Source of the DNA: Iphione sp. A-MEVVRFRX5
Lineage: Eukaryota
Length of the DNA: 64,000 nucleotides
Assembly: GCA_976226885.1 (NCBI GenBank)
Contig: OZ320319.1
Coordinates: 91,822,001 to 91,886,000 of the forward strand
Direction of reading: 5' to 3'
Shown: positions 1-64,000 of the stretch, in pieces
Position numbering within the stretch: the stretch's first letter is position 1
Layout: every line of letters starts with the position of its first letter
Program-made: the position numbers and the translations under genes
Notes under the pieces: model-generated
The model's database searches: none
What the model was told of the DNA's origin: nothing
What the model saw: the letters and a program-made list of their open reading frames with translations, nothing else

Positions 1-499
1 GAAGATTCACACAAGTGTAATGTCTTCTCCTGTCTGGAGCCCGGTCTATTCTGTGATCTACTTTGTAGTTCTCTCTACTTATTTTTCCTCTTTGTAGCTC
101 TATAATACTAGTTTTCTTATTTTATATATCATAGACTGGTTTTTCTCCTAATTGAGGGAACTTATTTTTGTAATCAATTTCCTGTCTGATAGTTTATATT
201 TCGGTATTGACTTTTTCATCGGTTATTTTTGAGGTGTTGTTTGATACATTGGTTCAATAACCATTTGAGACGTTTAGACTTATGCATCACTTTTATCAAG
301 GTCACTTACTTGAGAGGGTTGGCACAACAGCATCATTAAACCTCTTCTAGTTTCTCCTCTAAAATTCACTGCCTTTCATTTTCTCGAAGAAACAGACAAT
401 TCCATGGCTTTGTCCTTTTGGAACATGATCTTTCATCATATTAATTCTTTTGATTTTGGTTTTAACTCTTTACTAGGCTGGTCAGATGTAAGATCCTGT

Positions 500-1535
500 C
501 CCTACTTGATATATTTATACATCACTTTCCAATACTGGGTAACTTCTCCAGTCTCAGATGAAAGTTTACATGGGATTGATGTATCGGTCATGGAAATTGA
601 AGGATGCTGATCTGAAAACTCATGGTATCTGACCCACACTCTCATTACATATCTCATCTGAAGCCTTAAGTTTCTCTCTGCTTTGCATATTGGATCTAAG
701 GAAAATATTGGATTTTCCTTGTATTTCCTCGGAGGCTGATCCCATGACCAGCCACTGATGTGTTTGAAAATGGCACAAAAATACTTGAGTGGCATTTTGT
801 GGCAATGGCAGTATGTGCTCTTTCGCATCATTCCACGGCTACCAAGAGTATACGGTATGTTCATGGCTTTGATGACCATTAGTTTCACTTTTGATAATGA
901 ATGTATTGCTATTAACTTGCTTTGCTGACTGCATCTCAGTTGGTGCACCTTACCTTTTCTTAATTTGATGTGCTAGCGAACCAGCATACTTTTGCAGAAA
1001 AATATGCACTTGATCAGTATACTTTCAGTATGTCACTGCATAATGGGTGTCTTCTTCCAAGTACCATGAAGCAATTGCAAAAGATAGTATTCAAGTATTT
1101 AGGGAGACAACTACGATCTACATAATGAATTTCAAAAGAAGACCATTCTATCCACTTTATTTGCAGATTAGACTATGCTATTACAACTGGAATAGAAGCT
1201 TTGCTTATCGGAAGATTGAAAGTTGTCAAACAAATATTCTTTACTGTTATTAGCGACATAGCATGGGATTTAGTTTTCAAAGTCTCCAAAACTTAACGCT
1301 CTTGTGTTGTGTTGGTGTGTTCCTACATAGTTTATATAGCAAATAATAGTATAGAGATTTTTCTTACAATAATCTTAGAAGAATTTATCTACCAGTATGG
1401 CGATCACTAATTAAGTGAGGAGTTATTATAACCAAATGTATAACTGTGCTTCAAAGTTTTATTCTCTCTTTCCAAACCATTATTTGTTCTGATGACATAA
1501 GCCAGACCCTCATCATTACATGCATATGTCCAGGA
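500..1535 (-). pseudogene. MULE/Mutator-like transposase, 3' exons (catalytic E region and SWIM finger), degraded
   Basis: After the acceptor ctccatag (exon starts 1535) the minus strand reads SWTYACNDEGLAYVIRTNNGLERENKTLKHSY, matching the MULE TNNGxER motif. About 1040-700 reads FIIKSET...CHCHKMPLKYFCAIFKHISGWSWDQPPRKYKENPIFSLDP, a decayed SWIM CxC..CxH region. Stops and frameshifts are present. Confidence 0.7.
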
Positions 1536-1872
1536 CTATGGAGAGAAATAAACATAATTTTAAAAAAAACAAGTTTTAAGTTTCAAATAGTTTATTCACA
1601 TCTCTTTGGACCACATCAAAAGGTACACGGAGAGTCGTTATAATTACAGTGTTGAAAACAGACATTTAATCTGCGTTGGATTGTATGTAGAAAAAAGGGG
1701 AGGGGGCCTACTAGCATGTCTCCAGTGAAATAGCATGGCTAGACAACCCTGAGCTAATACCATAAATGAGGACATACAAGGCACTTGGTTTACGATTTCA
1801 TTGCCCCATCATAAACCCTTGCATGCTGGTTAACTTTATTCCCCATCGCGGACTAAGGTAGTAGCAAACTAC

Positions 1873-2145
1873 CTAGATAAGACTTTTCACATTTAGCAGT
1901 TCTTCATCACTCATCTCTGATTCTTCCTCTTTGGGAGATACCATTATTTTCTTCAAGGCTGTTAAAATGCTTTTCCGCTGTGCCTCATAGGCACGTAATT
2001 TTCTTCTAATTCTAGTAATCGAATTGTCCAACCTTTGTAAGTCCTTCACCAGAACCTCCCTTTCACTGACCAGACCCTTCAACTCACCGCCGAAGTCGTC
2101 CTCTTTTAAGCACATTTCGGCCAAACGTTGCTGAAGATTCTCCAT
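1873..2145 (-). CDS. small coiled-coil/acidic protein (90 aa) in the Helitron 3' region
   Basis: ATG at 2145 directly follows an acceptor-like tttgtccag. The ORF is open (MENLQQRLAEM...EEESEMSDEELLNVKSLI) with a heptad pattern. AATAAA lies about 35 nt past the stop (1835-1840). No family recognised. Confidence 0.5.
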   Translation of the reverse strand: MENLQQRLAEMCLKEDDFGGELKGLVSEREVLVKDLQRLDNSITRIRRKLRAYEAQRKSILTALKKIMVSPKEEESEMSDEELLNVKSLI

Positions 2146-2888
2146 CTGGACAAAGAGTGATAGGCACAACTAGTAAACAAATATAATTTTTATACTTTTC
2201 CTTGAATATTTAATAAACACTACACAAATGTCAACTTTCCTTATGTAAATTATAAAAGTAATATTTATTCTATGAACACTCCCATGTAATAAACAGTGCA
2301 ACGCATCACTTAGTAGAAACAACTTATAAAGAGAACTGCAAACTATAATCATTTGTCTCCAAGAAGGTACATTAAGTTACTGCTACATAGGTTACTTTTT
2401 ATTCACCAAAGCTGTTTTCATGACCTCATGAATTGACATTTACTCGACATATGCTTACAGCAACATTGAAAGCAAGATGTACATTTTATTTACTTCTGTG
2501 AAAATGTCACCTGCATCTATCTCCAAAATGATCCAGGCTAGCAGTAAATGCTGAACAATTTGGAAAAATGAAAATGTTACATCATTGCTAAGGAGATTTG
2601 TGATATCAACTTTCAAGTTGCAAAAAGCTTTCCACCATGCATCAATTTTGATTACACTGCCTGTGAAACAATGCAGATATAGAGTAAATCGAGAGGGTAT
2701 TGGCCATCAACATATTCATATTTCGGCTTAAGATGTATTAAATTACTATCTCAAGTTATGCATAAATGGATATACAAATTACAATGACAGATCCCTTGAT
2801 TCTGAATTTCCATTTACCATAAATATATTAATGAAAACGGATGAAAAGATTCAATTTCCCTGAAACATTAATCAAAATGGACAAAAAC

Positions 2889-5800
2889 TCAATGAAAATT
2901 AAAGAGATTTGTATATGGACGAAAAACATACACATCGTCACTTCTTTTCAGCAAGGCTGTGTAATGTCTATTTCTTAGGCTAAAGTGTAAGCATATAGGC
3001 TCAGTTTGATATCTGCCAGTTTTCAATTCTTCAGGAACTTGGAAGATTAGATGATTCCCCAAATTATTATCATGTCTTTGAAAAGCAGCCACTAATTCAT
3101 CTGAACTGATACTTGTTGGCAAACAAAACCTACCATCGATCAAGAATGTTGAATATACACAAATATCCCTTTGAAGCACTATTGCAAGAGCTAGAACATG
3201 AAACTCATTTCCCCACTCTTTGTCTAATCTTGCTGTTTTAACCAGCTTGTAGAACTCCTCCAAAGCACTGTTAGCATTCCTGACAGTGTCCATATCAATA
3301 ACGGACAAAAAGAAATCCTTCTTTGTCCACAAACATTCAACTGTGAGAAGTTTGAGTGTAAGTCTGTGAATTTCAGATCCAGAAAGAGAAAGGGAAAAGG
3401 CATTCCAAAGACAGTTTCCATCACCTGTAGTTTTCACCGGAACATAGTTGGACAGGAATACAGGATGCAACTCCTTCTCGACTTTGGCATCAATGAGATG
3501 TTCTCTACAGATAACTGGACGTAATTGTTGAAGAACCATTTTAAACATTTTTAATGTTGGATCATACAACTTGATCAATTTTGATATTGCTTCAGGCTGA
3601 ATTGTAGGTTTAAAATAACTGTAGGTGAACTTATATCTTAATGTTTTGTACGTCTTTTTTTTCTTTTCCCTCAATTGCCTCTCTTCTTTCCCAGAACAGT
3701 CATTCATCCTTCTTACTGAAACTTCTTTTGAATGGGAGTCATTTGCTCCTGTATTTCCCTCAGACTTTCTCATAATCTGAACTGCATCTCTTAAATAATA
3801 TTCCTCTTTTCTGGAGATTGCTACATGACCAATATCTCCAGGGAGATGATCTATTCCCTGTACACAAATTGTTCCATCATCATGTGTCATTTTATCGGAA
3901 TTTAAATGATGACCCACTGCATCTTCCTCATTTGACCCAAACACACTCAGATGCCCAGTTTCCCTTGCATTTGCCATCATCTCAATGACAACTTTGTTTG
4001 ATTGGATGGCTTTCTTGTCAAATGTAACCAGATGCAGATCATCTAACTTGGACACCCTGCTTAACTCTTTCCTGGCCACCATAAATAGGGTTTTCAGTAG
4101 ATAGAGCTATCATACAAGTTATGATTTAATACTACTAGCCTTGTGGTGATGTTTGCTATATCATTCTATATATGAAACTAAACAATTTGAAATGGAGCTT
4201 CTCCTGTGATAGTACCATTTCATTTCATTGGTTACCATGGTAACACCGCACAGTTGAATATTGGGTGTTATCGAGTAAAATTTGTATAAATTTGCATAAA
4301 TTTGCATAATTTCCAATAAAAGAACAATAAATATTTACTTTAGAGAAAAATACCTAATTACAAAAATGTTCAGGAAGTGTTTTGCTACATTTTCATGTAT
4401 TCATTGTTTATATGTGTGAAGGTAGTCACGTTTTACGAATATCTGTGATGTCATATGTTTGATGCCAAAATGGCTCATTTTTGACATCACTGACATCATT
4501 GATGTAAGAGTAAAGAATGTTGATATGTTGCCATGGCAACAGAACATAGAATTAATTCAAAACTTTAGTTTGGTCTTCGGTCTTTGGTCTTTGGTCTTCA
4601 TCTTTATGAAGTAAGATAAATATTTTATGAAAAGGTTTGGTATAAAAATATGCCTTTCTGGTATTGATGGTTTTCATTTTCATCACACAAATCCCAATTG
4701 GTCATGTGACCTGTTTCCATGGAAACAATAATTTCATGAATATGTCAGTAGAAATAAGAAGCAGGAGACTAGGTGACCACATTTCAATAAATGAAACAGA
4801 CTTATTTAAAAGTCACATTTGTAGAAAGACAAGAAAACCATCATCCATATGTGGATGATATAGCATTGGTCGGCCAGGAAAGGGTTAAGGCAACATATGC
4901 CTGGCCAAATGCAAAAAGGGAACTGTCCATATAGATGAACGTCTTCCCAAGAGACATTCCTTGTGTCCTATGAACTGTACATGCCCAACAAAGAATTATG
5001 GGAAATTGCACTCGGTAGACATGCATTCCACAGGATTTTAAATATGCTTTCTGCTTTACACGAGGCACAGGCATGACATCGCTACCATCTAGCCTTTCAA
5101 CTAGCAACACTTTTCTCTGAACAGATCTGAGAATTCCAGGCGTACCATTTACAACACTCTGGGCAACATCTAAGTTTCTGGTTATCATTACTTTGGCTCC
5201 TTCTCTTACAGTAAGTTGTTTGGCCATTATTCCTTTGACATGGTCTAGAATATCAGAATACTCCATTGACAGATAGTTGCCACCTTCATCATAATCATAT
5301 GCTTTAAGTTGAAAGAGTGGCTTATCTTTCAGAAGAGCTTCCTGTAATCGCTCGTTAATCATATTCCTTTCTGCATGTCTTGCACAAAGGACAAATGAAA
5401 ATGGATCAGCAAAACTGTCACATTCAGATGTCTTTTTATGACCCACACCACATACTCGACCCTGCAGCACCTCCAAATCCTCATTGGACTGAACACCTTC
5501 TCTAAGCCTATTGAGTATACCTTGAAACAGAATATCTCCTTTCTGTCTGCAATTTTCCTTGAGAAAGAATGGTTTAAATAGCGACCACAGAGGGCTAGAA
5601 TACAGCGGGCGAAAACATGGAGCACTAACAACAGCGGGCAGTTGAAACAGATCACCAAAAAGTAAGAGTGTCTTGCCACCAAATGGTTTCAATTTTCCTC
5701 CCACACCTGAAACATCACGACAAATCATGTCAATTGTTTCCAATAACTCACCACTCATCATGCTTACTTCATCAATTATAAAAACATCAGTAGCTGCTAT

Positions 5801-8800
5801 TGCACTCCATGTCTGGTCTCTGTAACTAAATGATCTTTCAAGTTCACAGGACAATTTGAAAAATGAATGAATAGTTTGACCACCTATCAATTGGGCAGCA
5901 TTACCAGAAGTGGCCAATACCTCAACAATATTTGCTGCTGATTCAAATTGAAGCATTATTGTGTGTAGTAAGAATGATTTTCCAGTTCCCCCCGGACCTG
6001 TGATAAACATTAAGTTCTGCTTTGCCATACGATCAATAACATAATCAAAAACTTCCTTCTGACTGCAAGTTAGATTTTGAACCCTTATAGCCAAATCCTT
6101 CTTTTCTGCTAGTATCTTCATTCTATTACATGTTACTAATTTCTGTATATCGGGATCCATTTCACTCACTTCCTCCATCAGGGAAACATTTTGGTAGCAA
6201 TCAAGATCTGAATCATCAAAGGGAATAGGTTCACCATACTCAAGGTCAGCAATTTTTTGCGATAGCGTAGCAGCATCTGCCAGCTGCTCATGGAGCATTT
6301 TCTTTGCAACCTTTGCAATCAAGAATGGATCATAATTTTTGCGTTTCATTTCTTTGAAACTGACATCAATCTCATCATCATTTTTGAATACTTCTTGTAT
6401 GAAACATTCTTCTCTAAATGTTCTAGAAACATTTTCATCATTGATTAACTCTGCTTCACATCTAAATGGAATTTTCAAAAGAAGCTGCTGATAGTAAAAC
6501 TGTTCCCCGTCAGTAGCATTGAGAAATCGGTACCTAGGGACTAAGGGCTCTCTCTTAACTATGACCCTACCCTTCATGTCAATGAAGAAAGCTTTGGATT
6601 TTGGTTTCTTGCTAACAACTTTATACTCACATGTATATGTAGACAAAGTCATGGCATTAAATTCAGCATTAACAGGTCTTGTTTCATAGGCCTCTCTAGG
6701 TCCATCTACAAACACATTTATGCTTTCAGGATCTTGCTCTTGAATTTCACCTAGAGGCTTCAAAGGTCTGATTCTCTCATCTGGAAAGTTGGTATCTATA
6801 TACTTTTCCTGGCAATCAGAGTTCACAATAGGGTATGATAACTGTATAGCAATGGCTTCAGGTGCACCAACCAGACGTGACTGAAGGTACCTGGACACCT
6901 CAGAATCAGTTTTGATGTCGGCTGTAAATGTGGGTTCTACCTTTGAGATGTATTTAACCAAATACCTCTCCAAACCAGTAATTGTGATCAACTGCACATT
7001 CAAATGTGCATCCCACATAGTAAGCAGTAATGGATTATATGGCACAACACACTGATCCTCAGCCATACACCTTTTGTATTGATATCGAGTACCAGTGGAG
7101 TCGTACCCATCGGTTTCACGTTAAGCAAATGGGAACCCATATTTGCATTTATTGGTGACTTCACCTTTCCATGTGCGAAAGCATCTGTTGGTAACACAGT
7201 GATGAACCTGATATTTCTCCACTAATCCACATAGGGCAATTGTTTCTGGATCATTACCTCGAGGCATTTGTGCAAGAACACTGTTATCTTTTAGTGTACC
7301 TCCTTTCAACCATATCATGCCATGAATATGTAATGCTCCTCTATTCTGTGCTTCAACTCTATACCAATGATGAAGAGCCTCACCAAACAGACAATCTTTG
7401 CCCCACAAAAATCTTTGCAAACCATGAAAACGTTCAAAAAAATACACAGTTGGCTGAACAGGATTAAGAATGCTTACATTTGATTCATATTGTTCTAAGT
7501 TACTTGGTTGTTCTGGAGCATCAAAGTGACTTGCAGGAAAAATGAGACCACTACTTTCTTCCATCTCTGAAGCTGACAGCTGCCCATCATTCATAAATCG
7601 AATGTCAGGTGTCCTTCTTGGCAAGCCACAGAAAAGTCCTGCAGCAGAGGAAGTCTCCATATCCATGAATGCTCTCAAGGTTCGACAGGAAGTCCCTATA
7701 AAACGAATTGTTCTGTTTAAGCCAACGAAGGCAAGGTTTTACCTCATTGAGGCTCATATCAATATCTGAACATTCCCCATCATGAAACGCACCAATCATT
7801 CCTCTCAAATTCTTTTCAGTATTTTTGCCAATTTGTACATTTCCATGAAGGTGCAAGTAGCTAAAGCCAATTTTCTTGAATGTTGAACAGTAAACACTCC
7901 CAATAGAAAGCTTTTGAAATTGACTGTAAGATTTCAGCTTTTGGATACAGGAAGGCTGCTCACCATAATTATTAAAAAAATTGAACTGTCTGTGTGACTT
8001 TTGTATGTATTTAGTTCTGCAATTTCGACATGCCGATGTTAAAACATCATTTTTATGCTTTTTCATCAAAATACAAACTGGACTGTCTTCAGGAATTAAG
8101 ACTTCAGATAACTGTTCCTCCTCAGGCAAATTGCAAATCCAGTTTACACTGCGAAGGTACAGAATCCTACCACAGATACAGCAAACTGCAGCAGGTTTGA
8201 CACTATCAAGATGTGTCCTGAAATTGTTCACCACTTGCCACTTGTCTAAGTCTACATCTATATTTGAATTCGTCATGGATCTTGTGTGACATGGATTACT
8301 CAAAGGTATGGACTCCTCATGATAATTTTCTTCTGAATAGTTATTGGACTTTGGGTTAATGTTACCAATATCACATGAATTGATTCTGTCTTTACTTTGG
8401 ACAATAGATGAACAATTCTTAGGAAGTATACTTGAAGACATAGACATCACCTCATCAACTTGACTTGATTCATCAGACATGAATGGAACATCCCAACTAA
8501 CACGTGTCTGATTTACTTCACAGCAGCTCTGATCATTGCTTATTTCATCAACACATTCATTGATTACTTCATGATCCATTGAATGATGCCCACTACTTTT
8601 GTCAGCCCCACAATCCTCAGTGACACATGTGGAATTCAATTGTCTGTAGCTACTATTAGTGTTAATATCAGCAACAAATGTAGAGAATGAAACATTACTG
8701 TCATTGAGTAAGTCATGATCCGCACCCATGGAGACATCTTCCATTGAGTGATAACTAATGCTTTTCTTAGCCACCAAATCCACAATCTCATCATCCTCGA

Positions 8801-8990
8801 CCATGCATACATCTTCCATTGAATAATAGCCAATACTTTTGTCAGCCCCAAAAGGTGTACCATTGTTTTTGCTGTAATTGTGCTCATTGTTTCCATCGTC
8901 AAGGCCCATACAAAAATTATTTGTCATGTTAGGTGCACTGCCCAAAACTGGCGATTCATGCACATGTTCTTTGGAATCATCAATCTCCAT
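2889..8990 (-). pseudogene. Helitron Rep - PIF1 helicase - OTU-like cysteine protease polyprotein, disrupted
   Basis: N-terminal CxxC..CxxC finger; Rep motif II EAQNRGALHIH; motif III YLVKYISK; PIF1 motifs GPGGTGKS, IDEVSM, GDLFQLP, TVHRTQGMS, GQAYVAL|SRV; OTU motifs GDGNCL, WGNEFHVLALA, HYTAL. Lesions: a frameshift at about 7660, an in-frame TAA at 7121-7123, and the MITE at 4065-4884. Confidence 0.93.
4065..4884. mobile_element. non-autonomous piggyBac-type MITE (820 bp)
   Basis: TTAA at 4061-4064 and 4885-4888. TIRs are CTCTTTCCTGGCC and its near-inverse GGCCAGGAAAGGG. Removal restores gcc tta agc agg gtg (ALSRV) in frame. The TIR resembles those of piggyBac copies B and C. Confidence 0.95.
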
Positions 8991-9299
8991 AATGAAATGC
9001 TACTTTAACCAATTACAACAATCCTGATTTCATGGGAAATATAAATGGTAATAACTACTACCAAAGTTAACAACAACGCAAGAAAAAGTCAAAAACACTC
9101 TCTACATGAATGCTTTCCTAACATATTTGTTCATAGTTTGCAGCTGTGCTGAAAAGATGAATAATATCGGTCTTATCTGACAAAAAATGTCCCTTTATTA
9201 GAGATCTCATTTATCAACTGAAACAGTTTAGCAAGTTTTCACAAAAAATTTAGTCTACATTATTCTATGTCCTGACAGATCCTCCAAAAAAAAAACAAC

Positions 9300-10870
9300 T
9301 TTGCCCTATTGATGCATGGTAGCAGAAATAAAGTCAAGTGCACCAACCAAAATTAAAACAAAAAAAAAAAGAAAACAACACAACCAGCCCAAACGGTCTA
9401 AACCAAAGTCCCCTGGACAAAAGTTCCTGCTTGCCCTATTGATGCATGGGAGCAGAAACCATGTCAAGTGGACCAACCAAAACCAACAACCAAAAAAAAA
9501 ACAACACAACCAAACCCAAACGGTCTAAACCAAAGGCCCCTGGACCAAAAATTGATGCATGGGAGCCAAAGTCATAGAAACTGAGCCAAACAAAAATTTA
9601 ACAAATCCCATGTCAATCACCTTTTTCGTCTTTCCAACAAATCCTAAGAAATTCTAGAAGATAGAAAGAAAGCAATCAGCTATGGTTTGTCAAAAATAAC
9701 ATCACCTACTACCAACATGAAAAAGTACACCTGTCTTAGCTATTTTCACTAACCAAATTCTTTTCTAATGTTAACTAATTCTTACTACTTAAACATTAAC
9801 CAGTCACAAATATTAATGTTTTAAGTATAGAAGTGAACAGAACATATCACATTTCCTCTACACCAAAGACTATCCCTACCGATCAGAGGAGCAGAAGTCA
9901 TGAAAACTAAGCCAAAGAGAACAAATGAAAACAAAGCCCACGGTTGTCAACCCAAGGCCCCCAGTGTAAGTCATAGACCAAAACTATAGACCAAAGGGCC
10001 CAGGACAAAAAGTTCCTCCTTACGCAGTTGATGCATGGGAACAGTAACCATCTGAAGTAGAACAACCAAAAGAAAAACAACCGAAAAAAAAAGGAACATA
10101 CGAAACTGTGGTCCCTGGGCAAGACTGCGGTCCCTGGGCAAAATGTTCCTGCTTGCCCAGGTAATGAATGGAACCATGTCAAGTGGACCAACCAAAAAGA
10201 AAACAACCTCAAAAAAAAAAGTAACATACCAAACTGTGGTCCCAGGGCAAAATGTTCCTGCTTGCCCAGGTAATGAATGGAACCATGTCAAGTGGACCAA
10301 CCAAAAAGAAAACAACCTCAAAAAAAAAGTAACATACCAAACTGTGGTCCCAGGGCAAAATGTTCCTGCTTGCCCAGGTAATGAATGGAACCATGTCAAG
10401 TGGACCAACCAATAGGAAAACAACCAAAAAAAAAACCAAAAGAACATACCAAAACTGTGTAGACCAAAGCAGTTATCATGTCAAGTGGACCAACCAAAAG
10501 GAAACCAACCAAAAAAAATAAAAAGAACCATGTTGTTACTGGAGAACAATCTAAAAAAAAAAAGGAAAATACCAAAACTGTGGTCCCCGGGCAAGACTGT
10601 GGTCTTGTAATCATGTCAAGTGGACCAACCAAAAGGAAAACAACCAAAAAAACCCAAAAAGAACATACCAAAACTGCGTAGACCAAAGGTCCCTTGGCAA
10701 AAACTTTCTGCTTGCCCTGGTAATGCATGGAAACAGTAACCAACCAAAAGGAAACCAACAAAAAAAAAAAAAGCAAAACAACGAACCGAAACGCTGTAGA
10801 CCAAAGATCCCTTGGCAAAAACTTCCTGTCTGCCCTAGTGATGCACCAAAGCAGAAACCATGTCAAATGC
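9300..10870. repeat. A-rich tandem repeat region in the Helitron 5' part, about 108-bp core unit
   Basis: Near-identical units start at 10141, 10250 and 10358 (aaatgttcctgcttgcccaggtaatgaatggaaccatgtcaagtggaccaacc...). Diverged copies sharing atgtcaagtggaccaacc occur from about 9460 to about 10630. Confidence 0.9.
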
Positions 10871-11630
10871 ACCAAACAAAAGCTGGAAACAAAAAAGGGG
10901 GCGCGGGAAAATACATACTCGTAAATGCAACCTACATGCACTAGATACACTAGAAACAATGGGGAGCTCCCTCTGGTTATGCGGGATGACTGCCGCCCCC
11001 ACCTGAAACGGGCTAAGTGTCTTCGAATTACCCTGACAAACCAAAACCCAAACTACAAAAAATTACCCAAATTGCAAAGACAAACAACCAGATAATTGAA
11101 CACCAATGACAATGCAATGCAAACACATACCAATATACACACCAGTGTGCAACCACTTCTTCATAACCAGATAATTGAACCACAAAACATCTCGCCCGCT
11201 ACCAAATCCGCCACCAACTGTAGCATCATGCCGTCCCTTCCACGTCAACCTCTGATACTGAAACCAACTGGAGAGACCATATATAACCAGCGAAAACAAA
11301 GTTGAGTAAGTCAACAACTTGTAAGTTATTCGAAAACAAACTACCCAAAATTCAACATACAGTGAAAACACTAGAAAGAATAGATCAGTCAGAGTGCTGA
11401 AGAGTTGTCGCCGGTGCACTCCCGTAACTACCAACACGTGGCCTGGTCGTCTCTTCAAAAAACAGTAGTACTAAACAACTGCGCGGCTACATAAGAGCAG
11501 AAACAGAAACAAAAACCTGATGGCAGCACAGATAAGCAAGGCAGTACCCCACATTCTGCTACAAACCGAAAACCGACGAAAGAAATTTAAGACCAAACTA
11601 AAAACCACTCTCTGTGAACTAAAAACAGAT

Positions 11631-12678
11631 ACTTACCTTTCGAAACCTTCATCCAGACTGCGCGAAAAAAGTCAGAAAGCGTCTATACGCATGCGCACGA
11701 TCCAAAGATGCGGGAAATACCAAATTAGCATACATTAGCATATCGCGCGACAATGATGACATCAGCCGCACCATCCAGCCCGCCACCCTGGATACACTGG
11801 AGACGGTGACGGCGACGGCGGCGGTGGCGGCGGCGGCGGCGGCTGCAACTGCTATCACTGACACACTGCCAAGCACTCCATTGGTTCTGACATGCATGCT
11901 CACGAAAAGACACAACCTAAACAAAAATCCAATAACTTCACTGTCCTAGACAAAATAAAAACAAACAAAAATACATATATTCCAAAAACGAACAACTACA
12001 TGGCACTGTCAAACACACATGAGCGGTTACCAAATCGAACGGTACCATGCCGGTCCTACCAGATAACAAATGGGCAGAAAAAAAAAGACGACCAAATCCG
12101 AACGGAAATCCAGATAACGGAACATCACCGCCAATGACGGCCTGGCTGGCAACTAAAAAAAAAAACAAAAACAAAAACAAAAAAACAACTACATGGCACT
12201 GTCAAGCACACATGAGTGGTGACCAAATCGAACGGTACCATGCCGGTCCTACCGGATAACAAATGGGCAGGAAAAAAAAAGACAACCAAATCCGAACGGA
12301 AATCCAGACACCTGATGATAGAAGACACTATGGCCTCATCTCAAATGGTACCACGCTGATACAACCAGATAAAAGTCCTATAAATCCTATACAACCAGAT
12401 AAAAGAACATCACCGCCAAGGACGGCCCCCCCCCCCAAAAAAAAAAGACTAAAAATGACTATCACTTAATAATAATAATCACAAACACAAAGAACTATAA
12501 CAATAATAAATGCAAATACAAACAGGCATCGTCCCTCATGCCGTTAAGGCCGCGCACGGCACGAGCACGATGCCAACTAAGAAACACGTCCTTACCTGAT
12601 GAAAACTAGATGCAGACTGCGCGAAAAAGTGAAAAATGCGCTTACACGCATGCGCACGATGCAAACAGGCGGGAATTT
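11631..12678 (-). promoter_or_regulatory. two copies of a promoter/first-exon-like unit of the Helitron
   Basis: 11631-11718 and 12591-12678 share gactgcgcgaaaaa...cgcatgcgcacgat...gcgggaa (NRF1-like CGCATGCGCA). Each is followed on the minus strand by a G|GTAAG donor. A (GGC)n tract lies at about 11804-11843. Confidence 0.4.
11991..12310. repeat. tandem duplication of about 125 bp
   Basis: acaactacatggcactgtca...ggtaccatgccggtcctacc...ccgaacggaaatccaga occurs at 11991-12117 and 12184-12310. Confidence 0.9.
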
Positions 12679-13739
12679 TACCCGCCAACTGGAACCCTGG
12701 TCACCGTCCAGGACGTAAAAATGATGCTGAGAACAATTTCCCCAGAAAGAAATACATACATGTGAATAACATATATGTCGAATTGATCTAACGTTTGAAA
12801 TGCAAATGTTGAAATGTGCAAAAAAATTGCCTCGCACGATGCAACGACAAAACCAAGTCTCCGACCCTGAAAAAAAAATTACGACCCTGGCCACCATCCA
12901 CGGCTAAAAAAAATGACGTGAAGGGAAATCCCTGGTCCAGCTATATGTGCGAGTGAATTTAAACTATTTCAAAGTAAAGGCAATATTCAATACCTCAATG
13001 AGATAAATTTACCTGCAATCTGGGCTTTCCAATGCACTATTTAAAATCGAAAAAAAAAAAATCCAACCACGAAGCACTCAACTGTAAACAACGTCAGACG
13101 ACTGAAAACGACGTAAATGAAAAATGCCGCTGACGTCAAAATGCCATTGAGAAATACCCTAGTCCGCCCATGTGTTCCAAATTCCATTAAAAACAATAAA
13201 TATACAAATGATCGCCACATATTACAAAAACTGCGAATATCATTAAAATCTTTCAAAAAAATTCCCATCAACTAACTGAAAACAGGGCGTGGGTCCCAGT
13301 CATCGATACGCTAAACGAGGGCGTGGGTAGCAGTCCAAGAAACATCCCCGCTTCGATGGAATCTTACGATCGAATTTACACAATGTACGTATAAACCTAC
13401 GCCTACACCTCCATATAATATATGAAATTCAGGAGAGAAGTCCCTAAATATGTCAAAATCAATATCTAAAAGGGTCTAATCTCTACCAATTTTAATGAGC
13501 AAAAATCGAATCGACACGTATCCACCATTTTGAATGAGCTTTTTCACAGTAAATCTCCCAGAATCCATTGAGGTCGAACCGGATTTCCGAGACGATGCCT
13601 TTTTATATAAGTAGTGTAATTAAACCACAGAAGGTTTCACACAAAATCCGTTATATAGTTGACTACTAGAAACAAAATTTCATTGGTTAAAGCAATTTAT
13701 ACTGATGTTTTAAAAATACATCAGATATTTGAAATACAT

Positions 13740-14302
13740 AGAATCGAAGGCGATGTCCTACGGCCATAGATATTTTTCCACAGTTGACCGTCCTGAAGGG
13801 TCTTGATTAATCTCTGGATAATGTTGATGATAGGTGCATGAGCGATGTTGCCAAGCATTGTCAAGACATTTTCTTTTTCAGAAAAATGTTAGAGCACTTA
13901 TGATGCCGAGTTCATTCATGATGAAAAATCATATGATAGGTGTTTCTGTAAAGGAAAACAATTGAAGCACTCAGTAAACAAAACAGTTATTCTCCTAAAA
14001 GCCATGATGAATGACTGTCAAGCCTTCATAAATCTCAGAAACACCAAGTGCTTGCATTATAGACTAAATAACTGATGTGAAGAATTATATTACGGTAATT
14101 GGCCACATATTTTGAAGGGCAGACAAAGTGACCTCTGAAGGGTCCACCACGAGATTCTTAGGTTTCCATGATAAGTGCCATTTTTTGAATATTTGTAAAG
14201 ATTCAATAATGCTAGGGGTGTCTTCATCGTTAATAACAAATGCACCTACTACAATATAAGTTCATTTACTATAACACATAGGAAAAAAGTAGGAGCTGGT
14301 AC
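13740..14302 (-). pseudogene. MULE-like transposase, upstream exon (DDE core region), degraded
   Basis: After the acceptor ctctccag (14302) it reads TFFLCV..YIVVGAFVINDEDTPSIIESLQIFKKWHLSWKPKNLVVDPSEVTLSALQNMWP, then SEKENVLTMLGNIAHAP...LWKN. This is collinear with the 1535 exon across the Helitron. Confidence 0.7.
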
Positions 14303-15329
14303 CTGGAGAGAATGTACAATGTATAATTAATCTGCAATTATTCTTGAGACTATATTAAATTGAAAAATTCATAAAATTTCATCAGGCTTTTTTTTCGAAT
14401 CTGATACAAGTTGGCAAATCTCTAACAAAATGCAGTCAAATTCAGATATTCTAATTATAAAAAGCAACTAAACAAAATGAATATTTGAGAGATATTCGTA
14501 AGAATGATTTGTGGACAGAAATAGAAATTATTTGGGTCTTTTGTCTTACCATTCGGGTATGTGATGTACCAAATTCCCTTGACCACTTCACATTAATGTT
14601 ATAGCATTTAAATATCTCAGCAAGCAGTATTGAGTATCTTCATACTAGTAACGCCAAGTTTCACAGTATAAAGTCAAGGTCAAAACTGAAGTCAGAGAAG
14701 GCAAGGAAGGTAAAAGCACACATGTGTACTGAAGGAAATTGAAGAAACCTGGAGCTTGGAACCGTGTCCTGGAGCTTGGAAAGAGATTACAGGAACCAGT
14801 CGACTGGGACATCTTTTGGTTAAATGACAGTTGTTTGAAATTGTTCCAGTAGTGTTGATTGACTGCCCAATGATGACAGGAAACTACTACATGATGCGCG
14901 GTCGGCTCAACCAGATAAGCGTGGCAGCATCATAGACACCCATGAACAACATAAGAGACAGTTATGTAATGCTTTTGCTATAAAATGTATCGTATTGTAA
15001 CAGATTCATGTGGTGGGTGAATGGAACGGGTGTGAAGAGAGAGGGGGTTTTATGTTATTGGCACAGTGTTGAATTGTTTCAACAAATAAGCTTACATAAC
15101 ATTGTCACACTGCCCGGATTGCAGATCCTTGACTACTTCTATGAGCCAGTCTGTAAAATAAATGGATCGTTCTACTAAGTACTATTTACAGTAATTCTGT
15201 TGGATTGAGCTAATAATTTTTGTTTCTTTATATTCATATTATTATTACCATTGTCATTATTTGTCTTCCAATAACAGCATTACTTACTCCTAAAATGCTT
15301 TACCACTGACCTGATTCGGGCCCAGCTGT

Positions 15330-15870
15330 TCTGTGGGCAGGTTCACTCCTTGCCACTTACACCACTGTCCAAGGTGTGACATCAGTGTGTTGATGTACTT
15401 GGACACACCTTGATGGGTGTTGACACGCTGTCCATCACTAAAAAAGTGAGGGTCCGGCTCTCCTCCTTTCAGAAAGGAAGTTTGCATATAAAGCACCGAT
15501 CCTGCATCATGCTGGTGTACACACTTCTCAGTGAAGGTGTTAGCAGTCCTGACTTGTGCATAGAGTGTTTTGCCCAAGTCTCTTGGCCATGGCAGCAGTG
15601 TGGTGAAAAAGACATTGGATCTGAAAAATGTCTTCTTCATGAAGAGGACCAACTTTATACAGCACCTCAAAATGTGCTTCACCATGCTGGAGATTGTTGG
15701 TCCCCACGACCACAACAATGAAGGGAAACTGGTGATACTTCCCTCCGTTTTCCTTAAGCTCCTCCATCAGATCTTCTATATGTGCACCCAGACTGAAGGA
15801 AACATGTAGCTTGGGATGCCACATGTGGCACACAATGCAGTCATCTATCAGGAGAATACCTCCCATTTTG
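15330..15870 (-). pseudogene. SGNH/GDSL hydrolase-like ORF remnant, retroelement-associated
   Basis: Two frameshifted ORFs give LLIDDCIV (GDS block decayed), GAHIEDL, VVVVGTNN (block III), TTLLPWP and FSDGQRVN (DGxHxN block decayed). SGNH domains are known in CR1/L2 ORF1 and in Ngaro elements; the parent element is not identified. Confidence 0.6.
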
Positions 15871-16259
15871 CTGCTGAAAATGAAGTAAATTTCCATCAAG
15901 TCCCAATGAGTACTGCCAAATGTCATTCTAAAGTTATTCAGTCAGACATCATTATGCAGAAAGGCTTTCTGTAACTACCTTCATCCATATATAATAAACA
16001 GGAAAGTACACAAAAATGGTGATTTTCACTATAGAATTTTATTTAAATATGAGGTATTTTACACAATTCCACCTGGATAGATGATATTTGACTGTGGATA
16101 ATCTTAATCTACTAGTTCAAAAAATCTAACAAAGTAAAGTGTCTTTGAACCACACAATATCTATGAAGGCAATCAATACTGGTCAATGTTGATTAGATGG
16201 AGTCTGAATGAATGTGAAACAAGTATGTAGATTACTGGCTGTTATGTTACGTAGGGGCA

Positions 16260-16470
16260 ACACCTGCATCCAACAAGTGTCCACCTAACCACAATGGGGA
16301 CACCTGGGCTAGTGTGGGATAGGTGCTGCTTGAGGGGATGTTTGTGTGCAAGAAAGAGGTGAATTTAAATTTTCATGACAATACCTACTGCATCCAGCAA
16401 GGGTCCACTTAACCACATGGAGGGTTACCTGGGATAGTGTGGGATAGGTGCCTTTTCGGGGAATGTGATG
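16260..16470. repeat. diverged tandem pair, about 120-bp unit
   Basis: ctgcatccaRcaagKgtccacYtaaccaca...acctggg.tagtgtgggataggtgc occurs twice, at about 16260 and 16385. Confidence 0.75.
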
Positions 16471-16499
16471 TAGAATATACCAAATCAGAGGATAATACG

Positions 16500-18700
16500 G
16501 CTAAGTCTATACAACAAGCAGCAGTATATAAGTCATTGTACCATATATAACCTGGTTGTTCTGGAAAGTGGTATCTCCATCGGTCACAAAGATCAAGATT
16601 AGATTAGAGCTTATATGTTGTATCAGTAGTTTGTCAAGGAGTTTGAGAACTAGTTGACATTCTATCCAATGGTAGATTGCATGAAAAATGCAGGCTCATT
16701 TATGTCAAATTCAGTTGACTCCAACAGGGAATTCTGATCACAAAATGATATGAAATTTCTTAGATCTTTGTGATAATACACAGCACCTCCATCATAGAAG
16801 GTGATGTTAAATCTGTTTCCATGAAATGTAACTAGTTTGTTGTCAACACCTTGCGTTTCCAAAGAGTACTTCCATAATGAATGCACACCTGCTTTATCAC
16901 ATGCATGTGATGTTAAAGCCTTGCTTGTTGTTCGAATCATTCTAACTGCTCTGCTCTCTGTTGAGCCATATGCAAATGGATTTCTTCCCCAGCAACATTT
17001 GATTGAAACTCGTCAGAGTCTGTGGCAAAGTTAACAACAATGTGCATTTTACAGAAGTAGTTGGACATCTCTATGATTTTTTCTTTCGGTGTTGACAGAC
17101 AATTGCAGTCTTTCACTGCTTGTTCCAGAGCTGTCTTTCTAAGTTCCAAGAGGGAAGCATTAAAGGAAGGATTTATTGAATCTTGGTCAGACATGGTATG
17201 TTTGATAGATGCTATTAATCTAGCAACAAGATTTTCATCTCCTGATGAAATAGCTTCTCCAAGTTGCCTTATGACATCTGAAAAAGCTGCTGTTAACTCA
17301 TGCATTGATCCAGCAGCGGTTTCTGTCAATCCAATTGACATTGTTTTTCCACTTGGGAGAGTTACTGGAAGCTTTAAAAATGGTGATGGTATTTGGTTGT
17401 TTGATTTGAATGGAGAACGTTTCCGCTGAGTTTGAATGGATTTGTCTCATATAGCAGCTTCTCTCCAATATGCTGACTTGCAACTGCTTTTGCTTCAACG
17501 AAGAGTTTGCTAAGAATTCCTTTGGATTGCATCTCACCTATCTCTTTCCCTGTTAAATTTTTTATGGCAATGGAGATTACTTGATTAACTTTGGACATGC
17601 TGACATTACACTCTGTGAGCAGTATCATAATTGTTTATCGAAGTTCATTGATAAAACAGCCCTCTTGGAAGGTTTCAATTATCTCCCTATTCATGATTGA
17701 CTGAAGGTCTTCAAAATATTCAAGGTCCTTGTGATCATCAATCATATACTGTAGTTGTGATATTGTTTCATGTTTTTAGCATGTACTTCCTTTGTTTTAC
17801 TTTTCTTTTGTAGACTGTAGCATTTTTTTGAACATTACTAATCTTTTGATTGAATATTTTAACTTGACTCTCCAGTTCTGCAATTCTCATTTTACTTGCC
17901 TCTGTATCAAGCACTTGTTCTTCTAACTGCTGGGTGTTTTTCTGCTCTTTTACTTTGTCATCTATGCGCTTCAGCTTTTTTGTCATGTTCCTCAGCGCTT
18001 TATGTCTCTCGGCCCCTTTTTTGCAGACATTTTTGAGTTCTTTCTGAAGTATTTCACATTTTTCTTCTAGCTGTTGATTTCTCTTGTAAACGGTTTTCTC
18101 AGAAAGTTTGCTTTCTGCTGATTTAGTATTCTCTGAAAGTTCTTGAATCTTTTCAGACAGTGCCTCATTGTCTATTATGAATTTTGCATTCATTTCTCTG
18201 ACCGCAGCAATTTGACAGTTGAAGCTGTCAATAATGATTCAGTGTTCACAACAAGGTTGATAGTCAGTGTTCTCTACAGATGGTTGTTCTGGTTTAGGTG
18301 TCCTTAGGACAAAGGGCAAAAAGAAGAAATTGAATTCCTTTGACTTTTTTTCTATTCGTCTCATTTTGGTGAGTGTTTTTGAAGACGGGTAACTTTTGTA
18401 TGCAAAATGTGTTCACGCATCTCTTTTGTTTCATGCATGAATACTGAAATGACTTTATGCATACTTTTCATCTTTAGGCAACATATGTTGTGATCTCTAA
18501 AACTGATCCATTTGTTAAGATAAGGTTTTTCACATCTCGTCTTTACATTAAGAATGGCATCAATCATGTTTGGGGAGATTCTTTGCTGGGAAGTGAATGA
18601 AATCTGGTAGGTATGTAGATGTATGAACTCCATTTTAAGCAATTCTCACAAGGGAAAATCATGATTAATATTTTAATCCAAAGATGCAGAAAAACAAGAA
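16500..18700 (-). pseudogene. unassigned DDE-type DNA transposase remnant (CxxH group)
   Basis: Collinear fragments: coiled coil; LLTECNVSMSKVNQVI..EAKAVA; GNVLHSNQTTKYHH; SIGLTE; IKHTMSDQDSINPSFN; NYFCKMHIVVNFA; RTTSKALTSHACDKAGV; FHGNRFNITFY. Many stops; the C-terminus is missing below about 16500. Confidence 0.6.
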
Positions 18701-18860
18701 CAGGAATACAGTAATGCTAATAGAAAAAAATATTTTAATATAAAATGAGATTGCCTATTATCCTCTGTCGTGACAGGTGTTGGACTTGTAGACAGCTGTG
18801 CTAAGTTGACCTAACATAAATATGTGCTGTACTGTCCCATTTTACCTGAATGCCATGCAT

Positions 18861-19508
18861 ACAATTTCAAGTGGGTTAGCAACAAAAGCAAAACGAGGCA
18901 AAGTTTGCATTGATAGAGTATTATTTATTCTGCATAACTCCATACAATACTGTACTAGTAAATATAAACATAACTACTAAACATAAAAGTGATTAACATA
19001 TGTAAGATATATTAGTAAAACATTGAGGGCAATATGCAAGGACAGGGATACAAAGCAGCAGTATAGCACGTTACGTTAGGTCAACATATTGAGCATTGTA
19101 TGTGATTACATTTTATGTTATAGTTATTGTTATTGATGATATCATCTAATATTTAAGAATATTGTTACTTATCTGTTACTTAATTGTTACTTAACAATTT
19201 CAAGTGGGTTAGCAACAAAAGCAAAACGAGGCAAAGTTTGCATTGATAGAGTATTATTTATTCTGCATAACTCCATACAACACTGTACTAGTAAATATAA
19301 ACATAACTACTAAACATAAAAGTGATTAACATGTGTAAGATATATTAGTAATACATTAAGGGCAATATGCAAGGACAGGGATATAAAGCAGCAGTATAGC
19401 ACGTTACGTTAGGTTAACATATTGAGCATTGCATGTGATTACAGTTTCTGTTACAGTTATTGTTATTGATGATATTATCTAATATTTAAGAATATTGTTA
19501 CTTATCTG
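18861..19508. repeat. 333-bp tandem duplication
   Basis: acaatttcaagtgggttagcaacaaaagc...gaatattgttacttatctg starts at 18861 and 19194, with high identity. Confidence 0.95.
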
Positions 19509-22349
19509 AGATATGTGATTGATGTTGTCTTCTTACACTTTCGGATGCCAATTGCAAGGTGTTGTCAATGTTACTGTTTACTTCCTCCAGAGTATGACTG
19601 GGGTGTAACATTACTTATAATTTCGTATAGGGTACTGTACTAAAGATGGACAATTAGTGACTATTCGTTATCACATCACCATGTTATTCCTATCTAGATC
19701 CACCTTTACTGTTATGTGCAGTGTCCGTTGAGATACCACAGTTCCTTTTTGTATATGTATCTATATTAAAAACTTATAGAATATATAAAATATTCACAAA
19801 TTTGTGCCTTAGTAGTTTTGAACATATTTCCAGTAATTTCTCTGTTCATGAAATATAATTAAGCATGAAGTTGTACACTTGAAAGTATACATTAAAAGCT
19901 CCAGAACACCTTGGTTTAAAAAAAGTATTTTTTATTCATTCTAAAAGAAAGTCTTAGTATGGTTCCCAAAAAAAATGTCATGACCTCGATGCAATCATCA
20001 CATCAGACCCGGCGGGGGTAAACTGCAGAATGAAGGAAAAGATTACATACATAGATAAACAGAAATACCGTCTATATACCCTGGATCATAACCCACTCTT
20101 GAAGGACATGTTGTAAATTTTGAATTTCAAAATCGAATCTTTATGTTGCACTCTGTTGCCTGCTATACCTCAAGCAATTAAGCAAACAAGATGAAGTGTA
20201 AGCAGAACACAAGTAACAAGGAGTGATTAAACATAGAAATTGCCAAGAACATCTTAACAATGCAGGAACTGTTCTGCCGTAACGCTTGTTCAAAAATTTA
20301 TATAGGTACCGACCAATCATTGGCACAATTTGTAGTTCCAAGACACACTGTCAAATGAAGGCATCAGCAAATTCATGGGAATCTTACCGATAACTGAATA
20401 AGTCAAATCAGTAAACATTGCACTGAATGGATGTGGTCAAACAAATATTGCTTCTTGTAACGTCTGCGATATAACACATTATGGTGTGCATCAAGTTAGG
20501 CAAGGGAAATACAGAGTTGATGTTTATTTTTTAGTTTTACCATGATGCTCAAAGGAATTCACCACACCGCTAGACATGATGCTAGTGACCTGTTAGTAGG
20601 GAAATTGTATGGGGTTAGTATCAGTTGTGGATTTAAAGGATGCACAAAAGAAGCTTGAAACAGCAAGTAACTTTTTGAAAGCTTTGTATCAGTTGCCTCA
20701 CATTACTTGTTTTGGATTTACTCAAGCTAAGTAAGTTATTTCTGGACAACACAAAAGAATTATCAACCAAATATTCTGTTCTCGATGATGACACTTACCC
20801 TCTTCTTGATGAGCCAGCCCAACAGCATGATAACTTGGGGGTAGAGAAGCAAGAACCAGCAATAGCATACCCGCACGATGAACAGCGGCACATCTTCACT
20901 GGAAGTAAGAGTTTGCCTTATTACTGCTCTTCCTTATCACATCAGGGTAAGACGTGTACATCTATCTGCACATGTAAACACATGTACATTGGCTGTACAA
21001 TTTGTAAATGGCTCCAAGAAAGTATGGAAAAGGTTTTGTCTACTGACATTACATAAGAGTAACACATTCCTTGGTATGCCAGATACGATGACAGTAAAAC
21101 TCAACTGTGCATGATAAATAAATATGTGAACTAGAAATTTGTAACCTCAACTTTCATTGTCTCCTTTTGTTTTAGCAGTTTCTTGTGCTTATTGTTAATT
21201 AGTACATGAAAAGTTGGGTCGCACGCAGCCCACAGCTGGTATCATTTTTGACATTTTGATTTATACAAAGACATTAGGATGGCATTTTCCCATTCTTCTA
21301 TGTGCAATAGTTCCCAAGTTATGACAGGTTTTCCCTTTACCTGCCCCTCGACATTAGTGATCACTAGAACATGAAACTGAATAACAACACGGATTTGAAT
21401 AAACTCTCTTTATTGATGCAAAATTTTGATTAAAAGCAATATTTACGACTTGCATGGAAAGAAGCTGGATATAAAAAAAAATAAAGAAGAAATGAAATAG
21501 GCACTTCTGTCCATCTGAAACTTTTATTTACAATTAATTGACAATTAAAAAAATTATATAATCATGACAGGAATTCCTTTAAAGCGGTTTCCTCGACGGG
21601 TTGTCTCTTTAGATGATTGGAACATCTGTTCTGACTGAAAGAGAATACCATGCAAATTACATTACTATTTGGCACAGTTCACTTTTATAGTGCAGCACTC
21701 CTAAGCTCCTTGCCCACTTTAAAAGTTACTATCAATCAATTCAGTTTATCTGAACGAGCCTCTAAGTGACATACAATGTGTATTTTGGAAGATGCTTCAT
21801 TTGACCTTATTTACAGGCCAATGACAAATTATTTGTTTACTTTTCATGAATTTAATACAAACAGATAGTACCAGTAACCATAGATAACTGGGAAAAAACT
21901 TGATTGAAAGAAATGATAGAATATGAAAAGGTAACAGAACGTTTACTTAAAGGAGACATGTAACATTCCTGTCCTAAGTGAAATGACTAACGGCAGACGA
22001 AGGAGACCACCCAACACATTACGCACTGTTAGTGGTCAAGAAGATTCAGTACTTATTGCATTTAAGACTGTATGTATATTTGATGGATATGTATATAATC
22101 ATTCCCAGTAAGGCTTTAACCATATTAAAATTGAATCCATACCAAAAGCACTACACAAACTTCAGGTGGAGTATGCACTATGGACCCGTCGACTTGCGAA
22201 AGGGGCGTGGCCTTGTGATGCTGTCATAGCGGTCACTCTAGCGTCACTCTAACGGCACCTCGGCAAAGAAAGCCGTGCGGCGTGTACATATTTTTGCATG
22301 ATTCGGCCCCCAAAAAACATCTATGCAAGTAAATCATCCGTTATTAAAC

Positions 22350-23065
22350 CAAAGTGTAATAGTGACACTCCACCTTGCATGTACTACTAGCGGCATCATT
22401 ACTGATGTGTTTCTGTTAATGGTACTGATCTTGTTGCTATCTATCCATAGTGCACTAGTGACATTTCACCTTGCATGTATGACTAGCGGCATCTGTACTG
22501 ATGCATTTCTATTACTGGTACTGATCTTGTTTCTATCTAACCAGAGTGTAATAGTGACACTCCACCTTGCATGTACTACTAGTGGCATCTGTACTGATGT
22601 GTTTGTGTTACTGGTACTGATCTCGTTACTATCTAACAAGAGTGTAATAGTGACACTCCACCTTGCATGTACTACTAGTGGCATCGGTACTGATGTGTTT
22701 CTGTTAATGGTACTGATCTCATTGCTATCTATCCATAGTGCACTAGTGACGCTTCACCTTTCATGTACGGCTAGCGGCATCTGTACTGATGTGTTTCTGT
22801 TACTGGTACTGATCTCGTTGCTATCTAACCAGAGTGTACTAGTAACACTCCACCTTGCATGTACTACTTGCGGCGTCTGTACTGATGTGTTTCTGTTAAT
22901 GGTACTGATCTCGTTGCTATCTAACCAGAGTGTATTAGTGACACTCCACCTTGCATGTACGACTAGCGGCATGTGTACTGATGTGTTTCTGTTTATGGTA
23001 CTGATCTTGTTACTATCTAACCAGAGTGTACTAGTTACACTTCGCCTTGCATAAACTATTAGCGG
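22350..23065. repeat. 96-bp minisatellite, about 7.5 copies
   Basis: Unit ccagagtgtaatagtgacactccaccttgcatgtactactagcggcatctgtactgatgtgtttctg...atctaa. It produces the 32-aa periodicity of ORF 22323-23054, which is a repeat artefact. Confidence 0.95.
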
Positions 23066-23279
23066 CATACTACTATATCCCATATGCAATAAAAGCTCAT
23101 AGAATGACACTTCACTTACAATTTTTTTCATATGAATGAACACTGAAATGAACAGTAGTAGCTGAGGTAGTGATGAAAGATATTTTAAATCATGTGTTGT
23201 ATTGCAGTAATCTGAAGTATGATTTTGGGTAATGAATCTTAGAAAAATGTTTTAATAAAAATTATGAGAGAACACTTAC

Positions 23280-24223
23280 GAGATGTGCCATTCCAGATGT
23301 AGCATACACTTGTCCGAAAGCAGTGTCTTTCAATTGTTTTGGCCCAGATATCAGGTAGAAGATTGGAATCCAGTGAACCCAGCAAATTGATATCAATTCC
23401 CTGGGTCAGCTCGGTTCTGCAAGGAATATCATAGGATGAAAGCCAAGCCATAACAAAGTAGAAATAGTAAAGTACAAAGTAAAGATGAACATCATATACT
23501 AGTGTAAATAATTTAAAACCAAGGAAATTATCTGGGAGAGTAACTTATGTGTTGTCCACATATGTCTCCTGCAGTGGCTTCTTCTTACGCATGTCTTTGG
23601 CCGGGTTATAAAAGGTCATCCCGACCTTTGGGCCTGGTACAATCTTAGGACCCCTTGGCTGATCCCAGATCTGCTGGGTTGAGGTTGAGGCAGCCCGGTC
23701 AGGGGTATCCACATACCCGTCCAGTTGCCATTTCCTCAACGTCAGCACCAGGCCCACCACAAGAGCACCAGCCATGCAACCTAAAGGCAAAAACAATAAT
23801 CAATATAGTACATATTTAAATGAAATGGATGTTTGTTAAGATGTAATAAGTGCAGTGTGTATTTTACAAATGTAGCCCTTACAGACATGGTCAAACTGTT
23901 TTTAGGAAAATGAAAATAATTTACCAATAATACACTAGCTAAACAAATATTTACCCTATAGAGCAGGTGCAGGTGGGGTAGGTTATGGCCATCTTCTTCA
24001 CAGTTATGCGTATTGTGTGCGGGGCCTTTGTCTTTCGCATACTGCGATAGCACTTAGCCCGCATAGCTAATGTCGATCCTTCTTTGTAGAGTTCTACATC
24101 GAAGAAGTAGTGCTCTCTCTGGAATTTGCGCCCATGGATTACCTGCTCGAATTTTGGGCGCGGCTTGATGAACGACAGCCCAAATGCCTTCGGCAAATCT
24201 GTAAGGTAGCCCTTTCCAGACAT
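23280..24223 (-). pseudogene. N-terminal exons 1-3 of a second ISL2EU-type SWIM/exonuclease gene, truncated
   Basis: Exon 1 (24223-23955): LTDLP..AKCYRSMRKTKAPH..CTCSIG. Exon 2 (23780-~23550): LHGWCS[fs]VVGLVLTL..STSTQQIWDQPRG..YVDN, with the donor mutated. Exon 3 (ending 23280): YLISGPKQLKDTAFGQ. Exon layout matches 26881-28606. No YqaJ exon was found. Confidence 0.75.
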
Positions 24224-27200
24224 GCTGAGTGACTCACTGTGTGTTGACAGGAGGCAGGAGATTACAAGAATCAAGAGGCAACAAGAAAATCCCAAAGCAC
24301 TATAAACTTATCAGATGGTATTTCATAAGTTTAATTAAATAAATTATTTTTTAGTTCATATGAAACCCATTAAAAATTAGATTCATGAAAACTTAGGCAA
24401 CATAAAAATGTCACTCGCATGCTGAGGTCGCCAGTCACGCCCAACCGCCCGATCACCAGAGAGCGGCTGTTCTAAGCAGTTGTGACTTATACACGCTCTT
24501 CTCTTAGTGACTTGATCACGGGTTACCCTAAAATACCACAGCAAACCAACTCTGCATAGGTTAAACATCATTTGAGTTTATTCCAGTTAGTCAAAGTGAC
24601 AGAAAAATAGAACATCGACCTTCCACACGGTGAGCATTTGGAAAACCACGTCGTCTGCACAGGAAAGTTGTTACTATGAAGGCTTCATCTAAGTTACCTT
24701 ATCAAGGATTACCATGAAATGACAATCAATCCGACACAAGATGAATTTTTCATCATATAAAAGTTTATTAGTGACAGTCAAAGTAACAAAAAAAGGGATT
24801 TTCAGCTTTTTTGCATGCAGAACATCGGCAGATGAGGTAGGACAACTTTTCTAGCTTTTCGATGTCACTAAATGTACTTAAAACGCTTTTTTTCAGGGAA
24901 TTTTTAAACAACTAAGTTAAACTTACTAATTTTCAGTGGTATTGACATATGCATATTACCCAAGCAAAATATAGCATAACATTTACGACTACCTGTGCGA
25001 ATTTGTGTATTATAAAATTTTTGGTAAGTTTTGCTTGAAGGTTGCAAATAATGGGATAATGATCAGGGTTCTCTACATACTGAAATGTTAATATTTCGTT
25101 GTATTTCTCTGTAGTTTGGTGCAGACCTGGGAGGAGATTGTCACACTTATGTTTTCCACCATCGCGGACATTTGTGAATGATGTTATAACGCTCCAGCAA
25201 CTGGTCAGCCAGGTCGACACCACCCATGAATTGGTTGTATTCATGGATGGCTGCTGGCTTCCTTACCATGATCGCCCGGTGTCCCCCCTCAGCTGTTTTC
25301 AAGTGCCTCCTCACCATAACATACTTGTCACTTGCATGGATTGTGATAACAATGCACACAGGGCTGTTATCCTTCCATTGTTGACATAACAATGCCCCAT
25401 CTCTGACATAGCGGGAGTCTCCACGTTTGGCGGTTTTCTGCCATTGTTTGTCTTTCAGTATCTGAAATGGGTAAAAAAATGTGTATTTATCAATTTCTGG
25501 TATGGTTGGATACCTAGTGATGAAATTCTGGAACAATAGTACTCCTAGATGCATGTAAGTGTACTTCACTAGAGATAAATGGTTTTACCTCTGGAAATCC
25601 ACGACGACAAGTTACTGAAGTTACACAAGCAGGTGTACTCCTCAACCATAAGTGTTCGACTAGTGCGATGGAGGTACAAAAATTGTCAAAAAAAAGATGG
25701 TAGCCCTGGTCAAGGTAGTCCTTTGCCAGACAATTGACAACATCAAATCCTAACCCACTTTTCGATGGCTTCTCACGGCGACCTGTGTAGACACTGTTGT
25801 GAAGCAATAGTAGAAGTATTATTGACTGAATGATGCACCGGTTGTTTTTTTTAAGGGAAATTGAAATGGTTAATGCTGTGTTTATGTTCTATTTTAGAAA
25901 TTTATTGGAGGGGTTTGCATAATAAAAAAAGTAATTATGGTTCTCCAAAAGGGAAATATGATATACTTGTAAAACGTACCTGAAATCAACAGTATATCCT
26001 GAGACAGAGTCACACAGGCACCAGACTTTATAACCAAACCTGATAGGTTTTGCCGGCATATACTGTCTGATGCCCGATCGTCCCTTTGAGCGGACCATCC
26101 TTTCGTCTATTGATACTTTCTCTTTGATTGGTACATAGCCTTACACGTTCTCTGCATGTGGTCCAGGAAGGGTCTCACTTTCGTCAGCTTGTCACTTGCA
26201 TCCTCCTTTGAAGGATCACTGACATGCAACATACTCCCAACGGCTTTGTATCTGGAAATCATGATTGGTCATAATTTTACATGCATTCTGATGGCATTCT
26301 ATGTGCTTGTTAAATCAATACCACGGCTACATTGCAATGTAGTACAAATTACATAAGCATACAACAACTAAGGCATTACTCACCTTGTTCTTGACATAAA
26401 TCGGCAGGCCTATCCATTGGAATAAAGAATAATCAAACCAAGGTAGCGTTTCAGTTCCTCAACAGTGACTTCCTCCCATGTGCCAGTTGGACCTGAATAA
26501 GTGGGCTTATCCTAGATTGTCATCCAACCATAAAGGTTTGTGTTGGCACAGATAATCTGGAAATGTTAGAATATAAATGAGTTTTACAAATTGCTATGAT
26601 TGTGCAATATATATAAAATGCATTGAATAAGACATACAAACAAATTGTAATATTCCATTGCATCAGCTAGAGTCAACAAGAAGCATTAGCAATCCTTCAC
26701 CTGTAGCATTTCTTGGGTCATGAAGAGTCCAAAAAAGTTGATCGCCCATGTGAATGCTCGCATTCCATGTGTGGTCACCATGTCAGAGAAATTCACCGAT
26801 CGCTTCTCGCGAGTTAACCACGCCCACCGCGAAACGTCACAGACACGTGCTTCCGGCATAGACAAACAAACCCATCCAAAATGGCGTTGCATAGGCCGAA
26901 GACTGCGTTACTCACTGATCTGCCGCAGGGTATGAATCCAAAATGGATGCCCCATAAGCCTTCTTCTCGGCAGATAGTCCGCGCGACAGCTTTTGTCACG
27001 GGCTGTTTCGTACATGACGTGTCTCTGACATTTCTGGAAGCAGGAATTGAGGTTTTTGCTCGCTGCTACCGCAGCCAGCGGCGACGGAAGAAGCCCCACG
27101 AAGTGGGCCTGGACATAGGTGACAGTAAAGTCACATTCTGCCACTGTTCCTGCACAGCTGGGTAAGTGTCACGGTCTTTTATAAATTCTGTGGTATCTAT

Positions 27201-27259
27201 AGATATTATGTGTTGTATCTGTAATGTTTTATTCAACTGTCACATTCGCATTTAGCAAG

Positions 27260-27712
27260 CGGAGGCTGTACTGTCACCGCCACCATGTGCTGTCAAGCCC
27301 ACTGCTTCGTAGGTCTGCGCACACTTTGCCAAGGTCGAACTGTCACTGTTGCTGATAAATACTAGCCATATCTAAGTGTATGAGGCTTCTCTAATAATTT
27401 ACTGAACTGTCATGTTTGTGTCACGTTCACATTTTACGAACGGAGGCTGTACTGTCACTGCCACCATGTGCTGTCAAGCCCACTGCTTCGTAGGTCTGCG
27501 CACACTTTGCCAAGGTCGAACTGTCACTGTTGCTGATAAATACTAGCCATATCTAAGTGTATGAGGCTTCTCTAATAATTTACTGAACTGTCATGTTTGT
27601 GTCACGTTCACATTTTACGAACGGAGGCTGTACTGTCACCGCCACCATGGGCTGTCAAGCCCACTGCTTCGTAGGTCTGCGCACACTTTGCCAAGGTTGA
27701 ACCTGTCACTGT
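27260..27712. repeat. 181-bp tandem repeat, about 2.5 copies, in exonuclease intron 1
   Basis: cggaggctgtactgtcac... starts at 27260, 27441 and 27622. Confidence 0.95.
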
Positions 27713-28726
27713 CAGTATGTGTTGTTATATTCATCTGTAGTTGTAGAGTCATATTAAATGTAACCAGCAGTGTGTCCTCTCCTGTGTTGCCTGCATACCT
27801 GTGTTTCACTTTGCCATTTGCTGTCCCTCTTTAATTTCAGGATTGCAGGAAACTGTGCCAACACTCTTGCCGTGGTGCTTGCACTGGCAGAGTGGCAGAA
27901 GCTGGGGTTCTCTCATGCCCCTCAGCCTCTGTCGTGCACCTCACTCCCACAGGTTTGGGACAAACCCCGGTGCAAGAAACCACTGCCAGAATCTGCAACC
28001 GGGGTGTCATTTGCGAAGCCGACCACAAAGGACCGTAAGTGGAAACCACCCACTGCTACTTTTGTAGACAACAGGTAAGTACAGAACAATGATCCCTTAT
28101 GTTCAGTGTTAAATTACTTGATTTTCTCATTTAACTGTTTGGACTGTTTCCTTTCATCTTCATGTTATCATTTTATGGTTCTCATTGACAGTTACTGGTG
28201 TTACAGCTGCAATACAAGGTAACATATTCTGTAAGCTCTTGTTACATGGCAATTAGGTCAATGTTATAAGAAATGATATCTGAGGATATTTATTTCTGAC
28301 AGATTATCGGTGTTGTCTCCATTCTACAAACATGGAATTATATATGAAATGTGCTATAGAAAAAAATAGAATATTTCTGATTATGAAATTCGTATTCTAA
28401 TTTGATTGCAAAATAGGAATTCATCTATGTACTTTAAGTATTAATTGTTTTCCATATATTATCCCCAGGACTAAGGCCTCCAAGCACCTCCGCTTCGATG
28501 CCCTGCTGGACATTGAGGGAGAAGTTCGTACCTCCTCCAGGGGCCTCATGTTGTGGTGGACACTGTTTGTGGTCCTGCTTACATGGGCAGCATAATGAGC
28601 TACCAGGTACGTTTTGGATATGAATAGGTATATGAAATCTGACATAGTATAGGAAATAGTTGTATTTATAAAATGCACTGTAAGACTCGGATAGAGTTGT
28701 TCAGTATTTAATGGAGAAATCTCAGT

Positions 28727-30603
28727 TTGAATTTTAATGTTACAGTTCCAGGAGTTGACCCCCTCTGTACTTGTCAGGGACGCACCTCTGACGTCGTTAA
28801 AGTTGAATGTTACAGTTCCAGGAGTACACCCCCTCTGTACTTGTCACAGACGCACCTAGGACGTCCTCAGAGTTGAATGTTACGTTTCCAGGAGTTGACC
28901 CCCTCTGTACTTGTCACGGACACACCTCGGACGTCCTCAAAGTTGAATGTTACGTTTAAAGGAGTTGACCCCCTCTGTACTTGTCAGGGACGCACCTCTG
29001 ACGTCGTTAAAGTTGAATGTTACAGTTCCAGGAGTACACCCCCTCTGTACTTGTCACAGACGCACCTAGGACGTCCTCAGAGTTGAATGTTACGTTTCCA
29101 GGAGTTGACCCCCTTTGTACTTGTCACCGACACACCTCGGACGTCCTCAAAGTTGAATGTTACGTTTAAAGGAGTTGACCCCCTCTGTACTTGTCAGGGA
29201 CACACCTCGGACGTCCTCAAAGTTGAATGTTACGTTTCCAGGAGTTGACCCCCTCTCTACTTGTCTCGGACGCACCTCGGACGTCGTTAAATTTGAATGT
29301 TACAGTTCCAGGAGTTGACCCCCTCTGTACTTGCCACAGACGCACCTCGGACGTCCTCAAAGTTGAATGTTACGTTTCCAGGAGTTGATCCCCTCTGTAC
29401 TTGTCACGGACACACCTCGGACGTCCTCAAAGTTGAATGTTACGTTTCCAGGAGTTGATCCCCTCTGTACTTGTCACAGACACACCTCGGACGTCCTCAA
29501 AGTTGAATGTTACGTTTCCAGGAGTTGACCCCCTCTGTACTTGTCACGGACACACCTCTGACGTCCTCAAAGTTGAATGTTACGTTTCCAGGAGTTGACC
29601 CCCTCTCTACTTGTCTCGGACGCACCTTGGACGTCCTCAGAGTTGAATGTTACAGTTCACGGAGTTGACCCCCTCTGTACTTGCCACAGACGCACCTCAG
29701 ACGTCCTCAAAGTTGAATGTTACGTTTCCAGGAGTTGACCCCCTCTGAATTGTGACGGACACACCTCGGACGTCCTCAAAGTTGAATGTTACGTTTCCAG
29801 GAGTTGACCCCCTCTGTACTTGTCACTGACACACCTCGGACGTCCTCAAAGTTGAATGTTACGTTTCCAGGAGTTGACCCCCTCTGTACTTGTCAGGGAC
29901 GCACCTCGGACGTCCTCAAAGTTGAATGTTACGTTTCCAGGAGTTGACCCCCTCTCTACTTGTCAGGGACACACCTCGGACATCCTCAAAGTTGAATGTT
30001 ACGTTTCCAGGAGTTGACCCCCTCTGTACTTGTCACGGACGCACCTCGGATGTCATTAAAGTTGAATGTTACGTTTCCAGGAGTTGACCCCCTCTGAATT
30101 GTGACGGACACACCTCGGACGTCCTCAAAGTTGAATGTTACGTTTCCAGGAGTTGACCCCCTCTCTACTTGTCACGGACACACCTCGGACGTCCTCAAAG
30201 TTGAATGTTACGTTTCCAGGAGTTGACCCCCTCTGTACTTGTCAGGGACGCACCTCGGACGTCCTCAAAGTTGAATGTTACGTTTCCAGGAGTTGACCCC
30301 CTCTGTACTTGTCACGGACGCACCTCGGACGTCCTCAAAGTTGAATGTTACAGTTCCAGGAGTTGACCCCCTCTGTACTTGTCACGGACACACCTCGGAC
30401 GTCCTCAAAGTTTAATGTTACGTTTCCAGGAGTTGACCCCCTCTGTACTTGTCACGGACACACCTCGGACGTCCTCAAAGTTGAATGTTACGTTTCCAGG
30501 AGTTGACCCCCTCTGTACTTGTCACGGATGCACCTCGGACGTCGTTAAAGTTGAATGTTACAGTTCCAGGAGTTGACCTCCTCTGTACTTGTCACGGACG
30601 CAA
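28727..30603 (+). repeat. 70-bp minisatellite array, about 27 copies
   Basis: Unit aagttgaatgttacgtttccaggagttgaccccctctgtacttgtcacggacacacctcggacgtcctca; the period of 70 is seen at 29761 and 29831. Confidence 0.97.
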
Positions 30604-30656
30604 CCCGGAAGCACTTGAAACAGGGTCTGGTGGTTCAGGGTCTGGTGGTGTGTCTC

Positions 30657-33600
30657 TTAGTCTTCCTGGGCTTCCTCACAATCTCCTATCAAGAGTGGCT
30701 TGAATGTGGACAAGTAGTCACAGACAGCCCAGACCTGGTTCAAGGTCGCTGTGCCTGACAAGTCCAAGATGTTACTGAGGATTTGCCACTTCTTGATGCG
30801 GTTTATGGCCCTCTCAACATGCACCCGGTGCTTCGCGATGTCCTGTGTCTCGGACACATCCTGCCCGGTCATCTGAGCACCGGTCCTGGCAAATGGTGGT
30901 ATGTTGAGTCGAAGGCCATAATGCCACAGATCGTCTTCAATGAGGAAGCCCTTATCCACCATCACCCCATCACCCGGCAGGAGATACCCGGACCTCAGCA
31001 GCTCCTCTGCCAGGTCGTAGAAGCCGCTGGCTCTGGTTATTTCCTTGTCGGATATCCCCCCCGTGAACAAGGTGGAGATAAAGATGATGGTACCACGGGG
31101 GTCACATCCGACCAAGGCCTTCCAGGTGTTGCTGGACTTGTAGTCCGAGTATGTCTGGCTCTGCCGGGTCAGGGATGATGGTCGCTGGGTCTTAAACTTG
31201 GTCCCGTCAAGAATCACCATTGTGCGTGGATACTCTGCGCGGAACTTCGGGGGCATGTTTGCAATGATGACGTCGCGGTGGGGGAACAGTGGCAGGCGAC
31301 TGAAGCGCTGGTACATATAATTCACCCACCCACCAAACATAAGCGACGCATCCTGTCCTGAGATTCCGTAACGATGCCCCAAGTCCTTGCATTGTAATCC
31401 AAGGCGCAGTCTGCTCAGCACTAGCAACAGCTGATCCTCAGCAGGTATTGTCACCAGGCATCTCACCTTATGGCTAAAGTGGATGGCGTCATAGACTTTC
31501 CCAGTGGGCACCAGAAACCTGAGCACACTGTTGAAAGTCTGCAACGTCAGTCCAGTGTAGTGGCCAATAAGGTCAGGGATGGGACTCCTGTTGACACTAC
31601 TTAAGCTCATCCTGTGAGCCTGTTGAGATCGAGCCCTGCTGCGCTGTGCTGCTAGCTGGGTTTGCAGACTGGCCTTTGCCCGGGCCATTCTCTCCATTTC
31701 AATGGAGAGTCTGGCAACCTCTGCCTGGGCTGCACGCAGGTCGTCCTTAAGGGCAACATTCTCGACAGTGACCGAGAGAACCTCCAAAGGATCAGCCCCT
31801 GTGAAAAGAGAACAATGTATTAGTCACTGTATGATTATAGTCAGTTATCAAGGGAATAGTCACATGCATCTATAATATAGTGTCAAATTTTCTTTGTAGG
31901 CCAAGTACATTGCTGAGTCGCAGGAGAAGACTGGACCCAATGCCCCCCTGGACCCATGTGGAGACATGGTGTTTCCACGGGACTTCGCCCGGGCACCGTG
32001 GATTACACTACCGCCATGGGATCCAGACGTGGCTCAGCGTGGCTGTCACACTTCCACAGGCTGTCCAGCTGGAGCGTGACACCGGTGGGCAGTCTGCGTC
32101 TCCGCTGTGGTGGGAGGAGCGGAGGCACAGGGTGACAGCCTCACATTTTGCCTCCATTATGAAGAGGAAGGCTGCCGTGTCACCAGCGTTCCTACGGAAC
32201 ACATTTACCCCCAAGCCCTTCAAGTCGGCGGCCACGCAGTATGGGACCAGCAGTGAAGAGGTGGCCCGGTTGGCTTTCCTGAGGACCCGGGCAGGAAGCC
32301 ACTACCACCATGTGGGGCTGGTGGTGAATCCGGCATTCCCTTTTCTTGCTGCGACTCCTGATGGCCATCTCTGCACCAAGGGCAAGACGGTCATCATGGA
32401 GATCAAGTGCCCATACTCTGCGAGGGACATGACCATCCCAGAGGCTTGCACCACCATCAAGAAGTTCTGCCTGGAACTGAAGGATGGGAAGCCTGTCATG
32501 TCCAGATTGCATGACTACTGGTTCCAGGTGCAGCGCCAGTTGCTGGTGACAGGTGCAGACTTCTCTACCTTCATAGTGTACACGGCAAGAGACCTCTTCT
32601 CAGAGGATATAGCCCCCTGCAGCGAGACAATGGCCCAGATGTTGTTAAAGCTGGGTGATTTCTGGCTGACCCATGGAAAGCCATATCTGGGTCAGCTTGC
32701 AGCTGAAGAGGCTGAGGAGGAGGAGCTACAGGGGGGGGAAGAGGTCTAATTCTGTCACACTGACACACCGACAACAACCACGGGGGTCAACTGGTGGAAC
32801 TGTAACATTCAACTCTGAGGACGTCCGAGGTGCGTCCGTGACAAGTACAGAGGGGGTCAACTGGTGGAACTGTAACATTCAACTCTGAGGACATCCGAGG
32901 TACATCCGTGACAAGTACAGAGGGGGTCAACTGGTGGAACTGTAACATTCAACTCTGAGGACGTCCGAGGTGCGTCCGTGACAAGTACAGAGGGGGTCAA
33001 CTCCTGGAAACGTAACATTCAACTTTGAGGACGTCTGAGGTGTGTCCCTGACAAGTACAGAGGGGGTCAACTCCTGGAAACGTAACATTCAACTCTGAGG
33101 ACGTCCGAGGTGTGTGCGTGACAACAACCACAGGGGTCAACTGGTGGAAACGTAACATTCAACTCTGAGGACGTCCGAGGTGTGTGCGTGACAACAACCA
33201 CGGGGGTCAACTGGTGGAAACGTAACATTCAACTGTAAGGACATCCGAGATCTGTCTCCGACGCAACCGTCTCCTTTATTGTCATTGTGACTATTCCTGG
33301 GATTACTTACAATGACTTTGTGTCTGGCAGCCCTGACCAATACACTCTGCTGCTGCTGGAGGTGCCCTTGCTGCTGCTGGAGGTGCCCCTGCTGCTGCTG
33401 CTGGAGGTGCCCCAGCTGCTGCTGCTGGAGGTGCCCCAGCTGCTGCTGCTGGAGGTGCCCTTGCTGCTGCTGCTGGAGGTGCCCCAGCTGCTGCTGCTGG
33501 AGGTGCCCTTGCTGCTGCTGCTGGAGGTGCCCCTTCTGCTGCTGCTGGAGGTGCCCCAGCTGCTGCTGCTGGAGGTGCCCCAGCTGCTGCTGCTGGAGGT

Positions 33601-36600
33601 GCCCTTGCTGCTGCTGCTGGAGGTTCCCCAGCTGCTGCTGCTGGAGGTGCCCCAGCTGCTGCTGCTGGAGGTGCCCTTGCTGCTGCTGCTGGAGGTGTTG
33701 GCCCTTCTCCTTGGAAGGTAGGCTGCCTGTTTCCAATTGATTGTACACATACTAATACTAGTGGGTCTCCACAAGGGTCACTTATGGGAATCATATGGTT
33801 TGTCTTGGTTTTTTTTTTATAAAGACTTAACATCAGTTTAATACCTTATGACATTACTCTTCATCTCAGATGTTACTTTCATTTAGAGAAAAAGCAACTG
33901 CATATAGGTAGGTAAACTTGATAGACTGGCATGGAAAGGAGAAACATTAATTCTCATTTACTTCCAGTAATATTTCTATTCACCTTATGATATTACTTTT
34001 CATCCAAAATATTACTAATATTTCTATATATAAAGACAAGAAAGTAGTCTTCTTTCAAATACAAGCCTCTTTTATTCAGGATTAAATATTTTTAATATAT
34101 ATATATAACAAGTGTAAACAGTAATAACAAATTTAAAAGAATCAAAATATCAACAAGTGTAAAAAAATAAAACAAAAATAAAAAACCGAACTGTCTTGGT
34201 TAAATAAGGTGCTAACGTTAAATAAGGTGCTTCCATGTCCTCTCAGTCCTCTCATTGGAAGAAGCCTATGAGGGCCTTCAGGATATCACCATGCAGGTCT
34301 TCTCCTGCTGCTGGTGTTGCTGTTGGTGCTGTTGCCGCTCCTGTGGTGGCGCCGCGGCACACTGCAGGCTGGAGGAGGACCATCACATCCTCCTCCAGGA
34401 CCTCCCACACCCCATCCTCATCTTGGTATAATCTTGGGGTGTGGGAGGCCTCCGCTGCCTCCTCCTCTTCATCGTCCGACAGGACGATCACGGGCTCCAG
34501 TGGCCATTCCAGCGGAGGCCACTGGATGGCCGGCCACTGGAGCTCCGGCTGTGGCTCAGGCTCAGGCTGGTGTTGCAATTTTAAGGCTGCCACCTCCTCC
34601 TCCACCAGCACTATCTTCTGCTGCATCATCCGCAGCTGCTCGTGGAGGAGGGCTACCACCTTATCGTTGGCTCCTGCCTCCTGGTGGCGGATGAGGGTAT
34701 ATGCTTGTTCTGAAATAGAACAAAGAGTGTGCGGTGTATGTGACTCATATTTACGAGAAGGGGCATTGGCTAAAAGTGCAACATTCCACCTGAAATATGT
34801 GGGTGGGGTGTCCATGACATTAACAACAGGGGGGACACCTACTACAAGTGTAACATTCAGCAAAAACAACGTACGGTGTATGTGAGTCATATTTACAAGA
34901 AGGGGCACCAGCAACAAGTGTAACATTCCACCTGAAATACGTGGGTGGGGTGTCCGTGACATTAACAACAGGGGGGACACCTACTACAAGTGTAACATTC
35001 AGCAAAAACAACGTGCGGTGTATGTGAGTCATATTTACGAGAAGGGGCACCAGCAACAGGTGTAACATTCCACCTAAAAAACGTGGGTGGGGTGTCCGTG
35101 ACATTAACAACAGGGGGGACACCTACTACAAGTGTAACATTCAGCAGAAACAACGTGCGATGTATGTGAGTCATATTTACGAGAAGGGGCACCAGCAACA
35201 GGTGTAACATTCCACCTAAAATACGTGGGTGGGGTGTCCGTGACATTAACAACAGGGGGGACACCTACTACAAGTGTAACATTCAGCAAAAACAACGTGC
35301 GATGTATGTGTCAGTCACATATATCATGAGGGGCATCTAGAATGAGGTTATATTATAAGTCTAACTTACCAGCAGCCTTGCGCCGCGCGCGGCGGAGGCG
35401 CTGCTTGGCTGCCTCAAGGGCATGGTAGCCCGCCTGCTGTTGCTTGTTGGCCCTCCACTTGGCCGTGCGTACTCTGCCAGGGGTGGGTTGACCACGTGGC
35501 ATCTTGCTGCAATGGAAAAGTCACACAACTGAGAACAGTCTTCAATAGCTGTTTTTTTTTTGTTGTTTTTTAAGCTTCTGCACTCACATCTGATGTAGTA
35601 GGGTGAGAGGAGTAAGATGTTCTTTGAATTTTCCAAAACAATACATAAATCAGCCAGTTATGACCAAAAATGTCTCCAACAATTTCATGTCAGTGGCAGT
35701 CTAAGCCAAGAAGTGAGCTGACCTACATTCAACTTGTTATTTTCATCAAATATTTCAGGATTGAGCTGCTAATGTATGTTAAACTACTGTCCGGTATGTG
35801 CTATGTACCTATATGCACACTATGACTATGATTCTGGACAGAGAACATCAAAATAGCACAAGATTTTCCAAAAAATTGATGAGTGAAATTAAAAGTTACT
35901 TACACTTTCTGCTGACGGGACAGATCTGGTTCTTTAATCCGGATTCAACCAGCCATGACTGGAAATCCATTTCCGGTGCAGTTTAAAAAAATGTTCGTAG
36001 GTGACAGTGTGGAGCTCAGAAATCAGTTACGTATGTCTGAGATGCTTTCCTGTCGCAAAAACCTTCTAAACCGTGACATAAATAATGATAATATGTTCAG
36101 GAATCAACTGTGACAGTTTCACCAAAAAATAAAAAATCTACACCCTGGAGCGATTGATTACTTCAGGGTCTCGCACGCTACTGTCAGGGACAGGCTAGGT
36201 CGGTCCGCTGGGCAGCTACCCTTGCCATAGAAAAACACTGCAAACAGACACTTTCATTCACGTGAACGTGACAAAATGAGAGATGAGTATAGAAGACATG
36301 TGTAAGAAATGACTGTGACAAGTACAGGTGAAAAAAACAATTCCATATGTCTGTGCGAGTAAAAACGTCACGGCCCATACGCAACTGTCAGCACCCACCA
36401 CCAGGACCGCTGTCACAACCTCCACCTCGCCCTCGAAAACCCTCCCGAAAAGAGACTTCCAGACATGCAAACGTGACAAAATGGGAGATGAGTATAGAAG
36501 ACATGTGTAAGAAATGACTGTGACAATTACAGGTGAAAAAAAAAATTCTATATGTCTGTGCGAGTAAAAACATCATGGCCCATACGCAACTGTCACCGAT

Positions 36601-37260
36601 TCGCTGCGGCGGTGCTCAAAACGGGACTGATACACACATCTCTACACATGCAGACTTGATGAGACCTGATATAAGTGGAAGAAAAATGGAGAACATAACT
36701 TACTTCGACTTTCTTCTTCTCTTTGGAGGAGGTGGAGCAGTGTGGGGTTTGGGTGCCTTGCTCACCGGCCTCACTCTAGGATTCACTACCCCGGCTGGCA
36801 GAGGGTCAGGGTAGTCGTCTGTTGGGCCATCGCCACCAACAAAATGCTGAAAGAAGACAAACTTTCCATTAAAATTTCATTATCAATTATTCTTTTCATT
36901 TCAATTATTTTTTCTATCACACATATAACTAGCATGACATAGATGACCTTCAAACTGTTAACAATGACAGTACTGACAGGTAGGATATCATGATTCACAC
37001 AAACTACACAGATATCACTTTCATCCAAATTATGTGTTATTAGACTAGACAGACATACTTACCTTGAAACAGACATATCTGTTGGTCTTGATTTTCTTCA
37101 CATTGAGTTTCTTGTGAGGCCGGCCACAGAGCTTGATCCACCTCATGCACTTCTCAAGCTCTGTGCCTGGTTTGGGGAAGGTCACCCAAGATAACCCTGC
37201 CATCCTCTCAGGGTACCTGCTATCATTCGTACATCCACCCCACTCGCAGTGTATAACCAT
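30657..37260 (-). CDS. THAP-HTH-DDE (HARBI1/DDE_Tnp_4-like) transposase, spliced
   Basis: Exon 1 (37260-37063): HCEWGGC..FPKP..WIKLCGR..YVCFK. Exon 2 (36846-36704) starts HF, completing the THAP C2CH finger. A candidate linker exon is 35506-35370. The last exon (31798-30657) has YTGL, LSRLRLG, ILDGT, MVDKGF, HVERAI. Phases 0/2/1 give an open 539-aa frame; the linker exon assignment is uncertain. Confidence 0.8.
32770..33245 (-). repeat. inverted array of the same 70-bp minisatellite, about 6.5 copies
   Basis: gggggtcaactggtggaactgtaacattcaactctgaggacgtccgaggtgcgtccgtgacaagtacaga is the reverse complement of the 28727-30603 unit. Confidence 0.95.
33350..33695. repeat. 24-bp CAG-rich minisatellite (GHLQQQQL/Q on the minus strand)
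   Basis: About 14 units of ggaggtgccc(cag/ttg)ctgctgctgct. Several frames are open, as expected for such a repeat. Confidence 0.9.
34252..35506 (-). CDS. candidate basic + coiled-coil + acidic ORF (two exons) inside the transposase intron
   Basis: Exon 35506-35370 (MPRGQPTPGRVRTAKWRA..AAKQRLRRARRKAA, phase-1 GTAAG donor) joins in frame to exon 34709-34252 (acceptor tatttcag; EQAYTLIRH..LLHEQLRMMQQKIVLVEEEVAALKLQ..SDDEEEE..stop). GC-rich and stop-free. Confidence 0.5.
34735..35310. repeat. 142-bp tandem array, about 4 copies
   Basis: Repeat-derived ORF starts at 34980, 35122 and 35264 give a period of 142. Each unit has two halves beginning gtaacattc. Confidence 0.93.
36266..36597. repeat. 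duplicated segment of about 125 bp (period about 205)
   Basis: acgtgacaaaatg.gagatgagtatagaagacatgtgtaag...gcccatacgcaactgtca occurs at about 36266 and 36471. Confidence 0.85.
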
Positions 37261-37600
37261 TTTGGGCTGTGACAAGTACACGGAATTAATAAAAAAGGCG
37301 AAAACTGTCTCGGACGATGCGTACGCGTGGTGCTGTCAGGACACTGTCACGGATGAGAAGGGCTTTGTTTGTCTATACCGGAAGCACGTGTACCGATTTC
37401 GAAACTGGCGCGCCAAACTAAGTCGTGCGCGCTGATTGGCCGAGACGCCTGTCACTCACGGAAAAGCGATCGGTGAATTAGGTCCTGGTGGTTTCCTTGG
37501 TCGAAAGGGTGGCAATGTTGGAACAATATCCTTATTGACGCCAGTAGCATCACTGCAGTATGGAATAAATGCATATATTTCTCATTACTGTAGTGCTTAT

Positions 37601-37668
37601 TACTGTAGTACAGTGGTTAGCGCATTTGCTTTTGGATCACATGGCCGGGGTTCGATTCCCCCACCAAC
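37601..37668 (+). other. tRNA-like (Pol III A/B box) sequence, antisense in intron 1 of piggyBac A
   Basis: cagTGGTTAGCGC (A box) ... ggGGTTCGATTCCC (B box). No complete cloverleaf. Confidence 0.65.
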
Positions 37669-38189
37669 CCAACAAATCAACAGTGATGACGAATCTATGT
37701 ACACATCACCTAGCATCATAATATTTCTACTTAATATCTAATTTAGGTATCAGTAGTTCTGTAATACCTTCAACATACGCTAAATAATTGTAGAAGGAAC
37801 TTAAACATATACTTTACTCACTTCACAACTTGCGGACTGTCCCCGGCTGGCCCTATGCCATGGGACATTACAACTTCATCATCTTCTTCCTCGATTCCTA
37901 TATTTCCATCGAAAAGTTCATCCAGCTCATCCTCTTCACCACTAGACATACCACTATTCTCATCGTTTTCTAATGCATTCTTTCCAACTCCACTCTCAAG
38001 GAGATCTTTGGCAATCTGAGCGGTCGATCTAAGTCGTCTAGCAATGATGAATCGTGACATGACAACATTCCGTCACCCATAGTTACGTCGATATATGTCA
38101 TAATCGACCAAACACAATGCAACCATGTTTTCCATATCAAGCAGATTGTCTTTATTCCAAATTTACAAATACCAGCTCATATACTGCTA

Positions 38190-41100
38190 AAATATACACC
38201 AAATTGTCATCAGTCAAAAATGACCGATTTTTCTATGGGTGGTCCTTATAGGGTTATATTTGGGTAACCTGGTTGGTTCCTTAGGAGTATAGCTAGAATG
38301 TCCACAACAATGTTGAACAAGAGGGGTGAGGCTGGACAGCCCTGATGGACCCCCTCCAAGGGGGAAATATTTTGTGGTATACCCATAATTGAGAATACAT
38401 GCTTCAGATTGAAAGTACAAAGATTTGACCATGTTGGTGAAGTACGGTCCCACACCAAAAAGGTGTAAGGCATATAGCAAGAAGTCCAAGCTTACATTGT
38501 CAAATGCTTTTGCAATGTCCATGGCTAGAATTGCGCCTGGGGTATTCTTATGTTGCCAATAATAAATTGTCTTGAATTATTCTATGAACAGTTGATATGG
38601 AACGTTTGGGCAAAAACCGACTTGTGTAGAAGACATATAGTGGGGGAGGGATTTCTTTAGTCTGGAAGCCATTAGAGAGGAGAATATTTTGTAATGGACG
38701 TTAAGGAGGGCAATTGGGCACCAATTCTCTGCATATCTCTTGTCTTTGTCTGCTTCTGGTAACAGTGAAATAATACTTTGTCTTTTGGTGGGGGAGAGGG
38801 AACCTTCCTGGAGGGCATACTGCAGGGCCTGAAAAAGAGGGGTTTGAAGGGAGGTCCGAAATTGCCTATAAAATTCAGTAGAGAGTCTGTCATTCCCGTG
38901 GGTCTTCTCCAGGCGCCGTTGTTTAAGGGCTTCCCTGATTTCTGAACGTGCGATTTTTCTTTCCAGGAGGTCATAGTGGTCTTTGGATAGTTGAGGGACG
39001 TTTGCTTCCCATCCAGGGGGACCTAGGAAGGAGAAAGAGGGAAGGGAGGGGAGAAAAACCGGGGCCTCGGTATCTTTGGGAGAAATGGTCATGGAGGTTA
39101 GCGTTAATTACTTTAATATTTGTGAGGAGTACCCCATTTTGAGATATAAGTGAAGAGATTGGTTTGTACTGACTTTTGACTTTTTCCATTCTGAGGAAGT
39201 ACCTTGACAGCTTTTCACCTGATGTAAACCACTTCAATTTAGACCTGAACAGGGTTGAAGCTCCTTGCTGAGTCTGAATATCCTTAACCTGGATTTTAAT
39301 TAACCAGGCAACAGTGTAGTCAGACCCAGGGTCCGACAGATCAATATCGGCCATTTTGGAGTCATACTCTGCAAGCAAGTTCCTCACCTGTTGATTTTCT
39401 TTTGTTTTTCTTACGAGCATAGTCAGTGGTGAAGCGGGCAATTGAGAATTTTTCAAAGTCCCATGCTGTCAGTGGGTTACTATTTTGTACGTTCGCAGTT
39501 TTATACCACTCTGGAATAGATTTGTTAATTATTTCACAATATGCATCATCATGTAGTAAATGGTTGTCAAATTTCCGTAGTCCTTTTCCCTTAAGGGTCA
39601 GTTCAATATGAAAAGTACGAGATAAAGCTCTGTGGTCAGTATGTGCCACTGTGATTAATTTAATACACGAAACCTGTGGAGAGATGTCCTTGGATACCAT
39701 TATATAGTCTATTCAAGAGGCTTGTGTGATCCATCTATTTTGTCAGGTAAAACCCTACCCTTTTCCTGGTGTACAGGACCAAGTGTCAATAAGATCATTC
39801 ACTGCTAAAACCTCTTTGAGTTTCTTGGTTGGCTGATGGAGATTCGTTGTTGCGAGTCGTCAGCAGGTTGAAAGGCTGGGAGTTGGTTAGTCATATACGT
39901 TTGAATTTCACCTGAAATGTTCAGTTGTAATTCCTGAAAAGATTGAGGTGGTAAGTATACAGACAACACATGAAACACAGAGCCCAGAAGAGATAATTGA
40001 ATATGTATAAAATGACCCTCTGCATTACTATAGACCTTCTGAACCTGGATAAACTCTGATGTTTTGAGAAGTACCAATGTACCCGCTCTCATGGTCGAGC
40101 CGTAGGAGGAGAGCCAGTCACCTTTCCATTGGGATGACCAGAACTGGACGTCTGCTAGTGAGCTGTGAATATCTTGGAGGACGATTAAATCATAGTTGCC
40201 CAAGATGGCCAAAATGGCCTGATGTTTGACTGGATCATGTAGCCCTCTAACGTTGAGAGTCAGCAGGCATAAGTAGGGGAGCATAACCAAGAAGTTATGC
40301 TGGATTCTTGGCGGGTGTGTCATCCTCTGCCAGCCAGGTATGGATGTCCATTAGGTGACGTCCTACATAGTTCTTGTCCTTCCACATCCTTATATTCAGG
40401 GCGTCTCCTGCCCAAAAGGCAGTCTAATGCCCCATTTCTTGTTCACTGAGGCCCAGGAGAGGTGTTTCCGTTTGTAGAAGGAGTTGCTTTGTTGATTCGT
40501 CTGTCCAAATTCTATGCTTGAGTGCTGGGACCAGAATAGCAGACTCGTGGTTGTCTTCTGGGTCATATTCTTGTAGGGTGTATAGAAGCTGGAAGAGTTG
40601 TCTTTTGCTTTCCGCATACATGGCCTTATAGCGGAGAGCATGCAGACAGAGGTTGTCAGCAAGGCGAATGACCAAATATTGGGGGAGTGATTCATAGTTT
40701 CCATCTCGCACCAGGAGATGTGTGGGATATTCCAGTGAGAATGGATGGTTGGCTCCAGCAAATAAATAGACAGCATCACTTTCCTGTGTGGAGAGAGTAC
40801 CGGGGCATAGTAGATATTGAAGTGTGTGCCAATTTTTACTATCATAGGAGTGCCCATCCAGTCTGATAGTAAAGTCTTTGACCCTAACTGAGGTAAACTG
40901 TTGGGTCTCTCTGTCAGCTCTGGCAATCCCATGTAATACATCCAGCCTACCCCTGTGTTCCACCTCCATATCTTCCCTGATCCATATCCTTAGCCTTTTA
41001 TATTTTTTCAATTCCATTTTATGTTGCCTGTTTATGATTCTGTATTGATTTAAACCTGGCTATTGCTGGTCTGTTTTTCAGATTATCAGATCCTAGCCTG

Positions 41101-41880
41101 TAAGCCGGTCAAGTGGAAGTCCTTTGATTCCCATCGCGTCATGAAATAGACCCTCCAATCTCCTCTGTAAAGCTTCTACTGTCTCTTGCGAATCCTCAGG
41201 GATACCATTGAATATTAAGTTAAGACATCTCGCAAGTTTCTCTTGACACAGCGCTAGCTCTTTATCAACCTCTACCCTTCATTGTAATAAGGTAACATAG
41301 GAATTCTTATTGAAAATTTGGCGGTCGTGGTCGTCTATAAATTTGTTAAAAGTGTCCGGTTTGGTCTCATATTGAGTCTGGGTTTCTGCATGGAATTTGA
41401 TATTAGCTGCATTTTCATCGTTTGGGTAAGTAACAAGTGAAGTTTTTCCATTATTACCTTCATGTCATTATTCACAGGCTTTGTTCATCAGGGTTATTTG
41501 CTGGTGGTTGAGTGTGTTTTCCTCCTTACTACCGTTTTCTTCAGGATCACTGTCTCATAAGCTCTGTTTAACCGAGGTGAACTGTTTTTAACATGTCAGT
41601 GTCTTCTTGGCGTTGGAAACTGGAGCGGGGAAAGATGGCAATTGTTGTTTCATCCCAGGCGCGTTTCAGTGTCTGCGACTGGGAGTCCATCTCTGTTTCT
41701 TCCTCCTCGTCCAGAGTCGTGAGTGATGCTCCAGCCAGGGCCACATAGCTGTGGTCAGACGGTTAAATATTTCTTCTTGCCATAAATCTTGACCATTCTC
41801 CTTCACTAGATCTGGAGCTATGGGATTTACCAATGTTCGATGTGTTAATTTCTGAGCATGTAGAATACAAGATGGCAGTA
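38190..41880 (-). mobile_element. L1/Tx1-clade non-LTR retrotransposon, degraded and 3'-truncated
   Basis: ORF1 remnant NLIFNGIPED..DR (about 41200). ORF2 from 40284 has the APE motifs TLNVRGL, LQDIH, SVYLP, TDHRAL; a linker RSKLKWFTSGEKLSRYFLRMEK; and RT motifs EFY, PIALLNVHYKIF, DIAKAFDNV, GVHQGCPASPLLF. It ends at a decayed FxDD near 38210. Confidence 0.9.
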
Positions 41881-42913
41881 ACGCTTAACCAAAGTGGTGT
41901 GGTTGACCTACTTTCAAGGACATTTCAAGGTCCTAATTATATTCAGCGACACATCACATAAATTATCATAAGTGCAAAGTCCTTACTCATTCCGTGTCAA
42001 ATTCCATGAAATTTGTGGTGAGATGGGCGAAAATTTGGGGTCAGGTAATATCCATGGTCCTTCCTACAGGTGTTTCCTGCTTTTTTCACAAATTTGGTTG
42101 TCATATTCCGCCGAAAATGTAGAAAAGGCATTAGCACTTCAGGGGCTAGTCCATACCATAGCCACCCAAAACCGGAACCTGGGAAGGGTAAGTCTCCTGG
42201 TAATGTTCCTGAGTATTTATGTTGTTGAAAAAAAAATGGAGAAATTGATTATATGTGACTGGCGTGGCATGATCTGTCGAAGGCTCAACATGAGTCACCT
42301 GTACTGGTGGTTCTTGTGGGGAGGAGGGTGGAGGGAAATTAATTTGGCATAGTTGTAAGCATGCAGAATCAATGTGATTGTCATGAAAAACGAGAATTTT
42401 TATTATTAATACGTACAAATTGGTTTTACCAATGGGGTTGATAAGATTAATCGAGTCTTGCATGGACAGAAAAACTATTTACAGGAAGATTTGGGCAGCG
42501 GCCAAGGTATGATTTATTTTTCTAGATGATTGATTGACTGAGTGTCCAATATAGTAATAAGATATCAGTAACCATTCAATATTTAACAACACTGTTGAAT
42601 GCCTGACATTTTGGTGGAAAGATCGGTGGTGAAAATCCAACCTACATCTAACCTGCAGAAGTCATGGAGGCAGTAAGAAGCATGTTTCAAGATGAAGAGG
42701 CTGGTCGCTATAACAACTAATATGTTGGCAAGCCAAGGGTAAGCATAGAACATGTCTGGTGATTAACCTCTGCAGAAAGCATTGCAGAGAGTTGATGCAG
42801 TAACAGCGTATGTAACTGAAAAGCTGCAGTTGTAGCAAAAACGACTAGAATAAAGTCAATAAAGTTCAAAGTATGAGTTGTTTCAGTTTTCTTTTCCATA
42901 GTAGTTCCAGCAT

Positions 42914-45470
42914 TCACTGGACAAGCCTGCGGGATTGCAGGATAGTTGCACGCCTGTCATCAAGGGAATGCCACTCTGCAAAGTAGTTACGGTCAGCTGT
43001 CATGCAGAAAGCCATGTTGCATTTCTCATGAGCACACATCCATATGCTCCTTCGTTCCATGCCATGGAGGAGATAGCACAGCCTGCAATTCTGTCGGTGA
43101 TCCAAGTGTTTTGGAACATGCATAGTGTGAAGGACTGAATGTTCACACTGTCATCCTGTAGGTGCTGCAACAGGGAACTCCTCATCATCTGCTATGCCGC
43201 CGAGCTCTCTGACAAGCTGTGTCACACCTGATACATAATGCAAAGTATTAGTATGTGAAGTGATCTTTGTACATAATGTGAGAGGTTTTGTGTCAGAGAT
43301 GCATGAAATAATGTGGCAATATACTTGACTAACACACTGTAGCATCACTAACCAGCACTGGCTTGTCTTCCTCATCATTGTGCTCTCTCTACAATTGCTT
43401 GTAAATTATGTGGCTGTTGACAATGGCGATATCCAACAGGTGGAAAAAAGAGTCTTCCACCACCTGTAAGTCAGCAGCAATTGATCAGACAAGTCAACAG
43501 CACCCATCTGTTTGTTTTAGTCCATGATGGCAGACGGCTTGCAGACCATTACAGGATGGAAGTTCCCTGCTGGCTCTTTCAGGTTTCTTTTTACCATTTC
43601 AAAGTCGTGACCTCTGTGCATGGTTGAGCAGATGTTAACATGTTTTGTCCATCCACTAAATGAGCACCATGCCATTCTGTTGTACATAGCGCATGTCCCA
43701 ACGACGGGATTTCCTTATCCAGGCCTTATCTTTCAACACCTGCAACAGTAGCTGTGAATATGTCAAGCCTACAGCAGCAGTGACGAATGCTAAATCAGAA
43801 AATTGCACCAACTGATTGTATTCACATCTAAACATGTTGAAGGTCAAATACCAGACAGCACACAATTCTGTTTGCATTGTCACTTAGTTAACTCACCTGT
43901 GGAAAGCCTCCCCTTGCAGGATTGATTATACCACAGACACCGACACCATCTTCACACAAGTAGTCGACGAGGGGTATGGAGGTATAAAAATTGTTGATAA
44001 ACAGTGCATATACCTGATTGAGGTAGTCTGCCATCAGCTACGTCACCACATCAAAGGCAAGCCCATGGGGGCCAGGGTTCTCGTGTTTTCCCGTATAAAC
44101 ACTGGAAAAACACAATGCAAGCATAAGTACTAACCAGAACCACATACAGCCCATACAACGAAGCAATGGTCATCATGCATGTCTTGATACTTATATATGT
44201 AATTGATTTTCACTAATTTGAGTAGGTGACTATTTCTCTTACAATTTGTACCCGAATCGGACGGGTTTCAATGGCATGTATTGCCTAATTCCTGAACGGC
44301 CTTTAGATTTGACCATTCGCTCATCAATGGCGATTCACCTGTCTGGCTGACTCAGCTCCTTGCATTTGACTTCATGTGTGTAAGCAATGGTTCCAACTTT
44401 GCCAGCTTTTGAGTAGGGGCCTCTTGGGGTCTGCAACATGTAGTAAAGCTAGGAGTGCATTGAATCTGAAAAGATTAGACACCAAAGAAATGTTAGACAT
44501 CAGTTGAACCACTTTACATGCCAAGCTCAGACACATCTGTATGATTTTAACATGGCAGTCCATAATACCGTTTTACACTGTACCTATTTCATGCCAGGAA
44601 ACGTCTCGCCCATCCTCCATTATACAGGAATGTTGTTGACCAGTATCTATGTATATCTGGTAGTTTGTGGAACCCCATCATTATGAGGAGCCCAAGGAAA
44701 GCCTGCATCTCCTTTGGGGTAACCTCCTCCCATGCACCGTCAGCTTTCTTTGCATATGTCAGCTTGCTGTGTACATGCCACCAGGCATATGTATTCGTGT
44801 TGGGGCTTAACCCCTATCAAAGGAAGAAGAATCCAAAGTGTAATTCAACAACTTATGAACGCATATGCAATAGAAAAGAATGTCAATGTGGAATGAATGC
44901 GTCAGGAACAGGGTTGGAACCACTTGCTGGCCATCCACATTTATCATCAAAATTAGCATATATTTCAAGAACACTTGACAATTGGACAGTATTTCACAAT
45001 AAATATTTGTCATTAACTCAATCTACCTCAAATACTACAGAGAAAACTAGTAATTCCTATTCACTTACATCTTTGACATACTTGATCCGCTAGGTTGTCT
45101 TCTGCTAAAATTCGCATCACTTCCATCCTCGGTCTCATCACTTATCAAATTCCTGCTAAATCTGCATCAAACATGTCTTCCTCATCTTCAGAAAGAACTT
45201 CCACGGTTGTATTTCTAAATCTATCAGGGTTGATTTCCTTCAAAATCATTTGGCGACTTTCAGCTTCGCTTCACCTCGGTCTGTCCATGGTTGCCCAAAG
45301 GCGGCAAGAACGACAAGTTATCCAGACAAAATCAAAAGAAGTCAAACTAGCTTTTTTCCATAATTTTTATTCCACGCATCACAATAATTGTTTTTTTTTC
45401 GTCATTTCTGTCATTAAAAAAAACACATCTTTATCCTCAAATCGCCCATTGGCTATCTAAGCCAAGAGAC
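42914..45470 (-). pseudogene. piggyBac-like transposase copy D, degraded
   Basis: ATG at 45288 (MDRPR..). Motifs: NTYAWWH..EMQAFLGLL; IAIDERMVKSKGRSGIRQYMP; VYTG..NNFYTS; C-terminal CRLCY..C..C..FC..WH. The 5' flank aligns with the first bases of copy B but lacks the TIR. Confidence 0.85.
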
Positions 45471-46495
45471 TAGTATCTTTCACTATGTGAATACATTTTT
45501 TCAACAGAGATGTAAAGATTGTGAGAAGACAGAAAAGCTCCTAATGGCTGCTTCCAGTTTCCTGTTAGGCCATGCAACATGAACACACAGGCCTGATTTG
45601 CTACATATTTTGTTTTGCCTACTGGTCCCAAATCTTCAAAACCGACAACCTCATCCAAATGTTCAGAGTAATGTTAAGACTCTTTGACAGACATTTCATC
45701 ATACATTAGCACACAGGGCTTTGACATAGGATTACACTGATTTTTGGCATATGTGGATAAACCTTTGAACACTATTTCATGGAAACCAGTACTAATCTCC
45801 ATTTTTCGCATGGTACTCTTAAGGTTATTGATAGACGGTAGTACAAATATTTTCCTTAGAAGTTGATACAAAGCAGGACTTTTATGGTACAAACTGAATG
45901 TGACTTTTTTGTCATGTTCAGACCATCATCTACCACGTTTGGGAAGCTTTACCAACAGTAATTTGCCTCTTGACAAAGAGAAATGCTTCTTCTGATAATT
46001 TTGCTTGCAAATGCCTCAAAATGACAAAGAAATGCTTCTTCAGATAATTTTGCTTGCAAATGCCTCAAAATCGCTTCTTTACTTGGACTTTGGACCTTAT
46101 GAAGTATATTCTTTAATCTGTGCACCTTAGGTTGAGGAGCCTGATTCCTTTCAAAAGCTTGAGATTGCTAGAAGACATAGGACTTTTCATTTCCATCATC
46201 ACATATGGATGATCAAAGGCTATTACTGACAGTGATGCTGGTACATTAGTGACACATGACCTGTTACCTTAACACCTTCCTGACCGCTCATAGGCTTATC
46301 CGCCACTTTGGGTGGATAAGGATCTCGTCTAAACCAGTAAGAAATTGTGCAATTTTTTGTTAATAAACATATACAATGGGCTTAAATATTATTTTAAAGG
46401 AAATAAAGGAAAAGAAGAAAAAAGTGTTTTTGTCATTTAATATATACATGGATAACAAGAAGCGTTCTGTCCGTCTGCCGCGCCAAGTGAGTACG

Positions 46496-49415
46496 ATGGA
46501 TAGGCCTCGTAGGTCTGCTGCTGAGCGGGCGAAAGTATCAATTTCTTGTGGTTACACTGCCTCTGTTGTTGAAAACCAACACACAACGTGCTTAGCACCA
46601 GAGGAAGAGGATATTCTTGATGATGAGCTGGCTGGTGAAGAAGTTCTCATAGGCTCCACCAACAATGATACGGAAGATGTGGACAACCATGTGTTTACTT
46701 TCGGTTCAAATATGTCGAAGACGTAAGTCTTACCATTATTTATAGTTATTAATGGTTAAACAAAGTAAAAATCATAAATTATATGTTCCATCATGGCTTT
46801 GATATGTTATATTAAGTTAGAAATGAGCTATCACCTTTTCTTTCTATGAATGGGAAAATTGGAAAAATGTCACCTGCAGGGGGTTCGAACCCAGTACCTC
46901 TCATTCAGTGGCAAAAGACGTTACCACTGCGCCACTGAGTTCCATCACCAGCAGCGCGTAACATGGCTACATATACTAACTGTGATAGCTTCTTGGCCAA
47001 ATTTAAAGGCAGGATGTAACAGAATTTTTGTCATATTTATTTAAATATAATACATCAATGAGTAATATTTTTTCATGTTTTTTTTCCAGGTATTATTCGT
47101 ACAATGACGCTGAGGAGAAACCAAGTGTCCCAGAATTTGCCCCTAACCGCCCCATAGGACCCCATCTACCTGGAGCTACTCGAACTCACAATCCATACAC
47201 CAGAGCTGTGGATTTCTTCTGTCTTTTCTTCTCTGAGGCAATGATTCAGGTTGGTTATGATTTCTGTTTTATCCAAATTCATGTTTGTCATTTCCTATCA
47301 GACTATTCATACCAAACAATGTGGTAAGTATGAAAGTATCACAACATTTTTCTTATGTCTTTACAGTTGTTGTGTGACCACAGCAATACATACGCGTGGT
47401 TACATATCCTCGATAAACCCACCTATGGAAACCCAGACAGAGCATGGACAAACATCACCACCGATGAGATAAAACGATTCCTGGCACTCCTCATCATGAT
47501 GGGTTTTACGAGCCACCCTGACATTGCAAGATACTGGGCAACCCATCCTCTCTACAGTGGGGGATGGGCCAGGAGATTCCTGTCAAGGAACAGGTAATTG
47601 TCTGCATCTGAACAAATGAATTTATACATGCTCGGTTCTGCACCTTATGTCTGCAGTTGACAAGTATGAGAACTACTGTAGTGGTTGGTCTAATGAGAAT
47701 TATTTCCTGACACATTTACATAGCTTCAAAGCACTGCTGGCCTTTCTTCATGTTTCCAACCCTGGTGAGCATGATCCTGATAACAAGCTGTGCAAGTTGG
47801 AGCCCCTGTTGCAACACATCAGGACTGTATGTGCCGACCTCTTCCAGCCCAATAAATCAATTGCCATAGACGAGAGGATGGTGAAGTCCAAAGCAAGGTC
47901 CGGGATCAGGCAATACCTACCACAAAAGCCTGTTCGTTTCGGATATAAATTGTGGTGTGTTTGCAACTCGGCTACTGGCTACACATTGGACTTCAAGTGA
48001 GCACAATATACAGTCAGTCGAAAAAAAGAATGGACGTTTATAAGTGCGCATGTATGATTTGTTTGTCTAAACAAGGTACATTGCTCAAATCGATATGAAG
48101 GACTGTACATAAGAGGTACAATTTATAACTTTGTTGTTCTTCCAGTGTGTACACGGGTAAACGTAAGCAACCTAGCAAAATTGGACTTGCCTACGATGTT
48201 GTCATGACACTCATGGCCAAGTACAAGCAACAAGGCTACAACCTTTATGTTGACAACTTCTACTCTTCAACTCATCTGTTCCAAGCCCTGCATGCGGATG
48301 GTGTTGTTGCTTGCGGCACCATGCAGCAAACAAGGAGAGGATTTCCACAGGTATGTAAATGAAATGTCACTTGTTACTGCTTACTAGAAACATGGGCCTC
48401 TTCTGCCAATATTGTTGATCTTACCCATCATACAAAAGACCCATGAAGATAATTCGATGGTAATTTATTTCATTTCCTCTTGTATAGGAACTGAGAGATA
48501 AGGCATGGCTCAAGACAGCAACGAGAGGCAACATGAGATGGGTTCGAAAGGGAATTCTCTTGTTCCTTCAATGGGTAGACACGCGTGCAGTGCAAATCTG
48601 TTCGAGCATCCACAGAGGGGCAGACTATTACATGGTGCAGAGACGGATGAAAGACCCAAAGAGAAACTATAGGCCAATCATAATCCGAAAACCAGCAGCC
48701 CTCATGGACTACTGCAAACAGATGGGCGGGGTCGACCTGTCCGACCAGTTGATACAGCCGTACAACATCCTTATGAAATGCCACCGGTGGTGGAAAACCT
48801 TATTTTTCCACCTGATAGATGTTGCGGTTGTAAACAGTTTTGTACTGTTCAAGCAGTGGAGGGATGTACATCCAGACGATCCACGAATGAAAAGACCTGC
48901 AGGTGCTTGTTATAAATGTTTCTTTATTCTTCGTTGTGTTCATAACAAAACCTAATAACTTGCAACTACGAATTTCTGAACAGTTAATATAAACCCGGAC
49001 CATATGGAACAGTCATTATTTCAAGAACTGTTTTGCATTTATATTTCTATTCTTAGGCTTCTCTCAGCTGGCATTTCGAGAAGAGCTATGTATGCAACTT
49101 GCAGACATCACAGATGAGGAGACGACACCGGTTGCCACCAACACAAACAAGGCAATCTACCGAACAGCATTCCACACGGCCCACATCCCCATCCATACTG
49201 ACCGAAGGCAGAACTGCAAACTCTGCTATGTGATAGATGGCAAGGAGTGTCAATCTCGGTGGCTCTGCAGGCATCCATACTGCCAAATTCCTCTCTGTAT
49301 GAATGCAGAGAGGAACTGCTTTGAGACATGGCACTCCCCTTCATTTGATGACAAGAGGCATCTCATTATTGCGGCCTGCCGCCGTTCTGGTCCACACAAG
49401 GTTGATGAAAGTTAG
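46496..49415 (+). CDS. intact 7-exon piggyBac transposase (621 aa; 637 aa from the ATG at 46448)
   Basis: Exons 46496-46722, 47090-47249, 47367-47593, 47724-47996, 48146-48350, 48488-48902 and 49057-49415 are all GT-AG, phase-compatible and stop-free. Catalytic motifs IDERM, VDNFY and GGVD are present, plus a C-terminal cysteine-rich finger. Confidence 0.92.
46873..46940 (-). other. tRNA-like sequence, antisense in intron 1 of piggyBac B
   Basis: Reverse complement: ctcagTGGCGCAGTGGtaacgtcttttgccactgaatgagaggtactgGGTTCGAACCccctgcagg. The A and B boxes are intact; the anticodon stem is not paired. Confidence 0.75.
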
Positions 49416-52409
49416 GCCAGGCAACCACAAGCAGTCTCCCATATTAAGGTGATCGATCATCCAGTCATCTTGGGGGCTGCATTCACTTTGACTTGGGATA
49501 AGTCATGGCTACCAACTCTTTGTATGAGACATGGTAAACCTGCAATACAAGGATTACATAACAACAGATGACTTGTATGTTTTGCAAAGCTTAGGAAAAT
49601 GATATTTGCCAAAATTTCCAAATAATTCTAATTCATGCTGATACACAAGAAGCACACTTTCGTGTATATGTGTGTGGCTATAAAAAAATACAACTGAGTT
49701 CTTACCCCATCATGTCCCTCATACTGATGATCATATGCACCACTGTCTGTTTTAGGGAAACGTTCGCGGATAGTGAGCCGGACTTCTAGGGGCCAACAAT
49801 ATGTCTCATGATCTCCACCAAGTCTAGCAGAAAACTCGAAAACATACACGTATAAGCTTCATAGGAAGAACATAATAAGAATGCAAATAACTGAAATGCA
49901 AGATTTATATCCTTTTATTGCAATGGTTCATTCGACTACATGAGAGTAATAAAAAAATTATTACATGTCATACCTTTGCAGAGGCCCACAGTTTTTTGTA
50001 TATAGTTTTCCGATCTTTTCCATTCTGGATCAAACTGATCAAACCCATAGGTACAGGTAATCTGTTAAAATGAACAATACCAATTCATTCTGTATGGTTC
50101 AAACCTAGGTGTGACAAACGGTAGGTATACAGCAGGCAAAATAATCAATACAACATGAATACTCATAAGTGTAGATAAACACGTGCTACATCATACTTCG
50201 AACGACATCATACCAAATAAGTTGAAATATACTAGTTCACATTTTAATTTCATGAAAATAATATGCCCCCTATATGCATAAATCACTTACCCACGATATC
50301 TGAAAGCATCCATTAATGATTCCATTCTTGAGCATTTGCTATTTTGAGATTACAGTGCCTTGTGCAACAGATCGTCAAAATGCTTACTCCGAAAACACCG
50401 CCCACAAAACTCATGACGTCAGTGTCAATGTCTGTGTACACAAGAAATTATCATATTACAGTTTGCTTCATAATTGAAAACATCCATTGCAAAAACATTG
50501 ATCTGTCATTAATATTACTTCAGAGCGATTATTAATTTGCTTTTATACACCACATCTTCTCGTGATTTACGTCCCATGAAACTGACATGGGCGCCACTTT
50601 GACGTACAGTGGCCCTTCACTGAAATACACATGGCAGGTGCTGCCATCTTCATTTGATTGTTGTTTTAACACCATTTGACGTACATTATATATCGATACA
50701 TCAATGTTTAGAGTAGAAAATGCACAAAAAATCACTCATTGCAATATTACCCTTAAAATAGCTCCTTCATTGATAAATTCCATGTTAAAAATTGTGCAGC
50801 CGTTTGAATAACGTTTTTCGGTACTCGCACATATCATGTCCATACTTTTACTTATATTTCATTCTATTCATTTATTTAAATAAGCTCACTACTGTATGCA
50901 GTATTTTATTACCTTCATTTTGATATGAAGATCACCTTCCTAGGACAAACATAAATAACATAAATCGATATTTACAAAAAGACCTCAGTTTACTAAGCGC
51001 TATACAGCGATTTCGCCGGTCAGGATAGTGTTAATGTAAAGTTTTAGCACTTTTTTGGGTGGACTGTTGGATGGTTGTCTTGTTACAAGAGGTTGCTTAA
51101 CTGTATCCTGCTTCAGTGGATTCTGATAATCTATGATTGTTGGCACAGCATTCAGCATCAAACGTGGCTTCCTGTGAAGCGAGTGTCAAATATTCAATAT
51201 TTGAAGTGAAAGGACTGTAAGTTATACCAGCAAAATCCAATCACGCATTATGTTTATTAGGATGTCATTGTTAAAAGGACGAGAGGTGAATACACTGATT
51301 CCTCGAATTGCTTAAGAATAGTTTTTATGAGTATTCTCGGTAATTTGGTCATTGAAACATGTCTTGCATCGTAATACAGTGATAGATGATTGCAATGCTT
51401 ACTTATCATATGTTGGAGTTCATTTGGACTCTTCTTACCGAGATCCTGTCTCCTTATGTTCAGAACCCAAAGTACACATCTGAAATATTTCACACAAGTT
51501 CACATTACATTGGGTATATGATCACAAGGTAATTTCCCTAACATTTCTATGGGCTTTCATACTTTTGCCAGGTGGCTGGTTTTCCATATAACCACTCATG
51601 AAATAATTTATCATCTTTTACATTTACATTTAAAATATTACATGAACATATACAAGCATGTTTAGAAATTGGTCTTATAGGAATTACCTTATTCCATTAT
51701 CAAACACACCAACACTACAAAATAGAAACTTACTGTAGGTAACATTTGATTAAGGCAAAACATTGACTTATCATTAGTGATCACCTATCTTTATCTTTCC
51801 GGAAGCTATGGTAGGTTATACCATCGGTTAGACCTTGGTAATGAGGGCAATTGATTGCAGCACACTGCTTCCTGTAATTATGTTTAAATCGACCTTTAAT
51901 GCATATTGGTGCCATTTTTCTGCTATGTAGGCCCTCTACATAACCAAATAGGCACATTAGCTGCAGTCTCCAAAGGAATAACATCCATGTTATCAAAAAA
52001 CACCAGTGCAATATAGAACAACAAAAATGCAATGTGCATACTATCAACAGGTTGTGTCTCCTTTCAAGCATATAGTTAGACCAAGACTGACCAGCTTGGT
52101 ATGTTTTGAAATCCTGTGCCTGGTACGCAAAGATGTGCTATCTACTGCAATTACGATGGTATATTGACATGTTCTGCACACGATGCAGAATGTCTTCATA
52201 TACTAAAAGCATAAATATTTTCAAGAGTAATGAAGTGAATGACAAAAGGTAACTTATGATATAGAATAAGCGAAACCAAGAAGAGGAAGTCAAAACTATA
52301 AGCTTAGTTAAATCATGTAGATTCAGTGTAATATTTGTACCTTGGCATATCAAACTGGAAGCCGTGTTCAGAACTAACCTAGGAATGAATTGACACGGAT
52401 GTTCTGTTC

Positions 52410-54250
52410 CCCTTTCCCCCAAAATGGATGTTCACATTATGTTTGACAATGTTGTACTTCTCTTTACACACACTACACTGAGGAGTCCATTATTTTCCAC
52501 ATAAAAAAAACAAAATGCCCTATGATGAAAAAAACAAAACGTCCTATGATGAGAGTGCACTGATGAAACTATTCATGTAGAGATAGACTTGTCACGAATG
52601 ACAAGTAGTAATAGTGATAATTTAGAAATGTACACATCTAATGGAAAAAGGGGGTTTCTCTCACCTCAGACATGAAGATGAAACTGCTTAGTTATTTTTT
52701 CACCATTCTGTGATACATTTGACACGTTGACCTCTTACCTTGACCTTTGACCCAAGTTGACATACTTACATATGGTTATTGTTTCCGGAAAAAGCCAACA
52801 TAATTACCTCATTCACATCCCATACATGATCACTCCTGAAGAAGAACACAGGGCTGTCCAAAACGTCGAGTTGTAACCTATCAGCCAATTAAAGCCAACT
52901 GAAACTTTACCTGCTTGTTGGGTTTTGTGTGTTGTCTCTAAGAAAAATGCTTAGTTATTTCCCTTTCCCCCGAAACGGAAGTTCACATTACATTGACATG
53001 TTGTACTTCTTTTTACACACACACTACACTGACGAATCAATTATTCTCCATAAAAACAAAAAAGACAAAATGTTTCTACAAAGAATAATGCCAAACATAC
53101 ATATATATATATATCCTACATATTTGAACCAAAATAAATGTACATCCTATGATGAAAGAGCACTGATGGAACTATTTATGCAGAGATAGACTTCTCAAGA
53201 ATGACAAGTGGTAATGGTGACAATATAGATATGAACACATCCAATAAGAAAAAAAGGGGGTTTTCTCACCTCAGGCGTACAGATGAAACTGCTTAATTTT
53301 TCCCCTTCCCCCTAATTGGATGTTCCCATTACTTTGGACATGGCGGGGCTCCTGGTTGTCATTTTTTTCACATACACTACACTGACAGGTCCATTACTGA
53401 CAACAACAAAAAAATAAAATGCCTCTACAAAGAACAACCAAATCATTATATAATACATATTCAACTTAAAGCAATGTATGTCCTATGATGATAGAGCACT
53501 AATGGAATTATTTGTACAGAGATAGACATCTCAAGAATGACAAGAAGTAAGGTTAAGAAAAAAAAAGGGGGTTTCTCTCACCTCAGGCATAAAAGTGAAA
53601 CTGCTTACTTATTTCACCTTCCCCCGAAATGGATGTTTGCATTGCTTTGACAGTGTTGTTTTCTTGGCTCTTCTTTAATCACACACTACACTGACGAATC
53701 CATTATTCTCCACAGAAACAAAATACACAAAATGCCTCTACAAAGAACAATGCAAAACATACATGCAAATATGCTACATATTCACACCAAAACAAATGTG
53801 CACCCTGAGATGGAAGAGCACTGATTTAAAAAAACCCATACAGAGGTAGTCTCCACATGAATGTAAGTAGTAATTCTGATAATACAGATATGTATACATC
53901 TAATTAAAAAAAGGGGGGGGGGTTTCTGTCGCCTTAGGCATAAAGATGAAACTGCTTAGTTATTCCCCTTCCCCCTACTTGGATGTTCACATTACATTGA
54001 CAATGTTGTCCTCTTGGTTATCTTTTCCAACACATACTACACTGACAAGTTCATTTTTTTCCAAAAAAAAACAAAAATGCCCCTAGAAAGAACAATGCAA
54101 AACATACATGTATATATGCTGCATATTCAAACAAAAATGAAAGTATGTCCTATGATAAGACTAATCATACAGGGAGTCTTCACGTCAATTACAAGTAGTA
54201 ATGGTGACATATTTGTACACATCTACATTCATGCTGTTCCAGATGAGTCA
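52410..54250. repeat. diverged tandem repeat, about 330-bp unit, about 5 copies
   Basis: The block tggatgttc.catt...acacactacactgac...agagcact.atg...gaatgacaag...gggggtttctctcacctcag..gaaactgctta recurs at about 52415, 52965, 53300, 53620 and 53965. A ~230-bp unrelated insert follows copy 1. Confidence 0.85.
52836..52925 (+). other. decayed hammerhead-ribozyme-like Penelope-type tail
   Basis: CTGAAGA-a-gaaca-cagggc-tgtcc-AAAAC-gtc, followed by aattaaagccaactgaaact, homologous to the tail at 63470-63548. Confidence 0.5.
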
Positions 54251-55293
54251 GTTACTTATACAAATCAAAATTCATGCTGTTCCTGATAATTCTGTACTTA
54301 CCTTAGCCATAGGCGACAGGTAGGTTGAATTCTGGTTTGTAGAAGAATGTAGCCTGGAGAGAGGGCATGTGAGAACGAGGCTCCGCTAGATGTCATCTGC
54401 AGATTTATGGCTCCTGTTGGCTTCACTTTGGAATCTGAATGGAAACAAGATGGAGAGAGAGAGAGATACAAAGGAAATATGTCTCTCCAGTATCTGGACC
54501 CATGATGGAAACTGGCCCAGTGAATGATTGTGTGCCGGACTTGTACCAACAAGAGTCTTAGGGTTGGGTTTCGTTGTTTAAGATAGAACTGCTGGAAGGT
54601 GTGTTCGTCCACCCACATCCCGCGCTTGAGAATTTCATGGAGTGGTAAGCCCGAGACATGTAGTTTCGAGGCACTGGCGGCTCTAGTGCTATGGGCTGAG
54701 TAAACTGATGTGTCTATTCCCGCTTGAAATGATATCTCTTTTACCCATCTGCTCAAGGTAGGGGTGGTAACTGAATGATACGGTGGAACGTAACTGATGC
54801 GTAAAGTAAGCGAGCTGATCTCCCCTAATGTCCCTTGTCCTGTGAATGTACTCTCGAACGTGTGAGACAACACATAGTTGGGGGTCTTGATTGTAAGGAA
54901 CTAGAATGATACGACTGGGTGTTTTGCCTTGCCTATTGTGCTTAAGTGGTGCTGCAAAGTGTATTTGTAACCTTTTGTGTCCAACCTGGTGTATAGTATC
55001 TAACTGAATGTTACGAACTGTTTGTAATCGCCCACAAGAGGCCAATAACACTAACATGACAGTTTTTAATGTGAACTGTATTAAAGTTAACCTGTGAGAT
55101 CTATCCCAATTCATTAAGAAATCTAAAACCACTTCCATATCCCAAGTGTGCTCCAGTCGAGCTGTTGGGGGTCTCAGATTGAACATTCCCCCAAGGATCC
55201 AGCATGTTAGCCAATGTTGGCTGAAAGGAACCCTATTGTATTTCTTCATTACTGCTGACAGGGCGCTACGCGCTTTATAAAGACTGCTATTAA

Positions 55294-58008
55294 GAGAATA
55301 CTATAAGAGTGTGGGCGCCCAACCGGCCGTTCGAGCTCAGTTTGCACTGAGCGAGACGGCTGGTTGGGCGCACACCCTTATAGTATTCTGTTTATTATAC
55401 TCCATTTCATTGCGAAAAATTGCTGAAAAATGCATTTTTGACAAGGTGAAATAAATAGTCTGTTTACTTACCACGCCATTTTGAGTCTAGGATGATGGTA
55501 CTTCCGGTTCCTATTGACGTTTTTTTTATGCGATTAATTTTTCGTAAATTATATCTTGGGAGCATTAGTAGTTTCAAGAATGACTGGAATAAGGTTAAAA
55601 TACGTTTTGAAAATGTTCTTTATTGATTGTTTCAAGTATTCGAACGGTTCCAAGAAAAGTTGTAGAGATATTTTTTCATAGGTTGGCGCGGACTGGTATG
55701 TACTGCACACTGTACTCGCGGCAGCTGGAAATTTGGGACCCGGGCTCCTTGCTTTATCAAAAGAAGAACTTATTCTACTCAAATACACATGGCGGCTGCA
55801 TTTAGAGTTTAATGTTAATGTTAATTGTGCTCTGTGAAAATGTATTGCCAGTCATGAGTCCCTGCAACAGCTGCTTTTGCAACTTCATCGCTTTGGCTTG
55901 CCCGGACTGGTCCACGAGTTCCACCTGACACTGCAACACAATTGTTATGACCCATTGCTTTTCTCGACGTCTCCAGGTTGCCAGAAAGACGATTGAAGCA
56001 GTAGTTATAATGGTAGTGAACATTTTGCACACGTACAGTTTCTGTTTGTGATGAAGGAATGTCATCTTCTTCCTCGACGGTTGGATTCGATGCATTTTCT
56101 AGCAAAGCCACATCCAAGGATGTCCCTGAGGGAGGAGTTGTCTCAGAACCACATGCTGATTTGGGTGCTTCTACGACTTCATCCTGAAAAATACGAACAG
56201 AATACATGAAGGTTAGTTTTAGTGATTGCCATTAATATTTAGTGTACTGTGTGTATAAATTTAGGAAATGTACTAGTAATTTGCTGCATACCTGCCATGT
56301 CACAGATTTCTTGGGTGCCTTGGGAGGTGGTGCCCCAAGTGATGCAGAGGGTGTGCATTTGCCCGAAAGGATGGAGTACATACTTTTCTGCTGCTCATAA
56401 GAAGCATTTGAGTTTTGGTTTAAGCTGGTTACTGACTTGTGCCCAGATAGCTGGGCTACCATTGTCGGTGGCACTCCGGCATGCAGGAGAGTTGAACAAG
56501 ACGTTTTGCATCCCGAATGGTTAGTTTTTTTAGCAACCAAGTTGGCCTCTCCAGACATTTTCTTCATTATTCTGCTGATTTCGTTAGCACCCATTGGTAA
56601 GCACGAGAACCAGGTGTCTGAATCCGGTCGTCTCTTGTAATTTATCGATAGGAAGTATGGCGCCTCGTCCACTAGCATTTTCTGAGGGCGGTGACGTGCA
56701 TGTTCCTGGTGGAGGAATATTGGGCATCAGACTGGCTTTTCGTGATTTCTCCACATTTTCGGTGAGAATGCCCTGGCTTCATTGTTTGCACCATCCCTTG
56801 TCTTTGTATCCCTTTCTTGGAACTGCAAATATGTGTGCCCTTTCGAGTCGTGTCTTTCCTGAATATCACCCCATCTTAGCTGTCGTGCCTCTTGGTGGCC
56901 ACGAAATCCAAGAAACTTCGTGAATAGGAACCATAGGGCGTTGCGGAGTGCCTTTGGGTCATCGGGGCCCATTATTCGTTTTGACCATAATGTTTCTTCT
57001 TCCTCCTCCGTAACGGCTTCTGACTGAAAAGGGGGGGTTTGAATTTGTGTTAGATACCAATTATGTAGATGCATTATAAAAATCCGCAAAATTTAATGAA
57101 AAGCACTGACAGTCGGCCGGAAGTCGTCTGCAGCTGCGCCATTTTGAAGGCTCAATGAATGTAATGTAAACAAAACAAGACTATGACGAAAAGTGGCCAG
57201 AAGCTTACTTTAGGAAATTTCTTATAACATGAGTACTGATTAATTCACTCACCTTGTTAGGCTTGTTGCCCATTCCTTCGGATTTTAGTTGCTTTTTATG
57301 ACTCTCAATGATTTTTCGGCATGTGTTGAACTCCACATCCGTCACGACATTTTTCCCGTATTTTTTCTGATCGAGGTGCCTTTTTACACTGCCAAATATA
57401 CATGGTTCGTAGTTCTCGCCACTTGCTTTCTAAACATTCAGGAAATACTTCTCAAGGGCTATGTCAAGTTGCTTGGGAGGCATATCCTCTATGTTTCTCC
57501 CCTCTCCTTGTTCTCTCAAGAATTCATGGATTTTGGTGACATCTCTGGTGGTTTTTCGTACAGTACTGGGATTACGACTCTTTGCAATGTAGTCCCTCAA
57601 CATTGTTTCTGTTTCTTTGAAATCATCATCATCGTCGTCAAATATCACTGTTGGAATGTCTGCAGATCCCTCATCTTCATCTCTTGCTGCTTGCTCGACA
57701 TCAAAGGTTACTTCAGGATCTGGTCCTGTCGTTTTCTTTTTCTCCTTGTTGCTGTCTTTGAAGCCATAGAATACTATATCCTTGGGGCCTGATGCTACCC
57801 ACTCTGACAGGGACATATTGAGTTGTTCAATATCCTTTTCAGCCATTTCTGGACAATGGTTGACAACGCACTAATGTATTTCACTAAAGAACCACTAGGG
57901 GGGGTGTGTGTAGGTGGTCAATACGGCCCAAGGTGGTCAATATGACATGTAATATTGACCACCTTTGCCCATATTATATTTCTACATTATATCTGCATAG
58001 GAGTATAA
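55294..58008 (-). mobile_element. Crypton (tyrosine-recombinase DNA transposon) inserted in the DIRS YR gene
   Basis: Flanked by a TAA direct repeat (55291-55293 and 58009-58011). The empty site joins DIRS ...AGLGF to ...ARSALS. There is a ~95-nt hairpin at 55295-55389, and a 13-bp inverted repeat at 55391-55403 and 58000-58012. Confidence 0.85.
55805..57846 (-). pseudogene. Crypton tyrosine recombinase (DUF3504/KCTD1-ZMYM-like), disrupted
   Basis: TVRKTTRD..LEKYF..GENYEP; an intron; then EEEETLWSKRIMGPDDPKALRNALWF..GFRGHQE..ERDTKTRDG; PMGANEIS; TNHSG(C)KT..TLL; QLSGHKSVTSL. Several stops, and the R and Y catalytic positions appear altered. Confidence 0.85.
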
Positions 58009-59650
58009 TAAATCCTAATCCTGCTCTGAACAAGGAATGGAGGAAGATTAGTGGATGTTCCCTATCCAGTTTGACTGGGTTTATACCACATGCCATGCAG
58101 TATGTGTTCCATCTATTGTGATACACAGCGTATAGCTTCCTTGTCTTCTGTCTCCATGAAAATAGGAGGCATCATCTGAGCGGTTTCTTGGCGACTGATC
58201 TTTCAATCTTCCTCAATAAAAGAGCGCGGCCAGCAAAGAAATTCCTCCTAGGTTCCTGTGGTTCCGTTTGTACACGTTCAGCAGGTTGTCGGGACGTGGA
58301 GGGAGTGCTATCGTCTCAACCCGGTCTTGTTGCAGCAGGCATCCGAACCATGTCTTGTTGGGCCAGAATGTTACTACCAGTACTGCTTTGACTTGATCGT
58401 GTAGCAGTCGTCGAAGTACTTTGGAAATGAGTGGAATGGTGGGAACAGGTAGACGGGTGTAAACTGACACCAGTAAACAGTAAATGCATCTGCATACCTG
58501 GCTCCTGGGTCCGGGCGCCAGCTAGCATATACCGGCAGTTGAGTGGTGGTTCTCAAGGCGAACAGATCTATGTCAGGTGTTCCCCACCGTAGGGTTAGTT
58601 GCTGGAATAGAGATGGGTTTAGCATCCACTCCGTTTTTTCGTTGAATACTCTGGAGCAGTGATCTGCCTCAACATTCAAGATCCCTGGCAGATATGATGC
58701 CTCTATTCATGCTTGTCGCTCCTCAATAAACTGCCGTATTTGCTTTGCTATAAAATCACACGTTTGTGATTTTGTTCCCCCCTGGCGATTTATGTACGCC
58801 TGGGCCGTGGTGCTGTTTTTTTGTATCAGCAAACAGAACTGGTCTCTTTTCCCGAAAAAGGTTTGCAGTCCGAGGAGTACGGTCTGCAATTCTAGTGCAT
58901 TAATGTAAAATGTTGCCTCCCACAGTAACCAACGGCCTCCTGTTTGGGTTTGTTCCGTGACTGCTCCCCAACCTATCAAGGAAGCATCTGTCAACATAAA
59001 TTCTCGTGGTGGGTGAACGCGGATTGATCTGAACGCCTCTGAGAGAGTCTCCCACCACCAATTCCTGCTTTCGAAAGACAGTGTTACAATTTCATCAAAA
59101 TCACCATGATGTTGAATCAGAGCTGTAGTCTTATCTCTCTCCAGAGACTTTAATGTGAAAGCTTGTATTGGGTGCCCCCCGTTAGCCCGAAAGGCATCAC
59201 TGTGCACCGGTAATACTTGTTCCTCCATGAAAATACCAAACATTTCTGTGAATTTGGATGGACCGGGACTGAGTGATAAGCGCTTTTCAAGTCTACCGCG
59301 GCCATCCGACAGTTTTGGTATAACTTCATTACTGCAGAGTGAAATGTGTCCATTTTAAAGTGGCAGTGAGGAAGGAATTTATTATAGTGGGAGAGGTCCA
59401 GGATTAGGCGAACCGACCCATCCGATTTTTCTCTTGGGAATATTCTCGACTGGAACTGCCAAGGTGGTGAGTCACACACGATGATTTGTTGCTGTAGCAG
59501 CTTTTGAATGGCAGCGTAATTCAACATTCTCAGCATGCGAAAACTTGAGTGGCTTAAGGAACGGTCTAGGTGGAGGCTCTGTTTCGGAATTTAGTCCTTC
59601 AATACAGTTTAAAATGTTCTGATCAGTAGTTAAACGAGAGCATTTTTTAA

Positions 59651-62600
59651 CCCTATCCTGACCGCGGGATTTGGCGCACTAACAGTGAGAACTGGGGGTG
59701 CATTTTAAAAATGACTATCTATGTAAGCAATACTTACTGCTGAAAGTCCATTGATATATTAAAAGAAAGAGAAGAAAATGAAACATTTTTTAAGGGACTT
59801 CTTGAACGAATTGGATTCAATAAATTTTGACAGCAAACGAAAGAATTGAGAATTTTTTGTACTGGAGACATAGTTTTTTGGCACTTACCTGGAAACAGTT
59901 GGGAAAATATCAAGGAAGGAGGCTTTTAGAGGGGTTATTGCAATGTATGCATTTTAGGGAATTTTGTATTGTGTCTTTGAAGGCATAAATGAACATTATA
60001 CGATAACGAGTATGGTAGCTACACTTAAGTGAAGGTGGCAGCACCAAACAGTAGTTTTGCTGCAAAACAACCACTGAACGTCATAGTGGCGCTGATGTAG
60101 ATTTTTTGTGACGTTACACGTGGTTGATTGTTCATTTTTCTTAAATAATTCACTCTAAATGAATAGAGTCTGTATAAAATCAAAGGAGATGGCTGCATGG
60201 AGATATGTTATGAATGAATACAAAAAATTAGCTTTGTGAAAAGAAATATTTATTTGTGATAATGACGTCATTCTGAAAGGCGAGTACAATGCATCCTGAC
60301 ACAAGTTGCTCATATGATCACCAGTATGAAAACCAGCCTGGGGTAATGCAGCATTTTTTAGCTGTCAGATAGTGCATGGTTTTGAAATGTAAGATAGTAC
60401 AGGAAACCTGGAAATTAACCAAAAAAAAACCGAAATTTGTTTTACTGTTGAGTGCAATGCTTCTGTACTCAAACAGCCATTGACATTGCAGGTCTACCAT
60501 GTGACTTATGCAGAGCTGACATCCCTCACTTACCCAAAGCCGAAGTGATGTGTCTGATGTGACCTAACAGTCCCCCTGCTCCATGCAACGGCAAGACTCC
60601 AGCACGATATGTCTGCGATCATCAAACAAGGGGGAATGCCATTTTTCATAGCAGTTCCTCTCTGAGTATAGGCAGAGAGGGATCAGATACTGCGGATGCT
60701 TACAGACCCACCTTGTCCTGTACTCTTTACCCTCAGTGACGTAGCAGAGCTTGCAATTTTGCCTTTTCTCTGAGTGCACAGGGATGTGTGATGTGTGGAA
60801 GGTGGTGTAGTACGTTGACTTGTTGGTGTTGACAGCCACAGGTGGGCTCTCATCATCTTTGATGTCTGCCAACTGCATAACCAGTTCTTCTCAGAACGCA
60901 AGCTGGGAATATGCTGCACAGGACGAGAGTAAACATGTATTGCATTGTTCAAAGTAAAACCTATATAGATGTAAGTGTTATCAGATTTCAGATTTCAAAT
61001 AGTTACTTGTAGTTATGAACAATAGTACAATAAAGAAAATATTTCTCGTATGTGCCAGCTGGTCTTTTCAACTGATGATCACCTGGGTGTAGCGCAGCCC
61101 ACTGTTTGAACAAGATGTAGCTGTTGACAACAGCTACATCTACCAGGTGAAAAAACAATGTCTTCCACCATCGGTGGCACTTCATGAGTATGTTGTACGG
61201 CTGGATCAGTTGATCGCTCAGATCCACGCCACCCATGTACCTGTTATAGTCCATTATTGCTTGTGGCTTACGCACCATGATGGGCCTGAAGGTCCCATTT
61301 GGATCTTTCAGCCGACGTTGCACCATCACATAATCAGGTCCCCTGTGGATTGTGCTGCAGATGTGCACTGCAAGTGTCCAACCATTGTAGGTAGAGGATG
61401 TTTCTCCTGCGAACCCACCTCATGTCACCTCTTTTAGAATGCCTTGTCCAAGTCTTGTCCCTTAGCCCTTCTGGGAAGCCTTTCCTGGTTGCCAAGGTTG
61501 TGCTGCACACACTGAAGCCATCTTCTTGGAGGGTGGACAACAGCTGGGTAGAAGATTAAAAGTTATCAAAATACAGATGATAACCTTGCTTCATGTATCT
61601 TTCCATAAGGGTCAACACCACATCATAGGCAAGGCCATGCTGACCAGGCTTCTCACGTTTTCTAGTATATACATTCAAGTTCAGTGTATATCCTGTGGCT
61701 GAATCACATACACACCACAGCTTATAGCCGAACCTAACTGGTTTTTGTGGCATGTATTGTCGAATGCCAGATCTTGCCTTTGACTTCACCATCCTTTCAT
61801 CGATAGCAATGGACTGGTTAGGTTGAAACAGGTCTGCACATACTGCCTTCATATGAAGCAGGAGAGGGTTGAGCTTACAGAGTTTGATCTTTGGATCATC
61901 GCTGTCAGGGTCAGACACATGCATAAATGCAAGCATCGCCTTGAACCTGTGAGAATGACAAATAAATGACATTTAGTTGATGGAATAACATTGAAATGTA
62001 ACAGTCATCAGTGAATTCAATATTTCATATTTGCACTCAGAAACGATGTGATTACTTACCTATTGCGAGACTGGAATCTCCTGGCCCAGCCACCAGAGTA
62101 TAAAGGACAGGTTGCCCAGTATCTGGATATATCTGCCAGACGGATGAAACCCATCATTAGAAGAAGTCCAATGAATCTCTTCTTTTCATCAAGGGTTATA
62201 TCTTCCCATGAACCATCGATCCTTGCATATGTAGGCTTGTCTAGTATATTCAGCCAGGTGTACGTGTTACTGTTGTCGCACAATGTCTGTAAGTAAGGCA
62301 AGCCAATAGTATGAGTACACAATACAATATAGATAGCACTGCATGTGTATATGGGCAATGAGCAATTCAGACAATTCACATATATGAAGGAAATAACAAT
62401 GACAACCTCACCTGCAACAACTCTGCTGTGAAGAAGAATCCAGTGCTGTGGTATATCTATTCTGTCCACCTGTCCCAGTTCCTGGCAGATATGGCCCTAT
62501 GGGACGATTGGGGGTGAATGACTGGATCCCCTTGTCAGTATCTCCATATGAGTAATACCTGACACGATAGAAAGAATATATCAATATGAAGCACATCGTT

Positions 62601-63200
62601 TAGTAAATATATCTACCATATATACTACTCACTTACGTCATACATAGTACAGTCTCGGTGGTGAAATGGTTACATCATTTGACACTGAATGGGAAAAGTT
62701 GGTTCGATCCCGGTATGGGGCAAAAATTTTTTTCTAGTAAAATTGGGAAGACATCAAATCAACAGACACAGCATATTTTCCAGACATATTTCTAATAAGT
62801 TCTTGCAATTTTACAGTTAATGAACCATTTTTTTTCAATGAAACAATAGAAATCACTAAACACTTACGTTTTTGACATAGCAGAAGATACTGAGGATGTA
62901 CGATCAGCTCCACTCTGACTAGTAGGAATGTCAGCATCATCATCATACTGGTCACCACAAATAATCTGCTCATCCAAAAAATCTTCCTCTTCAGGAGATA
63001 AATATGTCATATGTAGAGATTGAACATCTTGGAACCTGATTCCTCGAGAAATTAACAATTTAGCGCGCTCTGCTGCACTTCTACGTGGCCTCTCCATCTT
63101 GGCGGCTACGGCAAAGAGCCTCCTACTAACAAGAGGGTCAACTCCCATTGGTCTATGCATAACACCACCAGATGGTGCTGCCATCTAGTGTTATGACTGT
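59651..63200 (-). mobile_element. piggyBac-like transposon copy C, inserted at TTAA in the DIRS pol N-terminus
   Basis: TTAA at 59647-59650 followed by CCCTATCCTGACCG (3' TIR). The gene spans 63097-60564 (MERPRRSAAERAK..IDERM..DNF..GGVD..CKLC) with a frameshift in exon 2 and stops. The 5' TIR was not found in the window. Confidence 0.88.
62654..62720 (+). other. tRNA-like sequence, antisense in intron 1 of piggyBac C
   Basis: ctcggTGGTGAAATGGttacatcatttgacactgaatgggaaaagttGGTTCGATCCcgg aligns with the copy-B sequence. Confidence 0.72.
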
Positions 63201-63439
63201 ACATTGCCTAGAGATTGTAGTTTTTAATACTGCTTTATACTGCTCTAGTATGAGAACCAGTGATCCATTTTTGATGCAACAAATTGCATTTGAAAGGCCA
63301 GATTTTGAAGGTTTTAATTCTATCTTTACATGGTATTTTCCCAAGTTTTAGGTTTTTGGTGTATTCCTTTTTTCCTTGAATACTCCTTCTCAAATAATAA
63401 CATTAATAACGGAAACATGAGGCAGCATTTTGTAAATTT

Positions 63440-64000
63440 TTTATTATATATTATGAAGGTAGTACACACCAACTCAACACAAGAAATACAGTTTCAGTAG
63501 GCTTTAATTTCCCAACGTTTTGTACATGGTCAATGTCTTCATCAGGGGTAAAGATAAGCATTTTATGGCACTCTGAAGTACTATTTTGGAGTTGTTAGGG
63601 TAATGTCATAGAGGTCTATAGTAGGAATCTTCTAATGGGTCTGGCTAACTGGATATAATTGAACATTCTGTCTGATAATGATTAACTGTCTTGTCTTAAG
63701 TATATAGAAGATAAATATAAGATTAATATTACGATTTTTTTTAAAAACCAATCCATCTCTGGATTGTGTATAGTAGATAGGTATGGATGGGCGTCTATGA
63801 TACAACTCGAAAATACTCAAATATAAACGCTCGGTAATAACCGTCAACCATCTTTAACGGGAATAAGGCATTAAAGAATCATGTATAATATCACAATGTA
63901 ATCAGAGATGTGTTACAACGTCCATGGTTGTGGTAATTCAGAATTACTGTTTCTTAGGTTTCATCAGTCCTTTCCTAATCATAACTGTTGCCATAGTTTT
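63440..64000 (-). mobile_element. Penelope-like element remnant (GIY-YIG fragment and hammerhead-like tail)
   Basis: TERLYLSIFELYHRRPS resembles the GIY-YIG T-R-L--R--EHRR region. Downstream is CTGATGA-a-gaca-ttgacca-tgtac-AAAAC-gttgg and aattaaagcctactgaaact. Heavily decayed. Confidence 0.5.

Follow-up and report, generated by a model that had tools for sequence, protein, structure and literature searches.

Reciprocally interleaved antisense genes in an ISL2EU transposon of Iphione sp., a layout shared with one clade of related elements

Positions 26793-37476 (10,684 bp) of the window, i.e., the stretch of 64,000 nucleotides of Iphione sp. contig OZ320319.1 that was analysed, very probably represent a single ISL2EU cut-and-paste DNA transposon of the PHIS superfamily, which carries the usual gene pair with the two genes reciprocally interleaved. 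The catalytic exon of each gene is found antisense within intron 3 of the other gene. Comparison with other loci indicates that this crossed, intron-rich layout is the norm of one ISL2EU clade, inherited and present in at least four phyla, and not a local accident. The window element is an ordinary member of this clade, with one gene already broken.

Ends of the element and target site

The ends of the element and two subterminal motifs are found at the following positions.

26790-26805, plus strand: left end, A and AT (target site duplication, 26791-26792), then the terminal inverted repeat TCACCGATCGCTT from 26793
37464-37479, minus strand: right end, terminal inverted repeat up to 37476, then AT (target site duplication) and T
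26843-26870, plus strand: subterminal motif ACACGTGCTTCCGGCATAGACAAACAAA, 28 bp, 10 nt 5′ of the exonuclease ATG
37364-37391, minus strand: inverted copy of the 28 bp subterminal motif, 103 nt 5′ of the transposase ATG

The two end segments show a perfect inverted match over 16 nt, and both read inward as A-AT followed by TCACCGATCGCTT. The terminal inverted repeats are 13 bp long, and the sequences that flank them point to a 2 bp AT target site duplication in an A/AT/T target, which is the target of ISL2EU (PMC4482050). ISL2EU terminal inverted repeats “usually” start with GG (PMC4482050), and given this wording a GG start is typical of ISL2EU and not defining. It is absent from the window copy, where the repeats start with TCACC; those of the Dreissena element (L001) and of contig L007 start with TGACC. 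The two copies of the 28 bp motif are identical at 27 of 28 bases, where no such match is expected by chance, and the motif is a putative promoter or transposase-binding site. The flank at 37400-37800 is tRNA-like, but ARAGORN predicts no tRNA there.

The transposase gene

37063-37260, minus strand: transposase exon 1, ATG and THAP zinc finger through C-F-K, the final H being in exon 2
36704-36846, minus strand: transposase exon 2, HF.GG.GP..YPDPLP and PPPKRRRK motifs, donor AA/GTAAGT (tblastn, splice sites)
35370-35506, minus strand: transposase exon 3, acceptor ttccattgcag/C, donor CTG/GTAAGT, phase 1
30657-31798, minus strand: transposase exon 4, coiled coil, HTH_Tnp_4, DDE_Tnp_4 and stop codon, inside exonuclease intron 3

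Exons 1-3 were placed by tblastn with full-length homologues. In exon 4, a Pfam search of the ORF at 30657-31787 (minus strand) detects DDE_Tnp_4 (PF13359, E = 6.6e-40) and HTH_Tnp_4 (PF13613, E = 5.1e-11), and the exon shares 45-47% identity with its counterpart in P0002 and P0003. Candidate D, D and E sites in the translated model are ILDGT, VDKGF and HVERAI; the conserved columns of transposase alignment A1 include D197, D281 and E328. The Pfam THAP match in exon 1 (E = 6.6e-4, 20.8 bits) is under the Pfam cut-off of 23.9 bits because an intron splits the domain. The final H of the C2CH motif is supplied in phase by exon 2, and exon 1 displays 48-58% identity to the THAP N-termini of eight homologues (tblastn). 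Exons 3 and 4 join in phase at 35370>31798, and together the four exons make an open ORF of 539 aa. The predicted product thus has the domains of an ISL2EU transposase, DDE_Tnp_4 with HTH_Tnp_4 and an N-terminal THAP domain. Among the sequences sampled in two DDE trees, of 78 and 9 sequences, it clusters with THAP-DDE genes that have YqaJ partners.

The exonuclease gene

26881-27161, plus strand: exonuclease exon 1, ATG and first half of a SWIM-like zinc finger, donor G/GTAAGT (tblastn with P0125 and P0148)
27841-28074, plus strand: exonuclease exon 2, acceptor tttaatttcag/G, donor CAG/GTAAGT (tblastn with five homologues, E to 1e-17)
28469-28606, plus strand: exonuclease exon 3, strong acceptor ccccag/G at 28469, donor CAG/GTACGT after GSIMSYQ
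31900-32749, plus strand: exonuclease exon 4, CGDMVFP motif, YqaJ domain and stop codon, inside transposase intron 3

Full-length homologues also located exonuclease exons 1-3 by tblastn. Pfam detects YqaJ (PF09588, E = 5.6e-14) in the ORF at 31880-32749 (plus strand), and with the proteins that accompany THAP-DDE genes elsewhere, the YqaJ partners from other species, the YqaJ sequence shares 44-50% identity. The second gene is thus of the YqaJ exonuclease type, as is characteristic of ISL2EU. The junction 28606>31900 is in phase and joins the conserved GS.(L/M)SY(H/Q) to the conserved CGD..FP. The splice junctions of both window genes are predicted from splice consensus, phase, homology and the gene models of other species.

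One correction to the original prediction is that the exonuclease gene is not intact in the window copy. There are two frameshifts, one in exon 3 (~28490-28526) and one in exon 4 (31978-32024; frame analysis); a weak alternative acceptor at 28522 would skip that of exon 3. Thus the window copy may not express a working pair, and with an intact transposase ORF and a twice-frameshifted exonuclease it could move only with exonuclease in trans.

Crossed layout and shared spacer

The order on the plus strand is exonuclease exons 1-3 (plus), the HTH/DDE exon (minus), the YqaJ exon (plus) and the THAP exons (minus). This order had been predicted, and Pfam domains, tblastn exons and splice sites confirm it to the base. 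The two catalytic exons are head to head, 101 bp apart.

31799-31899, no strand assigned: spacer, 101 bp, back-to-back polypyrimidine tracts and AG acceptors of both genes

The original prediction that this single spacer provides acceptors for both strands is borne out by a consensus acceptor on each, ttctttgtag/G on the plus strand and tctcttttcacag/G on the minus strand. It was also right in its structural reading that each pre-mRNA must read through the catalytic exon of its partner, and the overlap of about 2.1 kb that it proposed agrees with a minimum obligatory antisense overlap of 2093 bp (30657-32749). In the arrangement that we propose, each gene begins just inside its own terminus. 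Its first three exons are short and encode a zinc-finger module (THAP in the transposase, SWIM-like in the exonuclease), and its last large exon (HTH and DDE, or YqaJ) sits beyond the catalytic exon of the partner.

The introns of the window copy contain several tandem repeats, and the size of the element, 10.7 kb, is due to these arrays.

27238-27712, no strand assigned: 181 bp tandem repeat, 2.6 copies, in exonuclease intron 1 (TRF)
28727-30609, plus strand: 70 bp tandem array, about 27 copies, in exonuclease intron 3, 3′ of the transposase stop codon (TRF, blastn)
32782-33262, minus strand: second array of the 70 bp unit, about 7 copies, in the opposite orientation to 28727-30609 and with 85-90% identity to it
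33347-33697, no strand assigned: 24 bp tandem repeat, 14.8 copies, in transposase intron 3 (TRF)
34729-35335, minus strand: diverged array with a 142/72 bp period, about 65% identical to the 70 bp unit

The diverged array begins 35 bp past the transposase exon 3 donor. The 70 bp arrays swell the introns of the window copy and are absent from the copies of other species.

Crossed copies in other species

The crossed order is also found in Dreissena (L001), Glandiceps (L002), Branchiostoma (L006), Phoxinus (L005), a Logan contig (L008) and metagenome contigs L012, L013, L015, L020 and L028. The crossed clade is characterized by its order on the transposase strand, from THAP exons to antisense YqaJ exon, DDE exon and antisense SWIM exons, with back-to-back acceptors, an arrangement displayed by the window copy and by L001, L002, L005, L006, L008, L012, L015 and L020. 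Two intron positions are also characteristic, and both are found in the window copy. The donor of exonuclease intron 3 is directly after GS.L.Y(H/Q) in six crossed loci, and the donor position of exonuclease exon 3 in the window is common to L001, L002, L005, L015 and L020. The window, Dreissena and Glandiceps copies agree in having transposase intron 3 at one and the same residue, in phase 1, and in the crossed clade it precedes a PL(E/D).L...EN motif.

In Dreissena, the NCBI gene models (511 and 492 aa) join zinc-finger exons to catalytic exons and overlap at 12540-14611, and each catalytic exon occupies about 80% of the intron of its partner. The equivalent spacers are 186 bp in Dreissena and 70 bp in Glandiceps. 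Interleaving of the genes leads to recurrent annotation errors: the Branchiostoma YqaJ exon is annotated alone by NCBI, as a 232-aa gene, the Branchiostoma and Glandiceps gene models cover just half of the exonuclease gene, and a Ylistrum transposase model contains an exon read off the antisense strand of YqaJ.

Three other loci were considered and set aside. Logan contig L007 (1743 bp) resembles a spliced mRNA in its uninterrupted 485-aa SWIM-YqaJ ORF, but a terminal-repeat-like ATTGACC and upstream flank are also present; it may derive from RNA or from DNA, and it was left out of the splice evidence. L011 is not a transposase cDNA but a genomic contig with transposase exons 2-4 fused; exonuclease exon 3 is antisense, 1-42 nt past the transposase stop codon, where the contig ends. 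L056 was rejected as a crossed copy, since in DDE sequence it hardly differs from tail-to-tail L071, and it is read as a member of the L071 family minus the YqaJ part.

Tail-to-tail relatives and origin of the layout

Tail-to-tail copies were found in Ixodes hexagonus (L004), a JGI contig (L010) and 45 metagenome loci. The original prediction regarded such copies as a possible refutation; they do exist, only in sister lineages. THAP and DDE, and SWIM and YqaJ, are each in uninterrupted ORFs in L004, L010 and at least 20 metagenome loci, and thus THAP plus DDE and SWIM plus YqaJ are each single proteins. The tail-to-tail exonuclease ORF is continuous through the site of intron 3 of the crossed clade.

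In a tree of 78 DDE sequences, the 13 crossed rows are all recovered together in a single clade (SH-aLRT 99), with 38 of 38 tail-to-tail rows outside it. A tree of 9 sequences again splits crossed from tail-to-tail elements (100/99). The layout thus changed once on the DDE tree. Hosts of the crossed clade are molluscs, hemichordates, cephalochordates, teleosts and the window genome.

The DDE tree is unrooted. We infer that the tail-to-tail layout is ancestral and crossing derived, because uninterrupted ORFs resemble bacterial IS ancestors and the tail-to-tail ISL2EU lineages in the survey, which outnumber the crossed ones, are also more diverse. The most likely origin of crossing is a tandem duplication of the central block followed by loss of two outer copies. 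The duplicated block would have begun inside one coding sequence, crossed both 3′ ends and stopped inside the other, and loss of the outer copies would have created both third introns together with the short head-to-head spacer. Against this origin, no remnant of a second DDE or YqaJ segment was detected in the introns. The crossed clade is a candidate case of two introns made by a single rearrangement.

Convergent transcription and alternative readings

Transcription would enter the element at both ends, and the 28 bp motif is shared 5′ of both ATGs. Splicing of intron 3 would remove the antisense copy of the partner's exon. From the exon order, convergent transcription across at least 2.1 kb would be unavoidable. 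Interference or dsRNA is likely a by-product of this convergent transcription and not a demonstrated function. The geometry limits such effects: once spliced, the two mRNAs share no overlapping or complementary coding exons, so that it is an intron in one pre-mRNA that is complementary to an exon in the other. Compact copies also allow a 3′ UTR to overlap exon 3 of the partner.

An alternative, which is the functional reading of the original prediction, is that selection favours the crossed layout as a self-limiting device, in which polymerase collision, or nuclear dsRNA leading to small-RNA silencing, would throttle the gene pair. Such a device would be consistent with retention of the layout over at least four phyla, with very tight packing (about 80% intron fill in Dreissena) and with an overlap of at least 2093 bp that cannot be avoided; in the window copy, the inverted 70 bp arrays beside the core could add a long RNA stem. 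However crossing is evidently not needed for persistence, as tail-to-tail ISL2EU elements are the more numerous and diverse in the survey. Conservation could merely reflect the rare double rearrangement needed to un-cross the genes, and the lack of mutual complementarity between the coding exons of the spliced mRNAs also argues against selection of this kind, which we consider unlikely. A broader proposal is put forward with little confidence: that interleaving is a functional architecture undescribed for transposons, that it arose once by tandem duplication and that it has been retained because convergent transcription couples and limits both genes. Transposase and exonuclease levels would then be coupled via polymerase collision or nuclear dsRNA feeding small-RNA silencing, and if this is true, the tail-to-tail sister lineages are a natural control for the crossed architecture.

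It is very improbable that the DDE and YqaJ exons are two independent divergent genes driven from the 101 bp spacer, with the THAP and SWIM exons separate or dead. Two large ORFs that are head to head across a short spacer do resemble genes with a bidirectional promoter, both have in-frame ATGs, and the Branchiostoma YqaJ exon is the one annotated alone. However both exons start exactly at consensus acceptors with phase-matched upstream donors, the splice sites are conserved in other phyla, and conserved motifs span the junctions. In addition, the same domains are joined in single ORFs in tail-to-tail relatives, and the Dreissena models join the exons. Least probable is a one-off rearrangement or an assembly error due to the inverted 70 bp arrays, which are hard to assemble and bracket the core (1.9 kb and 0.5 kb): the comparative data already contradict it, with the same exon order and intron positions in Dreissena, Glandiceps, Branchiostoma, Phoxinus and Logan and metagenome contigs, at least 10 independent loci of other species having the identical order and no arrays. 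A flip of the core between the arrays would not un-cross the genes but leave each catalytic exon on the wrong strand. This, and the lack of such arrays in crossed copies of other species, led to the rejection of an inversion between the arrays as the cause of crossing.

Relation to known systems

Published ISL2EU elements share with the window element a THAP, HTH and DDE_Tnp_4 transposase, a YqaJ second gene, an AT target site duplication in an AATT target, short terminal inverted repeats and an animal host. They are described as having “two ORFs” that add up to about 4.8 kb (Han et al. 2014, PMC4122938; 2015, PMC4482050), and differ in that no four-exon interleaved genes are mentioned; the window element is 10.7 kb, and its repeats start with TC and not GG. 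Overlap, introns and crossing are unmentioned in the text of PMC4482050, PMC4122938 and PMC9179366. The crossed layout was not known to be described when it was first noticed, and no description was found in the text of the searchable literature; Repbase Reports may already record it. In sequence data it is the norm of a whole clade, and one of the refuting conditions named in the original prediction thus holds for the sequences, though not for the literature.

In tail-to-tail ISL2EU elements, too, the two proteins are encoded on opposite strands of a single element and have an unchanged domain order, but the genes are convergent and not interleaved, and THAP-DDE is usually one uninterrupted ORF. 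ISL2EU is thus found in two sharply separated architectures, one compact and convergent with mostly uninterrupted ORFs and the other with interleaved four-exon genes. These form a natural paired comparison for the question of whether obligatory antisense transcription regulates a transposon.

PIF/Harbinger elements likewise combine a related DDE transposase with a second protein of their own, and Harbinger transposition needs both element proteins (as cited in PMC9179366). Their second gene encodes a Myb/SANT DNA-binding protein and their target site duplication is 3 bp, whereas the window element has an exonuclease and a 2 bp duplication. Reciprocal interleaving is not reported for PIF/Harbinger in the literature examined.

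In host genomes, interleaved or nested antisense gene pairs, with exons inside each other's introns, likewise force convergent transcription. The partners in such host pairs are unrelated, whereas those of the window element work as a pair within a single mobile element, and their arrangement is inherited together across phyla.

Structure of the interleaved gene pair

The two large ORFs of the ISL2EU element were identified with Pfam, and the small upstream exons were located by mapping full-length THAP-DDE and SWIM-YqaJ proteins from the protein collection onto the window with tblastn.

Exons, spacer and repeats of the element
near 26881-27161, plus strand, exonuclease exon 1 (tblastn)
27238-27712, 181-bp repeat
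near 27841-28074, plus strand, exonuclease exon 2 (tblastn)
near 28469-28606, plus strand, exonuclease exon 3 (tblastn)
28727-30609, array of a 70-bp unit, about 27 copies
30657-31787, minus strand, ORF with HTH_Tnp_4 and DDE_Tnp_4 (Pfam)
31799-31899, spacer of 101 bp; plus-strand end ttctttgtag|G, minus-strand end tctcttttcacag|G
31880-32749, plus strand, YqaJ ORF (Pfam)
32782-33262, array of the 70-bp unit, inverted relative to 28727-30609, about 7 copies
33347-33697, 24-bp repeat
34729-35335, diverged array
35506-35370, minus strand, transposase exon 3 (tblastn)
36846-36704, minus strand, transposase exon 2 (tblastn)
37260-37063, minus strand, transposase exon 1 (tblastn)

The original prediction had placed exonuclease exons 1-3, the minus-strand DDE exon, the YqaJ exon and the minus-strand THAP exons in this order on the plus strand, with a single 101-bp spacer providing the terminal acceptors of both genes. 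The Pfam and tblastn positions give the same order, and the spacer displays a splice consensus on each strand. Splice sites are canonical at every junction of both genes. The four transposase exons (1620 nt) encode an open 539-aa protein, in which a THAP finger and a basic PPPKRRRK stretch are accompanied by a coiled coil, an HTH domain and a DDE domain; the D, D and E residues of the DDE domain are as expected. Junction 28606>31900 of the exonuclease gene is in phase and links GS.(L/M)SY(H/Q) to CGD..FP, two motifs conserved in all homologues. The original observation is thus confirmed, and its structural interpretation is sound.

Tandem arrays in the introns bring the element to about twice the usual size. 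The inverted 70-bp arrays flank a 2.17-kb core that contains both catalytic exons. Transposase intron 3 also contains a 242-aa ORF (34252-34980, minus strand) that has a coiled-coil-like stretch and shares part of its length with the diverged array; Pfam gives no match for this ORF.

In this copy the transposase is intact and the exonuclease gene is broken as assembled, with two frameshifts, in exons 3 and 4. From the strong acceptor at 28469, exon 3 opens in the ATG frame (RTKASKH...), which meets a stop codon, and its conserved part is one frame away. In exon 4, CGDMVFP is in frame 31900, which has a stop after 59 codons, and the YqaJ domain is in frame 31901. The exonuclease exons total 1503 nt, a multiple of three, and therefore the two shifts are opposite in sign. 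They are either real mutations or assembly errors.

Crossed copies in other genomes

Loci of relatives were retrieved and mapped as for the window. The crossed order, in which each catalytic exon lies antisense inside intron 3 of the other gene, recurs in this comparison and is therefore not special to the window copy. Dreissena polymorpha has THAP exons (plus), YqaJ exon (minus), DDE exon (plus) and SWIM exon (minus) in succession, and its two NCBI gene models (511 and 492 aa) overlap by 2.07 kb on opposite strands. Gene packing is extreme here: the DDE exon occupies about 80% of exonuclease intron 3, and 10 nt lie between the YqaJ gene end and transposase exon 3. The hemichordate Glandiceps talaboti, Branchiostoma and the teleost Phoxinus share this order, as do Logan contig L008 and metagenome contigs L012, L013, L015, L020 and L028; in Phoxinus the YqaJ exon is interrupted by an insertion of about 6 kb.

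Dreissena and Glandiceps also have back-to-back acceptors, in spacers of 186 bp and 70 bp, respectively. The exonuclease donor is immediately past GS.L.Y(H/Q) in six crossed loci, and the window, Dreissena and Glandiceps all have transposase intron 3 at the identical residue and in phase 1. Inverted 70-bp arrays were not found in crossed copies of other species, including Dreissena and Glandiceps; thus the arrays are peculiar to the window family and are not the cause of the crossing.

The Dreissena head-to-head spacer (L001 13372-13506) is quasi-palindromic, with 63-nt arms that are 75% complementary. In genomic contig L011 (1306-2700) transposase exons 2-4 form one fused exon, and exonuclease exon 3 lies antisense 1-42 nt past the transposase stop codon; the contig ends before the YqaJ exon.

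Tail-to-tail copies and direction of change

In Ixodes hexagonus the THAP-DDE gene (506 aa) lacks introns, and a convergent exonuclease gene follows it. JGI contig L010 has the same layout, and the 3′ ends overlap by about 50 bp. A scan of metagenome contigs with the DDE alignment gave 80 loci, 45 of which are tail to tail (THAP plus, DDE plus, YqaJ minus, SWIM minus); five are clearly crossed and two more probably so, and 28, mostly on short contigs, could not be scored. Among the latter is L056, for which a rule-based label of possibly crossed was rejected; it is nearly identical to tail-to-tail locus L071 and is read as a deletion derivative.

The two large exons of the window could be taken for independent, divergently transcribed genes. 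The main argument against this is that THAP and DDE are in one uninterrupted ORF in at least 20 tail-to-tail loci, and the tail-to-tail exonuclease ORF is continuous across the site of the crossed copies' intron 3. Therefore THAP and DDE belong to one protein, and SWIM and YqaJ to another.

A DDE tree built from 78 distinct sequences unites all 13 crossed rows and three unscorable rows in a single clade (SH-aLRT 99); all 38 tail-to-tail rows are outside it. A careful 9-sequence tree gives the same split (100/99). Thus there was one change of layout. In the unrooted tree the crossed, intron-rich state is considered derived, because tail-to-tail lineages are deeper and more diverse and because their uninterrupted ORFs resemble the bacterial IS ancestors of the PHIS superfamily (PMC4122938). 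A Misgurnus gene that nests beside the crossed Phoxinus copy has an 80-bp last intron without the YqaJ exon, which it has evidently lost.

From these layouts we infer that the crossing probably arose by central tandem duplication followed by loss of the outer copies. In a tail-to-tail element, the duplicated block would begin within the transposase coding sequence, immediately upstream of the HTH/DDE part, include the 3′ ends of both genes and stop at the corresponding position of the exonuclease coding sequence. The product would be THAP, DDE1, YqaJ1 (minus), DDE2, YqaJ2 (minus), SWIM (minus), in which the outer copies would keep both genes working and the inner pair would be head to head across the duplication junction from the outset. 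Each mRNA would be regained by splicing from the first copy of its breakpoint to the second. Once the outer copies were lost, the crossed order with a short spacer would remain, and the two new introns would lie where they are observed. Relics of the outer copies were not detectable in the window by tblastn.

Antisense transcription

The geometry of the exon map bears out that each pre-mRNA must cross the partner's catalytic exon, and the predicted obligate overlap of about 2.1 kb agrees with a shared transcribed span of at least 2093 bp (30657-32749). Once spliced, the two mRNAs have no overlap between their coding exons, and therefore pairing would be between nuclear pre-mRNAs. In compact copies a 3′ UTR could also pair with the partner's exon 3, and in the window copy pairing of the inverted 70-bp arrays could enclose the core in a stem of about 480 bp in either pre-mRNA. 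It is unlikely that the crossed layout is a selected form of self-limitation.

Neighboring sequences

Another ISL2EU fragment, which belongs to a different family (23283-24222, minus strand), faces away from the main element and has exonuclease exons 1-3 only, with 24-43% identity to homologues over tblastn segments; no DDE or YqaJ partner for it was found elsewhere in the window. ORFs at 25147-25807 and 38214-39456 (both minus strand) flank the element and, judged by eye, resemble piggyBac transposase fragments and LINE reverse transcriptase. A tRNA-like stretch at about 37600-37690 adjoins the right end; ARAGORN called no tRNA there.

Annotation and comparison with described ISL2EU elements

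The crossing seems to defeat annotation pipelines. The Glandiceps NCBI model (L002 15518-17872, 217 aa) has the N-terminal exonuclease exons only, and the Branchiostoma model (L006 8001-8699, 232 aa) has the YqaJ exon alone. Residues 162-219 of P0097, a Ylistrum balloti transposase model, match the YqaJ exon in antisense (32305-32481, minus strand, 49% identity); one exon of this model was apparently called on the partner gene's wrong strand.

The papers that define ISL2EU (PMC4122938, PMC4482050, PMC9179366) speak of two ORFs. The words "overlap" and "opposite" are absent from the text of PMC4482050 and PMC9179366, as is "intron" from the former. A search of the running text of searchable papers found no description of the crossed layout. 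Reciprocal interleaving in ISL2EU is apparently unreported so far, although the Dreissena RefSeq models show the gene overlap implicitly and curators may already know the layout.

A 28-bp motif, ACACGTGCTTCCGGYATAGACAAACAAA, for which no copy is expected by chance, is present once near each element end; the copies are inverted to each other, precede the two ATGs by 10 and 103 nt and may serve as promoter or binding elements that face inward. A subterminal motif, GCGAG(A/T)TAACCACGCCC, immediately inside the terminal repeat, is common to the left end (26806-26832) and to the end of a distant relative in Logan contig L007 (120-190).

A perfect 16-nt inverted match, AATTCACCGATCGCTT, is found at 26790-26805 and 37464-37479, and each end reads inward as A, AT, then TCACCGATCGCTT. 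The inverted match and the A|AT|T reading of the ends give the element an extent of 26793-37476 (10,684 bp). The element is a regular member of the ISL2EU clade defined by reciprocal interleaving, and its ends agree with the A|AT|T target and 2-bp AT duplication of ISL2EU (PMC4482050).

What the first reader, a model, noticed from the sequence alone, without database searches (positions are those of the whole stretch)
28727..33245. The crossed-exon cassette is bracketed by inverted arrays of one 70-bp unit
Seen: about 27 copies lie on the left and about 6.5 inverted copies on the right, abutting the stop codons of the two catalytic exons (within about 55 and 20 bp). Relative to each gene, its own last intron contains the unit in the same sense, and its 3' UTR runs into the complement. 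Inference: (a) each transcript could fold back to bring the distant donor and acceptor together or to form dsRNA; (b) recombination between the arrays would flip the cassette and swap which N-terminus faces which catalytic exon. The exon phases do not match directly after a flip, which argues against a productive switch.
Basis: partly seen in the sequence, partly recalled or inferred. Interest (0 to 1): 0.7.

Follow-up and report, generated by a model that had tools for sequence, protein, structure and literature searches.

The report
Inverted repeat arrays inside a jumping gene
The two mirror-image arrays of a 70-base unit are real, but they sit inside an ordinary, recently active two-gene jumping gene (ISL2EU type); they look like unstable repeat expansions, and in one of about 22 copies they have let the middle of the element flip over and break both genes.

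Summary
Observation confirmed. A 70-bp unit forms 26.8 copies at 28736-30609 and 6.7 inverted copies at 32782-33249. The arrays start 47 nt and 20-32 nt beyond the stop codons of a DDE transposase exon (-) and a YqaJ exonuclease exon (+).

The stretch is the core of a 10.7-kb ISL2EU DNA transposon (26793-37476, AT duplications, 13-bp terminal inverted repeats). The genome holds at least 22 near-full copies at 95-99% identity. Other notes of this scan already describe this family and the same arrays on other copies.

The crossed-exon layout is supported by homology and by coherent splice phases in most copies. A scallop and an acorn-worm relative share the layout but have no such arrays.

All 20 copies I could read carry both arrays, with 3-40 units on the left and 2.7-10 on the right. 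Diverged, compact relatives in the same genome leave room for at most about one unit on the left.

One complete copy (C10:19199034-19208603) has the 2.2-kb core inverted between normally oriented flanks, so array-mediated flipping has happened. Acceptor phases (1 versus 0) make a flip non-productive.

Best reading: lineage-specific, recombination-prone minisatellites with no shown function. A roughly 430-bp RNA duplex is possible but untested, because no sequencing run was listed. Interest is modest.

The parts
26793..37476 (.). Whole ISL2EU-type DNA transposon copy (10,684 bp). It is flanked by AT at 26791-26792 and 37477-37478.
   Evidence: Homology to 10 other copies begins and ends at these positions. 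AT flanks are present in 10 of 11 left junctions and in all 10 right junctions read, mostly within an A-AT...AT-T context.
26793..26805 (+). Left terminal inverted repeat (13 bp perfect). A subterminal inverted repeat lies at 26843-26873.
37464..37476 (-). Right terminal inverted repeat. A subterminal inverted repeat lies at 37361-37391.
26881..27161 (+). Gene B (SWIM-like plus YqaJ), exon 1, with the ATG at 26881. The donor G|GTAAGT leaves phase 2.
   Evidence: tblastn with P0125 and P0148; splice site read.
27238..27712 (.). 181-bp tandem repeat (2.6 copies) in intron 1 of gene B.
27841..28074 (+). Gene B exon 2, the second half of the SWIM-like finger. Phase 2 in and phase 2 out.
   Evidence: tblastn with P0129 (E 9e-18) and P0125.
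28469..28606 (+). Gene B exon 3. It is 139 nt in the other copies, phase 2 in and phase 0 out. The window copy lacks 1 nt here, which shifts the frame.
28736..30609 (+). Left 70-bp array, 26.8 units. It lies in the last intron of gene B and in the 3' flank of gene A.
30657..31798 (-). Gene A (transposase) last exon, holding the HTH_Tnp_4 and DDE_Tnp_4 domains. The acceptor is at 31799|31798 (phase 1) and the stop codon at 30657-30659.
   Evidence: Pfam. tblastn at 43-47% identity to THAP-DDE proteins. Acceptor read.
31900..32749 (+). Gene B last exon (YqaJ exonuclease domain). The acceptor is at 31899|31900, phase 0 in the other copies. The window copy lacks 2 nt near 32027.
32782..33249 (-). 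Right 70-bp array, 6.7 units, inverted relative to the left array. It lies in the last intron of gene A and in the 3' flank of gene B.
33347..33697 (.). 24-bp tandem repeat (14.8 copies) in the transposase intron.
34729..35310 (-). Older, diverged array of a related 72-bp unit, organised as a 142-bp higher-order repeat (4.1 copies). It has the same orientation as the right 70-bp array.
   Evidence: (unit types B, D and H share the AATGTTAC and GTCACGGAC blocks).
36766..36846 (-). Gene A exon 2, the C-terminal part of the THAP domain. The acceptor is clear; the donor is predicted only.
37063..37260 (-). Gene A exon 1, the N-terminal part of the THAP domain. The ATG is at 37260 and the donor AAG|GTAAGT leaves phase 0.
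   Evidence: Pfam THAP at E 0.0011 on a partial domain. tblastn at 50-58% identity to the N-termini of THAP-DDE proteins.

Best explanation
The arrays are lineage-specific minisatellite expansions of a 70-bp unit, and they lie inside a young, multi-copy ISL2EU DNA transposon.

The element has two genes: a THAP-HTH-DDE transposase on the minus strand and a SWIM-like-YqaJ exonuclease on the plus strand. Their terminal exons are interleaved, which is a family-wide layout. One array sits behind each terminal exon. Each array is therefore in one gene's last intron and in the other gene's 3' flank.

The arrays were inherited from the master copy of this subfamily. They expand and contract freely and have no demonstrated role in transposition or splicing.

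As long inverted homologies 2.2 kb apart, they serve as recombination substrates. They exchange unit variants, and occasionally the two-exon core inverts. That inversion disables both genes because the acceptor phases differ.

Shown here: the anatomy, the copy-number variation, the one flipped copy, the absence of arrays in relatives, and the phase mismatch. Inferred: that the arrays are selectively neutral, and that the inversion arose by recombination between the arrays.
For: - **Multi-copy element.** The genome search lists at least 22 near-full cassettes at 95-99% identity. Homology ends at sharp boundaries with a 13-bp terminal inverted repeat and AT flanks. This matches the published ISL2EU definition (PMC4482050).
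- **Genes.** DDE_Tnp_4, HTH_Tnp_4 and YqaJ are found by Pfam, and a partial THAP domain as well.
- **Crossed exons.** They map by tblastn with full-length THAP-DDE and SWIM-YqaJ proteins. Canonical splice sites give a coherent reading frame in most copies.
- **Layout without arrays elsewhere.** The same crossed layout occurs in a scallop locus (L043) and an acorn-worm locus (L044). A third contig (L041) has the same head-to-head core. None of the three has inverted arrays bracketing the core.
- **Variable copy number.** All 20 copies read carry both arrays. Eleven copies measured in full have 4.9-39.9 units on the left and 2.7-6.7 on the right. The others range from about 3 to 21 on the left, and the flipped copy has 10 and 10.
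- **Diverged relatives are compact.** In-genome relatives at 81-86% identity span only 4.6 and 5.6 kb. Their coordinates leave room for at most about one unit on the left.
- **Flipped copy.** In the copy at C10, both termini and both flanks beyond the arrays are on the plus strand and the cassette is on the minus strand.
- **Mosaic arrays.** Right arrays mix left-type and right-type units, and a few left arrays hold units with one of the two right-type signatures (CCACCAG).
- **Unit structure.** The unit alone folds no better than shuffled sequence (z +1.5 to +3.4).
Against: - Presence of both arrays in every young copy is equally expected if they are functional, so inheritance and selection cannot be separated with these data.
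- Both mRNAs would carry the same-sense unit in their 3' UTRs. In 9 of 11 copies the array behind the transposase stop holds no poly(A)-type hexamer, and no right array holds one. This symmetry could reflect function.
- The core motif GTCACRGAC occurs 19 times in the window, all inside the element, against 0.73 expected. Its strand polarity mirrors about the centre, and one site lies 45 nt from the left end. That pattern would also fit a protein-binding role.
- The flipped copy rests on the assembly alone, because no reads could be examined.
- The junction on the YqaJ side of the flipped copy is not a simple in-register crossover; about 24 nt are missing.
Confidence: 0.72

Rival explanations
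1. The arrays act at the RNA level. Each pre-mRNA contains one array in its last intron and the complementary array in its 3' UTR. It therefore folds into a long imperfect double-stranded stem of about 430 bp around the terminal exon. That stem could feed ADAR editing, nuclear retention or small-RNA production and so limit the element's own expression, or it could influence use of the terminal exon.
For: The predicted inter-array duplex is -814 to -833 kcal/mol with 432-442 pairs. The arms folded alone give -110 and -143 kcal/mol. The unit has little structure of its own, so the arrays stay free to pair. In 9 of 11 copies the first poly(A)-type hexamer behind the transposase stop lies beyond the array, and behind the YqaJ stop it does so in all 11, so transcripts probably run through the arrays.
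Against: No RNA data could be obtained. Relatives with the same crossed layout lack arrays, and so, on the left side, do compact in-genome relatives. The arrays are therefore not needed for the long-range splice. The stem would enclose the acceptor about 1.2 kb inside the loop rather than bring it to the donor.
Confidence: 0.12
2. The arrays are clusters of binding sites for an element-encoded DNA-binding protein (the THAP domain of the transposase or the SWIM-like protein). They would act as the secondary binding sites proposed for tandem repeats in other transposons, helping synapsis or titrating the transposase.
For: GTCACRGAC is 26-fold over-represented in the window, is confined to the element, has mirrored polarity in the two halves, and has one copy 45 nt from the left terminus. 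Tandem repeats in or near the terminal inverted repeats of Galileo have been proposed to hold secondary transposase-binding sites (PMC3573991).
Against: The arrays lie 1.9 and 4.2 kb from the ends, not at or near the termini. The motif count is inflated by the repeats themselves. No matching site was found at the right terminus. Relatives lack the arrays.
Confidence: 0.1
3. The inverted arrays make the two-exon core a programmed invertible switch. Flipping would turn both genes off and flipping back would restore them, or it would swap N-termini between the catalytic exons. The element's own YqaJ exonuclease might drive the flipping.
For: One copy is flipped. Left-type and right-type unit variants are mixed between arrays in several lineages, as repeated flips with different crossover points would produce. 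The element encodes a lambda-exonuclease-type nuclease.
Against: - Only 1 of at least 22 copies is flipped.
- Acceptor phases are 1 and 0, so no in-frame chimeras form.
- No site-specific recombinase is encoded.
- The right-type variant GTGGTTGTTG never appears in left arrays (0 of 278 units against 40 of 90 on the right). This argues against frequent reciprocal flipping.
- Array patterns follow copy lineages, so exchange events were few.
Confidence: 0.04
4. The flipped copy on C10 is an assembly error, and the arrays have never mediated an inversion.
For: Inverted repeats of about 0.7 kb around a 2.15-kb spacer can be mis-oriented by an assembler. No reads could be examined, and no further sequence could be fetched.
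Against: The whole structure is about 3.6 kb, which is shorter than typical long reads. The copy has its own private array composition and a private junction on the YqaJ side lacking about 24 nt. It lies within a complete 9.57-kb element deep inside a 118-Mb contig.
Confidence: 0.12

Closest known systems
ISL2EU group of the PIF/Harbinger-ISL2EU-Spy (PHIS) superfamily of DNA transposons (Han et al. 2015, PMC4482050; Etchegaray et al. 2022, PMC9179366)
   Same: AT target-site duplication in an A|AT|T context; short terminal inverted repeats; a transposase with THAP, HTH and DDE domains; a second gene with a YqaJ exonuclease domain; occurrence in animals, including fish and molluscs.
   Different: The element is 10.7 kb, against an average of about 4.8 kb reported for autonomous consensus sequences. 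The extra length comes from several internal tandem arrays. The terminal inverted repeat starts with TC rather than the usual GG. The papers read here describe two ORFs but mention neither the interleaved exons nor internal inverted arrays.
Foldback-like transposons with internally repetitive inverted repeats: Galileo (PMC3573991) and Tetris (PMC4079207)
   Same: Tandem repeats in inverted orientation on the two sides of a DNA transposon; copy numbers that differ between the two sides and among copies; recombination and structural dynamism among copies.
   Different: In those elements the tandem repeats are part of the long terminal inverted repeats themselves. Here the arrays are internal, 1.9 and 4.2 kb from the ends. 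They lie within introns and 3' flanks of the genes and bracket only the two catalytic exons. The superfamily also differs (P or unclassified versus PHIS).
Inversions by homologous recombination between inverted repeats, such as chloroplast inverted-repeat isomers and the human F8 intron 22 inversion (my own knowledge; not checked here)
   Same: Two long inverted homologies flank a segment that is found in both orientations. The inversion disrupts genes that span a breakpoint.
   Different: Here the event is seen as one fixed copy among paralogous transposon copies, not as isomers at a single locus. Its frequency is unknown.
Intronic complementary sequences that drive exon circularisation or long-range RNA bridges (my own knowledge; not checked here)
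   Same: Inverted repeats in one transcript flank exonic sequence and could pair.
   Different: The bracketed exon is the terminal exon and has no downstream donor, so back-splicing is not possible. One arm lies in the 3' UTR rather than in an intron.

Membership tests
ISL2EU DNA transposons (PHIS superfamily) | 2-bp AT target-site duplication within an A|AT|T target | tested here: met
   AT precedes the element in 10 of 11 copies (GT in one) and follows it in all 10 right junctions read. The base before is A in most copies and the base after is T in 6 of 10. Definition taken from PMC4482050.
ISL2EU DNA transposons (PHIS superfamily) | Transposase with DDE (DDE_Tnp_4), HTH and N-terminal THAP domains | tested here: met
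   DDE_Tnp_4 at E 6.6e-40 and HTH_Tnp_4 at E 5.1e-11. The THAP exon scores E 0.0011 as a partial domain and is 50-58% identical to the N-termini of THAP-DDE proteins.
ISL2EU DNA transposons (PHIS superfamily) | [quoted passage not shown] | tested here: met
   YqaJ at E 5.6e-14. Homologs are SWIM-YqaJ proteins. In the window copy this gene carries two frameshifting deletions.
ISL2EU DNA transposons (PHIS superfamily) | Terminal inverted repeats of 6-259 bp, usually starting with GG | tested here: inconclusive
   A 13-bp perfect terminal inverted repeat is present, but it starts with TC rather than GG. The source says only 'usually'.
ISL2EU DNA transposons (PHIS superfamily) | Placement of the DDE domain inside the ISL2EU clade in a tree | not tested
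   No tree was built. The best hits are THAP-DDE_Tnp_4 proteins that sit next to YqaJ genes.
Foldback-like elements (FB, Galileo, Tetris) | Long terminal inverted repeats that are themselves made of tandem subrepeats and reach the element's ends | tested here: not met
   The arrays are internal (28736-30609 and 32782-33249) while the ends are at 26793 and 37476. The terminal repeats are 13 bp.
Programmed invertible DNA switches (site-specific invertases) | A dedicated recombinase and alternative productive products in the two orientations | tested here: not met
   Pfam scans of the catalytic exons and several other ORFs of the element gave only DDE, HTH, YqaJ and THAP. Acceptor phases 1 and 0 give no in-frame chimeras.
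Intronic inverted repeats that promote circular RNA | Complementary repeats in the introns on both sides of an internal exon that has a downstream donor | tested here: not met
   The bracketed exons are terminal ones ending in stop codons, and one arm lies downstream of the stop.

The most novel reading that the evidence does not exclude
The mirrored arrays are a built-in self-limiting device. Every pre-mRNA of either gene folds into a double-stranded stem of about 430 bp around its catalytic exon. This would tie expression of both transposon genes to the host's dsRNA pathways (editing, small RNAs). The same arrays would let the core flip into a dead orientation, perhaps helped by the element's own lambda-exonuclease-like nuclease.
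Probability: 0.08. Interest if true: 0.6.

Novelty: new member of a known kind. Interest (0 to 1): 0.3.

Why it matters
The result turns an apparent oddity of a locus into a described feature of a young ISL2EU transposon family.

Three points may be useful to people who study transposons:
- The arrays are a recent, subfamily-specific addition, not part of the conserved interleaved design.
- They vary from about 3 to 40 units among copies only about 2% apart, so they are fast-evolving markers of copy lineages.
- One complete copy has its catalytic core inverted between them. This is a concrete example of how internal inverted repeats can inactivate an autonomous element without touching its ends.

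If the predicted RNA duplex forms in vivo, it would be a simple system for testing self-generated dsRNA from a DNA transposon in a vertebrate. Nothing here shows that it does.

Tried and rejected
- **Sequencing reads.** The look-up of sequencing runs listed no run for the cassette. Neither splicing nor flipped molecules could be tested, and read laying was not used.
- **More genome sequence.** I did not try to obtain those letters another way. I used coordinates only, from searches run with no loci returned.
- **The unit as a structured RNA.** Rejected: two-unit stretches fold no better than shuffled sequence on either strand.
- **The unit as a genome-wide satellite.** All listed matches lie inside copies of this family. 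The lists are capped, so this is a lower bound.
- **The array-plus-cassette segment as an independent nested mobile element.** Rejected: every cassette at 95% identity or more has the element's outer parts at the expected distance.
- **Exact crossover in the flipped copy.** Unit typing shows left-type units on both sides and one right-type unit at the distal right end. The junction on the YqaJ side lacks about 24 nt, so a single in-register exchange does not explain it fully.
- **The transposase exon before the last intron.** It must end in phase 1, and I could not place it without RNA data.
- **Spliced products.** The exons were examined one by one by reference.
Full report
**1. Observation**

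Tandem Repeats Finder reports a 70-bp array at 28736-30609 (26.8 copies, 91% matches). It reports a second array at 32782-33249 (6.7 copies) whose consensus is the reverse complement of the first. The inverted-repeat search finds 487-nt arms that are 88% complementary and 2176 nt apart.

Two ORFs run outward from the centre between the arrays. ORF 30657-31787 on the minus strand carries HTH_Tnp_4 and DDE_Tnp_4. ORF 31880-32749 on the plus strand carries YqaJ. The stop codons lie 47 nt from the left array and 20-32 nt from the right array.

**2. What the stretch belongs to**

The 2.2-kb core has at least 22 near-full matches at 95-99% identity on many contigs of the same 1.18-Gb genome. I compared 8-kb flanks of ten copies with the window. 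Homology starts sharply at about 26792 and ends at about 37478.

The ends are a 13-bp perfect terminal inverted repeat. AT flanks the element on both sides, in 10 of 11 left junctions and in all 10 right junctions read, usually inside A-AT...AT-T. A 31-nt subterminal inverted repeat lies 50-110 nt from each end.

Han et al. define ISL2EU elements by three features: the AT duplication with an A|AT|T target, a THAP-HTH-DDE transposase, and a second ORF with a YqaJ domain (PMC4482050; also PMC9179366). All three are met here. Earlier notes of this scan reached the same identification on other copies, and one first-reader note describes the same inverted 70-bp arrays elsewhere. I tested the identification independently.

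**3. The crossed exons are real and are a family trait**

Full-length homologs map onto the element exon by exon.

- THAP-DDE proteins match 37260-37063, then 36861-36766, then 31793-30681, all on the minus strand.
- SWIM-YqaJ proteins match 26911-27162, 27842-28075, 28526-28615 and 32015-32689, all on the plus strand.

Canonical splice sites sit at the predicted borders. In the other copies the gene B exons join in one frame: phase 2, then phase 2, then phase 0, with the last acceptor at 31899|31900.

The window copy has a 1-nt deletion in exon 3 and a 2-nt deletion in the YqaJ exon, so its gene B is broken. Its long ORF from 31880 is partly an artefact of that deletion. The last acceptor of the transposase, at 31799|31798, is phase 1. 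I could not place the exon before it.

The same interleaving is present in a scallop locus (L043) and an acorn-worm locus (L044). A third contig (L041) has the same head-to-head core. I examined the exons by reference one at a time and did not join them into a spliced protein for any search.

**4. The arrays are specific to this subfamily and unstable**

All 20 copies I could read carry both arrays. Eleven copies measured over 8-kb flanks have 4.9-39.9 units on the left and 2.7-6.7 on the right. Unit typing of the other nine gives about 3 to 21 units on the left, and the flipped copy has 10 units on each side.

The distant relatives L041, L043 and L044 have no inverted arrays around the core. 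Inside this genome, diverged relatives at 81-86% identity are compact.

- C2:127427717-127432347 spans 4.6 kb.
- C4:63960350-63965960 spans 5.6 kb. In this copy only about 72 nt separate the flank from the core on the left, which is room for one unit at most.
- The C2 copy keeps about 1.7 units on the right.

A diverged 72-bp relative of the unit forms an older array at 34729-35310, in the same orientation as the right array. The arrays therefore look like recent expansions of a pre-existing short sequence.

**5. Recombination between the arrays**

In one copy the left terminus (C10:19199034-19199472), the flank beyond the left array (19200453-19200953), the flank beyond the right array (19204915-19205419) and the right terminus (19208075-19208603) are all on the plus strand. 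The core (19201620-19203768) is on the minus strand.

The element is complete (9.57 kb) and 98% identical to the window over both termini and the core. All other near-full copies have the standard orientation.

Unit typing shows that one variant (GTGGTTGTTG in place of TCTGTACTTG) occurs only in right arrays: 40 of 90 units there against 0 of 278 in left arrays. Left-type units fill the right arrays of one lineage (four copies). A few units with one of the two right-type signatures (CCACCAG) sit in left arrays. Some exchange has therefore occurred, but events were few and follow copy lineages.

In the flipped copy the array now next to the DDE end carries left-type units and one right-type unit at its distal end, as an inversion predicts. 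The junction at the YqaJ end lacks about 24 nt, so I cannot reconstruct the crossover exactly. The flip rests on the assembly alone.

**6. Consequence of a flip**

After inversion, the transposase's upstream donor (phase 1) would face the YqaJ acceptor (phase 0). The gene B donor (phase 0) would face the DDE acceptor (phase 1). The flipped copy is therefore most simply a dead, non-autonomous copy.

**7. RNA-level possibilities**

The arrays contain almost no poly(A)-type hexamers. In 9 of 11 copies the first such hexamer after the transposase stop lies just beyond the left array, at a distance that scales with array length. After the YqaJ stop it lies 0.55-1.3 kb downstream, beyond the right array, in all 11.

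If so, both mRNAs carry the same-sense unit in their 3' UTRs. Each pre-mRNA would also hold the complement in its last intron. The predicted duplex is -814 to -833 kcal/mol with 432-442 pairs, against -110 and -143 kcal/mol for the arms folded alone. The unit itself is not structured.

Long dsRNA of this kind is a known substrate of editing and small-RNA pathways (established knowledge), but nothing here shows that it forms. The stem would enclose the acceptor and the whole terminal exon, so it would not bring donor and acceptor together. Relatives manage the same long splice without arrays.

**8. DNA-level possibility**

The core motif GTCACRGAC occurs 19 times in the window, against 0.73 expected. 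All 19 are inside the element, on the plus strand in the left half and on the minus strand in the right half. One site lies 45 nt from the left end. This is a lead towards a protein-binding role like the one proposed for the tandem repeats of Galileo (PMC3573991). The count is inflated by the repeats, and no such site lies at the right end.

**9. Verdict**

The structure is a decorated member of a known transposon group, and the arrays have no shown function. Novelty: a new member of a known kind. Interest is modest.

Noticed in passing
window 28521 and 32027 (gene B exon 3 and the YqaJ exon): The window copy lacks 1 nt and 2 nt that all other aligned copies have (10 for the exon 3 site, 15 for the YqaJ site), so its SWIM-YqaJ gene is frameshifted. 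The 2-nt deletion also removes an in-frame ATG just before the YqaJ domain and creates the misleadingly long ORF that starts at 31880.
   Followed up: yes
L022:492-5729 (copy at C2:108889357-108897657): The right 70-bp array of this copy is split by an insertion of about 5.2 kb. The insertion carries an intact 945-aa ORF with endonuclease and reverse-transcriptase domains, so it is a LINE retrotransposon.
   Followed up: partly
window 27841-27900 (gene B exon 2): The SWIM-like finger reads C-x-C...C-A-N where homologs have C-x-H, so the last zinc ligand His appears to be Asn. I did not check whether the other copies share this.
   Followed up: no
window 34252-34700, minus strand: An ORF with a coiled-coil and an acidic tract ends in a stop inside the transposase's last intron. 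Poly(A)-type hexamers for the plus-strand gene lie at 34081-34177. The ORF could be an alternative terminal exon giving a THAP-only product. Another note of this scan raises the same point.
   Followed up: no
window 25889-26098, minus strand: A fragment of a piggyBac-type transposase (DDE_Tnp_1_7, E 2e-09) lies just left of the ISL2EU element.
   Followed up: no
L044:10694-12683 (acorn-worm ISL2EU): In this relative, long (TGTA)n and (ACAT)n microsatellites in mutually inverted sense flank small transposase exons. They do not bracket the two-exon core.
   Followed up: partly
G000 C2:127427717-127432347 and C4:63960350-63965960: Compact relatives of the family (4.6 and 5.6 kb, 72-86% identical) lack most of the internal arrays. 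They would show the state before the arrays expanded.
   Followed up: partly

Follow-up and report, generated by a model that had tools for sequence, protein, structure and literature searches.

The window (the whole 64 kb stretch of DNA analysed) contains four copies of a piggyBac transposase gene, designated A to D, and the first intron of each includes a short tRNA-like cassette, or the remnant of one, in antisense orientation (Table 1). Two further intron-rich copies, L005 and L023, lie on contigs of another eukaryote and also have an antisense unit in intron 1. The transposase gene of element B has seven exons between positions 46376 and 49412, with no stop or frameshift in any exon block (as judged block by block and not from an assembled spliced product), and the DDD motifs IDERM, YVDNF and GGVDLSD are legible in the exons; three of the exons match the Pfam family PF13843 (DDE_Tnp_1_7) with E values from 1e-14 to 1e-19. 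Copy C is without both of the introns between e4, e5 and e6. Exons 1 and 2 of copy A, both missed by tblastn, carry ARRLRSTAQIAK (which resembles RPRRSAAERAK) and PPFRPRKPPGPN, respectively, and each has a phase-2 GTGAGT donor; exon 1 also matches exon 1 of L023 (E 0.001). The fragments at 26562-25150 are probably the remaining exons, e3-e6, of copy A.

Element B and L005 are true transposons. Element B has a TTAA and CACCTTCCTGACCG within positions 46264-46286, with the inverted partner within 51017-51039, and in L005 TTAACCCCTTGC... is at 7764-7786 with its partner at 14950-14972. No element ends (TTAA or terminal inverted repeats) were found for copies A, C and D. The presence of TTAA and terminal inverted repeats in B and L005 speaks against the copies being domesticated host genes. 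That the cassette is a hidden coding exon was also considered and rejected; GSNPVP, the shared peptide, is no more than an in-frame reading of the B box, there are stops nearby, and no splice sites were seen around it.

Table 1. The piggyBac copies in the window and the antisense units in their first introns.
Feature	Coordinates	Strand	Description
Copy A	37462..38072	-	exon 1 38072-37822, intron 1 37821-37553, exon 2 37552-37462
Cassette A	37599..37670	+	tRNA-Gln(UUG)-like unit in intron 1 of copy A
Copy D	42926..45357	-	heavily decayed; exon 1 ends at 45069
Cassette D	44860..44933	+	decayed remnant in dead copy D; GGTTGGAACC at 44912-44921
Element B	46272..51030	+	TTAA-flanked; 14-nt terminal inverted repeats CACCTTCCTGACCG / CACTATCCTGACCG, 12/14 matching
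Intron 1 of copy B	46723..47089	+	phase 2, GTAAGT...CAG
T-run of cassette B	46863..46867	-	TTTTT, begins 13 nt past the B box; position of a Pol III terminator
Cassette B	46868..46946	-	tRNA-like unit in intron 1 of copy B; profile match E 3.8e-17
Copy C	60567..63184	-	in-frame stop 61556-61558; frameshift near 61420; intron 1 62560-62867
Cassette C	62648..62722	+	tRNA-like unit in intron 1 of copy C
T-run of cassette C	62727..62733	+	TTTTTTT, begins 15 nt past the B box

The B box was searched for throughout the window with GGTTCGANNCC, using shuffled sequence as the expectation. Perfect matches occur at exactly three loci in the 64 kb, compared to 0.15 expected from the shuffles, and all three are antisense to the transposase and inside intron 1 of copies A, B and C, where the original prediction had placed them. 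Cassette B has a perfect A box (TGGCGCAGTGG) as well as a perfect B box (GGTTCGAACCC, 46881-46891), the starts of which are 43 nt apart. The perfect B boxes of cassettes A (GGTTCGATTCC, 37649-37659) and C (GGTTCGATCCC, 62701-62711) are accompanied by A boxes with one and two mismatches and spacings of 43 and 42 nt, respectively. In copy D both boxes have been lost, and the decayed B box claimed for it is present at the predicted position. Among the units in the other genome, L023 has perfect A and B boxes, and the A box of L005 has three mismatches to TRGCNNAGTGG. Five of the six units (A, B, C, L005 and L023) thus have a perfect type-2 B box and the 42-43 nt spacing of A-box and B-box starts that is found in tRNA genes, and in four of them (B, C, L005 and L023) a T4-T7 run begins 13-15 nt past the B box. 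There is no T-run terminator in cassettes A and D, which are in probably dead copies (in A, none was found before exon 1). The four units examined for a TATA-like motif (A, B, C and L005) each have one 22-37 nt upstream, which was discounted as a significant feature given the A+T-rich introns and an estimated chance of about 0.05.

The resemblance to tRNA is incomplete. ARAGORN reports no tRNA in the window at default settings, and at 90% of its threshold makes only two calls in the whole window, cassette A (Gln, ttg) and cassette C. Only cassette A scores with the Rfam tRNA model, and its 22.6 bits are below the gathering score of 29; the units in the window are accordingly not credible tRNAs, and the earlier observation that no full cloverleaf forms is borne out. 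Across the units, pairing amounts to 42% in the acceptor stem and 37% in the D stem. The L005 unit is the only one called by ARAGORN at default (as tRNA-Trp), and it is not listed by the Rfam tRNA model. The putative anticodons are Gln(UUG)-like in A and Trp(CCA) in L005, the L023 loop is ACAGCGC without U33, and cassettes B and C have no credible anticodon arm; the orthologous copies do not share an anticodon or tRNA identity. Judged from its sequence, the cassette is a predicted Pol III-type module, and neither a SINE nor a decoding tRNA.

The six cassette-bearing copies (A-D, L005 and L023) form one clade with a support of 0.98, and in all six the unit is in the same intron and orientation. 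The original prediction of a fixed place for the cassette therefore stands with regard to the intron, and needs qualification with regard to distance. The cassette ends had been put at 153, 150 and 147 nt from exon 1 in A, B and C, in agreement with the 162, 158 and 156 nt that we find between the exon-1 end and the B box (146 nt in D); this gap is constant only within about 16 nt in the window, and is 206-220 nt in L005 and L023. None of the ten intron-poor relatives outside the clade has a cassette, and a scan of JGI metagenomes yielded 14 intronless relatives, used as outgroups, all of which are without a tRNA-like unit. Best matches in a representative library are about 50% identical and mostly intronless. 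There is no cassette at L006 and L007, and L003 and L004 contain only 3' fragments of related copies. A search for further family members with the exon-1 protein gave no match, an exact look-up of L005 exon 1 gave no further copy, and searches with exon 6 and exons 4/5 gave only fragments with about 50-70% identity.

Several cassette segments are common to copies from the two genomes. The 19-nt T arm is identical in A and L005, the stretch GGCCGGGGTTCGATTCCC is common to A, L005 and L023, and the 5' half of the cassette is common to B and L023, such that the shared states form a mosaic. No target-site duplication is evident: direct repeats common to the 45-nt flanks reach at most 5 nt, which is no better than in shuffles. 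Similarity between copies stops with the 72-75 nt unit, with the T-run directly after it and no SINE body or tail, and a search of the 64-kb window and about 250 kb of fetched loci with an nhmmer profile of the cassette recovers the intron-1 units and no other copy. Tests for a SINE origin thus came out in favour of the original prediction, in which the cassette is an inherited part of the transposon and not the product of four SINE insertions. A single acquisition of the unit, with inheritance by all descendants, can be concluded with high confidence.

Conservation of the cassette was evaluated from the six copies in two genomes, with two independent pairs available for comparing cassette and flanks. 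Synonymous sites are saturated between the transposase genes of B and C (pS 0.81, with dN 0.23), and alignment of the two gives a z of 10.4 for the cassette and of -0.7 and 0.7 for its flanks, which is the level of shuffles. The cassette is the sole intronic HSP between B and C (74.6% identity over 59 nt), as anticipated from the earlier observation that these cassettes align and the surrounding intron does not. The cassette of B also aligns with those of A (z 6.7) and D (z 4.0). In the other genome, comparison of L005 and L023 gives a z of 7.3 for the cassette and of -0.4 and -0.9 for the flanks, and the 3' half of the cassette is the third-best HSP between the whole elements. In both pairs the cassette is much more conserved than its flanks, and its preferential conservation, the shared place and the clade all support the original prediction, whose suggested functions (antisense regulator, TFIIIC insulator or chromatin opener) are putative. 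We note that an island of conservation in a transposon intron is detectable here from a handful of diverged copies. The pattern in the two independent pairs argues that the unit has probably been kept by purifying selection, and the element appears to need it.

We propose that an ancestor of the intron-rich piggyBac clade acquired a tRNA-gene-like unit once, antisense in intron 1, that all its descendants inherited it, and that purifying selection has probably kept the unit while the surrounding intron drifted to randomness. The preserved feature would be the architecture of a type-2 Pol III gene (A box, B box and T-run) and not a decoding tRNA. Given that the anticodon loops are not alike and that pairing fails in the acceptor and D stems, selection most likely acts on the ability of the DNA at the 5' end of the element to assemble TFIIIC, TFIIIB and Pol III, which we infer with moderate confidence. 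Taken as a whole, an inherited and selected Pol III unit controlling the transposase in cis is the best explanation, and is the one that on balance we favour.

A Pol III complex positioned head-on to Pol II in the first intron could act as a roadblock or gate on transposase transcription. Cis control of the host transposase gene in this manner is the likeliest consequence that the geometry suggests, and we put it forward tentatively. As the six copies share one ancestor, the fact that they agree in antisense orientation and in position does not count as independent evidence of function. Two considerations speak against a roadblock: antisense is perhaps the sole tolerated orientation, since a tRNA-like fold in the sense strand would expose the pre-mRNA to RNase P/Z, and a self-limiting device is not obviously favoured by selection on a transposon. 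A precedent for the arrangement is Polr3e, in which, according to a 2017 report (PMC5358760), the first intron of a Pol II gene harbours an antisense tRNA-derived SINE that is conserved between species, has heavy Pol III occupancy, and lowers the output of the host gene by transcriptional interference; in a reporter, interference occurred only with the antisense orientation. The piggyBac cassette is likewise a type-2 Pol III unit that is antisense in a first intron and conserved across lineages, in this case in six of six clade members. Whereas the Polr3e unit is one SINE copy at a fixed place in one host gene, the cassette travels with a cut-and-paste transposon and has no SINE body, and its Pol III occupancy and effect on the transposase gene are putative.

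Ranking close behind a roadblock, though itself rather doubtful, is the possibility that this Pol III/TFIIIC module, again inherited and selected, serves to counter silencing or to form a chromatin boundary. With TFIIIC and TFIIIB bound near the promoter, the 5' end would stay nucleosome-free and heterochromatin would be stopped from spreading, so that insertions could be expressed anywhere, and this role would be independent of orientation. Consistent with it, the B box is the most invariant part of the unit as well as being perfect in five of six, cassette B lies next to exon 1, some 600 bp in from the 5' end of its element, and the spacer towards exon 1 is held at 146-162 nt in four copies while the intron length on the far side of the cassette ranges between 46 and 143 nt; the spacer of 206-220 nt in L005 and L023 fits less well. 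A boundary would also directly raise the fitness of the transposon itself. Barriers formed by tRNA genes and TFIIIC sites are established, and those at fission-yeast centromere 1 (PMC2040200) and ETC sites (PMC3395662), for example, similarly have a B box or tRNA-type promoter beside a Pol II promoter, kept for recruitment to DNA and not for decoding. ETC sites with only a B box are, however, reported to bind TFIIIC and to work as boundaries although they do not recruit Pol III (PMC3395662), whereas the piggyBac unit has also retained its A box, the distance between A and B boxes and a terminator at a precise position, which points to real Pol III transcription. Those barriers are moreover fixed chromosomal sites, unlike the unit described here, which is built into a transposon and whose barrier role is putative. 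To our knowledge, no known tDNA or TFIIIC barrier is a built-in part of a DNA transposon.

Alternatively, the RNA product may be what matters, with the unit being a cargo gene for a tRNA-like RNA of about 85-90 nt, or fragments of it, that would act in trans, perhaps by titrating a silencing or processing factor of the host or by misdirecting it. The terminator is at a fixed offset in four lineages, and B and C agree best in the middle of the unit (17/20). The anticodon and T stems are 80% and 79% paired, with both-sided changes in four pairs, which hints at a constraint at the RNA level that a DNA-only role would not need. The best Rfam match of the L005 unit is to mascRNA/menRNA (RF01684), a processed tRNA-like RNA, although the score of 23.5 bits is below the gathering score of 42.5. 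The units resemble mascRNA in having a tRNA-like fold with good T and anticodon arms and no decoding role, but mascRNA is cut from a sense Pol II transcript and the piggyBac unit has its own predicted Pol III promoter and terminator. We nonetheless consider a functional RNA unlikely, as covariation in the cloverleaf (from five sequences only) is not significant with slid-partner controls scoring about as well, single-sequence folds are no better than shuffles, and the middle region is only 30-40% identical between the two genomes.

It is similarly improbable that a tRNA gene or pseudogene was captured once and has since been a neutral relic, its G+C-rich sequence seeming conserved because it decays slowly or is occasionally converted by genomic tRNA genes. 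Few pairs can be compared, any two tRNA-derived sequences share A and B boxes whatever their history, and the terminator has been lost in the dead copies A and D and both boxes in D, so the unit decays once a copy dies. Against neutrality, the B and C cassettes retain 69% identity over a 65-nt core with a single 1-nt indel, even though synonymous sites are saturated and the introns are at shuffle level, and the second genome repeats this pattern. Conversion by differing tRNA genes would furthermore not keep the middle that is specific to B and C, or the mosaic states shared across genomes.

Insertions of a tRNA-derived SINE or of duplicated tRNA genes, arising independently at a hotspot in intron 1 of separate piggyBac copies, might account for the differing putative anticodons, for the low identity of the L005 unit to the window units outside the T arm (43-52%, about the level expected of two unrelated tRNAs) and for a second, unrelated tRNA-like B-box sequence in L005 near 13870-13960, but are highly improbable given the same intron, strand and offset range (146-220 nt) in six of six copies, the lack of the unit in all ten relatives outside the clade, the absence of target-site duplications, SINE body, tail or copies elsewhere in the loci searched, and a probability near 1e-6, calculated from the coordinates, that three random placements in 64 kb would fall within about 940 nt of intron 1. 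As in tRNA-derived SINEs, A and B boxes are present in a tRNA-related head and the cloverleaf is degenerate; the units differ from such SINEs in having no body, no A-rich or LINE-derived tail, and no target-site duplications or dispersed copies in the available sequence, with a terminator directly after the unit.

Mollusc Tc1-like elements likewise have a cut-and-paste transposase gene that is split by old inherited spliceosomal introns (bioRxiv 10.1101/656579). The piggyBac copies differ from these in having a conserved non-coding gene within the intron, none being mentioned in the available portion of that preprint.

Returning to the favoured explanation of an inherited Pol III unit acting on the transposase, it is conceivable, if somewhat short of probable, that this transposon lineage has long carried its own Pol III gene in intron 1 of the transposase, using the Pol III machinery or a small RNA to control or protect its Pol II-driven transposase. 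Transposons target tRNA genes, and SINEs derive from them. No DNA transposon maintaining a Pol III unit as its own part came up in a literature search, and if the proposal is true, it would be a two-polymerase regulatory design built into a DNA transposon, for which we have met no description in any such element. New SINE or MITE families could then also arise from such a mobile tRNA-like promoter. Provided that it recruits TFIIIC and Pol III, the unit would serve as a portable module of natural origin that regulates or protects the transposase gene at any insertion site, and would bear on how transposons escape position effects or limit themselves, on interference between Pol II and Pol III inside genes, and on the design of piggyBac-based vectors.

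The window, which is eukaryotic DNA, contains several intron-bearing piggyBac copies, and copies A, B, C and D each carry in intron 1 a cassette, a tRNA-like unit with the A and B boxes of a Pol III promoter (decayed in D). The B-box motif GGTTCGANNCC occurs at three loci in the 64 kb (0.15 are expected from dinucleotide shuffles), one within the first intron of each of A, B and C and on the strand opposite to the transposase. Re-measurement of the boxes, antisense setting and intron 1 placement in all four copies bears out the original prediction, although the "fixed place" that it proposed is a similar offset, constant only within about 16 nt.

Features of the piggyBac copies in the window and of the related loci L005 and L023
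Feature	Coordinates	Strand	Description	A-box mismatches	B-box mismatches	A-start to B-start (nt)	T-run	Exon 1 end to B box (nt)
Copy A exon 1	38072-37822	-	family motifs, phase-2 donor
Copy A exon 2	37552-37462	-	family motifs
Copy B exons	between 46376 and 49412	+	Pfam DDE_Tnp_1_7 matched in three exons
Element around copy B	46272-51030		TTAA both sides, terminal inverted repeats
Copy C	63184-60567	-	in-frame stop 61556-61558, frameshift near 61420
Copy D	45357-42926	-	heavily decayed
B exon 1 (M.RP.R to donor)	46496-46722
L005 exon 1 (M.RP.R to donor)	7999-8225
L023 exon 1 (M.RP.R to donor)	5457-5683		MARPRRAAASRAL...
B conserved 3' blocks	49483-49546, 50569-50781
C conserved 3' blocks	60548-60485, 60114-59902
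L005 element			7.2 kb, TTAA/TIR-bounded
Cassette A		antisense	intron 1	1	0	43	none	162
Cassette B		antisense	intron 1	0	0	43	TTTTT 13 nt after B box	158
Cassette C		antisense	intron 1	2	0	42	TTTTTTT 15 nt after B box	156
Cassette D	B box 44912-44921	antisense	intron 1	2	2 (GGTTGGAACC)	31	none	146
L005 cassette	8421-8490	antisense	intron 1; ARAGORN default tRNA-Trp(CCA)				TTTTT directly after	206
L023 cassette		antisense	intron 1	0	0		TTTT 15 nt after B box	220

Copy B shows no stops or frameshifts across its seven exon blocks, and copy C is without two introns. Non-coding blocks 3' of the transposase stop codon are 66-73% identical between these two copies and may belong to a second small gene or to the 3' end region. 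Exons 1 and 2 of copy A are not found by tblastn with the exons of B; they contain ARRLRSTAQIAK, similar to RPRRSAAERAK, an acidic stretch, and PPFRPRKPPGPN, similar to PNRPIGPHLP, with the same phase-2 donor, and exon 1 matches that of L023 (E 0.001). Fragments at 26562-25150 are probably the later exons of this copy. In the would-be 11-kb intron 2, a 70-bp tandem repeat with units ~90% identical forms long arrays at 28727-30609 and 32782-33262, inverted relative to each other. Directly downstream of exon 2 on the same strand is a THAP zinc finger-like open frame (C..C...FP...W...C..; 37048-37335, minus strand), which may constitute a gene of its own or else an exon joined to piggyBac exons 1 and 2; positions 37400-37470 are rich in CpG and include an inverted CCAAT box. 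Just upstream of exon 1, successive open frames (38214-41017, minus strand), among them segments that resemble an endonuclease and a reverse transcriptase, look, from their translations judged by eye, like a decayed non-LTR retrotransposon. Elsewhere in the window are two near-perfect palindromes or hairpins (55289-55395 and 57920-57975), the first of which matches the mir-2483 model below threshold (33 bits; gathering score 75).

L005 and L023, both intron-rich, come from a different eukaryote in the assembly of ENA sample ERZ25767047; with them the cassette-bearing set comprises six lineages in two genomes. Exon 1 of L005 (MVRPVRASAKRA...) runs to a phase-2 GTAAGA donor, and exons 2-7 are in the same order as in B (tblastn). 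Exon 1, counted from the conserved M.RP.R start as far as the phase-2 donor, has a length of exactly 227 nt in B, L005 and L023 (230 nt in C); the peptides are only ~30-50% identical. The TTAA-bounded L005 element also contains another tRNA-like sequence (13870-13960, plus strand) that is not related to the intron 1 unit and lies in sense orientation ~1.2 kb past the stop codon. Its B box, GGTTCGAGTCC, is followed by several T-runs, and either a later SINE insertion or a further Pol III unit may account for it.

Over 532 aligned codons, B and C have a saturated pS of 0.81 and a dN of 0.23; they are old relatives, and because of this saturation neutral sequence between them is expected to be unalignable. 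The cassette aligns with a z of 10.4, whereas the intron segments flanking it score no better than shuffles (z -0.7 and 0.7). When the whole loci are compared at high sensitivity, the cassette is the sole intronic HSP (74.6% over 59 nt), the others being exons and some 3' non-coding blocks, and its core (69% identity across 65 columns, one 1-nt gap) is about as conserved as codon positions 1 and 2 (21% different). L005 and L023 are a second, independent pair that repeats this outcome: exons are ~70% identical, the cassette has a z of 7.3 with flanks at shuffle level (-0.4 and -0.9), and only two HSPs between the whole elements rank above its 3' half (83% over 42 nt). The cassette is thus conserved beyond its flanking intron in both pairs, as had been proposed, and a neutral relic is an improbable account of it.

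In a FastTree (LG) phylogeny of concatenated exon 3-6 peptides, with A entered by its distal exons, A, B, C, D, L005 and L023, all intron-rich and cassette-bearing, form one clade (support 0.98). Ten intron-poor relatives fall outside it (L001, L002, L006, L008, L009, L011, L012, L014, L024, L025), and the tRNA-like unit was found in none of the ten. Cassette states are shared as a mosaic among copies: A, L005 and L023 have the T arm GGCCGGGGTTCGATTCCC in common, a stretch of 19 identical nt is the sole non-exonic HSP between A and L005, and B and L023 share the 5' half AACTCAGT.GC..AGTGGTA. We found no target-site duplications around the units, no SINE body or tail past the 72-75 nt unit, and no further copies with an nhmmer cassette profile in the window and about 250 kb of fetched loci. 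Together with the single clade, these results effectively exclude independent SINE insertions, in agreement with the earlier view that the cassette is inherited with the transposon; one acquisition in the clade stem followed by inheritance is by far the simplest reading.

The window units do not form a full cloverleaf, as first noted. ARAGORN at its default threshold reports no tRNA in the window, the Rfam tRNA model lists only A among the window units (22.6 bits, under the gathering score of 29), and single-sequence folds are no better than shuffles; when its threshold is lowered to 90%, ARAGORN calls cassettes A (Gln, ttg) and C and nothing else in the window. We judge none of the A-D units to be a credible tRNA. 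Five of the six units have an invariant B box, and the A box, A-B spacing and T-run position are also retained. Pairing on a cloverleaf template is 80% in the anticodon stem and 79% in the T stem, with 42% in the acceptor stem and 37% in the D stem; covariation is not significant (five sequences), and the anticodon loops are UUG-like, CCA, or without a plausible anticodon. The pattern is that of a type-2 Pol III unit freed from making a decoding tRNA; that its product acts in trans as a small tRNA-like RNA seems improbable.

Selection probably acts on the assembly of TFIIIC, TFIIIB and Pol III at the element's 5' end. Our tentative choice for the likeliest mechanism is a head-on Pol III roadblock that could gate transposase transcription. 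An experimental precedent with exactly this geometry is the MIR of Polr3e, a mammal-conserved Pol III unit that lies antisense within intron 1 of a Pol II gene; it is heavily occupied by Pol III and lowers Polr3e expression by transcriptional interference, in a reporter only when antisense (PMC5358760). The piggyBac unit is known from sequence alone. A TFIIIC/tDNA-type chromatin boundary keeping the element's promoter open wherever it inserts is a main rival explanation and only a little less likely; it would be more obviously favoured by selection on a transposon and fits the conserved ~150-nt spacer towards exon 1 in the window copies. Because all copies derive from one ancestor, their common orientation does not count as separate evidence for a function; antisense may simply be the sole tolerated orientation, since by our reasoning the pre-mRNA could be exposed to RNase P/Z by a tRNA-like fold in sense orientation.

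tRNA-type Pol III units, intronic Pol III interference, tDNA barriers and intron-bearing mollusc transposons are all known. Judged by titles and abstracts, literature searches yielded no description of a DNA transposon that maintains a Pol III unit of its own.
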